Shown: positions 1 through 50,002 of the stretch, piece after piece
Numbering within the stretch: the stretch's first letter is position 1
Layout: each line of letters begins with the position of its first letter
Program-made: the position numbers and the translations under genes
From: Shigella phage phiL
Reading direction: 5' to 3' (one strand)
DNA length: 50,002 nucleotides
Sequence record: PP134913
The notes under the pieces: model-generated
The model's input: the letters and a program-made list of their open reading frames with translations, nothing else
Database searches by the model: none
Told to the model about the DNA's origin: nothing

Positions 1-331
1 GAATGCGCATCATTCGAACGCTCCCGCACACAGTAGTAACATGATTACGATCCCAACAATGGCATGACCCATGCAGAAGAACCAGACGGCAGACCATAAT
101 GCAATCGTGTTGAAGTTCATTTCAGTCCCTCGATCTTGTTGTCGCCGATTGAGTTTTCTACTCCCGATTGCGGGTCATCGCCAGGAACGCGCATGTAGAA
201 ATTCCTCACCGCCGTGAAGTTCCATTGACCGCGCCACTTGAAATAGACTCCGTGTTTTGCGCCCATTGCGTAGTGAGTGGATTTTGCCGGGATCATGTGC
301 CCGTTAACGCGGGTTAGTTGAGTTAGGTTGC
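1..331. repeat. Wrap-around overlap, copy 1 (matches 49672..50002 with 3 mismatches)
   Basis: Direct comparison of window ends; differences only at 127, 163, 204 (C here, A in the other copy). Confidence 0.9.
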
Positions 332-344
332 TGTAACGTGGCAT
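117..344 (-). CDS. hypothetical protein (75 aa)
   Basis: ORF in minus-strand early block, inside the terminal overlap. Confidence 0.45.
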   Translation of the reverse strand: MPRYSNLTQLTRVNGHMIPAKSTHYAMGAKHGVYFKWRGQWNFTAVRNFYMRVPGDDPQSGVENSIGDNKIEGLK

Positions 345-350
345 AATTAT

Positions 351-614
351 TTATTCCTCAATTAAAGTGCTGATATCGTCATAACCCTGAAATTCACCGT
401 TCCAGATCAAGAAGCTCGTTACACCTTCGATCTCAACCCACTTACCGTTTTCTTCGAGATACTCCTTGTAAATGTATGGTGAAAGCTCAATCACTGCATA
501 GCGGCGATACTGCACGCCACCATTGATGTTTGAGCAGTAGCGAGCAATGAATATCGCGTGTTGCTTGTTGTGGCGTGTTGCTTCTATTGCGTTACGGTTC
601 TTGACGATTGACAT
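351..614 (-). CDS. hypothetical protein (87 aa)
   Basis: ORF directly downstream of promoter-like element 654..699. Confidence 0.5.
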   Translation of the reverse strand: MSIVKNRNAIEATRHNKQHAIFIARYCSNINGGVQYRRYAVIELSPYIYKEYLEENGKWVEIEGVTSFLIWNGEFQGYDDISTLIEE

Positions 615-653
615 GGTGATTCCTCTGATTGGTATCTCGTTTTGATGGGGTAA

Positions 654-699
654 CTATAGCAAGATACCCCGATCCTGTTTTAACAATTCGTGCTATTTA
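654..699 (-). promoter_or_regulatory. conserved promoter-like element (motif at about -42, hairpin, TATAGT -10)
   Basis: Gene-strand AATAGCACGAATTGTTAAA, 22 nt, TATAGT, then conserved TACCCCATCAAAACGAG leader. Confidence 0.55.
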
Positions 700-1163
700 G
701 TGAGATACTTCACGCCGCTTCCGGCGACCTCGTTCCAACCATCCTCAAAGTGTATGATGCTATAGCAAGTTGCCGAACGCTGGCGAACCTTAGATACAGT
801 GCGCCATACCTTACGGCCTGAGTAACCAGTCAGCACACGCATTCCTGGCAATAACTCACCTGACTTCCTCACTTTAATGGTCACATCATAACAAAGCTCG
901 AACGACTCAAGGCGAACCGGATTGATCATCTCATACATTCGCATAACTTCGTGATCTTCTTTCCATTCGCAGCCGTCGCTAGCCTTAACCGCTTCAATAA
1001 AATTACTCAGCTTGTCAGTGAAATCTCCGTCGTAAGCCTCAATTGCGATGACCGTGTAATGAGTGTACGTGTGCCAGTGCGATCCGGTTTTATGCTCGAA
1101 CGCGAAGAATGACATTTCTCCGTCCAGTTCATCTTTAGCAAGAAATACGGTAATAGTTGTCAT
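693..1163 (-). CDS. hypothetical protein (156 aa)
   Basis: Long ORF, tightly packed with neighbours. Confidence 0.55.
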   Translation of the reverse strand: MTTITVFLAKDELDGEMSFFAFEHKTGSHWHTYTHYTVIAIEAYDGDFTDKLSNFIEAVKASDGCEWKEDHEVMRMYEMINPVRLESFELCYDVTIKVRKSGELLPGMRVLTGYSGRKVWRTVSKVRQRSATCYSIIHFEDGWNEVAGSGVKYLTK

Positions 1164-1165
1164 GA

Positions 1166-1360
1166 TTAAGCCTCAGCAAAGTAAGTGTTAAAGCCTTTGA
1201 GTTTGTAGTCGCTGCCAACTCGCACTACGTTCCAGGTAAGGCCCGAGTGATACGCAACCATATCTTCAATGTCGATCGTGATTTCGGCTCCTTTCTTGAA
1301 CAGACCCTTTTCATGAGTCGAGTCTCGCTGAACAACCACCACGTCAATTTGCGTTTCCAT
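1166..1360 (-). CDS. hypothetical protein (64 aa)
   Basis: ORF downstream of promoter-like element 1392..1437. Confidence 0.5.
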   Translation of the reverse strand: METQIDVVVVQRDSTHEKGLFKKGAEITIDIEDMVAYHSGLTWNVVRVGSDYKLKGFNTYFAEA

Positions 1361-1391
1361 CTTCGTTTCCTCATTCGTTGTCGATGGGATA

Positions 1392-1437
1392 ACTATACCA
1401 GGTTATCCCGATCCGGTTTTAACAAAAAGTGCTATTT
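1392..1437 (-). promoter_or_regulatory. conserved promoter-like element
   Basis: AATAGCACTTTTTGTTAAA, 22 nt, TATAGT, CATCGACAACGA. Confidence 0.55.
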
Positions 1438-1449
1438 ACCGCTCAGTGC

Positions 1450-1605
1450 TCACAGTCCACACTTTTCGATATGCGCTTTCATCTGGCGCACGATCTCATT
1501 GATGCTACTAAGTTGAATGCGGTTCGCGCTCAGTTTTTTAGTATCCAGCTTGAACGTGTCCAAGTGACGGCTAATGCTCTTTTTGCCTTCATTCTTCTTG
1601 TTCAT
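1450..1605 (-). CDS. small hypothetical protein (51 aa), not in ORF track
   Basis: ATG 1605 preceded by GGAGAAG; start abuts stop of 1608..2183. Confidence 0.4.
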   Translation of the reverse strand: MNKKNEGKKSISRHLDTFKLDTKKLSANRIQLSSINEIVRQMKAHIEKCGL

Positions 1606-1607
1606 GA

Positions 1608-2183
1608 TTACTTCTCCTCACCCAGTAAATGTGCGCGGAATTGCTCCACTAGTTTATTGAGATCCGATACCGAGATGTTGCTACCCTCAAACTCTCTCAG
1701 ATCGATTCTGAACGCCTCAACCTTCGCATTGAACACATCGGCTATGCTCTTACGCTTCCGTCCTCTCTTTCCCTGCTTCGCTTCGCCTATGACCTTTTCT
1801 GCTTCCTCACCTTCCAGTTCAGTGATGAATATCGTCACGCCATCCACCTGATCGCGATTGATTCGAACCGACACGGCCTTGTTATGCACCTTGAGCATGT
1901 GGCGCTTGATGATATTGGAAACATACGAAGCGGTGAGTCGTTCGAGCAACCAGGCTGAGCGCGACGTGTACTCGTTAATGATAGCCTCATCAATCTGGTC
2001 CTCGGTTAGCTCAATATCCTGAGTGACCTTTACGATCTCGGCTTGCTCATGCACGTAGATAGCTACCATTTGCTTTCCGGTGATTGAGAACTCACTCCCT
2101 GAATGGTGATTTTCAATCGCCTTGCGAATGTAGTCCGGCAAGTTGAGTTCGAATTCCGTTACTTCTTTAAGCTGAGTTTTCAT
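1608..2183 (-). CDS. hypothetical acidic protein (191 aa)
   Basis: First gene of leftward early block leaving divergent region 2184..2824. Confidence 0.55.
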   Translation of the reverse strand: MKTQLKEVTEFELNLPDYIRKAIENHHSGSEFSITGKQMVAIYVHEQAEIVKVTQDIELTEDQIDEAIINEYTSRSAWLLERLTASYVSNIIKRHMLKVHNKAVSVRINRDQVDGVTIFITELEGEEAEKVIGEAKQGKRGRKRKSIADVFNAKVEAFRIDLREFEGSNISVSDLNKLVEQFRAHLLGEEK

Positions 2184-2592
2184 TTGTCTATACCTCGTTG
2201 TCTACGGGCGTAACTTGCCGCCCCGAAAAACATGTTACAGCAACCTGGCTAGGCGCGTCAATGTCTATAGCTGCATTTTTTATTTTTGTAACCAGTGCAA
2301 CCGATGCAACCGACTTTTTATATAAAAGTACACACATCCATTTCGACGCGTGGAATAGTATGTTTTTTATACTATGCACCATGAAATATATGCCACCCTC
2401 CAAAAATGCGGTTGCACCTATTACGCCGATTACATGCCAATATATAATATAATAAATAAATAAATATATATTATCTATCTTATTATTATATATAGATATT
2501 TTAGTATAGTTAGGCTCATCCCTTCGAGGCCATTTTGTAACACCCATGATAGTATACAACTATTACGACAATTACAACGACAATATAGACGG

Positions 2593-2610
2593 ATAGCACT
2601 TTTTGCTAAA
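2593..2610 (+). promoter_or_regulatory. motif copy in divergent control region
   Basis: ATAGCACTTTTTGCTAAA. Confidence 0.4.
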
Positions 2611-2796
2611 AATGGAGATGGCTACCAGGCGAGCCGGGTAACACTAAATCCTCCCTCTCACAATCATTGCATTCTCATCAACAAATCAACCAACTGTTGC
2701 ACACCATGCAATAATCACGTTTCATCATTCGAGATCAATCGGGATCGCAATTATTCCACATATTCCAGTATTGATGGAATAATGAGCAATTATTGG

Positions 2797-2816
2797 AATA
2801 GCATTTTTCGCTAACG
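2797..2816 (+). promoter_or_regulatory. motif copy immediately upstream of methyltransferase-like gene start
   Basis: AATAGCATTTTTCGCTAACG ending 9 nt before ATG 2825. Confidence 0.4.
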
Positions 2817-2824
2817 ACTTAGCT

Positions 2825-3580
2825 ATGTTGGCAGGGTATGATTCATCACATCAACCAATCAGTATGGGATTTGCAATGAAACTAATTTGGTCACTATTCG
2901 ACGGTTCCGGCCTTGCTGGTCATGAACTGGCTAAGCAAGGTCATAAGGTGATGTGCTTCAACTTTGACGGGGCCGATCACGGAGATTATGCAAAGTACAA
3001 TGCCCGGGTAGAGCATCCGAATATTGAGTATGTGAACGTCTTCATTGATGATAAGTTCGAACGTGATGCGATCGCTGGTGTGTATGGCAAGCCGGATTTA
3101 ATCATGGCCTTTCCTCCATGCACTGACCTAGCTGTTAGTGGCGCTCGTCACTTTGCAAGTAAGCGTGAGCGCGATCCGTTATTCCAGGAGAAGGCTGTTG
3201 CAACCGCACGGATTGCTGCGAATATTGGCGACGCCCTGGGCGTGACCTACATCATTGAGAATCCGGTTAGCGTTCTGTCATCTGCCTGGAGAAAACCAGA
3301 TCACTCATTCAATCCCTGGGAGTATGGCGGCTATCTTCCCGAGAATGACTCACACCCCTGGTTCCCGATGTATATTGCGCCGCGCGATGCTTACCCGAAA
3401 AAGACGTGTCTTTGGACCTCGGACGATTTTGTCATGCCGGAGAGAAAGCCAGTAAGCCTGCCTGACGGGTACTCTGCGCAGCAAAACAAGCTGGGCGGCA
3501 AGTCGGCAAAGACAAAGCTGATACGATCCTTGTCGCCGCGTGGATTTTTCAAAGCGATCGCAAATAGCACTTTTTGTTAA
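2825..3580 (+). CDS. compact DNA cytosine-C5 methyltransferase-like protein (251 aa)
   Basis: Ordered motifs LFDGSGLAG (motif I-like), FPPCTDLAVSG (PC catalytic motif), IIENP (ENV-like); start codon uncertain. Confidence 0.5.
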   Translation: MLAGYDSSHQPISMGFAMKLIWSLFDGSGLAGHELAKQGHKVMCFNFDGADHGDYAKYNARVEHPNIEYVNVFIDDKFERDAIAGVYGKPDLIMAFPPCTDLAVSGARHFASKRERDPLFQEKAVATARIAANIGDALGVTYIIENPVSVLSSAWRKPDHSFNPWEYGGYLPENDSHPWFPMYIAPRDAYPKKTCLWTSDDFVMPERKPVSLPDGYSAQQNKLGGKSAKTKLIRSLSPRGFFKAIANSTFC

Positions 3581-3607
3581 AACTCGATCGGTGTGATTTG
3601 GCATAAT
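3563..3607 (+). promoter_or_regulatory. conserved promoter-like element
   Basis: AATAGCACTTTTTGTTAAA ... CATAAT TACCTCATCGAAACGAG. Confidence 0.5.
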
Positions 3608-3645
3608 TACCTCATCGAAACGAGATACACATCAGGAGCAGGAAA

Positions 3646-3981
3646 ATGAAATACGAAAATCGCGGTAACGAAATCATCAAAATCGAAAACGGCGTTGAGT
3701 ACATCATGGTAGCTTGCAAGGTTAACGGCATGGATTCCTTCGTATGGGAAGAAATCAAAACTGAAGACAAAGCTGCTAAATTCCTGACCTGTGTTAACCA
3801 GCCGGACGCGGAACGTGACACCTTCACCCGTTACGGTAAATATGAAATCGTTCGCGAGACTTCATGCTTCTGGTGGGTTAAGCCTAACAGCCAGTACAAA
3901 TTCCCGCGCAAAATAAGCAAGCGCACCATGCGTGAAGCTGGCTTCAAGAAAGCGTATGCCGCTGAGTTCGATATTGATTAA
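3646..3981 (+). CDS. hypothetical protein (111 aa)
   Basis: RBS CAGGAG upstream; promoter element 3563..3607. Confidence 0.5.
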   Translation: MKYENRGNEIIKIENGVEYIMVACKVNGMDSFVWEEIKTEDKAAKFLTCVNQPDAERDTFTRYGKYEIVRETSCFWWVKPNSQYKFPRKISKRTMREAGFKKAYAAEFDID

Positions 3982-4024
3982 TAGCACGAATTGCTAAACG
4001 CCCCGAAGGTGATCGGGGTATAGT
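3980..4024 (+). promoter_or_regulatory. conserved promoter-like element
   Basis: AATAGCACGAATTGCTAAA, 22 nt containing hairpin CCCCGA/TCGGGG, TATAGT. Confidence 0.55.
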
Positions 4025-4055
4025 AAACACATCAACAGCAAACGAGGAAAGAATC

Positions 4056-4427
4056 ATGCTTAAGCAGTTCACTGACCTGGACTTCTCAGCCAGCGAAGCA
4101 ATACATACTGACGAAAAAGAGCAGATTGCGATCGAGAACATTGCGCGCAAGATTTACAACAAGCAAGAGAAGTCCGTGAGGGCCGCTCTGATCGCTTATT
4201 ACGGCGTAAGTGATGCAATGGAGTGTGTTAACCGCGTAACGCGCGTGATGGACCATTTTGGCGTGTCTCGCTTCGTAGATAAAGATACTGGAGAGACGAT
4301 AATCCAGCTTAACAATCCATCAATGCGTACCGAGCTTGGCAATATTGCATTATGGGGAGTGGCAAACTACTCAATCACCGTCAATTCCTGCATTGCGCAC
4401 AGTGTTAAGGAGGCATTGTATGAGTGA
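4056..4427 (+). CDS. hypothetical protein (123 aa)
   Basis: RBS GAGGAAAG; promoter element 3980..4024. Confidence 0.5.
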   Translation: MLKQFTDLDFSASEAIHTDEKEQIAIENIARKIYNKQEKSVRAALIAYYGVSDAMECVNRVTRVMDHFGVSRFVDKDTGETIIQLNNPSMRTELGNIALWGVANYSITVNSCIAHSVKEALYE

Positions 4428-4620
4428 TAATATTTACCGCGTGGTGGCGATCTCACGCAAGACGCAAAAGAGCGTAGTTGCCTACATGGGAAATAGCGCA
4501 ATTGAGGCAACAGACGCCTTCGAGCTACTGAAGAATAACGAAGGATTTATGAACACGTTCCGAGTTCGACTTGAGCGTCTCGAACCTGTTATCATTGATG
4601 AAGCGCGAAAGCTATCCTGA
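4420..4620 (+). CDS. hypothetical protein (66 aa)
   Basis: ATG 4420 after AAGGAGG; overlaps upstream stop (trimmed from track ORF 4336..4620). Confidence 0.45.
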   Translation: MSDNIYRVVAISRKTQKSVVAYMGNSAIEATDAFELLKNNEGFMNTFRVRLERLEPVIIDEARKLS

Positions 4621-4636
4621 CTGGTTAGGGGGAATA

Positions 4637-4957
4637 ATGAACCACACTTATAAAATCACAACGAAATCACCGAAGATTAACGGAAGCACTGTCGCGGCAT
4701 TGAATAACGCGGCAGCAATCCACGAAAAAAACATCATGGAGCGCGTGAAGGCGGCAGTAGGCCGATTCTATGGAATCAACGCTGATATCGCCGACAGCAA
4801 GCGACTGTTCAAATACGTGCCAGGTCATCCATATAGACGGATGATCGATATTAAGCATGATAAAGAACTGGTTCGAATCGGATCTCTTATCATTGACGAG
4901 TTCGACCATAGCATCAACCTTGTGACGGCGTATCAAACATGGGACGGTAAAAAATGA
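4637..4957 (+). CDS. hypothetical protein (106 aa)
   Basis: ATG 4637 after AGGGGGA; trimmed from track ORF 4571..4957. Confidence 0.45.
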   Translation: MNHTYKITTKSPKINGSTVAALNNAAAIHEKNIMERVKAAVGRFYGINADIADSKRLFKYVPGHPYRRMIDIKHDKELVRIGSLIIDEFDHSINLVTAYQTWDGKK

Positions 4958-5097
4958 TTTATATTCACACTTTCTATACTGGCAAATTTAACAGCGTAAA
5001 AAATGTTCGCGTTTACGATAGTCACCAAAAAGCAATGATGCAGAAAGTAGTTCTAGGTGGAACAATCAAAGAGTGTAAAGTAATTTCCGAGTACTGA
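4954..5097 (+). CDS. small hypothetical protein (47 aa)
   Basis: ATGA overlap with upstream stop; not in ORF track. Confidence 0.3.
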   Translation: MIYIHTFYTGKFNSVKNVRVYDSHQKAMMQKVVLGGTIKECKVISEY

Positions 5098-5141
5098 TAG
5101 CACTAATTGCTAAAGACAATAAATAGGGAGTAAGGTATATT
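5097..5141 (+). promoter_or_regulatory. conserved promoter-like element
   Basis: GATAGCACTAATTGCTAAAG ... TATATT within hairpin GGGAGTAA/TTACTCCC. Confidence 0.5.
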
Positions 5142-5174
5142 ACTCCCACACCAAACGAAATAAAGGAATTAAAA

Positions 5175-5399
5175 ATGAGTATTAAAGTTGAGAATATCAT
5201 CAAGAATCTGAACTCGAAAGGGCGTGTAGTTATAAAAATGGATAAGTCTTCCGGTTTTGTTTCAATGACGGTAACTAAGGCTCGGAACGGTAATAACGTT
5301 ATTGGCAGCACACCAGGATCGCGCTTAGTAAATGCAACAGATGCGGATGTTCGCGCAACGCTTGAGGCTAACTCGATTTACATTAATTCATGGAGCTAA
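5175..5399 (+). CDS. hypothetical protein (74 aa)
   Basis: Promoter element 5097..5141 upstream. Confidence 0.5.
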   Translation: MSIKVENIIKNLNSKGRVVIKMDKSSGFVSMTVTKARNGNNVIGSTPGSRLVNATDADVRATLEANSIYINSWS

Positions 5400-5402
5400 T
5401 TA

Positions 5403-5615
5403 ATGGAACAGGATAATTTCTGGACTCGTTATTTTGCCGCGCTTGATGCCGGGCTTAGTGCGGAATGGTGTATCAATGTTGCATATAAAGAAATTACGCT
5501 TGACGACGCACTAGGGAATATGGATATGGACGCAGAAAGTGAATATAATCCCGACTTCGAGATGCCCGGCGATGATATTGGTGATAATGACGACGACGAT
5601 TATATTCCCTGGTAA
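5403..5615 (+). CDS. hypothetical acidic protein (70 aa)
   Basis: ORF 3 nt after upstream stop; Asp-rich C-terminus. Confidence 0.5.
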   Translation: MEQDNFWTRYFAALDAGLSAEWCINVAYKEITLDDALGNMDMDAESEYNPDFEMPGDDIGDNDDDDYIPW

Positions 5616-5659
5616 ATAGCACGATTTGTTAATATTTCCGTAAGGTCATTTGATAAAGT
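5615..5659 (+). promoter_or_regulatory. conserved promoter-like element
   Basis: AATAGCACGATTTGTTAAT ... TAAAGT. Confidence 0.45.
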
Positions 5660-5686
5660 GGCCTTATTCAAGATAACCAATCAGGA

Positions 5687-6112
5687 GTGAACGCAATGAA
5701 ATCCATCAAACTTAAATGTACTTCCGCAGACAAAATCACAGGATTTGAAGTTAACAACCTGTACAAAGGTCGAGAGCGCTACGATGGCACTCGTGAGGTT
5801 AAGTTAAAGTGCGGTAAGTATTTAAAACTTGATAAGCATGATGAATTACAGATTCACGGATCTGATGAAATCTTCTTCGCAAAATTCACTGAACTTAAAA
5901 CAAAAACACTCAAGTGTACCGGGCTTGACCATCGCAACCCAATGAAAAAATCATTCAAAGTTGGCAAGCGTTACCAGGTGGAAAGCGGTCGCGCTCTCGG
6001 TGGAGTGGCTGGTTACATCTTTGATGAGGACGGTTGCCGCTGGACATTATTCCGCGAAGAGGTTGGTTTTAGTATTGCTGACGGCACAACCTTTGAGGCC
6101 AAATACTTATAA
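5687..6112 (+). CDS. hypothetical protein (141 aa)
   Basis: RBS CAGGAGTG; promoter element 5615..5659. Confidence 0.5.
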   Translation: MNAMKSIKLKCTSADKITGFEVNNLYKGRERYDGTREVKLKCGKYLKLDKHDELQIHGSDEIFFAKFTELKTKTLKCTGLDHRNPMKKSFKVGKRYQVESGRALGGVAGYIFDEDGCRWTLFREEVGFSIADGTTFEAKYL

Positions 6113-6114
6113 CC

Positions 6115-6159
6115 AATAGCACTTTTTGCAAAACGCGTGTACCATTGGCGGTGTATCAT
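6115..6159 (+). promoter_or_regulatory. conserved promoter-like element
   Basis: AATAGCACTTTTTGCAAAA ... TATCAT in hairpin CGGTGT/ACACCG. Confidence 0.5.
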
Positions 6160-6188
6160 TCACACCGTCAACTAAGGAGTTTATTGTG

Positions 6189-7757
6189 ATGTTTAATATT
6201 AAGCCAAAACTGAATTACCAACAGATTATTGAGATCGCAAATAGCACTGGAGTGAATCCGGTGGCGATCGCAATTCGTGAAAACAGTTACGGGGATTCAG
6301 TTTCTTTTTGGCAAGATCCGATCGATATCAACAGCGGAAACGATAAGTTCCCTCTGATTTCGTTAGGTGGCGATAACCTGGTATTCGAATATGCAAAAGC
6401 AAAAGCTGAATCAGTCCAGTTCCCGGTTTCATCCGCGTATGCTCATTTTATCGGTTGCATATCAGCCGCGATGCTCGGGAAGTTTTGGGTGCAATATCAT
6501 GGAGAAGAACAGCCGACAGCGCTTTACATGGTAATTAGTCAGCCACCATCAACAGGTAAATCAGCGATTAACTCAGCGGCGATTACACCTATGCGTGCGG
6601 AGATTCAGCGACTGAATGAAGAGCGCAAAAAGGAACGTATCCGTTTAACCAGTCAGCTACGTCAGGTCGAGAAGGAAATAAAAAACGATCCGAAGGGTAA
6701 CACGACGGCGGCTCTGTACGAGGACAAAGAAAAACTGGAAGAGAAGATCAAGAAGATGGCTGATATTGTTTTCGCGGTATCAGATCCTACACCTGAAGGT
6801 CTTGCGAAAGTGGCGGCAGTGCAAGGTCACTTTTCCGTAATATCTGACGAGGCAACGGCAATCAATACATTGCTCGGGCTTACGTATGGCGGTTCAGATA
6901 AGAAATCTAACAGTGAGCTTATCCTTAAGGCGTGGGATAAAAACCATATGGAGGTCGCGCGTTCAAATCAGGACAACAACTTATCTCTTTGCCCGGTCGG
7001 TTCGATCTGCGTCATTGCGCAGGATGAAACAATCAATGGTATCATGGATGCAGGCCAGCGAGGTATCGGTGTATCCGAACGTTTCTTGTTGGTTCGCGAG
7101 GAGCCGCTTTTAGGTACTCGTATTCTTTGTGATGAAAATGGCGATGCGCTGTATAAGGAAGTCGATCGAGGATTGGTTAGTAAATATTATCGACTCGTGC
7201 ACAACATCATGAAGGAGGACAACGTTGTTCTCTCTGTGAGCCGTAATGCTATGCGTGAATTAAACCTTGCTCGCCAGGAGATGGAGCCTGATTTCGCTGC
7301 CGGGGGGAAATACTCTCACTCAATGCTTCGCGGTCATCTCGGCAAGTTCGATAAGCACGCTTTGCGTATTGCTTCAGTTCTCCACACGATCAAGAATTGG
7401 GAGGGTGAATCACCGAACCGTTCCAACCGTGAGATTGACCTTGAAACAATGCAGGAAGCGATCATGATCTTCAATGAGCTTTCCAGGACTTATCTGTCGT
7501 CTGCCAGCGCTGCCGGGTATGCTGGTGATGAGGCTGAATCTCGTAAGCTGATTGATGTTATCACTGAGATCGCGAAGAAGAACAAAGGCCGCGCACCTAT
7601 TCATAGTATTGTTGCAAAGTGCCGGAACGTTACGCCGTTCAACGGTCAACAGAAAGTATCTGAGCGAATCGACAGCCTTCTGATTACGCTCGAAGAGATG
7701 AACTACACTTGCCGAATTGATGATATTGTTTTCATCAATCCTCGACTGATGGGTTAA
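6189..7757 (+). CDS. P-loop NTPase, function unknown (523 aa)
   Basis: Walker A-like QPPSTGKS and Walker B-like VIAQDE; AAGGAG RBS before ATG 6189; promoter element 6115..6159. Confidence 0.55.
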   Translation: MFNIKPKLNYQQIIEIANSTGVNPVAIAIRENSYGDSVSFWQDPIDINSGNDKFPLISLGGDNLVFEYAKAKAESVQFPVSSAYAHFIGCISAAMLGKFWVQYHGEEQPTALYMVISQPPSTGKSAINSAAITPMRAEIQRLNEERKKERIRLTSQLRQVEKEIKNDPKGNTTAALYEDKEKLEEKIKKMADIVFAVSDPTPEGLAKVAAVQGHFSVISDEATAINTLLGLTYGGSDKKSNSELILKAWDKNHMEVARSNQDNNLSLCPVGSICVIAQDETINGIMDAGQRGIGVSERFLLVREEPLLGTRILCDENGDALYKEVDRGLVSKYYRLVHNIMKEDNVVLSVSRNAMRELNLARQEMEPDFAAGGKYSHSMLRGHLGKFDKHALRIASVLHTIKNWEGESPNRSNREIDLETMQEAIMIFNELSRTYLSSASAAGYAGDEAESRKLIDVITEIAKKNKGRAPIHSIVAKCRNVTPFNGQQKVSERIDSLLITLEEMNYTCRIDDIVFINPRLMG

Positions 7758-7761
7758 TTAT

Positions 7762-8169
7762 ATGCTTCTTCTTTTAGATCTGTTCAGGTTCTGCGAAGGT
7801 TACGACAAATACACTCGTCAGCACATAGCGAAATTTATATACGCCCACAAGGAAAGTGAGCGATTTGCTAAGGCCGCCGGGATGACTCACCGTGAATTTA
7901 CAAGCGCGCTATCTAAGGAGTTTTGCGCTCGTTGCGTTACTGATGGTTACTTGGATCGTAAGGATGGATTTTACTGGTGCAAGGGAAAGATCAAGCGCCC
8001 GGTAATGATGAAGCTGATGTGTATTGATGGCTACAACAATCGATATACGTGGGAAATGATGCATATTGGAGAAATGAGTGATGAGGAATTGTTTGGCGAA
8101 CGTAGAAACGTTGATAGATCGGAACGTCGAATTGTGCGCAAGACTCCAGCTTACGAAAGAAGAATTTGA
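7762..8169 (+). CDS. hypothetical protein (135 aa)
   Basis: Last ORF of plus early block before terminator 8284..8307. Confidence 0.4.
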   Translation: MLLLLDLFRFCEGYDKYTRQHIAKFIYAHKESERFAKAAGMTHREFTSALSKEFCARCVTDGYLDRKDGFYWCKGKIKRPVMMKLMCIDGYNNRYTWEMMHIGEMSDEELFGERRNVDRSERRIVRKTPAYERRI

Positions 8170-8283
8170 ACAAGGATTGCTCAGTCTATTGCTTACTTCT
8201 ATGAGGGCAAATAACGACAGTGAGCACAATCTTTGCGATCAGGAGGGCGAATTACTCCTCCATGTAAAAAGGCACAAATAAGA

Positions 8284-8307
8284 AAGGAGGCTAAGCCTCC
8301 TTTTTTT
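8284..8307. terminator. intrinsic terminator between converging plus early block and lysis cassette
   Basis: Hairpin GGAGGCTAAGCCTCC followed by 7 T. Confidence 0.65.
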
Positions 8308-8695
8308 CGCCCTTACGAATTGAAAAATAAACCAGCAACAGACCAATGAGAACGAGGGTCCAACCAACTATAGGATCATACCAGTTTCCGGGCTTAGTCA
8401 CAGTGATGCTTTCAGCGTTAACCGTGTTAGCCTTAATGGTTGACACTTCAATTGACTTCTTCACGGAAGAGTCAACCTTTCCTACATTGGACTTTTCAAC
8501 TTTAACATCTCGCTTATCTTCGGATTTTGCGGTTACTCCTGCTAATTGCTTTGTGTTCTCCTCTCCAATCTGTGCTGTAACTTCCGGTTTAGATCCGATT
8601 AAACCGCTCAGGGCAGATGGCATCGAGCAACCGGATAGAGAAATAACACCAACAGCCACTACAATCGCAATGCATGTTTTCTTCAGTTTCATCAT
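8291..8695 (-). CDS. unimolecular spanin (N-terminal lipoprotein signal plus C-terminal TM)
   Basis: Lipobox LSGC at N-terminus, hydrophobic segment [13 protein letters not shown] near C-terminus; last gene of lysis cassette. Confidence 0.65.
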
Positions 8696-9180
8696 AATTC
8701 CTTAACGCAATACGCGTATTCTTCAGCGCGTCTGTTCTTGAGTCCTCTAGACACTTCGCGCTTTTTGGTTTTTGGGTTGTAGTAGTATACCCATCGCCAT
8801 AACTGATTGCACGCTTCCCTGTGCTTACCCTGATTTATTAGCTTAAGCATTGTAGAAGATCCGAACGCGCCAGTACCAACGTTGAAAGTAAAGCTATACA
8901 ATGACGCGCGCATCGTTACAGGAATATCAACATTCACCTTTTTGTCTACGTATCTCTGAGCAACGCCGATGTGTTTTATCAACAAAGCATCGCATTCTCG
9001 CTTAGTGTATTTCTTACCAGGTATGACGTCCGGCCCGGTTATTCCGCTGCATACGGTAGGGACTCCGGCGATATCGTAATAAACCTCGTATTCTACACCT
9101 TCGATTCGTTCCAGTAGGGTAGGCGTCAACGTCAAAGCTGCCCCGATCGATGCGCCTATAACGTTATTTTTTAAACTCAT
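8692..9180 (-). CDS. endolysin, GH24 lysozyme-like, possible signal-anchor-release type
   Basis: E-x8-D-x5-T catalytic triad spacing ([19 protein letters not shown]); Gly/Ala-rich weakly hydrophobic N-terminus. Confidence 0.7.
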
Positions 9181-9422
9181 TATCTCCCCCTGATCTTAAG
9201 CGCCTTATTTAGATCGCCATCGTTTAACGCTTCCTGAATTGCCTTGCTATCGCGATACTTCCAGTACGCTCCCCAAGCGCCAAAAAGCAGAAAGCAAATG
9301 AATGTAGCGCCAGCAATATAAAGTTGACCTGTCGCTGCCCCCACCAACGAAGCACCGCCCGTGCTTGACGTAGCTGCTGTTAAAAATTCTTTCATAATCT
9401 CACCATATATTTTTTTGAACAA
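9180..9422 (-). CDS. holin (80 aa)
   Basis: Small membrane protein with charged C-terminus directly upstream of endolysin. Confidence 0.55.
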
Positions 9423-9514
9423 GTGAGTCGATTTTAACCTTCAAATTTACTTGATACAACGCAAAAAGGCCAGCATGTAAATCATGCCAGCCTGTAAGGT
9501 GATGAATGATATTG

Positions 9515-9691
9515 TTAATCTATCTCAATAAATTCCAGGTAGTAACCATTCAGAGGTGCTTGGATTACTGAGCCTCTACCGTCGTAAATCTCAAACAATC
9601 CCCCACCGAAATCATAACCAACACTATAGATCTGATTTACGCGGAATGGAAGTGTTTTGGAGTCATTTCGGATGCACTTAACTCGTTTCAT
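9515..9691 (-). CDS. small hypothetical protein (58 aa), not in ORF track
   Basis: ATG 9691 after AGAGG; downstream of promoter element 9723..9767. Confidence 0.35.
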   Translation of the reverse strand: MKRVKCIRNDSKTLPFRVNQIYSVGYDFGGGLFEIYDGRGSVIQAPLNGYYLEFIEID

Positions 9692-9722
9692 GATATGTAG
9701 CCTCTTTGTTTTTGATGTGGTT

Positions 9723-9767
9723 ACTATACCCGAATCCCTTCGGGCGTTTTTATCAATTAGTGCGATC
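9723..9767 (-). promoter_or_regulatory. conserved promoter-like element (degenerate motif)
   Basis: TATAGT plus AACCACATCAAAAAC leader; motif GGATCGCACTAATTGATA. Confidence 0.4.
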
Positions 9768-10908
9768 CTGTCATTTCTGGACGGTAGATGAATCGACCTA
9801 TCTCACCAAATTTCTTGTCGTAAACGATTACCGCCGCCTGACGATATGAGCGCCACCCGCCGCGCGCGGCGTATGCATCCTTCGCTCCTAACTGACCGTG
9901 AACCTCATCGATACCTAACGAGTGTTCAGTGATTGTCTGATGATGCCAGTGACCGCTATGAGTATACACATACTTGCTCTCTCCGAAGTCTGCACGGAAG
10001 TCTGCCGCCATCGCTGCAAGTCGCGTGTCTGCCTTTTTCATAGTGTGCCCGTGAGTGTATCCCAATAAGGTGTTTCCCCATCGAGTCTTATGCAGAATCA
10101 TAGGGCTAACGTCAACGAATACTCGCGGCTCGTCTTCATAATATGCCGACATTGCAGCACGTAGCCAAATCATACCGGCCTGGTCGTGGTTCCCTTCAAT
10201 AATCTGAACCTCGACTTCTTTGTGTTTCATAAGCATTTTGTCGATAGCGCGACGCACAGAACGGATCGCAACATGCACCAATTTTGCGTATCGTGAATCC
10301 TGATCCAGAACGTGACCGCTTGCCGGGGTAACAGCATCAAGACCGTCCGAGTGAAGGAAGTCACCGCCAATTAACAGAACAGCCTTCTCTGCGTTAGGGG
10401 CAATATCGATCGCGTAATTGAAGAAGTCGCCAAGCACTTTTTCAGCTACGTCGGTAGAGTAGTTCTCTCCGCATTCATGTTTGTGAGCAAGCGCACCAAT
10501 ATGAAGATCGAATACCGGATAGAGTGCCAGCTTACCAATCGCTGTCGTAAGCCCTTGCGAGGTTAGTAGCTCGGTTGGCTTTGCTCGCGGCAGGTCTTCA
10601 CAGAATGCAATACGCGCCGCTTCCATCATTGCCGCAATCTTCTCACGGTCCTGATCGGTTTTTACCCAGCGCACTACCTCGGTCCCATCGCCGCGAATCA
10701 TCGTCGACGTGCCTTTTACCATGAATCCCTCTGGCACGTTTTTAGCAACATGCTCGTTACCGTGAAAATGACCTTCTTTTGCCAGCTTTGCATGGCGCGC
10801 TTCAACAGTGCGAATGTGCATACCGTATTTTTCCGCGATTTCGCGAAGTGTTAGGCCGCTCATGCGCTCTTCAATAAGTTGCTCGGTGGTGATTTTAGCT
10901 TGTGACAT
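9757..10908 (-). CDS. metallophosphoesterase with N-terminal HTH domain
   Basis: Calcineurin-like motifs DLH, GDFLH, GNHD, GHTH, GHWH; N-terminal LTLREIAEKYG HTH. Confidence 0.65.
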   Translation of the reverse strand: MSQAKITTEQLIEERMSGLTLREIAEKYGMHIRTVEARHAKLAKEGHFHGNEHVAKNVPEGFMVKGTSTMIRGDGTEVVRWVKTDQDREKIAAMMEAARIAFCEDLPRAKPTELLTSQGLTTAIGKLALYPVFDLHIGALAHKHECGENYSTDVAEKVLGDFFNYAIDIAPNAEKAVLLIGGDFLHSDGLDAVTPASGHVLDQDSRYAKLVHVAIRSVRRAIDKMLMKHKEVEVQIIEGNHDQAGMIWLRAAMSAYYEDEPRVFVDVSPMILHKTRWGNTLLGYTHGHTMKKADTRLAAMAADFRADFGESKYVYTHSGHWHHQTITEHSLGIDEVHGQLGAKDAYAARGGWRSYRQAAVIVYDKKFGEIGRFIYRPEMTGSH

Positions 10909-10986
10909 ATTTTAATCCTTACATGATAATGAAATACATTACTGAAAATGAAATTAGCGGTGTTAATACTACAGCAAAATAAAGTT

Positions 10987-11388
10987 TCATGCCACAGCCT
11001 TTAACCAGAATCCTAGATCCGAAGATTTAAACTCAACAAGTTTTCCGTCAACCTCAAGCATCATACTGTTTCTGCCTGGTGAGTAGTAACCTATATGCAA
11101 CTCCTGCTCAATACCGATAGTGCAAAGCACATTAACAAAGTCAGGTGGCAACCAGTCAGAGAAAGGGATTTGTTTAACCTGCCTTTTCCCGATCCATATT
11201 GTCTGGTAGTAATCTGAGTTAATATTTAAGCCTGGAAGGCTTGTTGCTCTTTGCGTTCTTTCGTTCTCGCTCAATTCTCTTTCCTTCTTCACGATAAAAC
11301 TCAAGTGACGGGGTTGCTGGCACTCTATGCATTTTTCTCGGCATATCTTCCATAAATGAAATCTTTCCGTTTGATATAATGCTAACAT
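10987..11388 (-). CDS. hypothetical protein (133 aa); start doubtful
   Basis: Overlaps 11219..11491 by 170 nt in another frame; poor RBS at 11388. Confidence 0.3.
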   Translation of the reverse strand: MLALYQTERFHLWKICREKCIECQQPRHLSFIVKKERELSENERTQRATSLPGLNINSDYYQTIWIGKRQVKQIPFSDWLPPDFVNVLCTIGIEQELHIGYYSPGRNSMMLEVDGKLVEFKSSDLGFWLKAVA

Positions 11389-11491
11389 CCTTTATATCGA
11401 AATATTTTGCTATTAGTGCTATATCGTCTGATATTCCGCATTCCTTTGCGTGCTCCCAAACCTCTCGTTTACCTTGTTTTTTTATCAGCAT
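11219..11491 (-). CDS. hypothetical protein (90 aa)
   Basis: ATG 11491 preceded by GGAGA. Confidence 0.45.
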   Translation of the reverse strand: MLIKKQGKREVWEHAKECGISDDIALIAKYFDIKDVSIISNGKISFMEDMPRKMHRVPATPSLEFYREEGKRIERERKNAKSNKPSRLKY

Positions 11492-11678
11492 TGGTTAGTT
11501 TCTCCACGCTTTCAATAAAACACTCAACATCTTTGACTGAGCATAGGTAATAAGCCATTTTAAGGAAGTTAATAGCAATATCCCAATCAAAGTTACCGCC
11601 TTTCTTGTTGGTGATATGAACAGCCATTTTTGCTGACTGTTGAGCGATATTGAAAAAGTTTGCGTTAATGCGTGCCAT
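11469..11678 (-). CDS. hypothetical protein (69 aa)
   Basis: Start moved to second ATG (GAGGA RBS); promoter element 11711..11755. Confidence 0.45.
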   Translation of the reverse strand: MARINANFFNIAQQSAKMAVHITNKKGGNFDWDIAINFLKMAYYLCSVKDVECFIESVEKLTNADKKTR

Positions 11679-11710
11679 CTTTTGATTCCTCATCTTGTCT
11701 CAATGAAATA

Positions 11711-11755
11711 ACTATACCCGACTTTCGCCGGGTATTTTTAGCAATTAGTGCTGAA
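11711..11755 (-). promoter_or_regulatory. conserved promoter-like element
   Basis: TTCAGCACTAATTGCTAAAA ... hairpin ... TATAGT. Confidence 0.5.
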
Positions 11756-11996
11756 CGATCGTATCTGCTTTAAGTTCCTCTACGTCTTTCTGGATAATTG
11801 AAGGCCAATTCTCGATATGTTCATTTTTTATCTCATCGAAAGACATATCAAGAGAACTAGTGAAATCCCACAGTTCGCAACCAATAACATCCTTAGTCAA
11901 TCCGTTTCGCTCCATAATTTCGCAGCACGTAGCTCGATAAAGTAGCCATAAACCTTGATCAGTTAACTTAACAGGAATCATTTTCTCGTTCATCAT
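11745..11996 (-). CDS. hypothetical protein (83 aa)
   Basis: ATGA overlap with Dam gene stop. Confidence 0.5.
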   Translation of the reverse strand: MMNEKMIPVKLTDQGLWLLYRATCCEIMERNGLTKDVIGCELWDFTSSLDMSFDEIKNEHIENWPSIIQKDVEELKADTIVQH

Positions 11997-12706
11997 ACTT
12001 TCCTTACTTTTGCGCGCTTGTTTTTAACCGAAGGGCAAATGCTTGTGATTGGGATATAGTGAGTCTGTTGAACCTCACCCTCTTTCAGTTCGCGCATAAT
12101 GAAAATTACCGAACCTTTGTTATTGCCGTCAACCGCCTTTCCTGTTTCGCCGGATATGAACGCCAGACGACCTGAACGTGCGTACTCGTTCCCGTCGATA
12201 TCCTCAGTCAAATCCGCTTCAATCCAGATAATCTCAGCCGCGTGCTGTCGTGCCTCAGTAAACCACGCTGTAGAATTATCGGCAGGCAACAGAATATCAA
12301 TCTGGTTGTTGTGCTCCATTTGCTCGATCGCCTTCTTGACGAATATATCAGGTCGACTGTAAGGAGGATTTAACCATACATGCTTATTTTTACCCCACCA
12401 ACGTTTTAAGCAGTTTGTTTCCTGAGAATAGAACTTCTCGCAAACTTTATTTTCTTTACTTGCCGCAGCGTCGAGATCATATTTTCCATAGCGCCCCTCA
12501 AGGTATGCAATAACCTCTCGTGGAGTTGACCATAAATCACGAACTGCGTCAGGGGTATTTGTTCCCTTATATCGACGACCTGAAATCTCTTTGCAGGTTG
12601 GCGTTTTTAGCGCCTGATAATAACCGCCTGATGCTATTGCTTCGCGAGTGAATGAGCAACCAGTATCTGCAAAGTCGATGGTTTCAATATCATTGAAGTC
12701 TTTCAT
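11993..12706 (-). CDS. dam: DNA N6-adenine methyltransferase (phage Dam-type)
   Basis: NPPY catalytic motif (WLNPPYSRPD); size and position typical of T1-like Dam. Confidence 0.75.
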   Translation of the reverse strand: MKDFNDIETIDFADTGCSFTREAIASGGYYQALKTPTCKEISGRRYKGTNTPDAVRDLWSTPREVIAYLEGRYGKYDLDAAASKENKVCEKFYSQETNCLKRWWGKNKHVWLNPPYSRPDIFVKKAIEQMEHNNQIDILLPADNSTAWFTEARQHAAEIIWIEADLTEDIDGNEYARSGRLAFISGETGKAVDGNNKGSVIFIMRELKEGEVQQTHYIPITSICPSVKNKRAKVRKV

Positions 12707-12733
12707 TTTTAGTCCTCTCGTTTTGGTGAAATA

Positions 12734-12779
12734 ATAATGCCAGATTCCATTCCGGCAGTTTTAACAAAAAGTGCTATTT
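12734..12779 (-). promoter_or_regulatory. conserved promoter-like element upstream of Dam gene
   Basis: AATAGCACTTTTTGTTAAAA ... CATTAT ... CAAAACGAGAGG leader. Confidence 0.5.
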
Positions 12780-13190
12780 CATCATTTCGTAGATTGAGAT
12801 CTTGAATTGCGCGAATCCGTATGCGACGGCAGAGAAGCCGCCACGCTCCCGGACCTTTCGAAGAAACTCCCTTTGCTTGTCGCTGACTGGTGACGCCTTT
12901 CCTTTGCCTGACTTATTAACCCGCTTTAGTTCTATTGCTGCAAACGGATATTTTGAGTTGACACCAATCAGGATAACGAAGTCTGACACGCCTTTAAGTA
13001 ATCCAGCCTGTTCATCCCTTAGTGCCGATGTGATTGTTTTTTCACCTTCATTGACGGTGTGCCAAAATAGAAGGTGAGGGAAATTGTATTTCAACCAGGA
13101 CACGCAATCCACCTGATGAGCATCCTCCTTTCGAATGTCGCTGGGATCTCGCTCGTAAAACTCTAAGTAATCTCCTTTGTCTGTAATCAT
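12774..13190 (-). CDS. VRR-NUC domain nuclease
   Basis: PD-(D/E)xK-type residues (SDFVILI ... AIELK); ATGA overlap with helicase stop. Confidence 0.65.
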   Translation of the reverse strand: MITDKGDYLEFYERDPSDIRKEDAHQVDCVSWLKYNFPHLLFWHTVNEGEKTITSALRDEQAGLLKGVSDFVILIGVNSKYPFAAIELKRVNKSGKGKASPVSDKQREFLRKVRERGGFSAVAYGFAQFKISIYEMMK

Positions 13191-15205
13191 TGCGGGATAT
13201 CCTCCATACCGAAATCTTTACGTGAAATAATATCTTCCTTCTTCTGGTTGCGTCGGTGTGTGACTCGTACCGGATGAGCAATATGATGTGAGTACTGCAC
13301 GATCTTGATTGCGTTCTTCATTCCGATAAAGTAGCGACGCATTTTAGGATCTGACACATGAGGCAATACGCCCTTCGTTTTCCATAGCGTACCGCAAATC
13401 TTAGAGTCGGACTCAGGGAAGAATTTTTCATACGCCTTGAACTCATCACCATCATCGTTAATCAGCGTGTATTTGTATATCACGCCCTTTTGGTTTTTGG
13501 TTAGCGTTACCTCAAAATTCTTGACCTCATACCAGTCATTCTTGGTGTACGCCTTGCCGGACAATTTCAGGTTAGGATCGACAAGTGACACATCACAGCA
13601 ACGACAAACTCGGGCGACAACGTCATTCTCGGCACCACATCCTTTAACAAGAATTTTCCCGGTTCGCTCATCAACCTGATCCTCGCAAATCTGAGAAGTC
13701 CAGAAGTGATCGCATCTCTCACCGTCTATAACGTTAACGCATCGGCGAGCGTAGAAGCTATTAACGCAACCACACTTAGGACACGTTTTCGGGTCTTTGC
13801 CGTTTTCAAAACGCTTCTGGAATTGCGCCTGCTCAAGTATCGGATCGAAATAAAGTTGGCCCAACTCATCCATAGTGCCAGCGAAATCCCATACCAGATG
13901 GTCTTGCTTAACCATTCCTTCAGCAACCTGCCATGATTTAAGCAGCCGCATACCCCTACCCAAAAGCTGAATCAACAGAGTGAGAGATCCTATCTTGCGG
14001 AGTATGACACTAAAATCCCAATTTGGAACGTTAACGCCAGTAGTGAGCGCCATTACCTGAAAGGTGTATTTAATCTTCCCGGCCCTTACATCGTCCAGAA
14101 TCTTCTTGCGCGTTTTGGTGTCTGTGTCGCCAGTGATGATTGCATAGGTGCTTCCTGGAGGCAGTGCTGCCGCCGCCTCTTTACAGTGACGCACCCCAGC
14201 GCATGTAATCAGAACCGCGTTACGCTCTTCAGCCTTTTTGGCGACCATTTGCATGATTCGCTGAGTAAGAGATTTATCATGAAGGATCTCATCTTCCATT
14301 GCCTTCATATCTTTCTCTGTAAAGTCCTGTACGCCGTCCTCGCTTGATGCCTTGAACTTATCCAGATCGTAGTGTACGCCGTCAGTTGAACCGAATATCG
14401 TCGGCACAACAGATCCGAACTCAATCAGATAGTTTGTGTCGATATCAGTTACTCGCTCACGCCAGAATCCCAGCGCTTTATGATTCTCTACCAGAATAGG
14501 AACTACACCCCGAAATTCAGATCCGGTCATACCAAATATTCTGAGATCGTGACCGTGAACCTTTTTACAGCGCCGCATCATTTCCATGATTACGATCGTG
14601 TACTGACTGCGCTTGGTTCCAAGTAAAGGTTTTCCATCATTACCAATCATGGGGACATCTCCGTCCATGATAACTTTCCCTTTTTCTCCCCTCATCTGTT
14701 CCATCGTTTCCTTGCCTTCTATTGCTTGCGCAAGGTCTTCCCAATCCACCTGGTGACATTCGTCGATCCCAATTACATGCGGGACAAAATCAGCCAACTC
14801 ATTGTCGAGGCCATTTGCAACCGTACCCTCAGAGCCAACCACGATCGGGAAGTAGCAGGACTTGATTCCAAGCGATGCTGAGAAGATGGAGTTCGTTACC
14901 CCGAAGTTGTCGATCTCCTCACTATCCTGATCGACAATCTCACCCTGCCGGGCAAGCACAAGCATTTTCAGGCCCATTTTTTGACACTGCTTTGCCACCA
15001 TAGCGAATATGATTGTTTTACCCGCAGATACTGACGCTTTAACAAAGAATGGATGCTCGTAATTTGACAGGCGTTTTGCGATCTCGGCATAAGCAACAAC
15101 CTGATACGGATAAGGAACGACCTCACCGACAGTAAATCGTTCTTGAGTGCGTTTTATATAGTCCTCGCCAAGTAATGCGATTTGCTTCTTGATGTTAATT
15201 GTCAC
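13187..15205 (-). CDS. SF2 DNA helicase with C-terminal Cys-rich region
   Basis: Walker A SAGKT, DECH box, C-terminal CPKCGC...C...C cluster. Confidence 0.8.
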   Translation of the reverse strand: MTINIKKQIALLGEDYIKRTQERFTVGEVVPYPYQVVAYAEIAKRLSNYEHPFFVKASVSAGKTIIFAMVAKQCQKMGLKMLVLARQGEIVDQDSEEIDNFGVTNSIFSASLGIKSCYFPIVVGSEGTVANGLDNELADFVPHVIGIDECHQVDWEDLAQAIEGKETMEQMRGEKGKVIMDGDVPMIGNDGKPLLGTKRSQYTIVIMEMMRRCKKVHGHDLRIFGMTGSEFRGVVPILVENHKALGFWRERVTDIDTNYLIEFGSVVPTIFGSTDGVHYDLDKFKASSEDGVQDFTEKDMKAMEDEILHDKSLTQRIMQMVAKKAEERNAVLITCAGVRHCKEAAAALPPGSTYAIITGDTDTKTRKKILDDVRAGKIKYTFQVMALTTGVNVPNWDFSVILRKIGSLTLLIQLLGRGMRLLKSWQVAEGMVKQDHLVWDFAGTMDELGQLYFDPILEQAQFQKRFENGKDPKTCPKCGCVNSFYARRCVNVIDGERCDHFWTSQICEDQVDERTGKILVKGCGAENDVVARVCRCCDVSLVDPNLKLSGKAYTKNDWYEVKNFEVTLTKNQKGVIYKYTLINDDGDEFKAYEKFFPESDSKICGTLWKTKGVLPHVSDPKMRRYFIGMKNAIKIVQYSHHIAHPVRVTHRRNQKKEDIISRKDFGMEDIPQ

Positions 15206-15219
15206 GGCTATTTAATCCT

Positions 15220-15248
15220 TTGAATCGTTGTATCGTTTACGCTATAAT
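15220..15248 (+). promoter_or_regulatory. sigma70-like promoter TTGAAT-N17-TATAAT for Cro-like gene
   Basis: Near-consensus hexamers with 17-nt spacer, about 50 nt upstream of ATG 15300. Confidence 0.6.
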
Positions 15249-15267
15249 ACACGACATACAGTAAACG

Positions 15268-15286
15268 TTTTTAGCAAAAATTGCTA
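15268..15286 (+). promoter_or_regulatory. perfect palindromic motif copy in leader of Cro-like gene
   Basis: TAGCAAAAATTGCTA between -10 (15243..15248) and RBS. Confidence 0.5.
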
Positions 15287-15299
15287 CAGGAGAATTAAG

Positions 15300-15752
15300 A
15301 TGAATATGCAACGTATCGCAGAGTCAACTGGTGAAATCGATAAACGTCACATTAATGGTAACAACGGAACGCGACGCGGTAAAGACAAAAAGCCTCGCCA
15401 GCGCTGCGGCTTCTATATTCATAAAGAAGAAACACGAGCGGGACTGCGAGCGCGACTTGACGCTCTTATTGAATATTACGGCGGCCCAGCGGCCTGCGCA
15501 AAAGCTCTGAAGGTTAGCAATCAGACCGTGCAAGGATGGAAAGATCGCAACATGATTTCGTGGCAAGGTGCTGAAGCTGCGCATCGTGCTTACCGCCGTC
15601 AGGGGTGTAAAGGATTCCGCGCCGCATGGCTGCGATTCGACCTGAAGTTTGACGGTAACGGAAAATGCCTTGAGAAGAGATGCAAGAATAAGAAATTTAT
15701 GCGCGTCGTGAAGAAGGAAGATATCGGAACGACCAATAGCATTTTTAGTTAA
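15300..15752 (+). CDS. Cro/YdaS-like HTH DNA-binding protein
   Basis: GGPAACAKALKVSNQTVQGWKDRN HTH resembling YdaS/Cro family; AGGAGA RBS; own sigma70-like promoter. Confidence 0.55.
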   Translation: MNMQRIAESTGEIDKRHINGNNGTRRGKDKKPRQRCGFYIHKEETRAGLRARLDALIEYYGGPAACAKALKVSNQTVQGWKDRNMISWQGAEAAHRAYRRQGCKGFRAAWLRFDLKFDGNGKCLEKRCKNKKFMRVVKKEDIGTTNSIFS

Positions 15753-15756
15753 AACA
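15737..15756 (+). promoter_or_regulatory. motif copy at 3' end of Cro-like gene
   Basis: AATAGCATTTTTAGTTAAAA followed by terminator hairpin. Confidence 0.4.
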
Positions 15757-15761
15757 ATAGA

Positions 15762-15797
15762 CGCGTAGCGGGTTAACATCCTTCTACGCGTTTTTTA
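15762..15797 (+). terminator. intrinsic terminator after Cro-like gene
   Basis: Hairpin CGCGTAG...CTACGCG followed by TTTTTTATTT. Confidence 0.5.
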
Positions 15798-15812
15798 TTT
15801 GGAGATCTGGAA

Positions 15813-16748
15813 GTGAACGAAGAATTTATGATGTTTCAGAAAGAGGACGTATTGCCGTATATGAAGGGGTTATGGCGTGAGGCGTTCCAGTCCGTATGCG
15901 GATTACCTAACGAGGTTTTCAACAAGAAGCATCAACCTTGCCCTAACTGCGGCGGCAAAGACCGTTTTCGCTGGACTGATAATCTGAATACTCCTGGCGA
16001 CGGCGGCGCGATCTGCAACTCCTGCGGTAACGACTCCGGGATCGGTTGGTTGATGAAGTTAACTGGTATGCCGTATAGCGATTGCATAAACATCCTGGGA
16101 AGATTTCTCGGAAAAGTCCCTCAGGAATACATCGTCAAGGCAAACAAGAAAGCACGCAGGACTCCGGTGTCTGGTGTCAATGTGATGATGGCAGATCATG
16201 AAGCAGTGATGAAAGTAATGGAGCGCACAGAGAAGCGCGTAAACACACCTCTAAGCATGTTTGAATCTCTACCAACTGAATCATTCGACGTTGGCGTAAA
16301 ACGTCGCGATGATGGCAGGGAGGGCGTATTTCACACTATCCCGTGTCAACTTGTACACGAGGACGGTCTTGATGACGAGTTTTGCAATATTTTGATTATT
16401 GATGAAGAAGGAAGGGAATCGTTTTACGCTAAGAAATATACGAGTTGTTCGGTTGCCGTGACTGGTAAAACAGAAAAAGCGATCTACTTATGCCTTAATT
16501 GGATTGATGCTCAGCATATTGCATTTCACACAAAGCAAGAGGTATGGGCCTGCTTCACTCCTGAGAATCTGGAAATGGTTGCATACAGATATAAAGGGGA
16601 TCGAGAAGTAAGGGTTGCGTGCGAACCTTCAGACAAGGAGACTTTATACATGGCAGACGACCGACAATTAAAAATAATCATCCCAAATCCTGGAGGATAC
16701 CGCTCAGGGATGCAAGCCAAGTTATTCTCAGCGAGTGACCTACTCTAA
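15813..16748 (+). CDS. primase-like protein with zinc-binding motif
   Basis: CPNCGG...CNSCG zinc ribbon near N-terminus; follows helicase region. Confidence 0.5.
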   Translation: MNEEFMMFQKEDVLPYMKGLWREAFQSVCGLPNEVFNKKHQPCPNCGGKDRFRWTDNLNTPGDGGAICNSCGNDSGIGWLMKLTGMPYSDCINILGRFLGKVPQEYIVKANKKARRTPVSGVNVMMADHEAVMKVMERTEKRVNTPLSMFESLPTESFDVGVKRRDDGREGVFHTIPCQLVHEDGLDDEFCNILIIDEEGRESFYAKKYTSCSVAVTGKTEKAIYLCLNWIDAQHIAFHTKQEVWACFTPENLEMVAYRYKGDREVRVACEPSDKETLYMADDRQLKIIIPNPGGYRSGMQAKLFSASDLL

Positions 16749-16770
16749 CCGCCTTCTGGCGGTTTTTTAT
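16749..16770 (+). terminator. intrinsic terminator after primase-like gene
   Basis: Hairpin CCGCCTTCTGGCGG followed by 6 T. Confidence 0.65.
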
Positions 16771-16786
16771 TGTCCATTGCAAGTCA

Positions 16787-16830
16787 GATAGCACAATGAT
16801 AAAATCATTGTTTAGCAATTCGTGCTATTT
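16787..16830 (+). promoter_or_regulatory. motif copy plus half-site and palindrome CAATGAT-AAA-ATCATTG upstream of tail fibre RBS
   Basis: GATAGCAC, CAATGATAAAATCATTG, TTTAGCAATTCGTGCTATTT ending 8 nt before AAGGAG. Confidence 0.45.
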
Positions 16831-16848
16831 ACTTAAGGAGTTTATACT

Positions 16849-18633
16849 ATGGCTTTATACAGACGCGGTACTGCATCAATGGATGCAGACGGTACGGTTC
16901 ACGGAACAGATACAAAATGGAAAGATCAGCTTGCTCTGATTCGAGTCGGTGCAACTATCGTATTCCTGGAGCAACCAATTAAGCTGGCTGTAATTAGCGA
17001 TATTGTGAGCGACACAGAGCTAAAGGCTATCTCTACGGATGGTCAGACCGCATCTGACGGAAAGTATGTGATCTTGCTTAACGATTCGTTAACTGTTAAC
17101 GGCTTAGCTCAAAACGTTGCCGAGACGCTTCGATACTATCAAAGCAAAGAGACTGAGATCGCGGCAGCTATAGATCTGATAAATCAGCTTGATATGAATA
17201 AACTTGAGCAAATAGTTGCTGATGTGAATAAGGCGAAATCTGATTCTCAAGCTGCGCAAAATCAGGCTGAATTAGCGCGTGACGCAGCCAACGCTGCGCG
17301 TGATGAAACTAACTCAATCAAGAGTCAGACACAGCAGATTGTTGACAGTGCTGTCGGTGGAATTAATGCCGCAAAAGATCAGGCTATCACTGATATCGGC
17401 TCTAAGGAATCATCTGTCATCTCTCACATCGACACGGAAGAGGCTTCGGCTATTCAGGCAATTAATGATGCTAAAGGTGATTTATCGGTTTACGTTAACG
17501 ACGCTCAAACGGCAGCGCAAACGGCAACCTCTGCAAAAAACGATGCTCAGGCAGCGCGTGACGATGCCGTAAGATCAAAAGATGCGGCTTCGGTAAGCGC
17601 TCAAGAAGCTAAAGACGCAGCTAATAGCATTAATGCCGATAATCTTTTAACTAAGGATGGTAATCTTTCTGGTCTTGTGGACAAAAAAGAGTCTAGAAAA
17701 AATATTGGTTTAGGTGAAAATGATGCTGTTAACTTTCTTACTATTAACACCACGGGGGCTATAGGTGCAGGAAGGAACTCATGGAACGGTTCTAACTGGG
17801 GTAGTCAGTCCATATTGTCATCATTGATGATTATGTCACCTGATGGAGTGTCTGAGCCAGGGATTTACGTCAGAAAAAAAAATAGCAGTGATGGATATGC
17901 TGGGACTTTATTATTTTATGAGGGGGCAAACTACTTCGAGACTAACAATAGATTCAGGGCCAATCAGTTTTTATGCCAGAAAACAACTATGGGTTATAAC
18001 CAGATGTGGTCCGCTTCATGCTTTCAAGGAAATGCTTACACCGCTGATAGTGGTGTTGAAAACTATCAATCACTTATTGCTGGATCGTGCGACACTAGAG
18101 GTCAGGGATACTTTGGCGGCGTAGCTTTTGGCATGATGACTACGGGCAATCCTGAATGGCCCAGGGCACAAATATCAGTAGGTGCTCAAGATATGGATGG
18201 AGCAGGCAATATTGGTATGCAAATGCATTTCAGGTTTATTGCTTCAGGGCAAATATCTTACTCTGGACCGCAAGCGGCTGGAAGTTTCCAACAAGTTCCG
18301 GCATCTGACAGAAATATAAAGCACAGCATAAAGGATGATAAATCAAGCATTGCATACAACAATATAAAATCAATGAGATTTAGGAACTTTATATTTAACG
18401 ATGATGAGCAAGAAAGGGTAAGGCGAGGTGTTATAGCTCAGGAGATAGAAGAGATCGACAATCTATATGTTAAGAGAAGGTTGTATGAGAGCCACGAGCT
18501 AAACGGGCCAAAAGTTGAAAGGCTTGAGCTTGATACAACTCCTTTATTGCTTGACACTATGAGAGCTTTGCAGGATACAATAAAGAAAGTTGAAGAGTTA
18601 CAAGAAGAGATAAAAATGTTGAAGTCCAAATGA
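16849..18633 (+). CDS. tail fibre protein with C-terminal intramolecular chaperone (self-cleaving) domain
   Basis: Coiled-coil N-terminal half, Gly-rich middle, C-terminal SDRNIK cleavage motif at residue 486 (nt 18304). Confidence 0.75.
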   Translation: MALYRRGTASMDADGTVHGTDTKWKDQLALIRVGATIVFLEQPIKLAVISDIVSDTELKAISTDGQTASDGKYVILLNDSLTVNGLAQNVAETLRYYQSKETEIAAAIDLINQLDMNKLEQIVADVNKAKSDSQAAQNQAELARDAANAARDETNSIKSQTQQIVDSAVGGINAAKDQAITDIGSKESSVISHIDTEEASAIQAINDAKGDLSVYVNDAQTAAQTATSAKNDAQAARDDAVRSKDAASVSAQEAKDAANSINADNLLTKDGNLSGLVDKKESRKNIGLGENDAVNFLTINTTGAIGAGRNSWNGSNWGSQSILSSLMIMSPDGVSEPGIYVRKKNSSDGYAGTLLFYEGANYFETNNRFRANQFLCQKTTMGYNQMWSASCFQGNAYTADSGVENYQSLIAGSCDTRGQGYFGGVAFGMMTTGNPEWPRAQISVGAQDMDGAGNIGMQMHFRFIASGQISYSGPQAAGSFQQVPASDRNIKHSIKDDKSSIAYNNIKSMRFRNFIFNDDEQERVRRGVIAQEIEEIDNLYVKRRLYESHELNGPKVERLELDTTPLLLDTMRALQDTIKKVEELQEEIKMLKSK

Positions 18634-18636
18634 TAA

Positions 18637-18662
18637 AATCCCCGCATTGCGGGGATTTTTGT
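18637..18662. terminator. intrinsic terminator between tail fibre and SSB genes
   Basis: Hairpin TCCCCGCATTGCGGGGA followed by TTTTTG. Confidence 0.65.
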
Positions 18663-19075
18663 TAGAACGGGATATCATCATCGAAAGTTGATTGAGGATT
18701 TGGCTGTGGCTGTGATTGCGTTCGTTGTTGTTGCTGCGGTGCTCGTTGTTGATTGCTTTGTCCTCGCTGACTAAATACCAACTTAGGGAAATCAGCAGCC
18801 TGCAATGAATTGTAAGTCGTTCCGTTATGCTCACGGGATGAGATCTTCAACGTTTCGCAAGATACTGAAATTACCCGACCAACCTGAAACGCTTCGCGAT
18901 ACCAGTCAGCAAGACCAGGCTTTCCACCATCGCTAAAAAAGAATGTGTAGTTTGTGTATTCGCGATCGCCATCACGAGGCTTGTAGCTTTCTGCCAGTTC
19001 GATGATATAAGTATTTCCTCCGTTACGTTCCAGAATCTTTGGTTCTTTGCGGATCTCGCCAGTGATAATATGCAT
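18662..19075 (-). CDS. ssb: single-stranded DNA-binding protein
   Basis: Gln/Pro-rich linker and acidic C-terminal tail DDDIPF. Confidence 0.7.
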   Translation of the reverse strand: MHIITGEIRKEPKILERNGGNTYIIELAESYKPRDGDREYTNYTFFFSDGGKPGLADWYREAFQVGRVISVSCETLKISSREHNGTTYNSLQAADFPKLVFSQRGQSNQQRAPQQQQRTQSQPQPNPQSTFDDDIPF

Positions 19076-19121
19076 GTTTTTCTCTCCTAAATTTTATGGG
19101 CGACCGAAGCCGCCCTGATGA

Positions 19122-19769
19122 TTATTCGAAGTTGGTGATTGATTGAGATTGTACAGGCTTCGCGCTCGTTGCTTCAACCTGTTTTTTCTGTTCCGGTTGC
19201 GCTGGGCGAATGCCGCGAGCTTTTCCGATCTCAAACTTAGCTTTCAGTGCGTTGTAGTGATCCTGAATGATTGACTTGCTCGCTGTGTCAGTCTGGCGGT
19301 AAGCATTGGCCCAAACATCCTTCAGTGACTCGATATCTTCACACGCATCAAGTTCTTTCTTCCAGTCCTTGACAGATTTCACCGCAAGCTGCGCGTCGTC
19401 GTCACTTTGGCTAATTCCCAGCGCGGCGGCTAGAGAGTAACGTCGAGCATACGTCATTGCGGAACCTACGCCTTGAGGATCTCGTTTTGCAATCGGCATC
19501 ATCATGAAGAATTTGGCCCACTGCCCTGATTTGTGAATCAGCATAGTTTCAAGATGGAAAGTAGTTTCTGTACTGGTATCCAGCATTGATTGCAGGATCA
19601 TGATATCGTTGTCGGTTAACGCCGGACTGACTGCCGCCATCATTGCGTCAAGAGTTGCGTATGAATTTTTCAGGTGATTGTTTTTCGCGTCCTTCTTTGC
19701 CTTCGCGAATTTATTGCGAGCGTTGAACAGAGCCGGAAGGATTTCGTTTGTTTCTGGTGATAATTGCAT
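19122..19769 (-). CDS. erf: Erf-family single-strand annealing protein
   Basis: KNSYATLDA and YARRYSLAA motifs; start set at ATG with AGGAGA RBS. Confidence 0.65.
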   Translation of the reverse strand: MQLSPETNEILPALFNARNKFAKAKKDAKNNHLKNSYATLDAMMAAVSPALTDNDIMILQSMLDTSTETTFHLETMLIHKSGQWAKFFMMMPIAKRDPQGVGSAMTYARRYSLAAALGISQSDDDAQLAVKSVKDWKKELDACEDIESLKDVWANAYRQTDTASKSIIQDHYNALKAKFEIGKARGIRPAQPEQKKQVEATSAKPVQSQSITNFE

Positions 19770-19843
19770 CTTAACTTCTCCTGATTGGTGTATGAGGTGC
19801 ATTATAACACCTCATTAATTATTTGTTTAGCTATTTGTGCCGT

Positions 19844-20908
19844 TTACTTGTTTTGGTAGCGTACCCATGACGGCGTTTCAAGTTCAATCTCGCTTGCATC
19901 GCCAGCGTATCCAGGCCAAACATCCATTTCAGAGCAAGCCTTGTAGGTGTGGACTACGCTAATGTACTGACTACGACCGATCCTGATTTGCTCCATCGTC
20001 ATACGATAAGCAAGGGCGATGTAAGGCTCTTTTTTCTCCTGTGCCAGCAATCGAACTACGATCGGGATATCTTCCGGAAAATTTCCTTCAAAAGCGCCAG
20101 CCTGGATTGCACGTCGTAGCAGGTCATGCTGCAAGGCCATTTTCAGATAATACCCGTGATTGTATGCCAGTCTCGGGAACTCTAACGGGTTGGCGCTCAT
20201 CGTAGTTTTGAAGTCAGTAATAATCAGCGCTTCCGGGAAAATTACGTCTTCATACACCGGATCGCCATTCTCATCATAACCAGTCAGCACACGACCCGGT
20301 ACATTCTCTTTGTAGTCAAGATGATCGAGTCGAACCTTAACTTTGACACCGGATATCTCACCGAAGATTGAAATCTCACGCTGCGCCGTTTCACTGTTGA
20401 TGCACGCTTCATGATCCGGGTTTTGCTCAAGGATGGCTCTCATCTTCATGCAGGCGTCGTATTTGTCGGCGTCAACGAGTTTCTTTCCTTCAGCACGCGC
20501 CTCAGCTTCTGCGATCAGTTCAATCAGGTATTGAACGTTGAGTTCTTCACCACAATCAACCATCATTTTGATGAGGTCAGGGTACTGTTTACCGGATGTA
20601 CCTTTCAGTCCAAAAGATTTTAACTTTGCTGCCAGCGCCGCCTGCGAAGTAATCAGATCCTTAAACTCTGATGGAGCCGGGCAGCGGGAATACGATGCAG
20701 TAAACAGATCGCGACTCTCAAAGTTAGTATGCGACTGAGTACCAAATTCCAGCGCTTTAGTTGTCTCGTTCTTCTTGAATCGCCAGTTAGCCGGGCAAGT
20801 CTGATAGATTTCAGCAAGGCTAGATCCGCTTACATACTCCGCAGCCCAACCTTCATTGCTGTGATACTCGTCGTTAGAAAGCTGGCTTGATGTGAATACC
20901 TGGAACAT
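19844..20908 (-). CDS. PD-(D/E)xK exonuclease (RecE/YqaJ-like)
   Basis: ITDFKT D-x-K motif; adjacent to Erf; sigma70-like promoter upstream. Confidence 0.65.
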   Translation of the reverse strand: MFQVFTSSQLSNDEYHSNEGWAAEYVSGSSLAEIYQTCPANWRFKKNETTKALEFGTQSHTNFESRDLFTASYSRCPAPSEFKDLITSQAALAAKLKSFGLKGTSGKQYPDLIKMMVDCGEELNVQYLIELIAEAEARAEGKKLVDADKYDACMKMRAILEQNPDHEACINSETAQREISIFGEISGVKVKVRLDHLDYKENVPGRVLTGYDENGDPVYEDVIFPEALIITDFKTTMSANPLEFPRLAYNHGYYLKMALQHDLLRRAIQAGAFEGNFPEDIPIVVRLLAQEKKEPYIALAYRMTMEQIRIGRSQYISVVHTYKACSEMDVWPGYAGDASEIELETPSWVRYQNK

Positions 20909-20939
20909 TGTGTTTATCTCCTTCGTTTACGATGGATTC

Positions 20940-20967
20940 ATTATAGCCATTAACAGCGTTTAGTCAA
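20940..20967 (-). promoter_or_regulatory. sigma70-like promoter TTGACT-N16-TATAAT for exonuclease/Erf/SSB block
   Basis: Near-consensus hexamers on minus strand about 30 nt upstream of ATG 20908. Confidence 0.6.
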
Positions 20968-21376
20968 CCTGATACATGTAATTGGTGTGTAATAGCGTGT
21001 CTATATCGCTCAAGTTACAACCAGCATTAACAGAATCAATGGCTTAAGTATGTTTTTATGTTATGTCTATTGTGTAATGCTTGTAACCGCTTTTTCTTAG
21101 AAATGCAGAGATACCTACAAATGGAATCCAGATTGATTAAATTTTGAACATATATGATAGAGGTTTGACGAATCAATCAAATCACCTGTTACACGATAGA
21201 CAACTGTTACACAACAATAATTATATATATAAAGCTAAAATTAAATATTATCTATCTATATATATTATATAGAGTTTTTATCATATCTCTCTGCTGTCGG
21301 ATGTGGTGGATTTTGTAACACCCGCTCCGGTTACAAAAATAGACACCTGTTACACGAAAAAATTGTAATAGTGCTA

Positions 21377-21405
21377 TTGCAATAAAAGTAAATGCGACAT
21401 ACAAT
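21377..21405 (+). promoter_or_regulatory. sigma70-like promoter TTGCAA-N17-TACAAT for lipoprotein gene
   Basis: Hexamers with 17-nt spacer about 25 nt upstream of start. Confidence 0.55.
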
Positions 21406-21434
21406 GCAATTACACTAACGACGAGGACATGCAA

Positions 21435-21665
21435 ATGAAAAAGTTAATCACCATTATCGCTGCGGCAGTCATCCTGACTGGTTGCTCTCAGAATATTAAA
21501 AATGGAGACTGCGTTACTTACTCTTACGGATCTTGCATGATGCGATTCGTTGACGGCAGGAAGATTCCGGCTGGCGAAATCGATATGCGATTCAAAGGTC
21601 TGTCATCCGACGACGATCAGGGTAACTTCAGCGGCAAGGTATCAATCAAAACTAAAGAGTGGTAA
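21435..21665 (+). CDS. small lipoprotein, candidate superinfection-exclusion protein
   Basis: Signal peptide with lipobox LTGC; own sigma70-like promoter 21377..21405. Confidence 0.55.
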   Translation: MKKLITIIAAAVILTGCSQNIKNGDCVTYSYGSCMMRFVDGRKIPAGEIDMRFKGLSSDDDQGNFSGKVSIKTKEW

Positions 21666-21667
21666 TT

Positions 21668-22624
21668 ATGGGGCAAGGAATATACATAAATCTAAATGAC
21701 GGTCGTCCGGCAATGGAGATAACCTCTGGACTTCGCGCACCGTCATGGTGCGGACCAATACAAGCGGACGGGGTTGATTCATCCGGATCGGTTTTTGATT
21801 TTGGTCTGCAAATGAGTCCTGGATCTACTGCTTTTTGCCTTCCATCTCAGGCTATCTACATAGATGATATGGATTACATACCAGAGGTGTATTATTTAAC
21901 AAGTTTCCAGAAGGTTAATGATTCAACAGGTCGAATAACGGTAGGTAATTTTAACGGGCACGGTGGGAGAAGGATGAGATTTTATGGCAACTGCTACGAA
22001 ATTCTCCCCGCTCAGGCTGGTAATCAAGGCATACTCGTTAACGATTCAACTAACTTCGCGGCGATACCGAATAACGCAAGGTTAATGAGCGCTGCATTTG
22101 TTGGAGGTATTCAGGTTAACGGTCAAGCTCAGTTGCCAGTACAGGGCGTTCCTTTCGGTATGTGGGATAATCCAAACGTAACACTTGAATCTGACGGCAA
22201 CACAATATGGTGCAGGGATGCAAACTATAACGGGATTGATGACGTTGGCGCGAGCGTATACGTGCAACTCGTAATATTTAATAACACTCCACCACCCCCA
22301 GGACCAGGAATAACCATGAGTAATCCTGCTGGTCAGATCGTCTTCTCAAGCGTTAGACGCCCATTCGTTCTCGGCGGGACTATGGCGATAAATGACGGGT
22401 GGCAGTGGTGTGGTGGATTTTTCCCAATACTAAGAACAGGTACGATATGTAGAGTTACAGGTGGATATAATAACATTAGATACAAGGGCGTGTGTATGAG
22501 CGGCGGTAACGTTAGAAGCGCCCCAGGAACAAGAGTAGGTAATTATTCCACCAAAAGCGGAGCGCGATTCCCCTTCAATATAAACATTTCAATGCCAATT
22601 CCTTTCACTCCGAACATGTATTAA
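21668..22624 (+). CDS. hypothetical two-domain protein with PPPPGPG linker (318 aa)
   Basis: Co-oriented with lipoprotein; convergent on J gene; terminator 22623..22652. Confidence 0.5.
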   Translation: MGQGIYINLNDGRPAMEITSGLRAPSWCGPIQADGVDSSGSVFDFGLQMSPGSTAFCLPSQAIYIDDMDYIPEVYYLTSFQKVNDSTGRITVGNFNGHGGRRMRFYGNCYEILPAQAGNQGILVNDSTNFAAIPNNARLMSAAFVGGIQVNGQAQLPVQGVPFGMWDNPNVTLESDGNTIWCRDANYNGIDDVGASVYVQLVIFNNTPPPPGPGITMSNPAGQIVFSSVRRPFVLGGTMAINDGWQWCGGFFPILRTGTICRVTGGYNNIRYKGVCMSGGNVRSAPGTRVGNYSTKSGARFPFNINISMPIPFTPNMY

Positions 22625-22652
22625 AAAAAGGGGGCCAATCGGCCCCTTTCTG
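22623..22652. terminator. bidirectional terminator between 21668..22624 and J gene
   Basis: Hairpin GGGGCCAATCGGCCCC flanked by A7 and TTTC. Confidence 0.65.
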
Positions 22653-25600
22653 TTACCAGACACCAACAACCACTCGGCCCCCGTTAGGTAGGTTGACCGT
22701 GATACCGTTATTGTTTATCTGAACCGTGTTATTTGTTCCGTTAAATGCAAACTCTCCGTTATTTGCGTAAATTCTACCCCTCACTGTTGCATTCATGAAT
22801 GAAGCGTCGCCATTCTTGTTTATGGCCCATCCATTATTCCCATCCCAATTGTTAGATTGAATCCAGTTTCCAATCATGGCATTAGTAATAAAGCCATCCT
22901 TAATGATCGCGCTACTCAGGATAACTTGACCATTCTCAACCACGAAAGGATACTGAGTCTGACCATTCATTCCTGTCATGATTGCAAATCGTGATGCCTC
23001 AAACAAAATCTGCGCCTTAACCGCATCTCCGGAACCAATCAGAGACATAGCCATGCCTGCACTGTATTCTTGGCCGTTATACTTCAGACCGAGCTTGACG
23101 CCGTACATTGCACCAGTCGAATCCGCATTGCTCCACGAATCAAGTTTTTGAGAAAGTGCTGCCTCATTATTCCCAAGCCTCGCGCTTAACGACAAGTCAG
23201 CTTGCGTTCTCGCCTCAGTCTCGTTTGCTATAGCCTCTCTGATATCAGTCAAACTTGCCTGGATATCATCACCAATCTCTGCCTTGAGTTGGTCAATTTC
23301 ACGCGATAGCGCTCCAGTCTCAGTCGCTATAACTTCACGCAATTCGCTATTGCTTGCGCTAATCTGATCGTCAAAACTTGCCTTCAACTGCTCGATCGAC
23401 GTCACTCGCGCCTGCGTCTCATCAGCAATAAGTTTCAGTGATTTCGTGTACTCAGCTTTTCGTTTTCCGTTCTCCTTCTTCATGTAGATCGCGTCTTTAT
23501 CATTGGCGAGCGCGTTTTCTATTGCTGCCTCTGCGTTAGCTGCGTTCTGCGCCGCGTTGTCTGTTGCGTTATCAACAAGCCACTCGTAACCCGGCGAGTT
23601 TTCGATATCGACAGAAATCTCTCCGATGATATCGTCAACGTTTGTTGATGCCATACCTCTGACAAAATCAGTCCACTGAGACACGTTACCGATCCTGTCA
23701 ACCGTCCTTACCCGATACCACACAATATTCCCTCCAGGCATCGGTGAGTGATAATACTCATGCTGCGGGTACGGAATCAAAGAAAGCAAACTTGCGTTAT
23801 CCACTGTTCCATCCGGTGACTGTTGCAACTCTGTATAGGCCGTATCTCCAGAACCATCAGAGAACCCCCATTTTGTACGGATACCAAAAACAACATCATC
23901 CGTAGCTGTAAGGTTAATAGGTCGTCCCGGCTCACCTTGTTTACCCGTCAGCGTCGCAGCTACGATATTTGACCATCCTGAAGTCGTACCTGAGCCAGCT
24001 ACAGATCGAACGCGAACCTGATAGTTTCCAGCGTAAATCCCTTCAACGTAAACCTCTTTGTTTGCCGTCTGCGGAACGTTCTGCCAGTTGCCATTATCCT
24101 TTCGCCACTGGACGTCATAGAAAACTGCGTACGGAACTTTATCCCAGCTAACAATCATCGTTTCTACGCTCATCCCCTGGACGATTCGTGATTCTGAGGA
24201 CACTTGCACGTTTTCCGGTCTAGGGATCTGATCTGGTTCAACGATGCTCGTCGGTCGGTCGTCGATATTAACTCCGTAATCAATCTCATCGTACTTGTTA
24301 GGATCGTACTCCACCGCCGTGATTTTGTAGGTAAATTCCTCATCATCATCGCCCTTATCGATTTTTGTCACGACGTACTGCTGTAACGCAATGTCGGTGC
24401 GGTCGATAGCGAATACCGTGTTTGGCTTCACAGGAAAGCCAAAGCCGATGTTAACCTCTATAGTCTTACCATCCGCACTAACACTTGAGATTGTGCGCTT
24501 CACGGGCTTACCATCGGGCTTATTTACGATAATAAAGTCACCTGCGCGAGCATCAACGCGGAACGGCAGGAAAATCTGACTACCGGATACTTCGAGCAAA
24601 CGCCCTGACAGGTTCATCGTCAAGTTACTTGACCAGAAGTTATCAGCTATTGCTACAACATCTCCGATTGTCGGGATCATGCCCTCAAGTCCGGTAGCGA
24701 AGTTTACCGTAGTGCTGCGGAGGTTAGTTTTCAGAATCCACCTCCCGCGTCGGTTGGCCTCGCTTCGACGTGTGCAACCGATCGCTGTAATACTCGTTAC
24801 GTTGTTCCCAAAACGTAGAGTAGCCTCACGATCGAATACTGGCTCAACGTCCTGCTGATACATGTTTTGTTCATCATCAAACATCACATTACACGTCGTG
24901 TACATGCTCTTTTCGCTTGCGAACGTGTAGGAGAAGTCACCATTAACCACGTTGTCGTTAGTGAAGATGTACGCAGGTTCACGCGGCCTGTCGATGATTA
25001 CCGAAATGCTTTCACCATTCCAAAAGCTCATGCCACGGAAGATTGAGCAAATATCTCGAATCACCTTGTACGCATCAGTCTGTGACTGAATTATCACGTC
25101 ACAAAGGTAGCGAGGCTCCGTACCGCCTTTACCGTCAGGAACCATCTGATCGCAATATTGCGCCGCCTCATATAGCGCCCATTTATCGACAGATATTCCA
25201 AGCTCTTTCTGATCCAGCCCATAACGCTGATTAATCATCAGGTCATAAAGCACCCAAGCCGGATTATTCGTCCACGCCTTCTTAAAAGTTCCATCCCAAT
25301 TTCCGTTATAAGTTCGCGATTCTGGATCATAGTTTGACGGAACGTTTACAATCTTCCAGCGCTTACGAATTGAGATCGTAGGCAACTGGTTTGGGAACAT
25401 CTTCGAATCGAACTCGACGAAAAGAAGACCAGTCAGAGGGTAACGGAATTTAGCATCAATCACCTCGGCATAGCTCTTTACCTGAATCGCGTCAACAACG
25501 TTCGAGTCGTTAGAGTCTGGAGTTTTACGAACGACTCTGAATATCACCTGATTGTTGAAGTTAGGTAGGTTTACACGCCTGCTTCGATCGTAACCTGACA

Positions 25601-26102
25601 TTGTTTTGCCTTCGATTACATCGGTGAGCACCGTCTCAAACGAGCCGCCATCAACAGCTTGTTGCACCTCATACTCAACTCTTACGCCGTTTTTATCACC
25701 GTTGCTTTCAATTCGTACTCCGCGAGGCATAAACATTTTGATACGGATTGCAGAAAGCGTTTTGTTGGTTACTGAGATCGTGTATGGGTTATCTGTAGTA
25801 ACCTCACGGCTTACAGTTACCTCACTAGAGCTATCTTCCATCCCCTTGATATATTCCTGAGTCTGCGTCCCCGGCCTAAACTCTGCCTTTACTCCCTCGA
25901 AGTTAAATGAGCCATCCTCGTTTTGCACCGGGACTGAGTTAAACATCAACTGCTTTAGGCTGAATGTTTCGTCAATCTCGCCATCAGACACAGCTAACAG
26001 GATCTTGATTTTGTTGATTGAGATTAGATTATCTTCCATCTCAACTGGCTTATGCGGCTTAGGTGAACCGCCTTTCGATCCGCTTATCACTTTTTGAATC
26101 AT
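22653..26102 (-). CDS. central tail fibre / host specificity protein (lambda J-like)
   Basis: 1149 aa at end of tail module after I/K/L/M-like genes. Confidence 0.85.
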   Translation of the reverse strand: MIQKVISGSKGGSPKPHKPVEMEDNLISINKIKILLAVSDGEIDETFSLKQLMFNSVPVQNEDGSFNFEGVKAEFRPGTQTQEYIKGMEDSSSEVTVSREVTTDNPYTISVTNKTLSAIRIKMFMPRGVRIESNGDKNGVRVEYEVQQAVDGGSFETVLTDVIEGKTMSGYDRSRRVNLPNFNNQVIFRVVRKTPDSNDSNVVDAIQVKSYAEVIDAKFRYPLTGLLFVEFDSKMFPNQLPTISIRKRWKIVNVPSNYDPESRTYNGNWDGTFKKAWTNNPAWVLYDLMINQRYGLDQKELGISVDKWALYEAAQYCDQMVPDGKGGTEPRYLCDVIIQSQTDAYKVIRDICSIFRGMSFWNGESISVIIDRPREPAYIFTNDNVVNGDFSYTFASEKSMYTTCNVMFDDEQNMYQQDVEPVFDREATLRFGNNVTSITAIGCTRRSEANRRGRWILKTNLRSTTVNFATGLEGMIPTIGDVVAIADNFWSSNLTMNLSGRLLEVSGSQIFLPFRVDARAGDFIIVNKPDGKPVKRTISSVSADGKTIEVNIGFGFPVKPNTVFAIDRTDIALQQYVVTKIDKGDDDEEFTYKITAVEYDPNKYDEIDYGVNIDDRPTSIVEPDQIPRPENVQVSSESRIVQGMSVETMIVSWDKVPYAVFYDVQWRKDNGNWQNVPQTANKEVYVEGIYAGNYQVRVRSVAGSGTTSGWSNIVAATLTGKQGEPGRPINLTATDDVVFGIRTKWGFSDGSGDTAYTELQQSPDGTVDNASLLSLIPYPQHEYYHSPMPGGNIVWYRVRTVDRIGNVSQWTDFVRGMASTNVDDIIGEISVDIENSPGYEWLVDNATDNAAQNAANAEAAIENALANDKDAIYMKKENGKRKAEYTKSLKLIADETQARVTSIEQLKASFDDQISASNSELREVIATETGALSREIDQLKAEIGDDIQASLTDIREAIANETEARTQADLSLSARLGNNEAALSQKLDSWSNADSTGAMYGVKLGLKYNGQEYSAGMAMSLIGSGDAVKAQILFEASRFAIMTGMNGQTQYPFVVENGQVILSSAIIKDGFITNAMIGNWIQSNNWDGNNGWAINKNGDASFMNATVRGRIYANNGEFAFNGTNNTVQINNNGITVNLPNGGRVVVGVW

Positions 26103-26113
26103 GATGTTTACCT

Positions 26114-26131
26114 TTTTGTGCTATTTATCGG
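26114..26131 (-). promoter_or_regulatory. degenerate motif copy immediately upstream of J-like gene start
   Basis: Gene-strand AATAGCACAAAAAGGTAAAC then ATCATG. Confidence 0.3.
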
Positions 26132-26150
26132 TGAACCCATTATACAGGCG

Positions 26151-26173
26151 AAAAAAAACCCGCGCAAGGCGGG
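26151..26173 (-). terminator. intrinsic terminator between I-like and J-like genes
   Basis: Hairpin CCCGCGCAAGGCGGG with 8 T on gene strand; identical hairpin at 28332..28346. Confidence 0.6.
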
Positions 26174-26179
26174 TTAATT

Positions 26180-26779
26180 TTAACTCATATCCTCGGCATA
26201 AGAACCTGCTGAGAAAGTTGCGCCACCTCCGGCTCGATATCCATACGGGACCGGGAGAGGGTATCCCGCCGCCGTCGTGTTGACAGCACCGCCGAACGCG
26301 TACGAAGGTTTATTCTTGCTTGATTGAACTTCAAAGTTTGCTCCACCCGGCTGCGGTGAAATCATTTGCATCACGCCGCCCAGCACCATAGCGCCGCCCA
26401 TCATAAACAGAGAAGATGACATTGTTCCCATTAATGCCAGAGACGCACCTCCAGTATAGAACGCAGCAACCATTATTGCTGCACCCAATACAACCTGAAA
26501 TAGACCGCCGGACTTAGAACCAGTCGGGATCGGGACAATCCTTATCTCTTTGGCGCACTTGAATTTTTCCTCTTCATGGTGTCCAACGTTAACGCCGTCA
26601 ACAAATATTGCAAACTTACTTCGAGAGCCAACCTCGCTCTGCATGTATTCTTTAAATCCATCTACCTGACTGGATAGTGCGCGAATGGCTTCCGGGTAAG
26701 ATTCAACAGCAAAGCGGTGAAAGACGCCGAAGCGCCTACCAAGCGAACCTGATAACTTGATTACTTTTACATCATTCAT
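26180..26779 (-). CDS. tail assembly protein (lambda I-like)
   Basis: Position between K-like and J-like; Gly/Ala-rich hydrophobic C-terminal half. Confidence 0.7.
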   Translation of the reverse strand: MNDVKVIKLSGSLGRRFGVFHRFAVESYPEAIRALSSQVDGFKEYMQSEVGSRSKFAIFVDGVNVGHHEEEKFKCAKEIRIVPIPTGSKSGGLFQVVLGAAIMVAAFYTGGASLALMGTMSSSLFMMGGAMVLGGVMQMISPQPGGANFEVQSSKNKPSYAFGGAVNTTAAGYPLPVPYGYRAGGGATFSAGSYAEDMS

Positions 26780-27510
26780 AGTTTAAGATCCTTATGGCGA
26801 ACAATTAAAACCGTGTGATCCTGATACCAGCCTGAATAAATATCACGACGCGATAGCTTTCCGAATGCGTGATGCAAGATCTGATTATCACCCAGGTAAA
26901 TCCCTGCATGGTTCCACACCGGAACATTTTGCCCTATTTGCATGATTACCATATCACCAAATGAAGGATTATTCTGATCTGGAATTTCAACAAATCCATC
27001 TTGCCTGTAATAGTCCTGATAGAGATTAATTCCGTACTCAGGTTTCCACCATTCAAAATTCAACCTTCGATCGCGCAATTCTACGCCGTGCTCTTTGTGC
27101 CAAGCCATAACAAGACCGTAACAGTCAAATGAGCCTAAAGACCACGGACGACCAATCAGAGGTAATTTCTCAGGCTTGACAAATCGCATATCTCCTTCCG
27201 GTACGCTAACAATAATCCATGTCACTTCCATCTCATTACACATGCACGTATCGTGAGCGCTTGGAAGAGTTGTAGCTCCGTCCCCGGTGTGACTATGAAC
27301 AATTGCGATCGTGGTTGATTCCGCATCGTCCTCAATACATGCGTACTGCACAGCATCCATCATGAAATGATTTTCAGGATCACGATGCACATTATCGACT
27401 CTGTGGTATTTTTGCACACGGCCCTTTTGGGTAACTACCCCACAGCATTCGCGTGGGTATTCTTCCTGAGCGTGAGTCATAATTTCAAGTTTAATTTTTG
27501 CACTAATCAT
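26776..27510 (-). CDS. tail assembly protein (lambda K-like, JAB/MPN plus NlpC/P60)
   Basis: HSHTG metal-binding motif and Cys/His peptidase-like region; ATGA overlap with L-like stop. Confidence 0.75.
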   Translation of the reverse strand: MISAKIKLEIMTHAQEEYPRECCGVVTQKGRVQKYHRVDNVHRDPENHFMMDAVQYACIEDDAESTTIAIVHSHTGDGATTLPSAHDTCMCNEMEVTWIIVSVPEGDMRFVKPEKLPLIGRPWSLGSFDCYGLVMAWHKEHGVELRDRRLNFEWWKPEYGINLYQDYYRQDGFVEIPDQNNPSFGDMVIMQIGQNVPVWNHAGIYLGDNQILHHAFGKLSRRDIYSGWYQDHTVLIVRHKDLKL

Positions 27511-28289
27511 TGATTTTTCCTCTGTAGTGAAGCGACAGCGCAACCGCCAAAATCCAATTCATTGTTTGCACCGAACCGCAGGCGGCAGGCAGTTACCGTT
27601 CCCGGGCAGAAGTCGAGCGCGGGATCATCTACAGGATTATTGTCTTTGTCAAAGTAACCGCTTTGCCCGTTGTATCCGCAACCTTTCCCTGTTTTATACC
27701 AGCCACGCTGCGCCCAATAGCAAACGCTTTGCGTGAGTCGTGACGGTATCATGATTCCATCCATATCATACGGCGACGTGAGATCGAATCGTGCAACACT
27801 CTTATCGACATAGCTCGGGCGTTCGATATAGTATACCAGCTTCCGATAAGCACCGTCAGCGATTGAGCCATCAGGTTTAATCAAGTCCTTTTGAGTTATC
27901 CAGATTGTCACCTTCGCCTGCATCAATCCGTTATACGCGCGAATCATAGCAGACACTCGACTATCAATGTTTGCTACCGTTAATTGTGGTTTTGTCGCCT
28001 TACCTGAACTGTCGAACGAGATCCCGGATATACCGAACGGTCGCGCGCCGTACTGTTCACCACGGAAGGTAATTTCTTTCGGCGGTAGCGTTCCTGTTTG
28101 CTGGGCCTGCATGATTTCTTCTGGAGTGTACTGGATATTCTCCCCGTGGAATCGGTACACCTGAGCACCGAACTTACTACCATCAACTTCAATAAGGGTG
28201 ATTATCTCGCCAGGATACAGTGATTGTAGGCAGTTGTGAAACAGGCTTCTCCCGCTTTCTTCATCATAAAGTTTTTTGTTTTCGCTCAT
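27507..28289 (-). CDS. minor tail protein (lambda L-like)
   Basis: Position between M-like and K-like; start set at ATG with AGAGGA RBS. Confidence 0.7.
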   Translation of the reverse strand: MSENKKLYDEESGRSLFHNCLQSLYPGEIITLIEVDGSKFGAQVYRFHGENIQYTPEEIMQAQQTGTLPPKEITFRGEQYGARPFGISGISFDSSGKATKPQLTVANIDSRVSAMIRAYNGLMQAKVTIWITQKDLIKPDGSIADGAYRKLVYYIERPSYVDKSVARFDLTSPYDMDGIMIPSRLTQSVCYWAQRGWYKTGKGCGYNGQSGYFDKDNNPVDDPALDFCPGTVTACRLRFGANNELDFGGCAVASLQRKNQ

Positions 28290-28324
28290 TGATTTTTCCT
28301 CTTGTTTACCTGCAACCATTCTAC

Positions 28325-28346
28325 AGCTACAAAAAAACCCGCGCAA
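28325..28346 (-). terminator. intrinsic terminator between M-like and L-like genes
   Basis: Same 15-nt hairpin CCCGCGCAAGGCGGG with 7 T. Confidence 0.6.
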
Positions 28347-28368
28347 GGCGGGATTTTGTTATGTGGCG

Positions 28369-28722
28369 CTAGTTCATAGATGTAAATTGCTCAATAAACG
28401 TTACGTTAATCTCCATCACGTCGCGTGATACTGGCTTCGCTCCCAGGCTGTTAGGCTTAACAACCCACATCCCGATCTTCCCGTCCGGCGGCATCCATGC
28501 GAACGGCTTAATGCGGTGAGAATCGCAGAAGTCGTAAACAGCCATGAAATCTTCCCCGGCATAGACAACTGAATACTCGCGTCGAGTGGTGTTAAATCCA
28601 GACGACGCAAGCTGCATGTAGCCATTACCAAACTGGATGGATCTGTCGTTATTGGTAGTGGTAAGGGAGCCACCGCCCCCTTGAACCTGCGTACACCAGC
28701 CGAAAGTGTCAAGTGTCGCCAT
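28369..28722 (-). CDS. minor tail protein (lambda M-like)
   Basis: 117 aa ORF directly after tape measure gene. Confidence 0.7.
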   Translation of the reverse strand: MATLDTFGWCTQVQGGGGSLTTTNNDRSIQFGNGYMQLASSGFNTTRREYSVVYAGEDFMAVYDFCDSHRIKPFAWMPPDGKIGMWVVKPNSLGAKPVSRDVMEINVTFIEQFTSMN

Positions 28723-28724
28723 TA

Positions 28725-31598
28725 TTAACCTCCTGTTTTTTCCTGAATGTAATTATAAACCTCGCCGCCCTGAGAACAAGACTCACGAATCATTTTTTTG
28801 AACATCATTTCTACACCCTGAGAAATGCCTCTCGGATCTGAACCGTTGTCAACTTTAACCTCCATACCCCTAACGTCAACGACCGTCCCACCTGCTGATT
28901 GGTTTACTGCCTTCGGCGCTGCTTTGGATGCGTTAAATCCAGATGTTGCCACACTACCAGATGCGGCAGCGAGCGAGGTAACAGCAACGCCAGATGATAA
29001 AGACCTAAAACCGGAGGCGGCAGGCGTAGGGGCTGCCTGTGATGCCGCAGAAGCACCAGACGACGCCACTCCAGCAAAGCTCCACGTCTTACCGCCCATC
29101 ATGCCTGAGATCGTATTGAAGATTACCATCTGAGCAATCATCTTTATAATCATGCTAATGATGTTTTTCGCAAAGTCCTCAAAGTTTGCCTTACCTGTAG
29201 TCAGGAATTGGGTCATCATATCACTCATTCCGTTAAGTGAACTTGACGCTATATCATATACGTTACCATACATATCCATTGCGGAATCGCCGTAATCTGC
29301 AAATGCGCTTTCAGCACCTGCCAACCAGTCAGCACGCTTGGCATCTTCCGCTGCATAGTAATCATTTTGTGCCTTGATCATGTTCTGGAGTTTTTCATCT
29401 CCTTCGCTGCCACCTGCATTAATATAATCAGTGGTGATCTTAGCCAACTCAGCTTGTCGTTCCATTTCTCGGGTGCTCATCCCGCGAGACGCGTTTAGCT
29501 GCTCTGTAGCTGCCGTCAAATCATTGACAAATTTCAGTGACTTATCGGTAAGATAGTTCAACTGCTGCTGCTTAACAATCTGATCGCCAATCTCAGCCTT
29601 CTGTTTCGCAAGCTCTAAAACTTTCTCCTGATTTGCAAGTAGTGATTTTTCTTCCGCAGACAACTGACGCTTAGAACTAGCCTCGCGAAGAACAGCGATC
29701 GTAGCCTCAGTAGTAAACAGCGCCTTTCTCTGCGCGGAAAGTTTTTGCCCGATCTCCTTGTGCTCCTGCAATACCTTAAGTTGAGCCTTGAGTGAAATTA
29801 GCTCCTTGTCGAATTGCTCTGTAGGTGAGCGTAAAATTTTCGACTGCTTATTTCGCTCACGGTTTCGCTTTTCGATCTCTTCAGCTTCTTCCTTGATAGC
29901 GTCCTTAGTTTCCTGGATGTACTGCTTCTCAATGGTACGACGCTGCTTCATTGCTTCAACGTATCCCATCTCACCTTTTTCAACACGGGCGTTAATGGCA
30001 TCAAGCTCTGAAGCCAACTGTTCGTAGTTGTCGCGAGAACTTTTTACGATGTTCTCCTGCTCCTTCAGCACATCAGCACCAAAATCACTCATACCAGGCA
30101 GGGATTGCGTGGCCTTGATTGCAGATGCTATAAAGTTTGAGATGTACTCATCACCCTTCGCTAGAATCATTTTTACCTGAATTACCGTCCCCTGAACTAC
30201 GTCAATAATCAGGTTTAATGCCCCGAGAGTGTGATCCCCAACCCACCCCCACGCATCAGAGGCCCACTGCTTAATATCGTTCCACATTTTTTCAAGAGGT
30301 GTGGCATTGTCTGCGATCGACTTCATTCGCTTTTCCATAACTTCGGCGAATAATTTCGTTGCTTCAGACACTGCTTCCGTTTCACCCTTAGTACGGCTTA
30401 GCGTATCGATATATGTCAGTTGTCCTTTTTCCAAAAAGTTGTATTGCTCGTTAAGTTTAGCAAGGCCCTTTACAGGATCGCTTGCGATTTTATCGAACTC
30501 AGCAATGATTTTACTTGCTGATTTTCCTGTTGCTGTAGACCACTCGGCGGTAGCTTTTGTGATGTTCTGAATCTGCTCTCGCGTATATTTCCCCGTGCTG
30601 GCAAGTTCAGTAACAATCTCACGAATGCTTGAAATTGTTGAGTTGCTCGTCTGAGCTACCTTTTTAGCAACAGAATCAAGGTCTTCAGCCGTGACTCCTG
30701 CATAACCTCCAGTCTCAACAAGAGCATTCTGCATATCAGTTATTGACTTGTAAGAGTCATAACCAGCTTTCGCGAGAAGACCTAACGAACCAACGAGAAC
30801 ACCAATACCTGCTGTGACCGGATTAATATAACTGAGCAATACCTTAAACGTGTTGCCGATACCGCCGAAAGAATCCTTAATCTGCCCTCCCTGCTGGATA
30901 GCAACCATCCATACAGGCATACCAGAAGCAAGAGACGTTACGACGTCTGTGATCTGCGCAGGAAGCATTCGCATTGCCTGCCTATATTGCCCTGCGCTAA
31001 TGCCTGCGGCATTCATTGCCCGACCCTGATCTTTCAGTTTTGCGATTAGTGGCGCTGCTTCTTTCGATAAGCCAAGCTCAGCCGCTTTCAGTTCCATCAA
31101 TTCAGCGTGAGTCTTGCCGATCGCGTTAACTTGACCATTCAGGGCATCCATGAATGCCTTGCTTCGTGCTGCCGCCTGTTCTTTTGCTTTCGCTTCCTGC
31201 AATGCCGCCTGGCCCTCTTCCGTCAGCATCGCCCGACTGCGAGCAAGTTTTGCGTTTTGCATATCCAGCATTTCACCTAAACGGAAAAACGTGTCATCTG
31301 GAATAACGCCTTGCTGCCATAGTTTATCAAGCTGCTGGGAAGCAACTTTTAACCTCTCCATTTTTGCAACTGTAGGATCGATTGCTTTCTCTACCGCTTC
31401 GTACTCTTTTCTCTGTCGCTTGAGTTGTTCTGCGTGTTCTTTAGCCTTCTGCTTCGCTACTTCTGCCTCATTGATTAAAGATCCCATAGAGTCAGCGGCT
31501 TGGTCGTTGGCCCTTGAAAACTCTTTCAGTGACTTGACGGCGCGCTGTACTGTTGACACGTCAACGTCAAGAGACAAACCTGCTACTTTATCAACCAT
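28725..31598 (-). CDS. tail tape measure protein
   Basis: 957 aa, coiled-coil rich, Gly/Ala/Ser-rich C-terminal segment; follows G/GT chaperone. Confidence 0.8.
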
Positions 31599-31615
31599 AT
31601 AGCCCCCTATATACG

Positions 31616-31635
31616 AAAAAACCGCCAAACGGCGG
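31616..31635 (-). terminator. intrinsic terminator between chaperone T frame end and tape measure start
   Basis: Hairpin CCGCCGTTTGGCGG followed by TTTTTT. Confidence 0.55.
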
Positions 31636-31636
31636 C

Positions 31637-32271
31637 TTAGTTATTCTGCTTAGCAATCATTTCAAGCGCTTTCGCTTCCATGATTCTAACGTCCTGCAAT
31701 GCCAGTTCTTCATCATCTATTTTATAGATTTTGAACAGCATAGGCAAAACATTATAGTCAAGACCATAAGCTCCAGCGCCTGAACTTCTCCACTGAGTGA
31801 GCATTGACGTAAAAACATTCCACGCCTTCACCATTTCAGCGTCGCCAATTATCGTTTCCGGTTCCTCGTCTTCATAGTCAGAAAGACTGAGGCCAACCGA
31901 TCGTAATTGCTCTTCTGTCGGCGGTTTCTGATATAACAGATAAACCGCCCGTTTTAGTTTTTTGCGCGGTGTCCGGCGAGCGCCTTGATGTAAGTTGCCG
32001 TCAGATTGTACGCTGCGGAAGGGTAATACTGTACCAGTTTACGCGCATTCTCTTCGTTAAATTCTTCTTCCAGATTCCACCCGGACGCGATCTTAGTGAT
32101 GAAATCGCTATCATTCATTTCTCCCTGTTTAGTGTACATATCCTGTACTTCTTTACTGGAAAGGTGGCGCACGGTAAAAATAATCGTCGCATCTTCACCG
32201 TTTGGCATGGTGAAAGTAACCGGAAGTTTGAAGTCTGGAAGCTGGCCCAGCACAAAATTGAATTTAGCCAT
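31637..32271 (-). CDS. tail assembly chaperone G-T fusion made by -1 frameshift
   Basis: -1 frame open from slippery site to stop at 31637 with no intervening stop. Confidence 0.5.
31954..32271 (-). CDS. tail assembly chaperone (lambda G-like)
   Basis: Between major tail and tape measure; ends with slippery A_AAA_AAC. Confidence 0.6.
   Translation of the reverse strand: MAKFNFVLGQLPDFKLPVTFTMPNGEDATIIFTVRHLSSKEVQDMYTKQGEMNDSDFITKIASGWNLEEEFNEENARKLVQYYPSAAYNLTATYIKALAGHRAKN
31957..31963 (-). other. -1 programmed frameshift slippery heptamer A_AAA_AAC
   Basis: Heptamer in G frame immediately before the G stop codon. Confidence 0.5.
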
Positions 32272-32290
32272 GATGTTCTCCTGATTGGTT

Positions 32291-32310
32291 GATAGCACTT
32301 TTTGTTAAAA
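32291..32310 (-). promoter_or_regulatory. motif copy immediately upstream of tail chaperone RBS
   Basis: Plus-strand GATAGCACTTTTTGTTAAAA adjacent to CAGGAGA RBS. Confidence 0.45.
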
Positions 32311-32339
32311 GTGAATTGAATAAAGTTGATACGATGATT

Positions 32340-32372
32340 CTACAGAAATGAAGAAGGGGGCGCAAGCCCCCT
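32340..32372 (-). terminator. possible terminator after major tail gene
   Basis: Hairpin GGGGGCTTGCGCCCCC followed by TTCTTCATTT (weak U-tract). Confidence 0.4.
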
Positions 32373-32383
32373 GTGGATGTGAT

Positions 32384-33052
32384 TTAGGCACCTGGAGATG
32401 CCAGAGTGGATGAGACGAAAGTAAAATCACCTTTCAGGGATACGGCGAGTTGTACTGTTTCCATTTCGTTCACTTGCGTAGATGGGATGTCGTTAAAAGA
32501 CAAGATGCCAGCCCACATGCGCATCTCGTTCGCTTTTGGAACATACATACGAACCGCAGTTACCTGACCAGAAGAATCCAGCTTACGCAGAATTGGGTAG
32601 ATCGGGTTATCAAATTCGTGCGCGAAGGTGTAGGTTAGTGAGATCGCGGATTTAAATGTCGGGATCTGCTGCTCCTTATCGTCGGACAAACACTGATAAG
32701 TGTAGTACTGCTGCTCGCCGCCGTCCTGACCAATCTCCTGCACGCATGGGATCTCAGTCCACCCGGTAATTTTTGCAAAGCTCATTGTCCCGCCAGCCGG
32801 AAAAACTAGAGTGTCAGAGGTGTCAATTCCAGCAAGTGTAATCTTTGTTTCCTGGGCGTCAGTGACAATTAGCACACGGCTAACCATTTTAGCCCACGTT
32901 GACTGAGTTACAATAACGTAATTACCTTTAGCTAAATCACCCTTAGATGCAACTGTAGCAACAGGCTGTTTTGCATTAGTAATAGCAGTTGCCTCGATCT
33001 CTTCTCCGCGAGAAGTTTCTACGAAAATTTGCGCGCCATTTGGTAAGTGCAT
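32384..33052 (-). CDS. major tail protein
   Basis: Upstream of G/GT and tape measure; AAAGGAGA RBS; terminator downstream. Confidence 0.65.
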   Translation of the reverse strand: MHLPNGAQIFVETSRGEEIEATAITNAKQPVATVASKGDLAKGNYVIVTQSTWAKMVSRVLIVTDAQETKITLAGIDTSDTLVFPAGGTMSFAKITGWTEIPCVQEIGQDGGEQQYYTYQCLSDDKEQQIPTFKSAISLTYTFAHEFDNPIYPILRKLDSSGQVTAVRMYVPKANEMRMWAGILSFNDIPSTQVNEMETVQLAVSLKGDFTFVSSTLASPGA

Positions 33053-33054
33053 AA

Positions 33055-33453
33055 TTAAGTCTCCTTTGTATCTACTCGTACTGTAAAGCGAACCGGAATC
33101 ATCCACCCGCTTTCATGTTTAACAATTTGATGCACGATTGCACCTTCGAAAATATAACCAACGTTAAGCATTTTACCATCTTTGAAAAAATCGGCAATCT
33201 CTTTTGCTTTCAATCTTGCCTCGTCAACGCCGGAGCCTGGAGGGAACACTACGCCGATCTGAACGATTGCGATGTAAGATTTACACTTTCGGTCAATTGA
33301 TAGATAAAGCGTATCACCTTCAATGTAGTTGAACCTTAGCCACATGCCGCCACCCTTCGGAGGTGTAAAGTTCCTGTTTTCCATGTAGTGAGGAAAGTCT
33401 CTATACTTCGACAGAAATGCGGCGCGCGCCGCCGCTGATAACTCATAGTGCAT
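33055..33453 (-). CDS. tail completion / tail terminator-like protein
   Basis: Position directly upstream of major tail gene. Confidence 0.45.
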   Translation of the reverse strand: MHYELSAAARAAFLSKYRDFPHYMENRNFTPPKGGGMWLRFNYIEGDTLYLSIDRKCKSYIAIVQIGVVFPPGSGVDEARLKAKEIADFFKDGKMLNVGYIFEGAIVHQIVKHESGWMIPVRFTVRVDTKET

Positions 33454-33886
33454 TTTGTTGTCTCCTTGCTTGCTTTATTGCGTCTGCCATATACGATCGC
33501 AATCTCAATGCAACCAGTCCGACGACGCCGTTTGGTGCTTGTTGTGAATGACCGTACTCAAGAGAGTTTGCATAAATCAACATGTTTGAGAAGTGAACTG
33601 ATGTTATCGCACCTCCACGGCTGAACATGCCATAAGTTTTTGCTTGCTCCTCACTACGGACGACGCTGCCAGTTTTATCGTATCGATTTAATGCGTAGTT
33701 AGGGATTTCGTTAAAAGTTATCTGCCAGTTACCCTTAAATCGCCCTGTGTCGACAGGAGAGCGGCTAACTAGCGCATCGTGAACATCCCTTACGAATATC
33801 TCAATGGCATGTTCTAACGTGCTTTCAGCGGCCTTAATCCACGCATCAATCTCGCCTTGAAATCTACGAATCTGATAATTAGCCAC
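33443..33886 (-). CDS. neck protein, HK97 gp10-like
   Basis: VDTGRFKGNW motif typical of gp10 family; position in head-tail joining block. Confidence 0.55.
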   Translation of the reverse strand: MANYQIRRFQGEIDAWIKAAESTLEHAIEIFVRDVHDALVSRSPVDTGRFKGNWQITFNEIPNYALNRYDKTGSVVRSEEQAKTYGMFSRGGAITSVHFSNMLIYANSLEYGHSQQAPNGVVGLVALRLRSYMADAIKQARRQQNAL

Positions 33887-34259
33887 CGACTGATACCCTC
33901 CGCAATACTGGACGATAGGCGACTGGTTTCAGTGACGCCTGAACCGGGCGAGCATCAACGACAACATGACGAATGCCATCAATCTCTATATAGTCACCTT
34001 CGTTTATTTCATGATCATTATTGAAGATTCCCAAAATGTCTGAGGCGCGGATAGTTTCCCCGTCAATTTCACGCGCGTTCGGTCTTCGCGTCGTGCCGGA
34101 TATTGGAATAACCTGTTCCATAGGTGGGATCTCGAATCCGTTTTCATCATATCCGTATTCACCTTGCTTTATCAGGTTCATAGGTCTTGACGGATCGGTG
34201 AAGAAAGCTACGCCTTTACGAGCCATCCTTTCAATCTGTGAGTAGTTCATTAGCGGCAT
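33879..34259 (-). CDS. head-tail joining (head closure) protein
   Basis: Position and size. Confidence 0.45.
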   Translation of the reverse strand: MPLMNYSQIERMARKGVAFFTDPSRPMNLIKQGEYGYDENGFEIPPMEQVIPISGTTRRPNAREIDGETIRASDILGIFNNDHEINEGDYIEIDGIRHVVVDARPVQASLKPVAYRPVLRRVSVGG

Positions 34260-34660
34260 CCTCCACGGAGTCCTGTCATTAATGCGAATCGACCACGGCG
34301 TCGTGCTTTAAGCTGTTCGAACATCTTACCCCACGGCGTCGATAGCATCATGTTTCCTGACTGGTTCTTCGTCACCTCTCCGAAAGTCTGGCTAAATTCA
34401 CCGCTCAGGGAGAATGACGTAATGCGTTGTGAGTACGATTCAAGATCCTCATCTTCACCTTTTAGCGCCCCATCAAGGAAAGCAAGGTGCAATGCATAAA
34501 GAGCAAGCGCCTTGACGTATGCATCTTTAAAGGTCTTCTGGCATACAAATAGCTCAGCCATTTCTACCCACGCATAAAGCGTTTCGTCTGGAACCTTACG
34601 AAGTGCCGGAACCAGCTTTCGCATTTGCTCGATAACTGCAATTAAAGTTTCTTGATTCAT
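34250..34660 (-). CDS. head-tail connector protein (gp6-like)
   Basis: Position after capsid block. Confidence 0.45.
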   Translation of the reverse strand: MNQETLIAVIEQMRKLVPALRKVPDETLYAWVEMAELFVCQKTFKDAYVKALALYALHLAFLDGALKGEDEDLESYSQRITSFSLSGEFSQTFGEVTKNQSGNMMLSTPWGKMFEQLKARRRGRFALMTGLRGGCR

Positions 34661-34673
34661 AATTTACCCCCAT

Positions 34674-34699
34674 AAAAAAAGGCGCTACGTGAGCGCCTT
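34674..34699 (-). terminator. intrinsic terminator upstream of connector gene
   Basis: Hairpin AAGGCGCTCACGTAGCGCCTT followed by 7 T. Confidence 0.6.
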
Positions 34700-34704
34700 G
34701 ATGA

Positions 34705-34992
34705 TTAATATTCGCCGCCGTCCTCAAGCTCTTTAACGCTTTTGCTATCCCACGGATCTGGCTTCGTGATCTTTGCCATTTCATCGCGGATTTTGCGGTT
34801 GGTTGCACTGTCGTCTTTAACTTCGATTTCTTCGCGAGCAATTAAGCAACGCAGGCCAGGTAAATCAAGAACGGAAGCCGGAAGCGTGACCTCTTCATCT
34901 GGAAGAACTTTAGCAAATGAACCATCTTCAAGACGGAACATCTGAAGAGCTACACCAACGTTTACGATAACAACAGTTTTTTCTTTAGCCAT
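34705..34992 (-). CDS. hypothetical head-associated protein (95 aa)
   Basis: ORF directly downstream of capsid gene, bracketed by terminators. Confidence 0.5.
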   Translation of the reverse strand: MAKEKTVVIVNVGVALQMFRLEDGSFAKVLPDEEVTLPASVLDLPGLRCLIAREEIEVKDDSATNRKIRDEMAKITKPDPWDSKSVKELEDGGEY

Positions 34993-35006
34993 TTTGATTT
35001 CTCCAA

Positions 35007-35034
35007 TAAAAAAGGGACTAACTAAGTTAGCCCC
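35007..35034 (-). terminator. intrinsic terminator directly after capsid gene
   Basis: Hairpin GGGGCTAACTTAGTTAGTCCC (one mismatch) followed by TTTTTTATT. Confidence 0.5.
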
Positions 35035-35041
35035 TATAATA

Positions 35042-36001
35042 TTACACGCCAGTGATTAAGACAATAGTCATCGGGCGATAAATTGTAAGACCAGTACACT
35101 TAGAGGTGCAAGGCACTTTAAAGTGCAAGTCTTTCGGCTGCGCTGGCAGCATGTTAAATGCTTCCGGGATCTCGATGGACATATTCATCGGATTTTTTTC
35201 GTACACCAGCACGCCTTTAGTACCAGCACCGTCGATATCTTCAAGCTCTGCGATAGAGTCGATTTCGATACCCGCATTCTGAGACTTGAAATAGTCCAGG
35301 TAAGACATGGTAGTTTCAGGCATACGGATCGCCAGAACCTTACGCATGGACGGCGGGATCAGGATGTTGGTTGCACGATGCTGGCCGCGTGTAATCGTCT
35401 CGATGGTTTCGATCGCCTGAGTCAATTCCGCTTCAGCAGTTTCCGGCTTCGGAGTTGCTGCATTCATCCACTTACCCGAGGTGATTTTGGTGATGTTCGG
35501 ATGATTGAACACAGACACGATCTTGTGCGGAGCAGAACCTTTGAACACCAGGCGGTTAACCAGTTGGTCGTGTGCTAACTGACATGCGCTTGCCTTGCGG
35601 GTTGACAGTGGTCGACCAGTTGCCTGACCTGCTTTGATTTCATCAATTGAGATCAGATACGCGTTACCCAAACGAAATACCTTGCCGAACTCAGAAGTAC
35701 CCAGGGCATCAACAAGCGGCAGGTCATCTGTATAGTCAGCGATAATCTGCGCAGTACCAACCTTATCAAAGGTCATATACTCAAACGTCTTGTCGGTCGG
35801 AGAAAGATCGGTAGTGACCGGGAATACTCGAAGTGCGGAGCCTACCGGGTAGTCTTCTTCATAGGACTGACTCTTGATGCGGTGTAGTTCCTGAGCGGTC
35901 CAGATACCCATCGTTGCGGCTGCATCCTGTTTTACTCCAGCCTGGATCAGATACATTTCAACATTGCTCTTATCTGCTTCATCAAATTTTTTAGTAGTCA
36001 T
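35042..36001 (-). CDS. major capsid protein
   Basis: 319 aa; AAGGAGAAG RBS; flanked by terminators; follows scaffold and head proteins. Confidence 0.65.
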   Translation of the reverse strand: MTTKKFDEADKSNVEMYLIQAGVKQDAAATMGIWTAQELHRIKSQSYEEDYPVGSALRVFPVTTDLSPTDKTFEYMTFDKVGTAQIIADYTDDLPLVDALGTSEFGKVFRLGNAYLISIDEIKAGQATGRPLSTRKASACQLAHDQLVNRLVFKGSAPHKIVSVFNHPNITKITSGKWMNAATPKPETAEAELTQAIETIETITRGQHRATNILIPPSMRKVLAIRMPETTMSYLDYFKSQNAGIEIDSIAELEDIDGAGTKGVLVYEKNPMNMSIEIPEAFNMLPAQPKDLHFKVPCTSKCTGLTIYRPMTIVLITGV

Positions 36002-36021
36002 GATTACTTCTCCTTAGTTAA

Positions 36022-36049
36022 TAAAAAAGCCGTGATTATGTTCACGGCT
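36022..36049 (-). terminator. intrinsic terminator immediately upstream of capsid RBS
   Basis: Hairpin GCCGTGAACATAATCACGGC followed by TTTTTTATT. Confidence 0.6.
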
Positions 36050-36054
36050 TCAAT

Positions 36055-36074
36055 AATAGCACTTTTTGTTAAAG
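36055..36074 (-). promoter_or_regulatory. motif copy upstream of capsid gene, followed by terminator hairpin
   Basis: Plus-strand AATAGCACTTTTTGTTAAAG. Confidence 0.45.
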
Positions 36075-36092
36075 CGTCAAAGTATTTTTATG

Positions 36093-36857
36093 TTATGAGT
36101 CTTCTTCGGCTGGCGTAGCATCAAAGACATAAGTGATCGATTCTTTAGTTTTGCTGGCATCGTTAGCCACCCAATTTACGTTTACGCTACCTGCTGAATC
36201 TCCACCAATTGGAGTAAGAACGCCAGATTTTGGATCTATTGTCGCAACATTTTCAGCATCAACAGACCACACGCCAGTTTTATTGGTGGCGTTGTCAGGT
36301 TTTACGGCAACGTTAAATTGCACAGGTGCATTGTTTGGCTGCGGACTCTCCTTGTTAGTGGTAATCGTCGCAGACTTAACAAGAACCACAGGAGCGGGTG
36401 GAGGTGGGGTAATGAAAGCATTTTGCTTCACCTGTACCTCAATAATGTACCCGTCATCGTGCTTAACAAATCCACCAGCAAATGTCCAACCTACGGAACC
36501 AGAGCTACCAGTAACAACACCACCAGATCCAAATTGTAACTTTGAGAATAAGGCCGGAGATTCATCAAGAGAAGTGAGGGTCCACATGCGACCATGAGAA
36601 ACGACGTTGCAAACTTCACCGTCTAGGATTTTACCGCTCAGGTGTTCATATTGGGAACGGAAAGCTATACCGTAAGGAGTTCCACCATCAGCAAGCGCCT
36701 TTACAACCTTCACTCCATCAACGATCCCGACAACCTGAACCGCAGCGCCGAACTCAATATCACCCTGAGCAACACAAGATCCATCAATATTGTAGGCTGA
36801 AGTATCAGAAAGATTCCCTGGGCACGCTGGGCGCAACATTAAATTTTCGTAAGCCAT
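36093..36857 (-). CDS. head protein with C-terminal Ig-like domain (paralog of 36918..37394)
   Basis: N-terminal 150 aa aligns with neighbour (YNIDGxCV, GAAVxVV, YGxAxRS, SxGRxW); PPPPAP linker then beta-rich domain. Confidence 0.55.
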   Translation of the reverse strand: MAYENLMLRPACPGNLSDTSAYNIDGSCVAQGDIEFGAAVQVVGIVDGVKVVKALADGGTPYGIAFRSQYEHLSGKILDGEVCNVVSHGRMWTLTSLDESPALFSKLQFGSGGVVTGSSGSVGWTFAGGFVKHDDGYIIEVQVKQNAFITPPPPAPVVLVKSATITTNKESPQPNNAPVQFNVAVKPDNATNKTGVWSVDAENVATIDPKSGVLTPIGGDSAGSVNVNWVANDASKTKESITYVFDATPAEEDS

Positions 36858-36871
36858 AATAATTTCTCCAT

Positions 36872-36902
36872 AAAAAAAGGACCATCCAAAAAGGATAGTC
36901 CT
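36872..36902 (-). terminator. intrinsic terminator between the two paralogous head genes
   Basis: Hairpin AGGACTATCC...GGATGGTCC (one mismatch) followed by 7 T. Confidence 0.5.
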
Positions 36903-36917
36903 CATATTAAACGCTAA

Positions 36918-37394
36918 TTACAGTTGATGCAACTGAACTTCTACAAGCTGAATATCTTTGTATTTAGTCCAGCCGCCAGCGTAAGTCCAGGTAGTTTCGA
37001 TCGTGCCATCAGATTTCTCTTGACCGTCAACGTCAAGTTTAACGGCGGTTCCGAAAGTTGGTGCTTCTTCTGATTTTGAAAGCATCCATACTCGACCGGA
37101 GGTCATGACGTTGATTGCGCCGCCTTCTTCATAAACCATTTGGTTTTTAGAGTTCACAGTCTGCCAGTGAGATCGAATAGCTACACCATAAGGCACTTTA
37201 GATGCCTCCATAGCTTTAACCAGTTTATGACCGTCAACAGCCTGAGCCTGGACAACATGGACGGCAGCGCCAACAAAAACATCACCTTCGTTAACGACAC
37301 AAGCGCCGTCAATGTTGTACTTGGAAGTGTCTGCAACCATACCCGGAAGGGCGATCGCCATATCGCGCTGATAAGATGCGTTAATTTGTGCCAT
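36918..37394 (-). CDS. head protein (158 aa), paralog of 36093..36857
   Basis: Shared motif set with downstream gene. Confidence 0.55.
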   Translation of the reverse strand: MAQINASYQRDMAIALPGMVADTSKYNIDGACVVNEGDVFVGAAVHVVQAQAVDGHKLVKAMEASKVPYGVAIRSHWQTVNSKNQMVYEEGGAINVMTSGRVWMLSKSEEAPTFGTAVKLDVDGQEKSDGTIETTWTYAGGWTKYKDIQLVEVQLHQL

Positions 37395-37405
37395 GATATT
37401 TCCCC

Positions 37406-38518
37406 TTACATTACTTTGCTTAAACGTGAATTTGGCGTAACAGGCGCGGCGTCGTTTTTCTCTTCCGGCTTACCGCCTTCGATAGAGTCGCCTTTTACTG
37501 CTTTACGCTGAATAGCCATGATATCAGAATCTTTAGCAACATCAAACATAGCGTCGATATATGCATCAGATTTTTCGCTCACATCTTTGTTCAGCATTGC
37601 TTTGACTACTGCGACCTTAACGTCTTTGATTTCAAGGCCATCATGCTTAACGCCTGCGGTTTCTGCCACTGCGGTAACTTCTGCACGTGCTGCGGCGTCA
37701 GCTTTCTGCTTCTCTACTTCTGCTTTTACCAGTTCAGGGATAGAATCAACCTTAACCTTAAGAGCGTCGCGTTCAGCTTCGAAGCCATCAGCTTTCCCCT
37801 GAATGGTTGCAATCTGTGCGGTTAATTTTTCGATATGGTTAGCAACGTCTTCGGTTACTTCCACATCAACGGAGTCGATCTTGATTTTTTTCATTTGCTT
37901 GTCCTCGTTAGTTGATTGAACGTTATTATCATACGGAAATTCCTGTTCAGCATCAAGGTTTAATTTAGCAATTCCAGCACGACCCTTGAAAACTAGTGCG
38001 ATATGGTTGACCTTGATATTAGTCTGTACCGCGTCAAATTTCACCCATCCTTCCGGCGGCGCTTCATCCTGCTTCATATCCTCTTCGAAGATATATTCTC
38101 CAGTCTCGTTTGAACCCCAGCCTGGCTTATCAATATCTACCGACGTGTACCCTACAGATAATTCCCCGGCCTCCTTCGCTTTAGCTTTGCTGATCGCGTA
38201 GTCGCTGTAAATACTCAAAGGAACTTCAACGCCAACCCCTGAAGCAATACCAGCGCCAGCGCACGATCCCACAACAACATCCTTAGCATTTTGGGGAGTT
38301 ACCGTTACGTGACCTACTGTAATCGGCTTGCCTGCAAAACTTTGCAATGAATCTTGCTTGAAAACTTCTGACGCCGGACGGAACTCAACGCGATCGCCGT
38401 GTGGCGTTTTGTAAACCTGAGCGCCGATTCGCGCCACGATTGGGCGGTCAACTAAAAAACCGTTATCATCAAAATGCGCCTTGATTTTTACTGAATCAAA
38501 TCTTTGCTTTGCCTTCAT
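37406..38518 (-). CDS. scaffolding / prohead protease-like protein
   Basis: Position between MuF-like and capsid genes; Lys/Glu-rich coiled-coil C-terminal half. Confidence 0.55.
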   Translation of the reverse strand: MKAKQRFDSVKIKAHFDDNGFLVDRPIVARIGAQVYKTPHGDRVEFRPASEVFKQDSLQSFAGKPITVGHVTVTPQNAKDVVVGSCAGAGIASGVGVEVPLSIYSDYAISKAKAKEAGELSVGYTSVDIDKPGWGSNETGEYIFEEDMKQDEAPPEGWVKFDAVQTNIKVNHIALVFKGRAGIAKLNLDAEQEFPYDNNVQSTNEDKQMKKIKIDSVDVEVTEDVANHIEKLTAQIATIQGKADGFEAERDALKVKVDSIPELVKAEVEKQKADAAARAEVTAVAETAGVKHDGLEIKDVKVAVVKAMLNKDVSEKSDAYIDAMFDVAKDSDIMAIQRKAVKGDSIEGGKPEEKNDAAPVTPNSRLSKVM

Positions 38519-38520
38519 TT

Positions 38521-39282
38521 TTAATCTCCTGTGGAAAAGTCTGGAACAGCCCAACAACGGCAGTTGTATTCTTCACCCGGGAATACGTGATCGGAATCTA
38601 CCGCTATGCGCTTACCTTCCCATCTTACATGTTTTTCACGTTCTCGTAAATCCATCACCCCGCGCCAGAAATAGTAAGAGACACCAGCATCTTTTATGCG
38701 TTGGCGCATTAGTCTACTGTTCCATGTTCCGACAATTCCAGACGCTCTATTTTTGGCCCAATTACGGTAAATACCAAATCTCTCCTTAGCAAGCTCAACA
38801 ACAAAATCCTTGCTTTTACCCTGACCGGATGCTGCACGAAGTTTATCAGTGAAATCAGTAACCATGTTGGCGGCAAATTTCCTAATAGAAGTAGTCACCT
38901 GAGATCGCCACAGATTATATTGTCCTGAGTACCAGCTTTCGGCAGCGGTAGGACCAATCAGGGAAAGTAGCATTACGGCCTGATTCTTCTTCCCTCCAGA
39001 GTTGCGAGCGATACGCAACCACTGCTTAGAGTTGAATTTATAGATCGTGAGCGCAACGGATGATAGAGAACCGATAATCGGCGCGATGAGCGATTCAACG
39101 TAATCAAGCAATGACCTTTCTGCCTGGTCTATCTCTTCGTCGGTAGCGTCAAATTTCATCGGCTTTAATTCGTCACGCATTTTCTCAGTTAGCTTGGCTG
39201 CAACATCCTGTAGGGAGCGCGACATTGCGCGCTCGCTAATTTCAGGATAGCGCCACTGAGTAGCAACGCCATTAATTTTCAT
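38521..39282 (-). CDS. head morphogenesis protein (Mu F / SPP1 gp7-like)
   Basis: Directly after portal; C-terminal NCRCW motif. Confidence 0.65.
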   Translation of the reverse strand: MKINGVATQWRYPEISERAMSRSLQDVAAKLTEKMRDELKPMKFDATDEEIDQAERSLLDYVESLIAPIIGSLSSVALTIYKFNSKQWLRIARNSGGKKNQAVMLLSLIGPTAAESWYSGQYNLWRSQVTTSIRKFAANMVTDFTDKLRAASGQGKSKDFVVELAKERFGIYRNWAKNRASGIVGTWNSRLMRQRIKDAGVSYYFWRGVMDLREREKHVRWEGKRIAVDSDHVFPGEEYNCRCWAVPDFSTGD

Positions 39283-40555
39283 CTTCTAACTTCTCCCCCA
39301 ATCCCGGCTCCGGTTCAGTTGTTTCTTCCGGTTCGCGAATATTGATGTTATTACCGTCCTTGAGTTTAAACTCAGGAGCGATAGAGCGCAACGTATCGCG
39401 AGCCTCTTCCAGATCGATGATTTGCTCAGTGATGGCTTTCGTCACCGAATCAACGTTATTCTTCGTGATCTCTGATTCCTCTTTCTTGCTCGGAACAGAT
39501 AAAGGCTCAAACTCGATCGACCACTCTTGCTCGTCAACAATGAACGGCAGCAAGAACTCAAGAAGCGGCCTGTAATCTTCCTCACGCTTACGATCGACCA
39601 ACTTATAGAAAGTCTCAAGCGCTGTGTTTTGGCTCGCTGATACGCCGCCTACGTTCTTATTTTTGATGATAATCTCATGAATCCCGGAAAGGGAAACAAT
39701 ACGATCCATCTTGCTTGATAAGAACTCAGGTACTCCGCTGATATCAGAGTTTAGAACATCGTATTCTTCCGTCTCAGCATCGATACCGATCGCGCGGCCT
39801 ACGCCGGAGTTATCATCAACCTGAGCAAGTCGCAGGCGCGCAGCATACTGAGCGTCGTCATCATCGCACATTTCGGCAAGGCCTTTAACCTTCCATACCG
39901 CCTGTTGCTTACGCCGCAGAATCTGAGTTGCAAGTGATTCGCAATAGTCGTAGTCGCAGATTGCATCAATAAGTGACTTATTCAAAACTGAAGCACCCCA
40001 CCCATGATTCTGCCTTCGAATCTGAGGGGTAACTCTCTCACCATCAGCAATGAAAATTCTCGTGTGGTGGATTAAGTAAGGTTGAACATTGTCACCTGGC
40101 GACACCTTATAGATCTCAGGATCACCATAGCGAGGCGATCTCGCATTGGTTACTCTTTTTTCTATTGTAATTGAGAACCTATCGTAAACACGCACACCTT
40201 CAAGTTTAGCCCCAGGCTTAGCTGGACTGGTTAGCATTCTGTTGTCATTAATGATTGCTACAATAGCTGCCCCACCGTATAGGCGCGCCCAGCAAAGAAC
40301 ATCAACCAAGCTAGGATCAATTTTGTAACTATCCCACAGTGATTTGAACTCTTTTTCATCCTTAACGCCTGAAATTTTAAACCCAGCCGTCACCATTTCT
40401 TCCGGGATCACATCTACAATTCTCTTCGCTGTTGCGTTATCGTTATAGAAAGATCCTACGTGATATGATGCGTCTGACATAAAAAATGGCTTTGGTGAAC
40501 CGTCCGCGCCGCCGTTAAAGATATCGTTATATCCATCATGCTTAACAATTTTCAT
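39272..40555 (-). CDS. portal protein
   Basis: 427 aa directly downstream of TerL; GGAGGAAAC RBS. Confidence 0.7.
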   Translation of the reverse strand: MKIVKHDGYNDIFNGGADGSPKPFFMSDASYHVGSFYNDNATAKRIVDVIPEEMVTAGFKISGVKDEKEFKSLWDSYKIDPSLVDVLCWARLYGGAAIVAIINDNRMLTSPAKPGAKLEGVRVYDRFSITIEKRVTNARSPRYGDPEIYKVSPGDNVQPYLIHHTRIFIADGERVTPQIRRQNHGWGASVLNKSLIDAICDYDYCESLATQILRRKQQAVWKVKGLAEMCDDDDAQYAARLRLAQVDDNSGVGRAIGIDAETEEYDVLNSDISGVPEFLSSKMDRIVSLSGIHEIIIKNKNVGGVSASQNTALETFYKLVDRKREEDYRPLLEFLLPFIVDEQEWSIEFEPLSVPSKKEESEITKNNVDSVTKAITEQIIDLEEARDTLRSIAPEFKLKDGNNINIREPEETTEPEPGLGEKLEDEN

Positions 40556-40565
40556 GTTTCCTCCA

Positions 40566-40593
40566 ATAAAAAAGGCCGTCAATTGACAGCCTT
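40566..40593 (-). terminator. intrinsic terminator between TerL and portal
   Basis: Hairpin AAGGCTGTCAATTGACGGCCTT followed by TTTTTTATT. Confidence 0.55.
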
Positions 40594-40606
40594 GATTATA
40601 TCTTAT

Positions 40607-42178
40607 TTATTGCCGCTTAACCATCCCGGCAAGTCGCTTCATTCGCTCTATAGGATCGTCAATAGTCAGCAATTCAATGTTCGCCGCATCCATGAAGTTA
40701 TCGACAATGTCATCATGCGGATGTGTGTCATCATATGTGAAAGCGCTATGCTCTGCGATGATTTCCGCAAGCATAGGGTGCTCTTCTGGAAGAACTACAC
40801 GCCCGGCCTTAATAACTGGCTGAGCATCCATCGCTCGGGTAACTTTATCTTTGTTACGTTGCAATGGTGTAATTGAGATCGGGGTCTTTTTCCTTAAGTT
40901 CTGAATCAAGCCCGTTCCGCTCGCTTTATCTTCCACGTAGATTTTGCGAAGCACGCCCATTGATTTATTGTGCCTCCATGCCTGATTCACAAAGGCGGTA
41001 AATTGTTTCTCCATATCAGGCGCTTCCCACTTGCCGCGAATGCCGTCGATAAAGTAAACCTTATCGTTTTTCTTACCCCATAAACAAAAGACTGTGTAGT
41101 CGTTTAGCTCGCCAGTCTTCTGAGCGGTATCTGCTGTGATAAAACGGTAATCATATTTACCAGGATCTGGCTCGTCAGCGTCAAGGCTGCTACCGTAATA
41201 AGTCCACCATTCCGAGTTAAACACGGAGCCACCAAGCGCGATCGGCTTCTGCTGATACTGAGAGTCAAAGGTGTACTGGTCCGCTTCGCGCAAAGCTAAC
41301 AGGTCGTGTACACTTTCCTTGCTGGGCCAGAATGAGTAATGCTTAACTCCATCCAACTCTACATATTCAGACGACAAAACGTCGCGCTCAAAGTAAGGCT
41401 GCAACCAGTCAGGAAGCGTCTTTCCGTATTCTTCAGTAACCAGTGCCGGAATTGAGATCTGATCAAACTCAATACCCATGCCGCCATTCATCATGAACCA
41501 TGTTGAATCCTGAGCATGTAGTCGTTGCTGAATTGCAATAATAGGCGTCTCGTTATGCATACGACGGGATCGTATGGTGTTCTTCAATAGCATATGGGTA
41601 CGCTCACGCTTAACCTTTGAGAACATATCATCAGGCTTATCGATATCGTCTAGCATTACCATACCTGAGAATCCCGGCATCATGTAGCCACCACGCGAAC
41701 CAGTAATGCGACCGCCAGCCGCAGCGGATATCAACTCAAACCAAACCTTTCCATCCTCGTTAAGAACCTGCATCTCTTCGTCTTTCGATGTACCGAATTT
41801 GCAAGGCCATAGCTCTTGAAATTCGTTGCTGCTGATAATCTCACGCACACGCTTACTGTTACGCTTAACCAAGCTGTCGGCAAACGACACGTTAAGGTTT
41901 CGCACCTTCTTACACTTGAGCATTGCGTATACCGGAAGGTGGATTGAGAACACTTCAGTTTTACCGGAGCCTGGCGTGACGTTAAAGATAGTGTTACCGC
42001 GTCGGCCTGCAATAATTTCCTCCACTTCGTGACATAGGTAAAGGTGATGCCAGTTAGGCTGGAACTGCTGAGCCTGCATAAGCTGAAACCAGATCCGAAT
42101 CATTTTTTCGAAATTGGCCTCGCTCATTTTTTTGATCGCCAACTTCTGAGTTGCGTCGAGTTCTTCCCATTGAATCAT
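40607..42178 (-). CDS. terminase large subunit
   Basis: 523 aa with P-loop-like TPGSGKT and nuclease-like C-terminus; between TerS and portal. Confidence 0.85.
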   Translation of the reverse strand: MIQWEELDATQKLAIKKMSEANFEKMIRIWFQLMQAQQFQPNWHHLYLCHEVEEIIAGRRGNTIFNVTPGSGKTEVFSIHLPVYAMLKCKKVRNLNVSFADSLVKRNSKRVREIISSNEFQELWPCKFGTSKDEEMQVLNEDGKVWFELISAAAGGRITGSRGGYMMPGFSGMVMLDDIDKPDDMFSKVKRERTHMLLKNTIRSRRMHNETPIIAIQQRLHAQDSTWFMMNGGMGIEFDQISIPALVTEEYGKTLPDWLQPYFERDVLSSEYVELDGVKHYSFWPSKESVHDLLALREADQYTFDSQYQQKPIALGGSVFNSEWWTYYGSSLDADEPDPGKYDYRFITADTAQKTGELNDYTVFCLWGKKNDKVYFIDGIRGKWEAPDMEKQFTAFVNQAWRHNKSMGVLRKIYVEDKASGTGLIQNLRKKTPISITPLQRNKDKVTRAMDAQPVIKAGRVVLPEEHPMLAEIIAEHSAFTYDDTHPHDDIVDNFMDAANIELLTIDDPIERMKRLAGMVKRQ

Positions 42179-42216
42179 ATCAATTCTCCTGTATGGGCGC
42201 TTGCGCGCCCGTAACG

Positions 42217-42741
42217 TTAAAGCATGTCAAGAATACTGTTTACAGCCTCTTTCATTGCTTCCTCAGTAGTGGCGACAGCGGTCGACGCTGAAGCTGCCGA
42301 GTTTTCGATGTTGATTGAAGCTGGCTTGTCGATTCCGAGATCCTTGCCGATAAATGAGGCGTTAATAACGCCGTTTGCGGCAAGCTGAAATTTTTGCTCG
42401 TTGATTACGGATTCCACGAACTCCATAACCTCACTGTATTCTTCCTCACGCTTCCACTTAATGATTGCGGCCTCGCTTGCACCGATAAACAGTCGATATC
42501 CGGTCCAGGTGAAGACGCGCGGCTTATGAACAAGCGATTCATAAACGCCACCCTGAAAGCTGGCTGATTCTGAAGCCTTTATCGCGTTGTCCTCAGCCCA
42601 TTCGAAATACTTCACCGACAGATCGAATAGTTGTTCTGGCGTCATCGCACGGTTCTTCGCAAGAACAGTGCCGAATTTTTTCTTGTATAGCTCTTTGAAA
42701 TTACCTCCCTGGACTACGGGAGCATTCTTAGGTTCACTCAT
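42217..42741 (-). CDS. terminase small subunit
   Basis: Directly upstream of TerL; start set at ATG with AGAGGA RBS. Confidence 0.55.
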   Translation of the reverse strand: MSEPKNAPVVQGGNFKELYKKKFGTVLAKNRAMTPEQLFDLSVKYFEWAEDNAIKASESASFQGGVYESLVHKPRVFTWTGYRLFIGASEAAIIKWKREEEYSEVMEFVESVINEQKFQLAANGVINASFIGKDLGIDKPASINIENSAASASTAVATTEEAMKEAVNSILDML

Positions 42742-42757
42742 AAATCCATCCTCTTTG

Positions 42758-42778
42758 TTTAACATTTAGTGCTATTTT
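42758..42778 (-). promoter_or_regulatory. motif copy immediately upstream of TerS RBS
   Basis: Gene-strand AAATAGCACTAAATGTTAAAC then AAAGAGGA RBS. Confidence 0.45.
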
Positions 42779-42793
42779 ACCATATTGCAGGCA

Positions 42794-42816
42794 TAAAAAA
42801 ACCCGCCGAAGCGGGT
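42794..42816 (-). terminator. intrinsic terminator upstream of TerS
   Basis: Hairpin ACCCGCTTCGGCGGGT followed by 7 T. Confidence 0.6.
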
Positions 42817-42825
42817 TAGTATTTA

Positions 42826-43053
42826 TCACGATAATCGTCGTTTAATGCCTTTGGGGTGGGTCTGAGCTTTAGAGTAGCAGTGAGCAAGGTCGCCAGTCAT
42901 TTCCCATTGGTCCTTCTTAGGTGAGTAGGTAAGCCATACACCAGTTTTATCCTTCGCGTCCATCGCAATTGCTGCTGCCACAAGTGCGAATCCAGCAAAC
43001 AAACCAGCACCAAAAATAACGATACCAGCGATAATCAATAAAAAAATGGTCAT
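42826..43053 (-). CDS. small membrane protein (75 aa)
   Basis: N-terminal hydrophobic stretch IFLLIIAGIVIFGAGLFAGFALVAAAIA. Confidence 0.5.
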   Translation of the reverse strand: MTIFLLIIAGIVIFGAGLFAGFALVAAAIAMDAKDKTGVWLTYSPKKDQWEMTGDLAHCYSKAQTHPKGIKRRLS

Positions 43054-43054
43054 G

Positions 43055-43240
43055 TTAAATCTCCTTGATTAATTCAATGTTTATTTTGTGAGTGTCAAGA
43101 TTAGCGCCGGAAAGTTTCTTCGCTTTCGTGATGGCTTCTGCCTGACTGGTTGCAGATAATTCTGTTTCGAAAGATTGTTTGCACGACTGGCAAAACATCC
43201 CCATCTTTCGAATAATTAATTTAACTTTGAATCGCTTCAT
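43055..43240 (-). CDS. hypothetical protein (61 aa)
   Basis: ORF packed against neighbours. Confidence 0.45.
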   Translation of the reverse strand: MKRFKVKLIIRKMGMFCQSCKQSFETELSATSQAEAITKAKKLSGANLDTHKINIELIKEI

Positions 43241-43382
43241 CTTCCTGCGCCTTAATCATAACGCCAGCAATGCGACCAATAACAGCCTCGCCAGGATTTA
43301 ATCGCTTTTTATAACGAGTAGTTTCACCGTTGCGAGTTACTTTAATTTCAATTTTGACTGATTCGTCTTTGGTGTTTTGCAT
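43221..43382 (-). CDS. small hypothetical protein (53 aa), not in ORF track
   Basis: ATG 43382 after AAGAGGA; first gene after 164-nt gap holding promoter 43512..43541. Confidence 0.35.
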   Translation of the reverse strand: MQNTKDESVKIEIKVTRNGETTRYKKRLNPGEAVIGRIAGVMIKAQEDEAIQS

Positions 43383-43511
43383 TATGCAATCCTCTTGAAT
43401 TGTTGCCGCTTACGGGTCTGCGGCGTTGCTTAACCACTATGCAACCGAGCTTGTTAGCTGGAATGGTGAGAATCGTCTCACGCGTTGCTACTCATTGCGC
43501 CTCGTTTGTCT

Positions 43512-43541
43512 ACGGGATTAATACTATCACCGCTCAGGGAC
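43512..43541 (-). promoter_or_regulatory. sigma70-like promoter TTGACC-N18-TAGTAT in 164-nt noncoding gap
   Basis: Hexamers read on minus strand; drives gene starting 43382. Confidence 0.4.
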
Positions 43542-43546
43542 GTAGG

Positions 43547-43750
43547 TCAATCATTAATTTCAAATTGACCCTTAGTCATATCTTGCGGGTAATCAATCTC
43601 ATGCAGGTTTCCATCGTCGCCGTACACATATACGAGTCTCTTTGCTTTACTAACCTTTTCCACATCGTAAGAGCAACCAGCAGAGAAAGCCTCGCCATTG
43701 CGTGACGTTACGCATCGAACCTGATCGCCTTTCCTCGGTAAATTAGCCAT
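43547..43750 (-). CDS. hypothetical protein (67 aa)
   Basis: ORF in early block. Confidence 0.5.
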   Translation of the reverse strand: MANLPRKGDQVRCVTSRNGEAFSAGCSYDVEKVSKAKRLVYVYGDDGNLHEIDYPQDMTKGQFEIND

Positions 43751-43980
43751 TATTCGTAATCCCCTTCTTTGTTACCTACACGCCCGGCAATATACCCTGC
43801 AGTCCAGACAAATTTGTAGCGATCGATGAGTAATTCGACCTTTTTGTGGTGAGCAGAAATAACGTCAATCATGATCTTGTCGTTTTTCCGATCTTCTTTT
43901 TTCATGCCACTGACGAATTTATTTAATTCCTTCGCCGCGCGCTTTACCACGTTCCATTCCGCTTCACTTAAACCGAACAT
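43750..43980 (-). CDS. hypothetical protein (76 aa)
   Basis: Overlapping start/stop with neighbours. Confidence 0.5.
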   Translation of the reverse strand: MFGLSEAEWNVVKRAAKELNKFVSGMKKEDRKNDKIMIDVISAHHKKVELLIDRYKFVWTAGYIAGRVGNKEGDYE

Positions 43981-44324
43981 TATTTACCTCTCCCAAATGA
44001 AAAATTAGCACCTAAAACCTGATTGCAAACTGATTCCATGTATCGCAACTGATATTGAGCAACCTTTGAAGGACTTAATTCATCTGTAAATAAATCCTCA
44101 ACGTTGATTTCTTTTTTATGCTTGCGCTTCCATGCATTGATGATATTTGGCAAGATGCGCTCGCTCTTCCAGGCTGCAAACTCAGATTGATTCGTTGATG
44201 CTGGGGTAAGCTGCCTTTCGATCTGGTTAAGAAGTTCGGCGGTATCGCCTTTGATGTGTAACTGGTCGCCTATCGTATCCAGTATTTCACGGGCTTGCTT
44301 CTCTGACAGGTTAATCGTAATCAT
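43980..44324 (-). CDS. hypothetical protein (114 aa)
   Basis: Overlapping start/stop with neighbours. Confidence 0.5.
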   Translation of the reverse strand: MITINLSEKQAREILDTIGDQLHIKGDTAELLNQIERQLTPASTNQSEFAAWKSERILPNIINAWKRKHKKEINVEDLFTDELSPSKVAQYQLRYMESVCNQVLGANFSFGRGK

Positions 44325-44530
44325 GCCTCTTCTCCATCTTCCTCGATCGGGGTAAAAAACTGCGTGTTAACTGCCGGGTTGTAATAAACTCCTTCGTCAT
44401 AGTCGCTTTCTTTCACTTCAATGAAAACATCGCAACCGTCATGCATGAAATCACCGTTGTCAGTATGAACCAGTTCGAATACCTCGGAAGTTTTAGTGCA
44501 AGTAAAAAACTTATCAGTTGATACCATCAT
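44321..44530 (-). CDS. hypothetical protein (69 aa)
   Basis: Downstream of promoter element 44563..44608. Confidence 0.5.
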   Translation of the reverse strand: MMVSTDKFFTCTKTSEVFELVHTDNGDFMHDGCDVFIEVKESDYDEGVYYNPAVNTQFFTPIEEDGEEA

Positions 44531-44562
44531 TTCGATTTTCTCTATTCGTTGTCGATGAGGTA

Positions 44563-44608
44563 ACTATATCAAATCACCCCATCGACGCTTTAGCAATTCG
44601 TGCTATTT
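44563..44608 (-). promoter_or_regulatory. conserved promoter-like element
   Basis: AATAGCACGAATTGCTAAAG, 22 nt, TATAGT, TACCTCATCGACAACGAA. Confidence 0.55.
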
Positions 44609-45175
44609 ATTGATGAATGTGGCGGCTATGTGATGAGCGGTAATTTCTGGATGACCTTCGACAGAGAAGAAGTCACACTCCTGATAACCGTTAACCCCGA
44701 TCATATCGTCCAGGTAGATATAGTCTCGACTGTCATTATCGAAGTTGCAACCGTTGCGATGTATTCGACATAGCTTGACTTGGATATCACCTTCAATCAT
44801 CTGCAAGATTTCGTCTTTGAATCCACCATCAGTAAATACCGAAAGGGAGTGTGACTCTTTCACCTTGCTTTCCGCTCGCATACCGAAGAAGCGATTTCCG
44901 AACTGCGGCTTGATGACTTCCTCGCTAATCCAGATCATAAACTGGCGCGGGCTTTTACCGTTCAGGATAGATGCTGGCTCTTCTTTATATCGTCGGTCCT
45001 CATACAAGAACATGAAATACTCGTAGTTAGCTTCACCCAGGATTGCCCGGGCAATCTCAAACATTGGCGCTTTGAAGCTGCGCAAGGCTACGTGATCGTA
45101 AGTGTCAGCAAGGATGCATCCGATAGTGTCTTTTCCCGATCCAGGTGCGCCGTTTAAAATGATAGCTGTTTTCAT
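44603..45175 (-). CDS. deoxynucleoside monophosphate kinase-like P-loop kinase
   Basis: P-loop NGAPGSGKDT and LNGKSP motif resembling T4 gene 1 dNMP kinase. Confidence 0.6.
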   Translation of the reverse strand: MKTAIILNGAPGSGKDTIGCILADTYDHVALRSFKAPMFEIARAILGEANYEYFMFLYEDRRYKEEPASILNGKSPRQFMIWISEEVIKPQFGNRFFGMRAESKVKESHSLSVFTDGGFKDEILQMIEGDIQVKLCRIHRNGCNFDNDSRDYIYLDDMIGVNGYQECDFFSVEGHPEITAHHIAATFINK

Positions 45176-45176
45176 G

Positions 45177-45287
45177 TTAGTATCTCCCTAAAAATAATTT
45201 TGCTACATTGATGATAGTGTGATTGATGATTAACAGGATGATAACCGTCAATACCGGATGTGCTGCAATAAATTCGTACAGGTTCAC
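45177..45287 (-). CDS. possible very small hydrophobic peptide (36 aa, GTG start)
   Basis: GTG overlapping upstream TGA; AGGAG RBS. Confidence 0.25.
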   Translation of the reverse strand: MNLYEFIAAHPVLTVIILLIINHTIINVAKLFLGRY

Positions 45288-45895
45288 TTCAATAACTCCT
45301 TGCACTTAATGCATATTTTATCGCCAAATGGCGGTAGCGGCTCAGATGGTTCATGATTGCAAACCTCATCCACCCCGTGAGATTTTAAATGATCGTGAAC
45401 GTTATCGCCATAGTCAACTACGGCATACGTTGTTATTCCAAGCGATCGGAATAATGGAATAATTTGCGGTGAGTCATCCCAGGCCGCCAGAATGTTATCA
45501 ATGCCGATCGCGCGCACCGCCTCTTCTTTCATTACCGTGTCTTTGCGGTTGTCGGTATGCGGCCTCATGACTAAGTAATCATATCGCGCGCCGTGATGCT
45601 TAAGCCATAACTCAGATGCGTAACGCACCTCATCGCTTCGCCCGGTTAAAATGATCACATGATGACCAGCGGCATACATAGAGTTCATCACTTCAATCGT
45701 ACTCTGGATTGGGTTATCAAATATTGCCGCCCTGTTAAACTCAGACCAGCTTTCAGTCAAGTGCAAATCTTTTGTCGGTAGCAGGTGAAGACGTTTTGAG
45801 CCGTCACTCAGCGTTCAGTCGAAGTCAAAGATTGCCACGCGGCGAGTGCCGAGAAACAGGTTGATTGTCTGGCCCCAAATTGTGATTTTATCCAC
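45284..45895 (-). CDS. HAD-superfamily phosphatase interrupted by an in-frame TGA at codon 27
   Basis: GTG 45895 with AGGAGA RBS; reads VAIFDFD-TGA-TLSDG then intact HAD motifs (ILTGR, AWDDS); TGA at 45815..45817. Confidence 0.5.
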
Positions 45896-46098
45896 TATGC
45901 TTTCTCCTGTAAGCGAATGATTTTGATGGTTAATTCTTCTTCAACAATTTTGTAGCCGGATGATTCAAATTTACTCTCACGAGTCTGATTGCATGAATCA
46001 ATAACGACCTGGCTATTCTGAATATCGTCAGCCATGCCGATTAGAATGTTAACGATCTGCGTTCTCGTTTCGTTGCTCATTCCGGTAATAGTTTTCAT
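45895..46098 (-). CDS. hypothetical protein (67 aa)
   Basis: Downstream of promoter element 46138..46182. Confidence 0.5.
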   Translation of the reverse strand: MKTITGMSNETRTQIVNILIGMADDIQNSQVVIDSCNQTRESKFESSGYKIVEEELTIKIIRLQEKA

Positions 46099-46137
46099 GG
46101 TGATTACTCTGATTGGTTGCTTAACTCAACGAAGGGC

Positions 46138-46182
46138 ATTCTATCAAATACCCTTGAGCAAGTTTTAGCAATTCGTGCTATT
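46138..46182 (-). promoter_or_regulatory. conserved promoter-like element
   Basis: AATAGCACGAATTGCTAAAA ... TAGAAT. Confidence 0.5.
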
Positions 46183-46627
46183 ACCAGCAACTGATCTCAT
46201 AATCAGCCCAAGTGTCAAAGCTACACTGGCTGAAGTCGCCGCCGTAGTTTTCCATAATTTCATCGACCAGGAAGTAACAGGACTCACCGTTACGGTAGAA
46301 GTATGAATCTGCAACGTTACGCGCCCAGCGTCCGGCATCCTTCTTGCTCATCTTCCAGTATTTCATTGCAATTTTCTTGAATGCACGCACAACACGCTTG
46401 CGGATCTTAATGTGCTTGTACACCGCGTTGCAGCCGTAGGCCATATATTCGTTATCGCCAAGATTCTGCATAATGTACGGATTTACTTCTTTTGACGTAA
46501 TCATCAGATCGCCATCGCATAGACGCGCATCATGAATACTTGCTGTCATGTAGTGACCTTTGAACATTCCGATGCCGTGAAGAGTGTATTCATCGTTAGG
46601 CGTTTCAATGCAAATTAAGTGTTTCAT
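46181..46627 (-). CDS. hypothetical protein (148 aa)
   Basis: Start set at ATG with GAGGAAG RBS; promoter element 46658..46702. Confidence 0.5.
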   Translation of the reverse strand: MKHLICIETPNDEYTLHGIGMFKGHYMTASIHDARLCDGDLMITSKEVNPYIMQNLGDNEYMAYGCNAVYKHIKIRKRVVRAFKKIAMKYWKMSKKDAGRWARNVADSYFYRNGESCYFLVDEIMENYGGDFSQCSFDTWADYEISCW

Positions 46628-46657
46628 TAGTGCTTCCTCGTTTGTTGGTGTAGGGGA

Positions 46658-46702
46658 ATCATAGCGCATTCCCCTTGATAGGTTTTAGCAATTCGTGCTA
46701 TT
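46658..46702 (-). promoter_or_regulatory. conserved promoter-like element
   Basis: AATAGCACGAATTGCTAAAA ... hairpin GGGGAAT/ATTCCCC with TATGAT. Confidence 0.5.
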
Positions 46703-46903
46703 CGTTTTAATAGTGATGCAAAAATAATTTTTTAAGCACGTCACCACGCGCGCTGAATCGACTTGTGGGAGCCTTAAAATCTCGTGGACCAATTGCACTG
46801 CCGACACCTCAGATTTGTAGTAGTGGGCGATTCTGGAGGTATTTGGGCGCATTCCTTCCACTGCGTCGCGTGCTGCATCTTCTGCTGTCATGATAGTAGC
46901 CAT
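46685..46903 (-). CDS. hypothetical protein (72 aa)
   Basis: ORF whose 3' end reads through motif copy. Confidence 0.4.
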   Translation of the reverse strand: MATIMTAEDAARDAVEGMRPNTSRIAHYYKSEVSAVQLVHEILRLPQVDSARVVTCLKNYFCITIKTNSTNC

Positions 46904-46998
46904 AAAACACCCTTAAGAGATAATGTCAGGATCAGGAGGCAAAATAGCAACTCCTGAAATGATGGCGGCTCGTTATTCCAGTTAGAAAAGTCTGGCAT
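46894..46998 (-). CDS. possible small membrane peptide (34 aa)
   Basis: ATG after GGAGAAAAC; hydrophobic FCLLILTLSL. Confidence 0.3.
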
Positions 46999-47051
46999 AG
47001 TGTTTTCTCCAAAAGAAAGGGGAACCGTTCAGAGCCGATTCCCCATTAGCA

Positions 47052-47690
47052 TTACATGATGAACAACAGCGAAATCGAAGCGACCATGAGAACAAGAGCG
47101 ATAGCCAGACCAGACAAATCTGCCTTCTCTTCAAACTTCGTCGCTGGCTTGCGGTCAACTTCTGACGGCTTGACGTTGTGGATATTGTTCGCCTCAACCT
47201 TACCCTTGACGCAGAAAGTACGCTTGCGCTTCTTGCCGAACGTTGCGAACTTAGTGCCGCCGCTGTTCCAACGAAGACCTTCACCGTTGTGCGTTACGGT
47301 TGCAATGCGGTGGCGGCCCGTGTCGTCGGTCAGTGCTACAGTGTGCTTTGCGTGCTCAGTAGGCACGTCGTAGATTTTGCCAACGGTAAATTTTTTAGTG
47401 TTATCACTGATACATTCGAATTTCATAAATTTTACCTCTTTATTATGCAGTTGGTTGATTGCTTCGATTACGTCGTTAAATTTAACACCATCCACGATTC
47501 GATGGAAGATATATTTTGAGCTACCGCCATACGGAAGGAATATTTCCTGGTATTCGTGACGCCGGACAACATTCACGTTGCAACCGTGCTCATCAATAAT
47601 AACGAAGCTGTCATCATTCACTCTAGCGCCTTCGTACACCCTACCCCACTTAAAACCAGATCCGCTACTTGATACGCATTCAAATTTCAT
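47052..47690 (-). CDS. membrane-anchored protein with internal tandem duplication (212 aa)
   Basis: Two copies of an ~80 aa unit each starting MKFEC; C-terminal TM LSGLAIALVLMVASISLLFIM. Confidence 0.55.
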   Translation of the reverse strand: MKFECVSSSGSGFKWGRVYEGARVNDDSFVIIDEHGCNVNVVRRHEYQEIFLPYGGSSKYIFHRIVDGVKFNDVIEAINQLHNKEVKFMKFECISDNTKKFTVGKIYDVPTEHAKHTVALTDDTGRHRIATVTHNGEGLRWNSGGTKFATFGKKRKRTFCVKGKVEANNIHNVKPSEVDRKPATKFEEKADLSGLAIALVLMVASISLLFIM

Positions 47691-47974
47691 GGTCTAACCT
47701 TCCTGTAAGGTTTGATTGATAACATCACGTATTGCGTGAAGTCGCACCCTTGATCGTCATACCCGCGATTAATGTATGGCGTCACATCGGTAACATCGGA
47801 TACCCTGGCGTGAACTTCCCACCCGGTAAACTCACCGCGCTCGAACTCTCGTAGCTCCAGGATATCACCAACCTGGAAGTTGCGGTCATTGACGCGGAAC
47901 TCTGCCGTTTTGGTTCCGTTCATTACTCCGATGAAATGTACCGGAGCAATCTTAAGTTTATGAATCTTGATCAT
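47687..47974 (-). CDS. ASCH-like (DUF3850-type) small protein
   Basis: N-terminal HKLKIAPVHF...GTKTAEFRVNDRNFQVGD pattern. Confidence 0.5.
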   Translation of the reverse strand: MIKIHKLKIAPVHFIGVMNGTKTAEFRVNDRNFQVGDILELREFERGEFTGWEVHARVSDVTDVTPYINRGYDDQGCDFTQYVMLSIKPYRKVRP

Positions 47975-48164
47975 CTTTCTTTACCTCGAATGTCACGTTC
48001 CAAAACTTGTTTCCGCATGAGTGATAGGTTACGTCTGGCGGCGTGAGTTCGTGCAATGCGTGCCCGATAATCTCCATTCGGTCATTCGGAGTCAGTCCGC
48101 GAAGTGATTCACGTAGGCGCGATGCCTTGTCGTAAATCTGCCATTGAGTGAGTCGTGTAGCCAT
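47958..48164 (-). CDS. hypothetical protein (68 aa)
   Basis: Start set at ATG 48164; promoter element 48205..48250. Confidence 0.4.
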   Translation of the reverse strand: MATRLTQWQIYDKASRLRESLRGLTPNDRMEIIGHALHELTPPDVTYHSCGNKFWNVTFEVKKDDQDS

Positions 48165-48204
48165 AGCTGATTCCTGTGATTGGTTGCTCTGCTTCAATAA
48201 GGCC

Positions 48205-48250
48205 ACTATATCAAATGGCCTTGCGGAAGGTTTAGCAATTCGTGCTATCG
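48205..48250 (-). promoter_or_regulatory. conserved promoter-like element
   Basis: GATAGCACGAATTGCTAAA ... hairpin GGCCA/TGGCC with TATAGT. Confidence 0.5.
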
Positions 48251-48394
48251 TTTAACGCACATCGTTTTTACTTCATATCCGAACGGCTTGTTCTCTGCGA
48301 TTACTTCCCTAGCCTTGTTGCATGATTGCTGACTTTCCATGTATACGTGATCCGGCCCGGTACTCATCAAGATAATCAAAACCCATGCAGCCAT
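48245..48394 (-). CDS. small hypothetical protein (49 aa), hydrophobic N-terminus
   Basis: ATG overlapping upstream TAA; GAGGTG RBS; not in ORF track. Confidence 0.3.
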   Translation of the reverse strand: MAAWVLIILMSTGPDHVYMESQQSCNKAREVIAENKPFGYEVKTMCVKR

Positions 48395-48879
48395 TATTTC
48401 ACCTCGTAGCGTACAAGTGTTCCGCGCTTAATGCTGATTTCACCTGATGCCGTCTTGTGCTTAAAGCCGCCGTAATGCAACAGGAGAATCACCACATCAT
48501 CGTGCACCTCAATAGTTTTAGGCGTGGCGGTAATATCGAGCCATGATTCGCTATCAAGTTGGACACCCTTTAGTGTCGCGCTAACTGGCATGTTCTCGAT
48601 CTGAGTACATTGTAGCATTGGCTTGATTTCTTGCTTTGCGCTATGAAAGATTGCTCGGCCAGCCTTCCAACCAGATCCAACACACTCAACATAATATGGA
48701 AGAGATGGGATGTTATCAGGGTTGTGATTATTGTGAAGCTCAATGAGATTGCCAACAATAGACGGATGACACTCATTGAATGACGAGTCTGTTGCACAGT
48801 CTTTGCTATGGCAGGTTATTTTTCCGCAGCTAATAGTGTTAAAAACTACAGGGAATTTAATCTCGTTTAATTTCAACAT
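48394..48879 (-). CDS. hypothetical Cys-rich protein (161 aa)
   Basis: Downstream of promoter element 48910..48954. Confidence 0.5.
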   Translation of the reverse strand: MLKLNEIKFPVVFNTISCGKITCHSKDCATDSSFNECHPSIVGNLIELHNNHNPDNIPSLPYYVECVGSGWKAGRAIFHSAKQEIKPMLQCTQIENMPVSATLKGVQLDSESWLDITATPKTIEVHDDVVILLLHYGGFKHKTASGEISIKRGTLVRYEVK

Positions 48880-48909
48880 AACTCTTTCATCTTAGTGGTT
48901 GATGTGGGG

Positions 48910-48954
48910 ATTATACCAGTCAGGCCAAATCCCCTTTTAACAATTCGTGCTTAG
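48910..48954 (-). promoter_or_regulatory. conserved promoter-like element
   Basis: AAGCACGAATTGTTAAAA ... TATAAT ... CACATCAACCAC. Confidence 0.5.
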
Positions 48955-49439
48955 TAAACTAACTCGCACTCAATATCGAACGGCTCGGCGTTACAGTGGA
49001 AGAAGCAAAGTGCCTCTTTATTCATCCCGCCGACAAATCCAACGGCTCGCAACTGCTCATCGTTAACGTATGCCAGATTGCTAGTAATTTCTTCAAAGTC
49101 CACGATAACTGGGAATGTGCGGTTCTCATAGCCTTGTCGCAGCGGGTAGCCGCCATTGTTGAGAAGTCGAACCTTGCGCGGCTTGACGTTCGCTTGAACT
49201 TCCCATTCAAAAAAGAACATAGTTACGTCATTCTCGTTAAAGTCAGCTGGACCAAATACAGGGCTAACTGAAAGTCCATAGTCCAGATCGTACACGCCAG
49301 CCTTAACTAGATCGTCAACCTTAACGCGGTAGCCTCCAGTGCCGGAATCGCATTTAACCGCATCAACCACGATAGGGTCTGCTTCCAGGTCGCGGGTAAA
49401 GCCTTTGTAACCGCCAGTGCAAAGTAATTTGATTTTCAT
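48951..49439 (-). CDS. hypothetical protein (162 aa)
   Basis: Start set at ATG with ACGAGGG RBS; promoter element 49471..49515. Confidence 0.5.
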   Translation of the reverse strand: MKIKLLCTGGYKGFTRDLEADPIVVDAVKCDSGTGGYRVKVDDLVKAGVYDLDYGLSVSPVFGPADFNENDVTMFFFEWEVQANVKPRKVRLLNNGGYPLRQGYENRTFPVIVDFEEITSNLAYVNDEQLRAVGFVGGMNKEALCFFHCNAEPFDIECELVY

Positions 49440-49470
49440 GTTTGTGCCCTCGTTCGTTGTCGATGTGGTT

Positions 49471-49515
49471 ACTATATCGCAACCCCGGAATTGAGTTTTA
49501 ACAAAAAGTGCTATT
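49471..49515 (-). promoter_or_regulatory. conserved promoter-like element
   Basis: AATAGCACTTTTTGTTAAAA ... TATAGT AACCACATCGACAACGAACGAGGG. Confidence 0.55.
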
Positions 49516-49684
49516 CGCAAGTGATTTCATTTGATGTGATTGGTAGCAATACGTTTCCAACCATCACGAAAGTAGTAACCTGGTTTCCGGTTTCATGGCA
49601 TCTCTCTTTTACCTCTCCGCAGCCGGACACTACCATGATAGCCAGGGCGACCGCCGCCATCATGCAAATCAGAATGCGCATCAT
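49511..49684 (-). CDS. small lipoprotein (57 aa)
   Basis: Signal peptide MMRILICMMAAVALAIMVVSGC with lipobox; GGGAG RBS. Confidence 0.5.
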   Translation of the reverse strand: MMRILICMMAAVALAIMVVSGCGEVKERCHETGNQVTTFVMVGNVLLPITSNEITCE

Positions 49685-50002
49685 TCGAACGCTCCCGCAC
49701 ACAGTAGTAACATGATTACGATCCCAACAATGGCATGACCCATGCAGAAGAACCAGACGGCAGACCATAATGCAATCGTGTTGAAGTTCATTTCAGTACC
49801 TCGATCTTGTTGTCGCCGATTGAGTTTTCTACTACCGATTGCGGGTCATCGCCAGGAACGCGCATGTAGAAATTACTCACCGCCGTGAAGTTCCATTGAC
49901 CGCGCCACTTGAAATAGACTCCGTGTTTTGCGCCCATTGCGTAGTGAGTGGATTTTGCCGGGATCATGTGCCCGTTAACGCGGGTTAGTTGAGTTAGGTT
50001 GC
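49672..50002. repeat. Wrap-around overlap, copy 2 (genome unit length 49,671 bp)
   Basis: Matches 1..331; A at 49798, 49834, 49875 where copy 1 has C. Confidence 0.9.
49788..50002 (-). CDS. partial second copy of 117..344 ORF (runs off window end)
   Basis: Overlap duplicate; carries the three C-to-A differences. Confidence 0.4.
   Translation of the reverse strand, partial: NLTQLTRVNGHMIPAKSTHYAMGAKHGVYFKWRGQWNFTAVSNFYMRVPGDDPQSVVENSIGDNKIEVLK

What the first reader, a model, noticed from the sequence alone, without database searches (positions are those of the whole stretch)
21435..22624. Promoter-driven lipoprotein plus poly-proline two-domain protein, convergent on the tail-tip gene
A 76-aa lipoprotein and a 318-aa protein with a PPPPGPG linker form a separate plus-strand unit with its own sigma70-like promoter and a bidirectional terminator shared with the J gene. 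Lipoproteins encoded next to receptor-binding genes in T1-like and T5-like phages often block the phage receptor (superinfection exclusion). The 318-aa partner has no recognisable motif. A second small lipoprotein lies at 49511..49684.
Basis: inference. Interest (0 to 1): 0.5.

Follow-up and report, generated by a model that had tools for sequence, protein, structure and literature searches.

The report
LptD-type receptor-binding and exclusion gene pair
The two genes are a known host-recognition cassette of T1-like phages: the 318-aa protein is the tail-tip receptor-binding protein, predicted to bind the outer-membrane LPS exporter LptD, and the small lipoprotein blocks that receptor from inside an infected cell.

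Summary
A 76-aa lipoprotein gene (21435..21665) and a 318-aa gene (21668..22624) form a plus-strand pair. They converge on the J-like tail-tip gene (22653..26102, minus strand) across a GC-rich hairpin.

- **Lipoprotein:** it belongs to Pfam PF24052 and matches Rtp45. Rtp45 is the superinfection-exclusion lipoprotein solved by cryo-EM bound to the periplasmic face of LptDE.
- **318-aa partner:** it is not motif-less. It is a full-length DUF6453/PF20051 protein. It is 42.7% identical to the phage Oekolampad receptor-binding protein solved on LptDE (PDB 9rpt) and 67.8% identical to the RBP of the LptD-dependent phage OzMSK. It is 99.4% identical to the homologue in Shigella phage SH6, which is already published as a predicted LptD binder.

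The window is a Tunavirus, 96% identical to Shigella phage Shfl1. Compared with T1, the FhuA/Cor cassette has been replaced. The swapped block runs from the lipoprotein signal peptide (~21487) to the last ~60 codons of J (~22849).

LptD use by this allele is inferred, not tested. The kind is already known, so interest is low.

The parts
21377..21405 (+). Candidate sigma70-type promoter (TTGCAA-17 nt-TACAAT) for the lipoprotein-RBP pair
   Evidence: Consensus scan gives 9 of 12 matches, but the count in the region is not above shuffled expectation. The element is identical upstream of cor in T1. Function is inferred only.
21435..21665 (+). Superinfection-exclusion lipoprotein, Rtp45 family (76 aa precursor, 59-60 aa mature)
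   Evidence: Pfam PF24052 E 4.6e-25 over the full length, plus the lipid-attachment site PF08139. PDB 9rps_D (Rtp45 on LptDE) E 1e-9, 37.9% identity over 58 aa. Lipobox LTGC, Cys17, Ser at +2. C26/C34 align with the Rtp45 Cys30-Cys38 disulfide.
21435..21487 (+). Signal-peptide segment shared with T1 Cor; left recombination junction of the swapped cassette
   Evidence: Nucleotide homology to T1 runs from 18635 to 21487 at 91.6% and then stops. The signal peptide is 17/18 identical to that of T1 Cor, and the mature parts are unrelated. This explains the PHROG Cor hit confined to residues 1-31.
21668..22624 (+). Receptor-binding protein of the central tail fibre, LptD-type (DUF6453), 318 aa
   Evidence: Pfam PF20051 E 1.2e-126, residues 4-295 against profile positions 1-291 of 291. 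PDB 9rpt_C (Oekolampad RBP on open LptDE) E 5e-66, 42.7% identity. The AF2 model (pLDDT 84.3) has 9rpt_C as its only significant fold match, E 7e-20, target-normalised TM 0.90. 67.8% identity to the OzMSK RBP and 99.4% to SH6. No transmembrane segment.
22629..22648 (.). GC-rich hairpin between the two convergent stop codons; probable bidirectional intrinsic terminator
   Evidence: dG -17.6 kcal/mol, z -3.3. Scored as a terminator on the minus strand; on the plus strand it is followed by TTTCTGTT. Hairpins with different stem sequences occupy the same position in AHP42, Bas02, Bas85 and Bas20.
22653..22848 (-). C-terminal tip of the J-like protein (about the last 60 aa), LptD-cassette type; presumed docking site for the RBP and right junction of the swapped cassette
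   Evidence: Nucleotide homology to T1 resumes only at 22849. Over the last 25 aligned columns the window matches AHP42 24/25 and Bas02 21/25, but T1 only 4/23. Over the 100 columns before that it matches T1 83/86. A preprint reports the GpJ C-terminal tip as a receptor-specificity-associated feature (10.64898/2026.04.02.716166).
22653..26102 (-). J-like central tail fibre / tail-tip protein (1149 aa)
   Evidence: Pfam Phage_Tail_Tip, FNIII-A_GpJ and Phage-tail_3. PHROG 31, central tail fiber J. 93% identical to T1 ST33 over residues 1-1131.

Best explanation
This is the host-recognition cassette of a Shfl1-like Tunavirus, of the LptD type.

The 318-aa protein is the receptor-binding protein (RBP). 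Its highly conserved N-terminus (residues 1-25), probably together with the conserved but poorly modelled segment 113-140, docks on the C-terminal tip of the J-like fibre. That tip was acquired together with the RBP gene. The variable beta-sandwich end inserts into the extracellular face of the LPS translocon LptD/LptE, as the Oekolampad RBP does with an open LptD barrel. This gives irreversible adsorption and triggers genome delivery.

The 76-aa product is exported, lipidated on Cys17 and sorted to the inner leaflet of the outer membrane (Ser at +2). Like Rtp45, it binds the periplasmic side of LptDE, pushes a hairpin into the barrel and displaces extracellular loop 4. Incoming RBPs can then no longer bind. 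That excludes superinfecting phages and spares progeny from being lost on cell debris.

The two genes are translationally close (2-nt gap) and probably co-transcribed, ending at a hairpin shared with J.

Shown here: family membership, fold, synteny and cassette boundaries. Inferred: LptD as the actual receptor of this allele, virion location, exclusion phenotype and promoter use.
For: RBP:
- PF20051 E 1.2e-126.
- 9rpt_C E 5e-66 over residues 1-318.
- The AF2 model matches 9rpt_C only (E 7e-20, target-normalised TM 0.90).
- 38-42% identity at 100% coverage to the RBPs of the experimentally LptD-dependent Bas02, Bas20 and Bas18, and 67.8% to OzMSK (PMC8594841, PMC13035648). This meets the >30% identity / >99% coverage rule that separates the LptD family from the unrelated FhuA, BtuB and YncD families (10.64898/2026.04.02.716166).
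- No similarity to any T1 protein (best E 0.76).

Lipoprotein:
- PF24052 E 4.6e-25.
- Rtp45 match E 1e-9 with the Cys pair conserved.
- Lipobox present, Ser at +2.

Synteny: the arrangement lipoprotein, then RBP, convergent on J with a hairpin, is the same in Bas02, AHP42 and Bas85.

J tip: it switches from T1-like to LptD-cassette-like in the last ~60 aa.

Conservation: N-terminus 0.85 against 0.45 for residues 26-112. This agrees with the published mapping of conserved residues to the tail-proximal base (PMC13035648).

Mechanism: the RBP and Rtp45 mechanisms come from cryo-EM in PMC12685063.
Against: - No experiment on this allele or on any Shfl1/SH6-type Tunavirus was found. The Tunavirus members with tested receptors (T1, Bas13) use FhuA.
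- The presumed receptor-contacting part is the most divergent: 23% identity to Oekolampad over residues 31-112. A shifted specificity is therefore not excluded.
- The lipoprotein is only 38% identical to Rtp45 over 58 aa, and its C-terminal third does not align in the PDB search.
- The authors report that structure prediction for Rtp45 is unreliable, so I did not model the lipoprotein.
- The promoter is not statistically supported.
- Co-transcription of a late structural gene with an exclusion gene is assumed, not shown.
Confidence: 0.85

Rival explanations
1. Same cassette architecture (tail-tip RBP plus cognate exclusion lipoprotein), but this divergent allele recognises a receptor other than LptD, or a different set of LptD loops or conformational state than Oekolampad does.
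For: The variable region is only 23% identical to the solved RBP over residues 31-112, and the C-terminal loop aligned with Oekolampad Gln299 differs. No experimental receptor data exist for the Shfl1/SH6 clade. Horizontal exchange and diversification at this locus are documented (PMC8594841).
Against: Every experimentally characterised member of this family uses LptD, across identities as low as 33% (PMC12685063, PMC13035648, 10.64898/2026.04.02.716166). OzMSK, at 67.8% identity, is LptD-dependent. The partner lipoprotein is of the Rtp45 (LptDE-binding) family. The J tip is nearly identical to that of the Rogue1-like phage AHP42, whose RBP belongs to the same group as OzMSK.
Confidence: 0.08
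2. One reading: both genes form an accessory (moron-like) superinfection-exclusion unit, with the 318-aa protein as a non-structural partner or membrane protein. This is also what the PHROG and RefSeq label 'membrane protein' implies.
For: PHROG 1265 is labelled 'membrane protein; moron, auxiliary metabolic gene and host takeover', and RefSeq records call the homologue 'membrane protein'. The gene shares a strand and probably a transcript with the exclusion lipoprotein, opposite to the tail operon.
Against: There is no hydrophobic segment (maximum 19-residue Kyte-Doolittle mean 0.99) and no signal peptide. The fold is all-beta. [quoted passage not shown] Allelic variants at this locus track receptor specificity (PMC8594841). 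The conserved N-terminus and the co-transferred J tip fit a fibre-attached protein.
Confidence: 0.04
3. The lipoprotein is a Cor-type protein that inactivates FhuA, as in T1, phi80 and N15.
For: PHROG 1119 (Cor) hit at E 6.8e-6. tblastn hit to T1 cor at 45% over 53 aa. Same genomic position and the same upstream region as T1 cor.
Against: The similarity is confined to the signal peptide and the first few mature residues (PHROG match covers residues 1-31; signal peptide 17/18 identical). Nucleotide homology to T1 ends at 21487, inside the signal-peptide coding part. T1 Cor falls below the PF24052 threshold (17.7 against 27 bits), whereas the window protein scores 87.8. The mature parts do not align.
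Confidence: 0.03

Closest known systems
RBP of phage Oekolampad (Bas18), PDB 9rpt/9rpw/9rqi; also Rtp44 of phage Rtp and the RBPs of Bas01/Bas02, FritzHoffmann and OzMSK (DUF6453/PF20051)
   Same: Full-length homology: 42.7% identity to Oekolampad, 67.8% to OzMSK, 38.4% to Bas02. Same all-beta fold (target-normalised TM 0.90). Same length class (311-332 aa). Same conserved N-terminus and TPPxxGxG core motif. Same position, convergent on gpJ, preceded by a lipoprotein gene.
   Different: It sits in a Tunavirus backbone, whose type member T1 uses FhuA. The variable beta-sandwich region (residues 26-112) and the C-terminal loops differ strongly from the solved protein. No binding or genetic data exist for this allele.
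Rtp45, superinfection-exclusion lipoprotein of phage Rtp (PDB 9rps chain D), Pfam PF24052
   Same: Same Pfam family across the full length. Lipobox present. Conserved Cys pair (C26/C34 here, C30/C38 in Rtp45). Conserved PAGE(I/V)D(M/I/V)R(F/Y) segment. Encoded immediately upstream of the RBP gene.
   Different: Only about 38% identity over 58 aa, with a different C-terminal third. Its signal peptide is the T1 Cor one (a recombination junction). Binding to LptDE is untested.
Shigella phages Shfl1, SH6, Sfin-1, pSf-2 and phi2457T (Tunavirus)
   Same: Same genome type (Shfl1 is 96.2% identical over 25 kb). RBP 98.7-99.4% identical; lipoprotein about 89-92% identical. SH6 is listed in the literature as a predicted LptD-dependent phage (PMC13035648).
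   Different: A few substitutions only. In those records the genes are annotated 'hypothetical protein', 'membrane protein' or 'lipoprotein'.
T1 host-recognition locus (ST32, ST31 and cor/ST30), FhuA type
   Same: Same slot between gpJ and the recE-like exonuclease. Same upstream region and same lipoprotein signal peptide. Same logic of an RBP plus a receptor-blocking lipoprotein.
   Different: The proteins are unrelated. The T1 RBP-locus genes are co-oriented with J and only cor is convergent. The J C-terminal tip differs (4/23 identical over the last 25 aligned columns).
T5 pb5 / Llp (FhuA)
   Same: Functional analogy: a monomeric tail-tip RBP plus a small outer-membrane lipoprotein that blocks the receptor from the periplasmic side.
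   Different: No sequence similarity (no PDB hit to pb5 or Llp at E<=1). Llp acts by long-range allostery on a TonB-dependent transporter, whereas Rtp45 physically displaces LptD loops (PMC12685063).

Membership tests
LptD-type receptor-binding protein of small siphophages (DUF6453 / PF20051; Oekolampad RBP, Rtp44) | Full-length match to the family profile | tested here: met
   PF20051 E 1.2e-126, 422 bits against a cutoff of 25, profile positions 1-291 of 291. PHROG 1265 E 7.5e-126.
LptD-type receptor-binding protein of small siphophages (DUF6453 / PF20051; Oekolampad RBP, Rtp44) | >30% identity over >99% coverage to RBPs of experimentally LptD-dependent phages (rule from 10.64898/2026.04.02.716166) | tested here: met
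   Bas02 38.4%, FritzHoffmann 40.4% and OzMSK 67.8%, all at 100% coverage. Oekolampad 42.7% over 314 aligned residues.
LptD-type receptor-binding protein of small siphophages (DUF6453 / PF20051; Oekolampad RBP, Rtp44) | Same fold as the solved RBP | tested here: met
   AF2 model with pLDDT 84.3 and pTM 0.84. Foldseek against the PDB gives 9rpt_C at E 7.4e-20, target-normalised TM 0.90, rmsd 2.4 A; the next hit has E 1.0.
LptD-type receptor-binding protein of small siphophages (DUF6453 / PF20051; Oekolampad RBP, Rtp44) | Encoded directly downstream of (convergent on) the gpJ homologue, with a cognate J C-terminal tip | tested here: met
   28-nt gap to the J stop codon. Same arrangement in Bas02, AHP42, Bas85 and Bas20. 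The J tip matches AHP42 24/25 and T1 4/23.
LptD-type receptor-binding protein of small siphophages (DUF6453 / PF20051; Oekolampad RBP, Rtp44) | Binds LptD/LptE; infection depends on LptD extracellular loops | not testable with these tools
   Needs plating on lptD mutants or in vitro binding. No published data were found for the Shfl1/SH6 clade.
LptD-type receptor-binding protein of small siphophages (DUF6453 / PF20051; Oekolampad RBP, Rtp44) | Present in the virion at the tail tip | not testable with these tools
   Needs virion proteomics or cryo-EM.
Rtp45-like superinfection-exclusion lipoprotein (PF24052) | Match to the family profile above the curated cutoff | tested here: met
   PF24052 E 4.6e-25, 87.8 bits against a cutoff of 27, residues 3-76. 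PHROG 4281 E 4e-36. 9rps_D E 1.1e-9.
Rtp45-like superinfection-exclusion lipoprotein (PF24052) | Lipoprotein signal peptide with a lipobox, and outer-membrane sorting (no Asp at +2) | tested here: met
   LTGC with Cys17 and Ser18. PF08139 E 3e-4.
Rtp45-like superinfection-exclusion lipoprotein (PF24052) | Conserved cysteine pair corresponding to the Rtp45 Cys30-Cys38 disulfide | tested here: met
   C26 and C34 align with the Rtp45 pair. They are conserved in AHP42, Bas02, Bas85 and SU10.
Rtp45-like superinfection-exclusion lipoprotein (PF24052) | Binds the periplasmic face of LptDE and confers exclusion | not testable with these tools
   Needs expression and plating assays or a co-purification.
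Cor (FhuA-inactivating lipoprotein of T1, phi80 and N15) | Homology of the mature protein to Cor | tested here: not met
   The PHROG 1119 match covers residues 1-31 only. Identity to T1 Cor is confined to the signal peptide and the mature parts do not align.
T5 pb5 / Llp | Sequence similarity to pb5 or Llp | tested here: not met
   Neither protein gives a PDB hit to pb5 or Llp chains at E<=1. This is a functional analogy only.

The most novel reading that the evidence does not exclude
The Shfl1/SH6-type allele has never been tested experimentally, and it is most divergent exactly where the solved homologue contacts LptD. It could engage LptD differently (other loops, or the closed state) or use another receptor. 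A further possibility is that the Rtp45-family lipoprotein is a portable LptDE plug used beyond its cognate RBP: strong homologues sit alone in the early region of Kuravirus podophages such as SU10, which have no DUF6453 RBP and no known protein receptor. LptDE might then be a wider phage target, or a target of inter-phage competition, than currently recognised.
Probability: 0.12. Interest if true: 0.55.

Novelty: already known. Interest (0 to 1): 0.15.

Why it matters
For annotation, the two genes should be labelled 'receptor-binding protein (LptD-type)' and 'superinfection exclusion lipoprotein (Rtp45 family)'. The public records for near-identical phages still call them 'hypothetical protein' or 'membrane protein'.

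In practice, this T1-like phage should infect fhuA (tonA) 'T1-resistant' laboratory strains. It should be blocked instead by LptD loop-11 or loop-4 mutations.

The mapped boundaries give a concrete unit for receptor retargeting. The block runs from the signal peptide to the last ~60 codons of J, so an engineered swap should carry the J tip together with the RBP.

None of this changes current understanding of the system.

Tried and rejected
- **Cor membership.** Rejected. The PHROG and tblastn hits to Cor are a signal-peptide artefact of a recombination junction.
- **'Membrane protein / moron' label for the 318-aa protein.** Rejected. It has no hydrophobic segment and an all-beta fold, and its homologue was solved as a soluble RBP.
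- **PPPPGPG as a flexible inter-domain linker.** Not supported. It lies in the conserved core with invariant F204, P209, G214 and N219, and pLDDT is 76-88 there. I could not inspect model coordinates, so I cannot count domains.
- **Promoter significance.** The scan gives no enrichment over shuffles, and conservation with T1 is uninformative at 91% flank identity.
- **Published receptor data for this allele.** A search for Shfl1 plus LptD found none.
- **JNUWD (LptD-dependent).** I tried to fetch OR544902 to measure RBP identity, but the record is not in the collection. Its relative CY1_Cui-2023 has an RBP 60.5% identical to the window's, which I did not use as evidence.
- **Lipoprotein structure.** Not modelled, because the authors of the Rtp45 structure report that predictions for it are wrong.
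- **Second lipoprotein (49511..49684).** PHROG 8628 of unknown function, no Pfam family and no PDB relative.
- **First PHROG call.** It failed on a reversed coordinate pair and was repeated.

Full report
**What is there.** The window is a complete-length T1-like genome. Over 25 kb it is 96.2% identical to Shigella phage Shfl1 and about 91% identical to Sfin-4/5, pSf-2 and phi2457T. It is colinear with T1 at 85-92% nucleotide identity over most of its length.

At the flagged coordinates two plus-strand ORFs are present. The first is a 76-aa ORF from the ATG at 21435. An in-frame ATG at 21429 is not conserved in T1. The second is a 318-aa ORF, 21668..22624, that starts two nucleotides after the first stops. 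The J-like tail-tip gene (22653..26102, minus strand) ends 28 nt downstream. The gap holds a GGGGCC/GGCCCC hairpin with an A-run on one side and a T-rich run on the other (dG -17.6 kcal/mol, z -3.3). The scan scores it as a terminator on the minus strand. Four other phages carry hairpins with different stem sequences at the same place, which supports a conserved two-way terminator.

The proposed promoter, TTGCAA-17-TACAAT at 21377..21405, matches 9 of 12 positions. Such matches are no more frequent here than in shuffled sequence, so it stays a plausible guess.

**What the two proteins are.** The lipoprotein is a full-length member of Pfam PF24052, 'Phage lipoprotein family' (E 4.6e-25). Its only meaningful PDB match is 9rps chain D (E 1e-9). 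That chain is Rtp45 of phage Rtp, solved by cryo-EM bound to Shigella LptDE (PMC12685063). It has a lipobox (LTGC, Cys17) with Ser at +2, which suggests outer-membrane sorting. C26 and C34 align with the Rtp45 Cys30-Cys38 disulfide.

The 318-aa protein is a full-length DUF6453/PF20051 protein (E 1.2e-126). Its top PDB sequence hit is 9rpt chain C (E 5e-66, residues 1-318). That chain is the receptor-binding protein of phage Oekolampad (Bas18), solved on an open state of LptDE. Identity is 42.7%. An AlphaFold2 model built on 43 homologues (pLDDT 84.3, pTM 0.84, all-beta) has 9rpt_C as its only significant fold match (E 7e-20, target-normalised TM 0.90; the next hit has E 1.0). It has no hydrophobic segment, so the 'membrane protein' label in PHROGs and RefSeq is not supported.

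[quoted passage not shown] Within a family, members share more than 30% identity over more than 99% coverage.

The window protein covers 100% of its length against the RBPs of three LptD-dependent phages: 38.4% to Bas02, 40.4% to FritzHoffmann and 67.8% to OzMSK. OzMSK fails to infect two lptD mutants and an engineered loop-11 deletion (PMC13035648). The window protein is also 99.4% identical to the SH6 protein, which that paper lists among predicted LptD-dependent phages. It has no similarity to any T1 product (best E 0.76).

LptD is therefore the well-supported prediction. I found no experiment on the Shfl1/SH6 clade, and the tested Tunavirus members, T1 and Bas13, use FhuA.

**Cassette boundaries.** In T1 the same slot, between J (ST33) and the recE-like exonuclease (ST29), holds ST32 and ST31 co-oriented with J, and then cor (ST30) convergent on it.

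Nucleotide homology between the window and T1 runs up to 21487, inside the lipoprotein signal-peptide coding region, and resumes at 22849, inside J. As a result the signal peptide is 17/18 identical to that of T1 Cor while the mature parts are unrelated. This explains the misleading PHROG 'Cor' hit on residues 1-31. T1 Cor itself scores below the PF24052 threshold.

At the other end, the J protein is T1-like (83/86 identical) until about 60 residues from its C-terminus. It then switches to the type found with LptD cassettes: over the last 25 aligned columns it matches AHP42 24/25 and Bas02 21/25, but T1 only 4/23. The exchangeable module is therefore the mature lipoprotein, the RBP, the terminator and the J tip. 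This fits the preprint's remark that the GpJ tip tracks receptor type, presumably because it is the docking surface for the RBP.

**Anatomy of the RBP.** Across 43 homologues, residues 1-25 are the most conserved (mean 0.85). Residues 113-232 form a conserved core (about 0.71). Residues 26-112 are the most variable (0.45) and residues 233-318 are intermediate (0.58).

The PPPPGPG stretch (208-214) lies in the conserved core, with F204, P209, G214 and N219 invariant. It is not a low-complexity linker.

The N-terminus and residues 113-140 are conserved yet poorly modelled (pLDDT 49-63). In the cryo-EM structure the tail-proximal part of the RBP is disordered and only 254 residues are resolved. 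I infer that these segments fold on the J tip.

**Mechanism (inferred by homology).** The RBP sits on the J tip and inserts its variable end into the extracellular mouth of LptD, contacting loops EL3-5 and EL11 in the solved homologue. The lipoprotein binds the periplasmic rim of LptDE, pushes a hairpin up the barrel and displaces EL4, so the RBP can no longer bind. This gives superinfection exclusion and protects progeny from debris (PMC12685063).

The gene order and tight spacing of lipoprotein and RBP are conserved in Bas02, AHP42 and Bas85: the two genes overlap by one nucleotide in Bas02 and AHP42 and lie two nucleotides apart in Bas85. This suggests co-expression.

**Verdict.** The partner, however, is the receptor-binding protein itself, a virion component with a strong family signature. 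The relevant receptor is predicted to be LptD rather than the FhuA of the T1/T5 analogy.

The system is structurally and genetically characterised in the literature, and near-identical alleles sit in about 30 deposited phage records. Novelty is 'already known' and interest is low.

The residual open points are the untested receptor of this allele and a side observation. Kuravirus podophages such as SU10 carry a strong PF24052 homologue (E 2.6e-36) alone in their early region. I found no literature linking them to LptD.

Noticed in passing
L006 (Escherichia phage SU10, NC_027395) 3941..4222; also phages Paul, LAMP, ECBP2, Bas91 and Bas93: Gordonclarkvirinae/Kuravirus podophages encode a strong Rtp45-family lipoprotein (SU10 gp104, PF24052 E 2.6e-36). 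It sits among small early genes, with no DUF6453 RBP nearby. These phages have no known protein receptor, and no paper found links them to LptD. They may touch LptDE, or may exclude LptD-dependent competitor phages.
   Followed up: partly
window 22653..22848 (J codons ~1085-1149): The last ~60 residues of the J-like protein are mosaic. They are T1-like upstream and then switch to the type found with LptD cassettes in Rogunavirinae and Braunvirinae. The J tip seems to travel with the RBP gene.
   Followed up: yes
window 21435..21487: The lipoprotein signal peptide is 17/18 identical to that of T1 Cor, although the mature proteins are unrelated. The signal-peptide coding region and the upstream promoter region seem to act as a conserved recombination linker for swapping exclusion genes.
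   Followed up: yes
window 17685..18634 (3' part of the lateral tail fibre gene 16849..18633): There is a second break in nucleotide homology with T1, covering the C-terminal part of the 594-aa lateral tail fibre (T1 ST26 is 728 aa). The primary-receptor module has therefore also been exchanged relative to T1.
   Followed up: no
It belongs to PHROG 8628 (unknown function) and has no Pfam or PDB relative. By colinearity it corresponds to T1 ST72, in the early left-end region. It is shared with the FhuA-using T1, so it is not tied to the LptD cassette.
   Followed up: partly
window 20909..21434: A ~525-bp AT-rich intergenic region lies between the divergent recE-like exonuclease gene and the lipoprotein gene. 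The best promoter match in it points the other way (TTGACT-16-TATAAT, 11 of 12, minus strand, 20967..20940) and would drive the recombination genes.
   Followed up: no
L004 (phage FritzHoffmann, Bas20) 4385..4500: This LptD-dependent Nonagvirus has the DUF6453 RBP convergent on J but no lipoprotein gene upstream; only 116 bp separate it from the lateral tail fibre gene. The exclusion gene is therefore not an obligatory part of the cassette.
   Followed up: no
proteins P0025-P0062: DUF6453 homologues at 40-47% identity are common on multi-megabase chromosomal contigs of Citrobacter, Salmonella and E. coli. These are presumably prophages, so temperate siphophages seem to use this RBP family as well.
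   Followed up: no
window 21668..22624 and the lipoprotein gene, compared with Sfin-1, SH6 and Shfl1: Within the Shfl1-like clade the RBP is 98.7-99.7% identical at the protein level, whereas the adjacent lipoprotein is only 88-92% identical. The exclusion protein is evolving faster than the RBP it antagonises.
   Followed up: no

Follow-up and report, generated by a model that had tools for sequence, protein, structure and literature searches.

Late transcription units in phages and promoter-coupled terminators

The late genes of phage lambda are served by a single late promoter, with the Q protein acting at qut. For phage T1, PMC11447400, citing Roberts, Martin and Kropinski 2004, describes late "transcriptons", that is, transcriptional modules flanked by terminators and equipped with RpoD promoters. 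The T1 RefSeq record (NC_005833) marks rho-independent terminators before TerS, portal, gp48, gp46, gp45, gp40, tape measure, gp36, and gp33. For phage TLS, 21 intergenic terminators are listed (PMC11447400, Supplementary Table S1), and the 2024 re-annotation of this phage, performed with conservative tools, contains only three intergenic sigma-70 promoters and does not affirm the transcriptons (PMC11447400). Promoter-coupled terminators have been described in bacterial chromosomes, where it was shown experimentally that stem-loop DNA can act as a -35 element and the T tract as spacer; phages are not mentioned therein (Fletcher, Forrest, Grainger et al., bioRxiv 10.64898/2026.08.19.745784).

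Architecture of the late module of phiL

The window, that is, the whole stretch of 50,002 nucleotides analyzed here (Shigella phage phiL, PP134913), belongs to a T1-like phage (Tunavirus) with 96.5% identity to Shigella phage Shfl1 and about 91% to T1. Its structural (late) genes are located on the minus strand. Judged from the sequence, the hairpins within this late module are genuine terminators, known as such from the phage T1 annotation, and the structural gene block resembles a succession of short units of transcription more than a single operon dependent on antitermination. The terminator observation itself is already known from the T1 reference record and the T1 and TLS literature.

An earlier note on this DNA had counted at least nine gene-strand hairpins with a T tract in the late module. 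Such compact, G+C-rich structures, with the T tract next to them, are found in ten intergenic gaps, and an eleventh closes the module; the latter is bidirectional, with a plus-strand counterpart at 22630-22647.

22623..22646, minus strand: module-closing terminator after J, including the T tract (hairpin 22646-22631), -13.5 kcal/mol

Some placements given in that note have to be amended. The hairpin before the first head paralog is absent, the gap there being only 11 nt. The head2 hairpin exists and is intergenic rather than inside head2, given the true start ATG 36857 with SD GGAG. The stated 5-15 nt between hairpin end and ribosome-binding site is correct at six sites, which have the start codon 16-24 nt past the hairpin. 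It is incorrect at TerS, G, L, and J; here, 48-84 nt separate the two, with a promoter between them.

Excess over chance and conservation within the family

The present analysis shows the sequence anatomy of the modules, that their number exceeds chance, and that position, pairing, -10, TTG, and spacing are conserved. A strict terminator scan of the gene strand of 22600-43100, with 40 dinucleotide shuffles as control, gave 17 matches versus a shuffle mean of 3.85 (maximum 10); the other strand gave 8. Eleven of the 17 strict matches fall within the 959 intergenic bases of the 20,501 scanned (4.7%). This strict version was substituted for a first, permissive scan, which had returned 64 and 65 matches per strand, mostly long poor hairpins. 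The free energies of the individual hairpins, a calculation proposed in the earlier note, range from -8.5 to -17.6 kcal/mol at the ten intergenic sites with z-scores of -2.2 to -6.7, and 0-6 of 200 shuffles fold as well as the real hairpin. At nine of the ten sites, five to eight T directly follow the stem; the T tract after the major tail gene is weak in the window (TTCTTCATT) and strong in relatives. All sequence hallmarks of intrinsic terminators, namely a G+C-rich stem-loop on the transcribed strand and a U run directly 3' of the stem, are present, the position is conserved across the family, and the T1 counterparts are annotated as rho-independent, so that the identification as terminators stands.

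Conservation was assessed in 89 sequences from several Drexlerviridae subfamilies, comprising about 50-75 distinct sequences at most junctions. A hairpin occurs at the same ten junctions in 78-100% of the distinct related sequences and at the other eleven junctions in 0-13%. The T tract is kept together with the hairpin at all ten junctions. Pairing tables built from sequences that already fold are circular; pairs were counted on the stated structure in flank-anchored alignments, which were used instead of RNAalifold on MAFFT alignments, where the portal set was misaligned and only 3 pairs were obtained. Formal covariation counts are moderate only. For the J hairpin, 76% of cells pair, a single fixed register being unfit for all lineages. 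Neither Rfam (gathering threshold) nor ARAGORN returned a single family match or tRNA across the window; hence, the hairpins are not known structured RNAs or tRNAs.

These data bear on the view that the hairpins have no regulatory role and are inverted repeats that arose by chance, or belong to a dispersed repeat or mobile element. Two identical copies are consistent with it, but it is extremely improbable: the count exceeds the shuffles about fourfold, the hairpins are concentrated in intergenic DNA and on the gene strand, their position and pairing are preserved despite stems that vary among sites and among phages, and Rfam families are not matched.

Terminators followed by a predicted promoter: TerS, G, L, and J

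What the earlier note overlooked is the fusion of eight of the ten hairpins to conserved promoters of the sigma-70 type. At four sites, the predicted promoter follows the hairpin.

42793..42817, minus strand: terminator before TerS, hairpin AACCCGCTTCGGCGGGTT (42817-42800) with T tract, -11.8 kcal/mol, z -3.7
42774..42782, minus strand: predicted TerS promoter, extended -10 TGgTAAAAT, 20-23 nt past the hairpin
32337..32372, minus strand: module after the major tail gene (G), hairpin GGGGGCTTGCGCCCCC (32372-32355), -14.6 kcal/mol
32365-32360 and 32342-32337, minus strand: predicted G promoter, -35 TTGCGC (in loop and 3' arm) and -10 TAGAAT, 17-bp spacer
28318..28352, minus strand: module before the L-like gene, hairpin CCCGCCTTGCGCGGG (28352-28338), T7, -8.5 kcal/mol
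28346-28341 and 28323-28318, minus strand: predicted L-like promoter, -35 TTGCGC and -10 TAGAAT, 17-bp spacer
26139..26175, minus strand: module before the J-like gene, hairpin AACCCGCCTTGCGCGGGTT (26175-26157), T8, -10.9 kcal/mol
26167-26162 and 26144-26139, minus strand: predicted J-like promoter, -35 TTGCGC and -10 TATAAT, 17-bp spacer

A terminator is annotated in T1 at the orthologous site of each of these four modules. The TerS hairpin is present in 65 of 66 distinct relatives, its -10 in 58/58, and the TGn extension in 55/65. Here, the T tract and not the hairpin occupies the -35 position, so that the stem-loop does not coincide with a -35 at this site.

In the G, L, and J modules, a -10 of the TATAAT/TAGAAT/TACAAT type begins 10-14 nt past the hairpin. 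The hairpin is found in 62/63 (G), 55/60 (L-like), and 57/59 (J-like) relatives, and the -10 in 46/58, 41/42, and 45/45 distinct sequences, respectively. The spacer between TTG and -10 measures 17 bp in 33/45 sequences for G (16 in 11/45), in 22/29 for the L-like gene, and in 31/33 for the J-like gene. For the latter, 28 distinct sequences align almost without gaps, and T.G and TA.AAT do not vary among them. The -35 TTGCGC agrees with the consensus at only three of six positions. The two terminator-only sites, before the connector-like gene and tape measure, served as controls and show neither such a -10 nor a TTG at 17 bp. Reading the -10 elements of G, L, and J as extended was rejected, since their TG adjoins the hexamer instead of occupying the canonical TGn position; the extended reading holds only for TerS and capsid.

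The identical hairpin pair reported earlier is contained in this group. The 15-mer CCCGCGCAAGGCGGG occurs exactly twice (0.03 expected), with the second copy at 28338-28352 and not at 28332-28346. The two hairpins would be identical because both carry the same -35.

Predicted promoters followed by a terminator: portal, head2, capsid, and the 95-aa gene

The four remaining fused sites have the reverse order, with the predicted -10 directly before the 5' arm of the hairpin.

40595..40600, minus strand: predicted portal promoter, -10 TATAAT, with its end 1 nt ahead of the hairpin
40566..40593, minus strand: terminator before portal, AAGGCTGTCAATTGACGGCCTT (hairpin 40593-40572) with T tract, then SD GGAGG, -13.8 kcal/mol, z -5.2
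36904..36932, minus strand: predicted head2 promoter, TTGCAT-17-TAATAT, -10 abutting the hairpin
36870..36903, minus strand: terminator before head2, GAGGACTATCCTTTTTGGATGGTCCTT (hairpin 36903-36877) with T tract, then SD GGAG and ATG 36857, -17.6 kcal/mol, z -6.7
36053..36080, minus strand: predicted capsid promoter, TTGACG-16-TGcTATTAT (promoter scan, 10/12 matches plus TG)
36019..36051, minus strand: hairpin (36051-36026) and T tract before the capsid (MCP) SD, directly after the -10, -15.0 kcal/mol, z -6.5
35036..35064, minus strand: predicted promoter of the 95-aa gene, TTGTCT-17-TATTAT (promoter scan), -10 abutting the hairpin
35007..35035, minus strand: terminator after capsid and before the 95-aa gene, AGGGGCTAACTTAGTTAGTCCCT (hairpin 35035-35013) with T tract, then SD GGAG, -13.8 kcal/mol

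For portal, TA...T of the -10 is invariant and AA nearly so (22 distinct sequences), and in 33/35, only 0-1 nt separate the end of a -10-like hexamer from the hairpin; a recognizable -35 is lacking. The hairpin is present in 49/63 relatives, with a terminator annotated in T1, and 82% of stem cells pair versus 75% after shuffling (0/500). The head2 hairpin, likewise annotated in T1, occurs in all 12 head2-bearing relatives, and in a low-diversity sample of eight distinct relatives, TAATAT is found in seven, a -10-like hexamer in all eight, and TTG at 17 bp in seven.

For capsid, the best promoter abuts the hairpin in 39 of 62 distinct sequences, the TGn extension is present in 58/62, 17 sequences have a TTG at 16 bp, and in 29/41 there are 0-3 nt between the end of the -10 and the hairpin. 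The hairpin is found in 62/76 relatives, and no terminator is annotated there in T1. The promoter spacer contains an inverted copy of the ATAGCAC repeat. For the 95-aa gene, 30/30 sequences have a -10-like hexamer at 0-3 nt from the hairpin, and of 31 counted occurrences of TTG, 28 are at 17 bp. Its hairpin, present in 49/50 relatives and annotated in T1, exhibits compensatory changes at six of nine pairs. Since the TTG of the 95-aa gene and head2 promoters sits in coding sequence, part of its conservation may reflect protein constraint. At the terminator-only controls, hexamers near the hairpin are poor and found in only 10/48 and 17/37.

A transcript begun 6-9 nt past these -10 elements would retain a truncated stem, with 3-19 unpaired nt remaining before the U tract. 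This geometry also matters for the proposal that the hairpins chiefly affect the fate of the RNA, as an exonuclease barrier, as a 5'-terminal stabilizer, or by presenting the U-rich/SD region to ribosomes. The proposal is in keeping with the T tract merging with the SD 7-12 nt further on at six sites, with the predicted location of the hairpin at the extreme 5' end of a promoter-initiated RNA at four sites, and with a related TerS-to-TerL hairpin (42195-42210) that is entirely without a U tract. As the main function we consider it very unlikely: a -10 as close as 0-2 nt upstream would leave the 5' arm incompletely transcribed, and the T tract, which stability does not need and which is the signature of termination, is retained at all ten junctions. 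The two roles are not mutually exclusive.

Terminators without a promoter and the single-operon model

Two terminators stand without a promoter.

34673..34699, minus strand: terminator before the virion structural (connector-like) gene (hairpin 34699-34679), -12.0 kcal/mol
31613..31638, minus strand: terminator before tape measure (hairpin 31638-31619), -12.3 kcal/mol

The first hairpin is present in 66/72 relatives and the second, which overlaps the stop codon of the frameshifted chaperone, in 48/52; both are annotated in T1. Across relatives, the junction of the connector-like gene has no consistent -10 or -35, and the tape measure junction has no promoter signal.

The earlier note had proposed one late operon whose gene dosage is set by readthrough or an antiterminator. 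In its explicit form, this is a single long late transcript with internal terminators that are partial or overridden, giving a 5'-to-3' gradient of structural gene dosage. The two promoterless sites would fit such a gradient, as would the short distance of 0-16 nt from stop codon to hairpin at nine of the ten junctions and the predicted promoters being below consensus strength, capsid excepted. In Escherichia coli, such stop-to-hairpin distances strongly repress termination via the trailing ribosome (PMC4824070). Leaky termination is therefore plausible, and graded readthrough is likely at some sites, so that this part of the proposal is retained. The model as a whole is unlikely and does not agree with the conserved promoter elements at fixed spacing on eight of the ten terminators; moreover, the T1 literature already prefers separate transcriptons. 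A search for an antiterminator among the 57 non-late ORFs, likewise proposed in the earlier note, revealed no Q/N-type family among the 25 listed of 31 matched Pfam families, a screen that small novel proteins would escape, and PHROGs gave only a "transcriptional regulator" with a Cro-like HTH (the Cro-like protein is encoded at 15228-15752, plus strand).

A probable stop-and-restart mechanism

Termination followed by re-initiation is hence the reading we prefer, as argued for by the coupling of eight terminators to conserved promoters. Intrinsic terminators probably divide the structural region of T1-type phages into some ten short units of transcription, eight of the ten terminators being fused to promoters of the host (sigma-70) type. 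At G, L, and J, the hairpin loop and 3' arm would provide the -35 TTG, the T tract would fill the 17-bp spacer, and the TATAAT-like -10 would come next; at TerS, the TG-extended -10 past the hairpin would take this role. At portal, head2, capsid, and the 95-aa gene, where 0-2 nt separate the putative -10 hexamer from the 5' arm, a transcript from the site's own promoter would start inside the stem, lack the lower stem, and so escape termination, whereas polymerases arriving from upstream would be stopped at the same site. Starts about 7 nt past the -10 elements are predicted near 42767, 40588, 36897, 36046, 35029, 32330, 28311, and 26132. At six sites, the T tract leads directly into the Shine-Dalgarno sequence. 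Promoter strength and leaky termination, and not a dedicated antiterminator, would then determine gene dosage. The RNA 3' and 5' ends, the termination efficiencies, and the self-escape are what we infer from this anatomy; a literature search for transcriptomes or RNA data on T1-like phages found none.

More tentatively, and with some doubt, the two kinds of fusion may be seen as complementary, the second being a "self-blind" terminator that blocks upstream polymerases while its own transcripts read through. The available parts of the promoter-coupled-terminator preprint and of the T1 and TLS papers contain no description of this layout. If true, such a design would be a compact insulator.

ATAGCAC repeats overlap several modules and could add a regulatory layer. 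The repeat was rejected as a -35 of early promoters, since the 22 bp between its TTGnTA and the -10 exceed the spacing of a standard -35.

Significance

The discovery value is small, since the terminators already figure in the T1 annotation and in publications on T1 and TLS; overall, this is an ordinary finding with one interesting architectural detail. It is apparently the first family-wide support for T1-type late genes being re-initiated at terminator-fused promoters, a question left open in the 2024 TLS re-annotation, and it extends the bacterial promoter-coupled terminator architecture to a lytic phage. The eight compact natural modules of 35-60 bp, with their natural variants, are suited to studies of interference between initiation and termination and could be reused as insulators in synthetic biology.

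Comparison with known systems

The closest system is T1, of the same genus and with the same genes, where terminators of near-identical sequence are annotated at nine of the ten orthologous junctions; as in its transcriptons, the late genes of phiL have terminators at the same gene junctions. The T1 record differs in having no promoters annotated in the late region and in leaving the pre-capsid hairpin unmarked, and the available T1 descriptions do not mention the fusion geometries (-35 inside the hairpin, -10 next to the 5' arm). TLS has near-identical hairpins at equivalent positions, T28 (cccgcccttgcgcggg) and T49 (cccgcggttgcgcggg), and its 21-nt direct repeats are the same ATAGCAC...TAAAA repeat as in the phiL window.

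Like lambda, phiL has a long co-oriented structural block that contains intrinsic terminators. Unlike lambda, it exhibits eight conserved internal promoter-like elements instead of a single late promoter, and no Q/N homologue is detectable, the latter being a weak negative.

The G, L, and J modules resemble promoter-coupled terminators: the -10 lies just past the T tract, the T tract forms the spacer, the TTG spacing places the -35 on the stem-loop DNA, and the modules are located between tandem, functionally related genes. They differ in the predicted distance from termination to start, which is about 20-26 bp versus a modal value of about 10 bp in a class defined by mapped termination sites no more than 35 bp upstream of mapped start sites. 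The reverse order, with the -10 before the hairpin, falls outside the description of promoter-coupled terminators.

Organization of the late module

Over its full length, region 26000-43000 shares 96.5% identity with Shigella phage Shfl1; identity to coliphage T1 and many further Tunavirus genomes is about 91%. All structural genes between TerS and the J-like tail protein, both included, are encoded on the minus strand. The second head paralog (head2) starts at ATG 36857 (-), preceded by the Shine-Dalgarno (SD) sequence GGAG as in T1 and Shfl1; hence, the hairpin at 36903-36877 is intergenic. A start at 36905, given by the longest ORF, would put this terminator inside the gene and was rejected in favor of the T1/Shfl1 start. 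What looks like a 119-nt gap behind the G-like chaperone is the G/GT frameshift extension, annotated in TLS as a joined CDS. The following elements, of which the first two form a classical −1 frameshift signal of the G/GT tail assembly chaperone (31920-31963, -), are found here:

31963-31957, minus strand, slippery A AAA AAC just upstream of the chaperone stop codon
31949-31920, minus strand, hairpin GGCGGTTT...AAACCGCC, 3' of the slippery sequence
31637-31834, 65-aa ORF, extension part of the G/GT pair

Intergenic terminators and their conservation

Ten compact, G+C-rich hairpins with T tracts lie between genes on the gene strand, as found concordantly by a consensus scan, a strict scan, and ViennaRNA folds with shuffles. 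The strict scan yields 17 gene-strand matches in 22600-43100 and eight on the opposite strand, and 40 dinucleotide shuffles of this region average 3.85 matches, with at most 10. Of the 17, eleven are located within 959 intergenic bases (4.7% of the region). The observation of the earlier note is real and largely accurate. The free-energy calculation it had proposed gives −8.5 to −17.6 kcal/mol for the hairpins. None was found upstream of the first head paralog, where it had listed one. The 15-mer CCCGCGCAAGGCGGG does occur exactly twice (26159-26173 and 28338-28352), the second copy six positions from where it had been placed. Six hairpins end 16 to 24 nt before the next start codon, their T tract merging into the SD, and only these fit the spacing of 5-15 nt to the ribosome-binding site given in that note; the remaining four end 48 to 84 nt upstream.

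Two further structures accompany this set. The hairpin GGGCGCGCAAGCGCCC between TerS and TerL (42195-42210, -; −14 kcal/mol), immediately 5' of the TerL SD, has no T tract and was ruled out as a terminator; it is kept only in Tunavirinae, with altered loops. On both strands, 22630-22647 forms a bidirectional terminator where the J-like gene (-) ends opposite the convergent ORF 21659-22624 (+):

22646-22631, minus strand, module-closing terminator, hairpin and T tract

Conservation was assessed in eight annotated relatives that represent several subfamilies (T1, Shfl1, IME347, mar001J1, TLS, Rtp, damhaus, and one Klebsiella phage) and in 80 IMG/VR loci centered on the capsid gene. Orthologues were located by tblastn, and the 150 nt upstream of each were scanned.

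Strict terminators per junction, counted over distinct upstream sequences. Junctions are named after the downstream gene; the G hairpin follows the major tail gene. −10-like hexamers abutting the hairpin in the window are given where present.
TerS: 65/66
Portal: 49/63; TATAAT
Head2: 12/12; TAATAT
Capsid: 62/76; TGcTATTAT
95-aa gene: 49/50; TATTAT
Next virion gene: 66/72
G: 62/63
Tape measure: 48/52
L: 55/60
J: 57/59
Other eleven junctions: 0-13% each

Between lineages, the stems diverge to 10 to 33 distinct hairpins per junction with pairing retained, and the post-capsid hairpin shows compensatory changes at six of nine pairs (RNAalifold). With alignments anchored on the flanks, 76% of cells pair under a fixed structure at J (64% when shuffled) and 82% at portal (75%); none of 500 shuffles reaches the observed value at either junction, and slid registers score lower. 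A base-anchored pairing table is circular by construction and thus illustrative only.

Terminators fused to predicted promoters

Promoter elements fused to the terminators, which the earlier note had missed, recur in two layouts in the gaps and their orthologues. At J, L, and G, the terminator precedes the promoter. Here, TTGCGC spans the loop and 3' arm of the hairpin; the remaining stem and the T tract come next, and TATAAT or TAGAAT follows exactly 17 bp after TTGCGC. Both identical hairpins are CCCGCC-TTGCGC-GGG, their identity arising because they hold the same −35. When the −10 is picked without reference to a −35, the hairpin is followed by a good −10 in 45/45 distinct sequences at J, 41/42 at L, and 46/58 at G; a hairpin TTG lies 17 bp upstream of it in 31/33, 22/29, and 33/45, respectively. 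At the two terminator-only junctions (next virion gene and tape measure), TTG is almost absent from the hairpin and only poor hexamers occur. Among 28 distinct pre-J sequences aligned almost without gaps, the stems vary, and the only invariant columns are T.G in the −35 and TA.AAT in the −10. TerS carries a canonical extended −10, TGgTAAAAT, 20 to 23 nt 3' of the hairpin; the −10 is present in 58/58 relatives and the TGn extension in 55/65.

At portal, head2, capsid, and the 95-aa gene, the order is reversed, and a −10-like hexamer ends 0 to 2 nt 5' of the hairpin 5' arm. It abuts the hairpin in 33/35, 8/8, 29/41, and 30/30 distinct sequences, respectively, compared with poor hexamers in 10/48 and 17/37 at the terminator-only junctions. 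TTG lies 16 to 17 bp upstream in 7/8 head2 sequences, at 16 bp in 17 capsid sequences, and at 17 bp in 28 of 31 TTG occurrences counted for the 95-aa gene. Across 22 distinct portal sequences, TA...T is invariant and AA nearly so, with variable adjacent bases. The capsid (TTGACG-16-TATTAT with TG, 10/12) and 95-aa-gene (TTGTCT-17-TATTAT) promoters were already in the consensus scan output. Rtp-like phages have a different order at capsid: terminator, then promoter 41 to 47 nt on.

Transcription usually starts 6 to 9 nt after the −10. RNA starting there would lack the outer 5' arm, and 3 to 19 nt ahead of the U tract would stay unpaired. From what is established about intrinsic termination, this missing arm should abolish termination for own-promoter transcripts only.

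A proposed series of short transcription units

The late module is probably a series of short transcription units, in which upstream polymerases would halt at each hairpin and fresh ones initiate at the promoter fused to it. Incomplete termination is likely at both sites that have no promoter, and probably elsewhere too. At nine of the ten hairpins, the preceding stop codon is only 0 to 16 nt away. In Escherichia coli, a stop codon close to lambda tR2 represses its termination almost completely, the shortest construct tested having 8 to 9 bp, and termination is maximal only at distances above about 30 bp (PMC4824070). Graded readthrough, one of two explanations in the earlier note, is therefore reasonable as a secondary component. 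The other, antitermination, finds no support: a search of 57 non-late ORFs gave no Q/N-type antiterminator among 25 listed of 31 Pfam families matched, and a Cro-like regulator is the only relevant match in PHROGs, both being weak negatives. The interpretation in that note was half right; by sequence the hairpins are terminators, but the late genes are probably not one antiterminated operon.

The ATAGCAC repeat

The motif ATAGCAC-N5-G-N-TAAA occurs 22 times in the window (0.27 expected); it is the 21-nt direct repeat previously described in TLS, T1, and Rtp. Sites include:

679-696, minus strand, example site
3564-3581, plus strand, example site
44589-44606, minus strand, example site
42758-42775, minus strand, late module
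26107-26124, minus strand, late module
36056-36073, plus strand, late module
32292-32309, plus strand, late module

In early regions, TTGnTA of the repeat is fixed 22 bp upstream of a TATAGT-like −10, which is followed by the conserved leader ATCGACAACGA and an SD. In the late module, the repeat lies downstream of the predicted −10 at TerS and J, and is inverted within or near the promoters at capsid and G. It could be a regulator site or an UP-like site. The only recognizable transcription factor, and a candidate binder, is the Cro-like HTH protein of ORF 15228-15752 (+), which is flanked by the helicase and primase genes; it matches the PHROG "transcriptional regulator" with E 3e-76 and, weakly, Pfam P22_Cro. 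Downstream of the two inverted repeats on the plus strand (32292-32340 and 36056-36095) are −10-like hexamers, TACGAT at 22 bp and TATGTT 17 bp from TTGTTA; these may be promoters of antisense transcription toward the major tail gene and head2.

Comparison with known systems

Terminators are already annotated and published for the T1-like genus. Nine junctions, all but pre-capsid, carry a "rho-independent transcriptional termination site" in the T1 record (NC_005833). The T1 late region has been described as transcriptons, modules that hold RpoD promoters and are bounded by terminators (PMC11447400). For TLS, the same paper lists 21 intergenic terminators, some with near-identical hairpins, together with only three sigma-70 promoters from conservative tools, and leaves the transcripton question open; other T1-like genome papers give 18 to 21 terminators, or eight. 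Promoter-coupled terminators, with the −10 after the T tract and stem-loop DNA as −35, have been defined in Acinetobacter baumannii, E. coli (540 pairs), and Bacillus subtilis, in a preprint of August 2026 that makes no mention of phages; the coupled promoter increases termination efficiency (bioRxiv 10.64898/2026.08.19.745784). The J, L, and G modules share every sequence feature of this class and are candidate members of it. The reverse layout, −10 before hairpin, was not found described in the literature examined; this geometry, as we infer it, is the sole part with some novelty. The added value lies in evidence, across the family, for two geometries of promoter-terminator fusion.

Follow-up and report, generated by a model that had tools for sequence, protein, structure and literature searches.

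A conserved G/GT-type frameshift signal predicted in the tail assembly chaperone genes of Shigella phage phiL

Between the genes for the tail tube and tape measure proteins of Shigella phage phiL lie two short reading frames in different registers, which raises the question of whether they are expressed as two independent proteins or as one protein and its frameshifted extension. We analyzed this locus in the window, i.e. the whole 50,002-nucleotide stretch of sequence record PP134913, where it is carried by the minus strand (Table 1). Judging from sequence comparisons, a -1 ribosomal frameshift on the heptamer A_AAA_AAC very probably makes the two tail assembly chaperones of the phage, G (105 aa) and GT (211 aa). 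The 1-kb region around the site is 99.3% identical to that of Shfl1 (Tunavirus, Drexlerviridae) and about 94% identical to that of T1 and of many more T1-like phages.

Table 1. Features of the G–T locus of phiL (positions in the window)
Feature	Position	Strand	Evidence or remark
Tail tube (major tail) protein gene, directly upstream of G	32384..33052	-	Pfam Phage_tail_3, E 3.8e-70; record annotation
Terminator-like hairpin + T-run, after the tube gene	32355..32372	-	With 31619..31638, brackets the G–T unit; this site, too, is an annotated terminator in T1, Skenny, Stevie and Scapp
Shine–Dalgarno AGGAG of G, hence also of GT	32278..32282	-	20 nt 5' of G: CAACCAATCAGGAGAACATC
Gene G, 105-aa tail assembly chaperone (zero-frame product)	31954..32271	-	Translation; Pfam PF08748; Shfl1p43 in NC_015456
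Slippery heptamer A_AAA_AAC	31957..31963	-	X_XXY_YYZ phase; G stop codon adjoins directly
T segment, 106-codon -1 extension, stop TAA 31639..31637	31637..31957	-	Translation; Pfam PF08809 DUF1799
Predicted 11-bp hairpin GGCGGUU..UCUG/CAGAAACCGCC, starting 7 nt 3' of the heptamer	31920..31949	-	RNA fold
Internal ATG, public-record start of the separate 65-aa ORF Shfl1p44	31832..31834	-	Probably no real start
Terminator-like hairpin + T-run, between T and the tape measure gene	31619..31638	-	Rho-independent terminator annotated there in T1, Skenny, Stevie and Scapp
Tape measure protein gene (957 aa), presumed chaperone client	28725..31598	-	TMP_2, E 1e-73; Tape_meas_lam_C, E 7e-25; record annotation

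The G frame runs from the ATG at 32271 to the TAA at 31956..31954 and ends GCA AAA AAC TAA. The -1 frame is already open 82 nt 5' of this stop codon and covers the whole 119-nt interval between the G stop and the internal ATG at 31834; a -1 shift yields a fusion of 211 aa, in which the first codon after the slip is CTA. The +1 frame at the slip site is shut after 25 codons. Translation thus bears out the coordinates and terminal codons that the initial annotation had given for G (31954..32271), as well as its statement that the -1 frame stays open from the heptamer to a stop at 31637, across the gap and the 65-aa ORF. Short and long products would share one ribosome binding site, and a single site common to both is indeed annotated in Skenny, Stevie and Scapp. 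Note that the third T codon, at position 31951 just 5' of the predicted hairpin, is CGG in phiL and AGG in T1 and Shfl1 (IMG/VR copy L052), a synonymous Arg change.

Both halves of the predicted fusion belong to recognizable families. G matches Pfam PF08748 (Phage_TAC_4) over the full model (positions 1–124 of 124) with an E-value of 3.4e-37 and 127.8 bits (cut-off 21.1). T matches PF08809 (DUF1799; E 2.6e-12, 47.2 bits, cut-off 26) over model positions 4–80 of 80, with residues 24–101; the internal Met is thus reached only 18 residues after the match has begun. A single profile, PHROG 17368 (213 positions), aligns with G over its first half and with T over the second, indicating that fused proteins are already present in this PHROG. 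The gene order (tube, G, T, tape measure and minor tail M, the last identified by Phage_min_tail) is that of lambda V-G-T-H-M. Structural approaches were uninformative: searching the PDB by sequence gave chance-level matches only (proteasome subunits, E about 0.08), and the single-sequence AlphaFold2 model of the GT fusion had a pLDDT of 43.7. As for the terminator-like hairpins that flank the G–T unit, partial termination 5' of the tape measure gene could contribute to the chaperone:tape-measure stoichiometry.

If T is read only as an extension of G, the interval between the G stop codon and the internal ATG should evolve as a coding sequence in the -1 frame. This is what we observed in an alignment of 66 distinct relatives. 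Column entropies at codon positions 1, 2 and 3 of the gap, counted in the -1 frame, were 0.68, 0.58 and 1.42, respectively, i.e. the third position was 2.1–2.4 times as variable as the other two, and this in the -1 frame only. Stop codons interrupted the -1 frame of the gap in 0/66 sequences, as against 52/66 and 66/66 for the other two frames. More specifically, the 41 codons 5' of the internal ATG are conserved as protein (LKRAVYL.YQ.PPTD). No ATG, GTG or TTG occurs upstream of position 31834 in the T frame, and the combination of a conserved -1 frame with the lack of a start codon means that the first 41 codons of T can be translated only by ribosomes coming from G. The internal ATG itself is not preceded by any SD-like motif, and its position is occupied by Met in 54 of the 66 relatives and by Ala in the other 12, the replacement being seen in the Webervirus lineage. 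The two-frame layout is widespread: in 1086 of the 1145 phage records retrieved by tblastn with the fusion as a query, the two halves were present as separate, neighboring pieces.

The heptamer was then considered from two angles, its chance occurrence and its conservation. AAAAAAC is present 21 times in the window for 14.9 expected, an excess that is not significant by itself and that we dropped as evidence. By contrast, the combination of an in-phase heptamer with a long -1 extension exceeds chance: among the 44 in-phase X_XXY_YYZ heptamers found in the 61 putative genes of the window, only the G site is followed by such an extension (105 codons past the stop). The runner-up lies in the spanin gene (8291..8695, minus strand; PHROG 1804, Rz-like/u-spanin), which ends ...GGC GAA AAA AAG GAG GCT TAG and has an in-phase A_AAA_AAG near 8300..8306, 6 nt before the stop, with a -1 ORF of 33 codons and an extension of 30 codons. 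A_AAA_AAG is the most shift-prone heptamer in E. coli. Here, the A-run together with GGAGGC forms the 5' arm of a terminator hairpin (AAAGGAGGC TTA GCCTCCTTT followed by a T-run) and the -1 ORF runs beyond the terminator, i.e. beyond the transcript end; we rejected this candidate frameshift site as probably incidental.

Conservation was assessed at 88 slip-site loci, collected in two scans of viral contigs and from selected GenBank records. In 62 of them, AAAAAAC directly precedes the stop codon (60 TAA, 2 TGA), and T1, TLS, Stevie and dozens of other phages share both the heptamer and the stop. The site is thus not specific to this genome, contrary to what had been supposed from the phiL sequence. 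The remaining loci end GCA AAA GTT TAA (18/88, Webervirus), GCA AAG GTC TAA (5/88, L092 group) or, in two distant phages, CAA AAG CCT TAA and GAA AAG TAT TAA; in a single locus, L080, G ends without any slip motif. The latter contig, like two other IMG/VR contigs (L036 and L038), shows either scattered breaks of the G and T frames or A5 in place of A6 at the slip site, and these three apparent exceptions look like homopolymer errors of sequencing or assembly rather than true losses of the signal. The full heptamer is kept as far away as Dhillonvirus and an Aeromonas phage. Moreover, the -1 frame is closed by a TGA directly 5' of the motif in three phages, namely Dhillonvirus SECphi4, Aeromonas phage pAEv1818 and Serratia phage Scapp; no more than 7 nt of open -1 frame are left there ahead of the G stop, so that a shift is possible only on the motif.

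The pattern of synonymous choices at the end of G is equally telling. An A precedes the Lys codon in 79/79 distinct G genes, whether the codon that supplies it is Ala, Val, Glu, Thr or Gln, and the background frequency of A at the third position of Ala and Val codons is 27%. The neighboring Arg codon, on the other hand, drifts among its synonyms CGA, CGC, CGG and CGT. All the 57 distinct genes ending in Lys-Asn use AAA AAC and none uses AAT (background frequency of AAC, 68%). Altogether, the strictly invariant element among relatives is a core shorter than the heptamer, namely an A_AAR Lys core placed two codons ahead of the stop, which was found in all 79 distinct G genes. The description of the site as canonical, made in the initial annotation, is therefore somewhat generous: the site does follow the X_XXY_YYZ pattern, but A_AAA_AAC is a low-efficiency site in E. 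coli (PMC4066793) and the A_AAR core alone is invariant. The broader claim of a G/GT tail-chaperone frameshift just upstream of the tape measure gene, with products of 105 and about 210 aa, is backed by the protein families, gene order, coding signature and conservation and very probably holds.

The following scheme can be proposed. A single mRNA with a single ribosome binding site would serve for both G and GT. The majority of ribosomes would terminate at the TAA 31956..31954 and release the 105-aa G, and a small fraction would slip backward by 1 nt on A_AAA_AAC (31963..31957) and then read 106 further codons in the -1 frame, giving a 211-aa GT made of a Phage_TAC_4 domain and a DUF1799 domain. 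In lambda, G binds the tape measure protein, as does GT through its G part, the tube protein is bound by the T part of GT, and both chaperones are absent from the virion; the GT:G ratio is low and fixed, with a G:GT ratio of about 30:1 (PMC5009743). By analogy with lambda, the tape measure protein of phiL would be coated by G and, through its G part, by GT, the T part of GT would recruit the tail tube protein, and neither chaperone would be found in the virion; the frequency of slippage would set the low GT:G ratio needed for correct tails. Slippage is itself deduced here, and a frequency of about 1 to a few % is to be expected. We likewise infer the tRNA mechanics (a tandem Lys/Asn slip or a slip of Lys alone), the binding partners and any enhancement by the hairpin or the stop codon. 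Our literature searches returned no study in which GT had been detected experimentally in a T1-like phage.

A first alternative concerns the mechanics of the slip and leaves the products nearly unchanged. The tRNA-Lys paired with A_AAA may shift alone, as on tetramer-type sites, perhaps with the help of the stop codon, the AAC codon being passive; the junction would then be ...RAKK-LKR... instead of the ...RAKN-LKR... produced by a tandem slip. Since A_AAR is the only invariant element (A followed by an AAR Lys codon in 79/79 distinct genes, always two codons before the stop), this is a serious variant of the mechanism. Along the same line, Webervirus (AAA GTT TAA), the L092 group (AAG GTC TAA), HJK1 and Scapp have no second slippery codon, and since several lineages do without the full heptamer, the tandem-slip model is not universal among the relatives. 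Studies in E. coli also provide some support: tetramers rank A_AAG > U_UUY > C_CCY > A_AAA, the rest being lower, and re-pairing of the AAC-decoding tRNA with AAA is badly tolerated, so that the efficiency of a tandem slip may be very low (PMC4066793). Against a passive AAC, however, stands the exclusive use of this codon in the 57 Lys-Asn endings, which suggests that the seventh base or codon matters too, as well as the retention of the full heptamer in the distant Dhillonvirus and Aeromonas phages and the presence of an identical heptamer in IS1. On balance, we regard a slip of the Lys tRNA alone as possible but somewhat unlikely for phiL.

A second alternative is that the shift takes place during transcription. 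RNA polymerase would add an extra A in the run of six A, placing G and T in frame in some mRNAs; one added A would indeed give the same 211-aa fusion, with a Lys at the junction, and transcriptional slippage is employed by some bacterial and IS genes (review PMC5009743). This explanation sits badly with the fact that the motif keeps its phase within the reading frame among relatives, since phase matters to a ribosomal mechanism only. Furthermore, Webervirus, the L092 group, HJK1 and Scapp keep the two-frame layout with only 3–4 A, a run too short for such slippage, as productive polymerase slippage usually requires about 7–9 or more identical bases. We therefore consider transcriptional slippage very improbable. 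Finally, the notion that no recoding takes place, i.e. that T is a separate protein of 65 aa with its start at the ATG 31834 and that the open -1 frame upstream is fortuitous, is hardly credible, for although two separate ORFs appear in the public annotation of Shfl1, T1, SH6 and Henu5_2 and a Met is found at the internal ATG position in most distinct relatives (54/66), the 41 upstream codons are conserved as protein with a coding periodicity and zero stops, the DUF1799 match starts upstream of this ATG, the ATG has no SD and is missing in Webervirus, and the synonymous positions of the slip site are frozen.

Returning to a -1 ribosomal frameshift on A_AAA_AAC, we looked for elements that might stimulate it, such as the conserved RNA structure 5–9 nt 3' of the slip site that characterizes frameshift signals of the dnaX/IS911/IS3 type. 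The predicted hairpin 3' of the heptamer has a fold z-score of -1.7 against dinucleotide shuffles, and it is more stable than expected from synonymous recodings of the same peptide in phiL (p=0.017). The latter test gave p=0.001–0.003 in TLS-like lineages, these lineages being related and the tests therefore not independent, and detected no excess of structure in L083, L092, L108 and Scapp. Pairing was retained in 74% of the cells over 57 sequences. RNAalifold predicted no consensus structure across the relatives, and for this reason we rate the hairpin as lineage-limited: it is a possible frameshift enhancer, as far as folding predictions go, of some lineages only. We also looked for an internal SD-like stimulator about 10 nt 5' of the slip site, and found no GGAGG-like motif in the corresponding segment of phiL (GCCGGACACCGCGC), a region that is variable among relatives.

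The position of the stop codon adjoining the slip site, for its part, is invariant across the relatives. One may imagine that the A_AAR Lys codon, the codon that follows and the stop form a functional cassette rather than a merely inherited layout, in which the stop, perhaps acting as a 'shifty stop', and with it the hairpin in some lineages, tunes a low-efficiency slip. The layout of this would-be cassette is held in 79/79 distinct genes, down to a G identity of about 30%; we nevertheless regard this reading as speculative and rather improbable. Were it true, the phiL signal would represent a termination-coupled variant of the G/GT signal, unlike that of lambda.

The tail-chaperone frameshift of phiL is already known in the sense that it is annotated in sister genomes, and its site is conserved across Drexlerviridae and beyond. 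In TLS (NC_009540), tfmS is a two-piece joined CDS that crosses gta aaa aac taa aac ggg cgg; joined frameshift CDSs are also annotated in Citrobacter phage Stevie ('tape measure chaperone') at the same sequence and in Skenny and Scapp at the homologous place. The conserved frameshift of T1-like phages is mentioned in genome papers (PMC4319613, PMC6763657, PMC8104045), including those on Stevie and Skenny, and the U136B paper cites Xu et al. 2004. The public records of close relatives give a different picture. In both Shfl1 (NC_015456, p43/p44) and T1 (NC_005833, ST40/ST39), the two chaperone ORFs are labeled 'tail length tape measure protein' and the fusion is omitted; the T ORF of T1 is annotated even shorter, at 168 nt. 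Such labels, apparently taken over from PHROG names, are annotation errors, and they spread over many T1-like records. The practical value of the present analysis is that Shfl1, T1 and the records derived from them should list a chaperone of 105 aa together with a frameshift product of 211 aa. Note also that some 20 records named 'Campylobacter phage' (e.g. MG065641 A14a and MG065657 C4; host C. jejuni) are T1-like, with genomes of 47–50 kb and a GT identity of 58–63%. C. jejuni is a surprising host for such phages, and contamination or mislabeling may be involved.

Comparison with these annotated systems shows how closely phiL follows them. The tfmA/tfmS genes of TLS and gp15/gp16 of Stevie (both Tlsvirus) occupy the same position relative to the tube and tape measure genes, their G proteins are 51–54% identical to phiL G and their T segments are homologous; the signal is identical in both, hairpin arms included (gta aaa aac taa aac ggg cgg ttt atc tg), and we noted no substantive difference. 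Klebsiella phage Skenny (Webervirus, gp38/gp39) likewise has homologous G and T proteins encoded at this position; unlike in phiL, the sequence there is GCA AAA GTT TAA, with the A_AAA_G core only. The phiL heptamer also has a counterpart outside phages: A_AAA_AAC is the proven natural low-efficiency -1 site of IS1 insA-insB' in E. coli, for which a stimulator is not established (PMC4066793). IS1 and phiL have in common the heptamer and the need for little fusion protein; they differ in the product, a transposase versus a chaperone, and in the context, an insertion sequence versus a phage morphogenesis operon.

The reference for a locus of this kind remains that of lambda. The programmed -1 frameshift producing lambda gpG and gpGT was reportedly described by Levin et al. 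in 1993 and by Xu, Hendrix and Duda in 2004, 2013 and 2014, and the 2004 study of the latter authors is said to have defined a G/GT-type class of frameshifts for the tail assembly chaperones of long-tailed phages. What was found in phiL corresponds to this class: a pair of ORFs between the tube and tape measure genes, a T frame without its own start, an in-phase slip site and conservation of the arrangement in relatives. As in phiL, the lambda ORFs are flanked by the major tail and tape measure genes, with ORF number two read in the -1 frame and devoid of a start of its own; the slippery heptamer is located near the end of G and includes a Lys/AAR-type codon, and the downstream order is H-M. 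The differences lie in the signal and in the proteins. In lambda, the heptamer is G_GGA_AAG and is located within a 61-nt overlap window, with 15 nt between its end and the G stop, whereas A_AAA_AAC adjoins the stop in phiL; to our knowledge, no requirement for a stimulator has been reported at the lambda site. Lambda T overlaps H, whereas phiL T is separated from the tape measure gene by a terminator-like hairpin. The lambda proteins belong to Phage_TAC_2 (PF06894) and Phage_tail_T (PF06223), those of phiL to Phage_TAC_4 and DUF1799; phiL G and T gave no Pfam match to PF06894 or PF06223, which lambda itself does match, and hhalign probabilities between the respective families were 0.4% and 0.9%. 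Sequence and gene order thus point to a phiL locus that would work like lambda G/GT, yet is no sequence relative of it, and biologically the locus would be another case of the conserved G/GT strategy by which the stoichiometry of two tail assembly chaperones is fixed.

Follow-up and report, generated by a model that had tools for sequence, protein, structure and literature searches.

A marbox-like box at a micF-like distance from the -10 hexamer in early and middle promoters of a T1-like phage

Within the 50,002-nucleotide window of Shigella phage phiL (PP134913), a Tunavirus (T1-like, Drexlerviridae), a 20-bp asymmetric box lies in forward orientation at a near-constant distance from a -10-like hexamer in a recurring promoter cassette. 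The box matches the sequence bound by the host activators MarA, SoxS and Rob and stands at the position it occupies in the micF promoter, and the phage therefore probably borrows a host activator for its early genes. From the sequence we infer the identity of the box-binding protein, and its action in both activation and repression. We propose that the cassettes are class II activator-dependent sigma-70 promoters, the box being read most likely by host Rob, MarA or SoxS, and we give this reading a probability of about 0.5.

Occurrence of the box

A preliminary description of this DNA reported about 25 copies of a near-palindromic motif, with coordinates for 16 of them, and the element is present at all 16. 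The motif TAGCAC-N5-GYTAA is found 25 times where 1.45 are expected: a search with TAGCACNNNNNGYTAA allowing at most one mismatch gave 25 matches in the window against 1.45 +/- 1.21 in shuffled sequences, and none of 100 shuffles attained 25. The cassette layout is common to the 16 listed copies and about five more. Those missing from the earlier list are 2798+ (gap 19), 15287- (helicase gene) and 19843- (erf-like gene, gap 17), together with the weaker 11422- and 15736+.

The box is conserved family-wide, with an identical consensus in Tunavirus and in the Vc1/Motto group. Matches to the marbox consensus number 15 in T1, 18 in LeonhardEuler and 15 in 30 kb of Motto, and there are none in lambda, which serves as a natural control. 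The motif itself is not a new discovery. A repeat in phage TLS was published in 2024, and that paper notes similar repeats in T1, Rtp and Rogue1 and leaves the function open as a stoperator, an enhancer site or an UP element (PMC11447400). What is new here is that the box, judged by its sequence, fits an asymmetric marbox/soxbox in micF geometry.

Architecture of the cassettes

Each cassette is ordered as box, fixed gap, TATAGT-like hexamer, about 6 nt, a "CA" start, a CA-rich leader and the RBS (Table 1). Seventeen copies have 18 bp between the end of the 20-bp box and the hexamer, two have 19 bp and one has 17 bp. The 22-nt spacing given previously holds if counted from the -35-like TTGYTA, but not from the end of the box. 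Nearly every copy has a hexamer of the form TAnnnT, and a G at -14 is about 90% conserved. Transcription is predicted to start some 6-8 nt 3' of the hexamer, and the distance from box to start codon is 68-84 nt in the window. The conserved leader ATCGACAACGA is clear in roughly half of the copies, and others have CAACCAATCAGGAG.

As originally proposed, the architecture is non-canonical, with no usable -35, the conserved site is centred at about -41/-42 in the class II activator position, and the copies stand 5' of early and middle genes. All promoter-associated boxes are in the forward orientation. The early region has no excess of canonical -35/-10 promoters: 22 were counted, with 24.2 expected. 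In TLS itself only three sigma-70 promoters were reported (PMC11447400).

GC-rich hairpins lie between the box and the start site, and 18 of 19 elements fold better than their shuffles (mean z = -3.1). Four of these hairpins lie wholly within the spacer; the remainder enclose the hexamer, described earlier as the usual arrangement. They are probably insulators or terminators, and would shield each cassette from read-through transcription.

Table 1. Promoter cassettes, other boxes and the regulator locus in the window. Fractions are marbox positions matched; gap is from box end to hexamer.
Feature	Coordinates	Strand	Box	Gap (bp)	Hexamer	Context
Cassette	653..696	-	ATAGCACGAATTGTTAAAAC, 696..677 (13/14)	18	TATAGT, 658..653	predicted start about 646; ATG 614; hairpin z = -3.2
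Cassette	1392..1435	-	ATAGCACTTTTTGTTAAAAC	18	TATAGT	ATG 1360
Weaker cassette	2798..2842	+	ATAGCATTTTTCGCTAACGA (11/14)	19	TATGAT	5' of Dcm-like methylase gene
Cassette	3564..3607	+		18	CATAAT after TGg	ATG 3646
Cassette	3981..4024	+	ATAGCACGAATTGCTAAACG (14/14)	18	TATAGT	hairpin CCCCGA/TCGGGG within spacer
Cassette	5097..5141	+		19	TATATT	hairpin z = -4.9
Cassette	5616..5659	+	(12/14)	18	TAAAGT	
Cassette	6116..6159	+	ATAGCACTTTTTGCAAAACG	18	TATCAT	5' of 543-aa helicase-like gene
Cassette	9723..9766	-	ATCGCACTAATTGATAAAAA (12/14)	18	TATAGT	spacer hairpin terminator-like on opposite strand
Weak cassette	11379..11422	-	ATAGCACTAATAGCAAAATA	18	TAGCAT	
Cassette	11711..11754	-	TCAGCACTAATTGCTAAAAA	18	TATAGT	spacer hairpin terminator-like on sense strand
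Cassette	12734..12777	-		18	CATTAT	5' of Dam methylase gene
Cassette	15244..15287	-	GTAGCAATTTTTGCTAAAAA	18	TATTAT	helicase gene
Weaker cassette	15736..15779	+	ATAGCATTTTTAGTTAAAAC	18	TAACAT	inside intrinsic terminator between regulator and primase genes
Cassette	19801..19843	-	divergent, ACGGCACAAATAGCTAAACA (ACGGCAC...; 14/14, poor palindrome)	17	TATAAT with TG	5' of erf-like gene; hairpin z = -5.2
Cassette	44563..44606	-	ATAGCACGAATTGCTAAAGC	18	TATAGT	15-bp hairpin around -10, z = -6.5
Cassette	46138..46181	-		18	TAGAAT	
Cassette	46658..46701	-		18	TATGAT	
Cassette	48205..48248	-	ATAGCACGAATTGCTAAACC (14/14)	18	TATAGT	
Cassette	48910..48953	-	TAAGCACGAATTGTTAAAAG (11/14)	18	TATAAT	
Cassette	49471..49514	-		18	TATAGT	leader ATCGACAACGA
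Box	42756..42775	-				overlaps -10/start of terminator-adjacent extended -10 promoter (TGGTAAAAT) 5' of terS
Box, backward	36056..36075	+				fills spacer of late promoter TTGACG-16-TATTAT 5' of major capsid gene
Box, backward	32292..32311	+				in 5' leader (about +19) of late promoter TGTAGAAT
Box	26105..26124	-	(13/14)			about 9 nt 3' of TATAAT promoter start; directly 5' of J-like tail tip gene
Box, backward relative to tail-fibre gene	16809..16828	-				just 3' of TTGCAA-17-(TGa)TAAAAT
Orphan box	2593..2612	+	ATAGCACTTTTTGCTAAAAA			divergent control region; -10 absent at usual distance
Regulator promoter	15220..15248	+				canonical sigma-70, TTGAAT-17-TATAAT, read from sequence
Cro-like regulator gene	15300..15752	+				150 aa; T1 gp23 homologue; core gene of Drexlerviridae

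Candidate readers of the box

The enterobacterial marbox/soxbox consensus AYNGCACNNWNNRYYAAAYN (PMC2064960) has 17 exact matches in the window against 0.05 expected, and the ChIP-derived consensus GCAHWWWWTGYYAAA (PMC6900184) has 11 against 0.09. The marbox comprises two recognition elements, corresponding to the blocks of maximum conservation in the phage box, GCAC and TAAA. Class II MarA/SoxS/Rob sites lie forward, overlapping the -35 and centred at about -41/-41.5, with no recognisable -35 sequence. In the E. coli K-12 sequence the micF promoter consists of the box ACAGCACTGAATGTCAAAAC, 18 bp, TAGAAT and 7 nt to the annotated +1, and its box, compared by hand, is identical to that of the phage at 15 of 20 positions. 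Phage copies and the mar marbox ATGCCACGTTTTGCTAAATC have TTTTGCTAAA in common. Thus the motif, previously called phage-specific, equals a host site in micF-like geometry, and for this reason the factor that had been left unidentified has an obvious host candidate.

The half-sites TAGCA/TGCTA of the supposed near-palindrome are perfect in only about 10 of 25 copies, and the conserved flanks (A1, C7, A17-A19, C20) are asymmetric; they are retained in non-promoter copies of both orientations. The term marbox, for an asymmetric site with a specific orientation, describes it better than palindrome does. A3, T11 and T12 are more than 90% conserved although the marbox consensus leaves these positions free, a hint that the reader is more specific or that there is a further one.

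In the proposed mechanism a monomeric activator with two helix-turn-helix motifs, of the MarA/SoxS/Rob group, would bind the forward box at about -50 to -31, take the place of the absent -35 contact and bring in RNA polymerase, as happens at micF. Each promoter would combine this 20-bp asymmetric activator site with a -10 of good quality, TAnnnT in form and mostly accompanied by G at -14, and would have no -35. In unstressed cells Rob, being constitutive, would be the best candidate of the group. About 20 cassettes would drive the early and middle genes, and the same protein would repress late promoters whose boxes overlap or directly follow them, so that one protein would set an early-on/late-off state at infection. 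Boxes at several late promoters lie where a bound protein would be expected to repress, and that 5' of terS appears to be in a repressing position; it is kept in T1 and missing in Vc1. The capsid-gene arrangement is kept in both. The T1 equivalent of the orphan box is at the left end of the genome.

Several points count against a host activator. The growth of T1 in laboratory cells is very rapid even though these are unstressed, and we know of no rob, mar or sox phenotype for it. The box also occurs in phages labelled Vibrio cholerae (Vc1) and Pseudomonas aeruginosa (Motto), species that to our knowledge lack MarA and SoxS; these host labels are doubtful, since Motto has 44.5% G+C. Outside Tunavirus the capsid-gene box is the only conserved late copy, and a conserved phage regulator gene adjoins a box overlapping its own promoter. 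Unstressed cells contain little MarA and SoxS, and most of their Rob is sequestered (PMC10268841).

We think it rather unlikely that this phage regulator itself reads the box; the resemblance of the box to a marbox would then be mimicry or coincidence. Made from its canonical promoter, it would bind TAGCA-N5-TGCTA centred at -42, activate about 20 middle promoters by way of sigma region 4, in the manner of lambda cI at PRM, and regulate itself. Its gene belongs to the core set and occurs in 824 phage records, and its promoter is followed by the most palindromic copy, the helicase-cassette box at about +17, although the T1 copy there is an ordinary ATAGCAC box and falls short of a perfect palindrome. 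The extra conservation of T2, A3 and T12 completes the palindrome and would be explained, and such a reader would work in any host, including those of the Vibrio- and Pseudomonas-labelled phages. The protein has a single-HTH Cro fold, unlike MarA, with a nearly invariant basic N-terminal arm (25-27 of 31 residues) that could read DNA. This Cro/YdaS-like protein, named earlier for binding tests, is nevertheless a weaker candidate: between Tunavirus and the Vc1/Motto group the identity of its recognition helix is only 1/10, while the box is invariant. The flanks are asymmetric, more than half of the copies have an imperfect palindrome, and the divergent 19843 copy keeps all 14 marbox positions and loses the palindrome. 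Were the regulator necessary, hardly any early gene could be switched on at time zero, and boxed late promoters would be on first and repressed later, the opposite of what one would expect. It is very unlikely that 22 bits of marbox consensus together with micF spacing would be matched by chance.

A composite site, switched on at infection by a host MarA/SoxS/Rob-type activator and then shut off by the Cro-like protein competing at the overlapping pseudo-palindrome, seems improbable. Marbox-required and palindrome-required positions jointly reproduce the phage consensus better than either alone, and a box lies within the regulator's own leader, but the divergence of the recognition helix applies equally. 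We consider direct reading by RNA polymerase, as an UP-like element or displaced -35 contacted by alpha-CTD or sigma, more improbable still. The A/T-rich flanks and centre suit it, and extended -10 features would allow factor-independent firing; however, TTGYTA lies 22 bp from the -10, farther than sigma-70 tolerates, GCAC is invariant and unlike an UP element, neither the UP consensus nor its -59 to -38 position fits on hand comparison, and the marbox match is left unexplained. The TLS authors also raised this option (PMC11447400). Least probable of all is another host protein such as Lrp, or an RNA-level signal for intergenic processing or stability. By hand comparison the box matches 11-13 of 15 positions of the Lrp consensus, which we take to be YAGHAWATTWTDCTR, and the hairpins are significant. 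Yet Lrp wants A/T at position 6, where the box has an invariant C, conservation of A17-A19 is unexplained, the hairpin sequences are not conserved, and an Rfam search gave no match. The fixed distance to the -10 hexamer and the strict orientation argue for promoter function at the level of DNA.

Comparison with known systems

The closest likeness is to class II MarA/SoxS/Rob promoters of E. coli and Salmonella, with micF as archetype, which share the 20-bp asymmetric box, its forward orientation and the overlap with the -35. In micF and the phage cassettes alike the gap to an ordinary -10 is 18 bp, with no -35 consensus. In contrast to the host promoters, those of the phage occur as about 20 near-identical copies within a single virulent genome of 50 kb, their boxes are much less degenerate, and a GC-rich hairpin between box and start is followed by a shared leader. 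The TLS 21-nt direct repeat aaATAGCACnnnTTGnTAAAA is the same element in the same orientation, about 76 nt from the start codon, and the section of the paper on the repeat gives no fixed -10 partner, marbox identity or micF geometry (PMC11447400).

T4 middle promoters likewise form a phage class in which an activator box replaces the -35 beside a normal -10. They depend on the MotA box and sigma appropriation by AsiA. The MotA box is at -30, has a different sequence and a phage-encoded activator, whereas the box here is at about -41 and resembles one for a host activator; the annotation contains no MotA or AsiA homologue. Lambda cI at PRM and class II CRP/FNR sites share the position (about -41.5/-42) and the logic of contact with sigma region 4 or alpha, but these proteins bind as dimers to symmetric sites, and the phage site is asymmetric and orientation-dependent. 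T4-type PeSL (promoter-early stem-loop) cassettes are similarly repeated modules of promoter plus hairpin between small early genes, and L5 stoperators are similarly dispersed asymmetric sites oriented with transcription. The cassettes differ from both: PeSLs contain ordinary sigma-70 early promoters, and stoperators serve a temperate phage as sites where repressor blocks transcription, at no fixed distance from a -10. The stoperator analogy is raised for the repeat in the TLS paper (PMC11447400).

Layout and setting of the cassette

The window (50,002 bp, 45.5% G+C) comprises the nearly complete genome of a T1-like Tunavirus of the family Drexlerviridae. The gene order is that of T1 and LeonhardEuler with the orientation reversed, and Shfl1, Sfin-1, SA30RD and LeonhardEuler are 90-96% identical to its first 12 kb. 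The preliminary description reported a palindromic motif, with 16 listed copies placed 22 nt before a TATAGT-like hexamer. Enrichment of the motif is clear: allowing up to one mismatch, TAGCACNNNNNGYTAA occurs 25 times compared with 1.45 expected from shuffled sequences, and none of the shuffles reached 25. All 16 listed copies have a common layout once they are read in the orientation of the gene. The 22-nt spacing is correct if counted from TTGYTA; counted from the last position of a 20-bp box, the gap to the hexamer is 18 bp (n = 17), 19 bp (n = 2) or 17 bp (n = 1). The hexamer has the form TAnnnT, with G at -14 kept in about 90%. Around 6 nt beyond it there is usually a CA, followed by a CA-rich leader of one of two kinds and then the RBS, with the start codon lying 68-84 nt from the box. 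Three additional copies with this layout, together with two weaker cassettes, are included in the table.

In about six cassettes (for example at 614-646, 46100-46131, 48164-48198 and 19769-19794) one leader type, CAACCAATCAG(A)GGA, directly abuts the start codon. The other is ATCGA(C/A)AACGA, conserved as CAACGAAACGAA in phages Motto and Vc1. In the erf-like ORF (19769-19806) the predicted -10 (TATAATG) contains the first ATG, and a start preceded by a proper RBS lies 33 nt downstream, at 19769; at T1 position 31484 the annotated ST28 start appears to be the upstream ATG. In terS, likewise, a box contains the first ATG (42765). One box, at 2593-2612, lacks a -10 partner and is located in the divergent control region (2540-2840) between two early gene blocks. 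Its T1 equivalent is at the left genome end, inside the terminal repeat, and so this box may relate to pac or replication and not to transcription.

The spacer had been said to form a hairpin, and 18 of 19 box-to-start hairpins indeed fold better than shuffled sequences, with a mean z of -3.1. Four are contained entirely within the spacer, some of them terminator-like when read on one of the two strands. In all the others the -10 lies within the hairpin, and transcripts started by the cassette would therefore lack the 5' arm. The hairpins are called rho-independent terminators in the annotation of relatives. A few qualify as classical terminators on either strand, but the total of terminator-like sites (14 vs 11.7 expected) shows no enrichment. 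At 15736 a box and -10-like hexamer lie within a true terminator, and a GC-rich stem ahead of CTTTGTTATTAT in phages of the Motto/Vc1 group suggests a terminator whose U-tract doubles as a -10. Judged from the sequence, the likeliest role of the hairpins would be the insulation of each cassette from upstream read-through.

Late promoters

The promoters adjoining terminators ahead of the late genes are a second class, separate from the box cassettes. Here a strong intrinsic terminator is followed at once by an extended -10 or near-consensus promoter; examples are TGGTAAAAT, CTGTATAAT, CTGTAGAAT, TTGACG-16-TATTAT and TTGCAA-17-TAAAAT, within the regions 42730-42860, 26090-26200, 32230-32400, 35990-36110 and 16740-16860. 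Boxes are also found at five late promoters (see the table), and all five arrangements are kept in T1, with only that of the capsid gene kept in Vc1. The positions of these boxes would be repressing and not activating, so that a single protein could keep early promoters active and silence some of the late ones.

Features of the window, with coordinates
Feature	Coordinates	Strand	Position or neighbouring gene
Small early genes	42.8-50 kb and 0-8 kb		
Replication, methylase and lysis genes	8-20 kb		
Structural genes	21-42.7 kb		
Additional cassette	2798	+	
Additional cassette	15287	-	helicase gene
Additional cassette	19843	-	erf-like gene
Weaker cassette	11422	-	
Weaker cassette	15736	+	
Late-promoter box	42756-42775	-	over -10/start of TGGTAAAAT, before terS
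Late-promoter box	26105-26124	-	about +9 past a TATAAT, before J-like gene
Late-promoter box, backward	32292-32311	+	in leader after TGTAGAAT
Late-promoter box, backward	36056-36075	+	filling TTGACG-16-TATTAT spacer, before capsid gene
Late-promoter box, backward	16809-16828	-	just past TTGCAA-17-TAAAAT, before tail-fibre gene
Cro-like regulator gene (150 aa)	15300-15752		
'Phosphoesterase/DNA repair exonuclease' gene (383 aa)	9757-10908	-	

The box sequence and its possible readers

In the box, an A/T-rich stretch lies between two conserved blocks, ATAGCAC and TAAAA, and the flanks are asymmetric. The enterobacterial marbox, soxbox or robbox, the site of the host activators MarA, SoxS and Rob, shows this pattern; the consensus is AYNGCACNNWNNRYYAAAYN (PMC2064960), and a ChIP-derived form is GCAHWWWWTGYYAAA (PMC6900184). 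Its recognition elements are GCAC and YAAA, read by a monomer with two helix-turn-helix motifs (PMC9638938; PMC6900184). The first 18 positions of AYNGCACNNWNNRYYAAAYN have 17 exact matches in the window, compared with 0.05 expected, and GCAHWWWWTGYYAAA has 11, compared with 0.09 expected. The corresponding numbers are 15 and 11 in T1, and 18 and 11 in LeonhardEuler; lambda, searched with both, gave no match to either. The promoter copies have 11-14 of the 14 marbox positions, and the mar marbox ATGCCACGTTTTGCTAAATC has TTTTGCTAAA in common with the phage copies. The symmetry on which the palindrome was based covers just 5+5 bp, without a mismatch in about 10 of 25 copies, and conservation of the flanks (A1, C7 and A17-C20) is asymmetric. 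This is inconsistent with a dimeric helix-turn-helix operator of the Cro/cI type, where conservation should be two-fold symmetric. In the divergent copy at 19843, ACGGCACAAATAGCTAAACA, all 14 marbox positions are retained and the TAGCA/TGCTA symmetry has decayed. Allowing for many candidate factors, we estimate that a chance origin of the 22-bit consensus match combined with the spacing of the E. coli micF promoter and the orientation is very unlikely.

Other kinds of element fit less well. The sigma-54-type sequence TGGCAC-N5-TTGC resembles the box, but against the GG-N10-GC of a -24/-12 promoter the box is AG-N8-GC, with a spacing 2 bp short and GG replaced by AG, and the conserved -10 hexamer sits 18 bp beyond it where a start about 12 nt downstream would be expected. 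For a canonical sigma-70 promoter, TTGYTA lies 22 bp before the hexamer instead of the required 16-18 bp. An UP element would be A/T-only and at -59 to -38, whereas GCAC is invariant and the box is at about -50 to -31. The T4-type MotA box, (a/t)(a/t)(a/t)TGCTT(t/c)A centred at -30, differs in both sequence and position, and the Lrp consensus fits only in part, leaving C7 and A17-A19 unexplained. No RNA family was matched in an Rfam search of the window.

The sequence points to host MarA, SoxS or Rob as candidate readers of the box. These proteins are present before any phage protein, as would suit promoters due to fire at time zero; against this, MarA and SoxS are low in unstressed cells, and Rob is largely sequestered (PMC10268841). 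Boxes also persist in phages with Vibrio (Vc1) and Pseudomonas (Motto) host labels, although these labels are doubtful as both phages come from enteric-phage lineages and Motto has a G+C of 44.5%. Our literature search found no paper tying Drexlerviridae or T1 to MarA, SoxS or Rob. A phage-encoded MarA-like protein is not a good candidate, as the only annotated regulator of the phage is a single-HTH Cro fold without an AraC-type Pfam match. That regulator, a core gene product found in 824 phage records, is itself a rival candidate for reading the box. Its model (pLDDT 82) matches Cro of Xfaso 1 and of N15, whose fold has a single HTH, unlike that of MarA. Between the Tunavirus and Vc1 groups its recognition helix is identical at 1 of 10 positions, yet the box consensus is identical in both; its N-terminal basic arm, on the other hand, is nearly invariant (25-27 of 31 residues), which keeps the protein a candidate. 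The gene is served by a canonical promoter, TTGAAT-17-TATAAT, with a box after it, making autoregulation, or competition by the regulator at the box, plausible. The reading as a phage-specific factor is weakened along with the palindrome of the preliminary description, and the class II activator position that it proposed is supported.

The disordered arm of the regulator, STGEIDKRxINGNNGTRRGKDKKPR (residues 1-35, window 15300-15404), is its most conserved part across the family, far above the HTH, and may bind the DNA minor groove or a host protein. The 383-aa protein carries an N-terminal HTH like sigma-70 region 4 fused to a metallophosphoesterase domain. The region 4 score is 26.6 bits for the KP36 homologue and 14.8 bits for the protein of the window, with a Pfam cut-off of 25.7.

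Distribution, and comparison with class II marbox promoters

The same cassettes recur in related T1-like genomes, with 20-21 of class II type in the window, 19 in T1, 22 in LeonhardEuler, 11 in Vc1, 19 in 30 kb of Motto and several in KP36. A single narrow scan of IMG/VR with box + N19 + TATAAT gave 81 stretches, almost all on contigs of about 50 kb, with 387 exact marbox matches in 702 kb; on contigs of other sizes (65-129 kb), examined for arrays outside Drexlerviridae, this pattern found single or no full boxes and no arrays. About 20 'Campylobacter phage' records (MG0656xx), ON843697.1 (Motto, Pseudomonas label) and NC_054898.2 (Vc1, Vibrio label) encode the Drexlerviridae regulator, with the same box cassettes where examined.

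The motif itself is not new. The 2024 re-annotation of phage TLS describes a 21-nt direct repeat, aaATAGCACnnnTTGnTAAAA, in 21 copies oriented with transcription some 76 nt before start codons, with similar repeats in T1, Rtp and Rogue1; it reports only three sigma-70-like promoters, and proposes stoperators, enhancer sites or UP elements as the function of the repeat (PMC11447400).

In the early region, -35/-10 pairs of the canonical kind show no enrichment, with 22 found and 24.2 expected. T1 is a classic coliphage with neither polymerase nor sigma factor of its own, and hardly any sigma-70 promoters have been annotated. If the repeat is taken as a class II marbox of the micF type, this provides a concrete, directly testable mechanism with named candidate proteins. 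The most far-reaching interpretation, to which we give a probability of about 0.4, is that early and middle transcription in T1-like phages, and in all Drexlerviridae, is wired to host MarA, SoxS and Rob through some 20 near-optimal class II marboxes per genome, with the same box placed where it would repress late promoters and present also on the promoter of the Cro-like gene, whose product may compete. In that case the mar/sox/rob state of the host (bile, salicylate, oxidants, MDR mutations) would govern phage timing and vigour or, alternatively, these would hinge on how far replicating phage DNA titrates the activator. Phage expression would be coupled to the multidrug-resistance regulon, with a bearing on phage-antibiotic combinations and on phage behaviour in the bile-rich gut, and the cassettes would be a source of compact, insulated, activator-dependent promoters. 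Were the site read by the phage Cro-like protein instead, this would be a case of a phage factor using the marbox sequence, also of interest.

Class II promoters of MarA, SoxS and Rob have a forward box over the -35 position, centred near -41/-41.5, and no recognizable -35 (PMC10268841; PMC9638938). In the phage, all 19-21 copies with a -10 partner are in the forward orientation, and the box, with its centre at about -41, reaches from about -50 to -31, overlapping the -35 position. No recognizable -35 is present: the AAAACn at 17-bp spacing matches TTGACA at 2-3 of 6 positions. By every sequence criterion the element qualifies as a micF-type class II marbox promoter, and it would work like one. 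The archetype, micF of E. coli K-12, reads in the genome as ACAGCACTGAATGTCAAAAC + 18 bp + TAGAAT + 7 nt + the annotated +1. The phage cassettes share its orientation and its 18-bp gap, and by hand count the two boxes are identical at 15 of 20 positions, including the 3' AAAAC.

Follow-up and report, generated by a model that had tools for sequence, protein, structure and literature searches.

The window analysed here, 50,002 bp in length, is the complete GenBank record PP134913 of Shigella phage phiL, a T1-like Tunavirus (Drexlerviridae siphovirus). A repeat search of the window showed that its first 331 bases recur at its end as a direct repeat with a spacing of 49,671 bp, and that 328 of the 331 positions are identical. 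This identity is far above chance, and the repeat extends exactly from the window's first base to its last. No other long direct repeat was found by the search; the next-longest in the window are intergenic elements of 28–81 nt. The three mismatches fall at 127/49798, 163/49834 and 204/49875; copy 1 has C at every one of these sites and copy 2 has A. The preliminary description had reported a 331-bp repeat with three mismatches of this kind, and both alignment and direct reading of the bases show that it was exact.

The overlap contains the homologue of T1 ST73 and most of the homologue of T1 ST74, which carries the DUF7274 domain (Table 1). Its boundaries each lie 13 nt inside a coding sequence, that of the ST72-like gene on the left and that of the DUF7274 gene on the right, and they match neither an intergenic region nor a packaging landmark. 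The first 13 nt of the ST72-like gene are inside the overlap and recur as an orphan fragment at window positions 1–13. As a result, the public phiL record lists the ST73-like gene twice and splits the ST72-like gene.

Table 1. Coordinates of the features of the phiL record discussed in the text.
Feature	Position	Strand	Remarks
Copy 1 of end overlap	1..331		Record start; alleles C127, C163, C204
Copy 2 of end overlap	49672..50002		Record end; A49798, A49834, A49875, the state common to relatives
Mismatch cluster, 78 bp	127..204	-	Identical flanks of 126 and 127 bases
DUF7274 gene (T1 ST74 homologue, 75 aa), CDS_0001	117..344	-	Pfam PF23939, E 5e-39; reads R47, G61, G73
Second DUF7274 copy	49788..50002	-	Truncated by the record end, with 13 nt missing at its start; reads S47, V61, V73
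36-aa gene (T1 ST73 homologue)	10..120, again 49681-49791	-	Duplicated through the overlap
57-aa lipoprotein-like gene (T1 ST72 homologue)	49511..49684	-	T1 ST72 is named lipoprotein
Stretch homologous to both T1 record ends	2592..2855		Join at ~2711-2713; corresponds to the pac-proximal end of T1 and lies ~2.4 kb away from the overlap
Large terminase	40607..42178	-	99% identical to T1 TerL (headful, pac-type); Pfam Terminase_6C
Small terminase, P22 gp3-like	42217..42765	-	Pfam GP3_package; T1 ST54 annotation
PNKP-type HAD phosphatase gene	45284..45895	-	Pfam HAD_PNKP; TGA at 45815-45817
Intergenic repeats, first part	627-699, 1366-1438, 9719-9767, 11685-11757, 12708-12780, 16804-16831, 42751-42778	-	Repeat search
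Intergenic repeats, rest	44537-44609, 46134-46184, 46654-46704, 48201-48249, 48884-48956, 49445-49517	-	Repeat search

The two copies of the DUF7274 gene encode proteins that differ by S47R, V61G and V73G (copy 2 to copy 1), so that all three changes are nonsynonymous. In an exact-sequence look-up, the copy-1 protein, deposited as WVX87262.1 (JFSRJRGV_CDS_0001), was found on one contig only, that of phiL. The copy-2 protein together with the shared N-terminus is identical to gp64 of phage pSf-2 and is present on 40 contigs. Neither G61 nor G73 occurs in any of 24 homologues, which all have V or I at residue 61 and V or E at residue 73.

The intergenic repeats of 28–73 nt form a family that reads, on the minus strand, TAAATAGCACGAATTGYTAAAA, followed after about 20 nt by TGnTATAGT or TATAAT. 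Judged by these letters, they look like candidate early promoters of the extended -10 type that have a conserved box upstream. Promoters are annotated at equivalent places in the record of a relative, but a simple sigma-70 scan of the window did not flag the repeats. A second, terminator-like element, AAAAAAACCCGCGCAAGGCGGGTT, is present in three copies (26132–26182, 28311–28361 and 42775–42825).

When one copy of the overlap is removed, the record becomes a circular map of 49,671 bp. BLAST against the complete T1 genome yielded a single continuous colinear path, reverse-oriented and spanning all of T1, with window position 1 corresponding to T1 2111 and window position 50002 to T1 1781. On this path the linear T1 record has its start and its end side by side, at window ~2711–2713. 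Because colinearity extends over the whole of T1 and the window closes on itself, the unit is 49,671 bp, and the record holds one genome plus 331 bp. This length falls inside the 48.8–51.5 kb range of the relatives. The suggestion that the repeat is a wrap-around and that the window holds a whole genome of 49,671 bp is thus borne out by colinearity with the entire T1 genome. Some stretches of the window depart from T1. A segment of ~1.2 kb (2855–4016), adjoining the position that corresponds to the T1 pac end, lacks a counterpart in T1, and a 251-aa ORF in the stretch absent from T1 (2825–3580, plus strand) has no Pfam match. A 321-aa DUF6453 protein (21659–22624, plus strand; E 1e-126) lies where the sequence around the cor/tail-fibre junction diverges from that of T1.

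The last kilobase of phiL is 84–94% identical to pSf-2, Chapo, ADB-2, T1 and others, and over 25 kb phiL is ~91–96% identical to Sfin-1, Shfl1 and DELF2. None of the GenBank phage genomes compared was identical to phiL, the best relatives being 91–96% identical. IMG/VR held neither a matching phiL contig nor either of the two 89-nt haplotypes, and exact look-up of three window proteins in Logan and ENA found no independent assembly of phiL. A literature search for phiL and its sequencing method found no describing paper.

One way to read the 331 bp is as two differing copies of a repeat that physically ends the phage DNA, be it a short DTR or the terminal redundancy of a defined molecule. The overlap does lie inside the region homologous to the annotated redundancy of T1, which is ~2.8 kb long and begins at pac (repeat_region 1..2800 in the T1 annotation), and some phage records are deposited with their repeats. 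phiL also belongs to the same genus as T1, shares its gene order and has a nearly identical TerL. However, the terminase is of the T1/P22 headful type, and T1-type redundancy is anchored at pac, for which the phiL equivalent is window ~2712 and not window 1 or 331, whereas the phiL repeat is one-eighth that size, lies elsewhere and has its boundaries inside coding sequences. Short reads, moreover, could not have assigned alleles 127–204 nt inside a repeat without the k-mer geometry described below. Both ends of virion DNA are copied from one concatemer template; fixed differences between them therefore cannot be maintained, which makes a physical terminal repeat very unlikely. Such a repeat should have packaging-defined ends, identical copies and a terminase to match, and this combination was not what we found. 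The record ends were also compared with headful ends of the T1 type, without a match, the pac equivalent being at ~2712. An alternative put forward in the preliminary description, real terminal redundancy with population heterogeneity, is therefore only half retained: a physical repeat does not agree with boundaries inside genes and off pac or with a length that k-mer geometry would explain, while heterogeneity among the reads, be it real or erroneous, is required.

The 331-bp repeat is instead very probably an assembler artefact of a circularly permuted T1-like genome and not a structure of the phage DNA. End overlaps of 127 bp are a known SPAdes artefact in phage genomes (PMC5923482; PMC8104045). 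For Sfin-1, a close relative, the initial assembly was linear, 50,530 bp long and bounded by a 127-bp terminal repeat, and restriction analysis showed the Sfin-1 genome to be circularly permuted and headful-packaged (PMC6714547). As in Sfin-1 and U136B, which have the plain 127-bp form, the ends of the phiL record repeat, the circle with one copy removed is colinear with complete relatives, and the final 127 bp repeat exactly; the boundaries, too, mark no biological landmark, as expected of such an artefact. phiL differs from these cases in that its overlap is 331 bp and not 127 bp and carries three mismatches, and the explanation therefore has to assume, in addition, an unresolved bubble that was crossed by both branches.

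We propose that the overlap would have arisen as follows. Headful packaging from concatemers in T1-like phages would lead the reads to assemble into a circle, at whose break a de Bruijn assembler, presumably run at k ~127, would normally leave a plain 127-bp end overlap. If the reads held two versions of the 78-bp stretch that spans the mismatches, one unresolved bubble would have formed there, and the contig path may have gone into it by one branch at the start and out by the other branch at the end. The overlap would then be the sum of 126, 78 and 127 bp, or 331 bp, and the three differences would sit at its centre. The A, A, A version of copy 2 would be the true sequence, and copy 1 (C, C, C) a minority haplotype among the reads.

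The length of the overlap comes close to what this scheme predicts. At k = 127, a de Bruijn graph unites SNPs that are closer together than k in one bubble, the branches of which reach k bases to either side. SPAdes uses k = 127 by default for reads of at least 250 nt and does not collapse bulges above ~1000x coverage, a depth that the sequencing of phage isolates often far exceeds. Down-sampling of phage reads to ~100x has been recommended on account of such depths (PMC8104045). The predicted overlap of 78 + 2k at K = 127 is 332 bp under the SPAdes convention and 330 bp if nodes overlap by k-1, so that the observed 331 bp is one base off either prediction. Other usual values of K predict 188 bp (K = 55), 232 bp (77), 276 bp (99) and 360 bp (141). 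The near-perfect symmetry of the flanks (126 and 127 bases) would have a chance of ~1% if the flanks were arbitrary.

In order to polarise the mismatches, copy 2 was aligned without gaps to 28 related loci (~24 distinct records) drawn from GenBank phages, IMG/VR genomes, and Logan and ENA metagenome contigs. The equivalents of positions 127 and 163 were A in 28/28 loci, and the equivalent of 204 was A in 23 and G in 5. None of the 28 loci had C at any of the three sites. An apparent C at site 127 in phage ULIM2 proved to be a shift in a gapped BLAST alignment; ungapped alignment and the protein show A and Val. Since the relatives have A, A, and A or G, and never C, copy 2 is the normal sequence and copy 1 the aberrant one, with three derived A>C changes. 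The preliminary description had read the differences as C-to-A changes in the second copy; the 28 outgroup loci reverse this direction, to A (copy 2) becoming C (copy 1).

We compared these changes with the rest of the phiL sequence using a window-anchored alignment of ~20 kb with 13 relatives, in which a change was called private when the focal genome differed from all others and the others agreed. Outside the overlap, private changes of the A>C class numbered 4 in ~20 kb; this is the rarest common private-change class in the lineage. Three A>C changes within 78 bp amount to ~200x the background rate (Poisson P ~6e-7, calculated from the ~20-kb alignment), which excludes both ordinary divergence and recombination with any of the relatives sampled. 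Two private changes of the same rare class, 32966 A>C and 32968 T>G, lie two bases apart and away from the record ends. Two biological sources of clustered changes were tried and set aside: for a methylation motif (Dam/GATC or another) underlying all three sites, a GATC lies close to site 127 alone, and for DGR-like adenine mutagenesis, both copies are one locus on the circular map and the window holds no second template copy. No reverse transcriptase is annotated in T1, whose gene order phiL shares.

The phosphatase gene bears on a further reading, in which copy 2 and a stop codon in this gene are both C>A (G>T) sequencing artefacts of oxidative damage with a common origin. On the minus strand the gene reads GTG GAT ... 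TTC GAC TGA ACG CTG, where relatives have GAC GGA ACG within the catalytic DFDGT (DxDGT) motif I; the A at 45817 thus creates an in-frame TGA (GAC TGA ACG) at the cost of the Gly codon GGA of DFDGT. Position 45817 is C in 20/20 related loci, so the phiL base is a private C>A change on the plus strand, as the preliminary description had held. Its context is CCG>CAG, which is that of 8-oxoG artefacts of library preparation, and such artefacts have allele fractions below 10–20% (Costello 2013). The likeness to 8-oxoG damage is confined to this one site. At the overlap sites the polarity is opposite (A>C): A is the state of all relatives at two of them and the relatives have A or G at the third, so that no C-to-A change took place there, and even when read as C-to-A these sites have a TCC context and not CCG. 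Artefacts at fractions below 10–20%, furthermore, would not become the consensus base. The genome-wide spectrum argues in the same direction. Among the 99 private substitutions of phiL in the ~20-kb alignment, 24 (24%) are of the C>A class, inside the 15–32% range of the 13 relatives, and hence the phiL consensus has no genome-wide C>A excess by this comparison.

A shared oxidative origin of the four sites, as had been proposed, is thus contradicted by direction, by context and by spectrum, and we regard it as highly improbable. The stop at 45817 is without demonstrable link to the overlap sites, and the four sites share no signature. The simplest account of this stop is either a true nonsense mutation in a gene that the phage can do without or an isolated error in the consensus; should the base be real, the HAD phosphatase gene is a pseudogene in the phiL record.

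We next consider how the C alleles of copy 1 could have entered the reads. On the minus strand, which is the coding strand, all three changes are T>G and lie in CGGTAG, AGGTAC and GAGTAA, the changed T being the fourth base of each. By trinucleotide, two are GGT>GGG and one is AGT>AGG; the new base equals the preceding base at all three sites, all of them on one strand, and both GGTA sites within the 331 bp were changed. GGC occurs 7 times on the minus strand of the 331-bp segment versus 2 times on the plus strand, and a minus-strand GGC is found 7, 17 and 17 nt upstream of the three sites. This is a known pattern of Illumina error. Among systematic Illumina errors, GGT>GGG is the strongest, and it is tied to one direction of reading (Meacham 2011). 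Sequence-specific errors are triggered by GGC and clustered downstream of it, the error region being 40 nt, and most miscalls copy a preceding base via lagging-strand dephasing (Nakamura 2011). The phiL sites show T>G after G or GG on one strand, a new base equal to the preceding one, a GGC 7–17 nt upstream in the direction of reading and clustering within tens of bases, in keeping with both descriptions (Nakamura 2011; Meacham 2011).

The C-C-C haplotype of copy 1 is therefore probably an instance of this sequence-specific miscall pattern. In reads of one orientation, a T that follows GG or AG and has a GGC motif upstream would have been called as the G before it, and the resulting haplotype could have survived assembly through the very high coverage usual for phage isolates. 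phiL departs from the documented cases in two respects. One of its sites is AGT and not the canonical GGT, and systematic errors are normally minority calls in a pile-up, whereas in phiL they would have reached the deposited consensus and a protein record. The miscall part of the explanation is weakened by the fact that three errors must co-occur on the same reads, which needs correlated errors and very deep coverage.

This is also where a real subpopulation has to be weighed. In that case the overlap would still be artefactual, but the C-C-C haplotype would belong to phages in the lysate with linked S47R, V61G and V73G changes in the DUF7274 early gene, both alleles being kept. A true polymorphic bubble, or a subpopulation with three SNPs, yields exactly the same contig geometry, and a contiguous branch at k ~127 requires linkage on reads, which a real haplotype would supply more naturally than separate errors. 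That every change is nonsynonymous is as expected under selection. Nevertheless, such phages would have to carry three changes of the rarest class, on one strand, all in a G-T-A context and within 78 bp, against a background of 4 per ~20 kb. Their alleles are absent from the 28 related loci and the 24 homologous proteins, the latter being restricted to V/I and V/E at positions 61 and 73, and the pattern coincides with a documented instrument error. We consider a real subpopulation unlikely.

Taken together, an assembly artefact combined with a miscall haplotype is the explanation we favour, with a probability of roughly 0.7 for the whole. On this explanation, the phiL record is probably 331 bp too long, 49,671 bp being the real unit, and WVX87262.1 probably carries three false amino-acid changes. 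The significance is mainly one of data hygiene. An imperfect end overlap longer than k can be a pure k-mer artefact, and checks for circularity that rely on exact matches would miss such cases. The phiL overlap also provides a worked example of why a mismatch should be polarised by outgroups before any mutational signature is read into it.

There is nothing biologically new in the repeat itself, and new biology would follow only if the C-C-C haplotype were real. The corresponding claim, a coexisting phiL subpopulation with clustered same-strand A:T>C:G transversions at G-T-A, all of them amino-acid-changing and in the DUF7274 gene, we hold to be quite improbable. A:T>C:G is the MutT-type signature. 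Were the haplotype real, it would point to a single localised mutational event, such as a patch of 8-oxo-dGTP misincorporation, or, alternatively, strong selection on the DUF7274 protein, the product of a small early gene.
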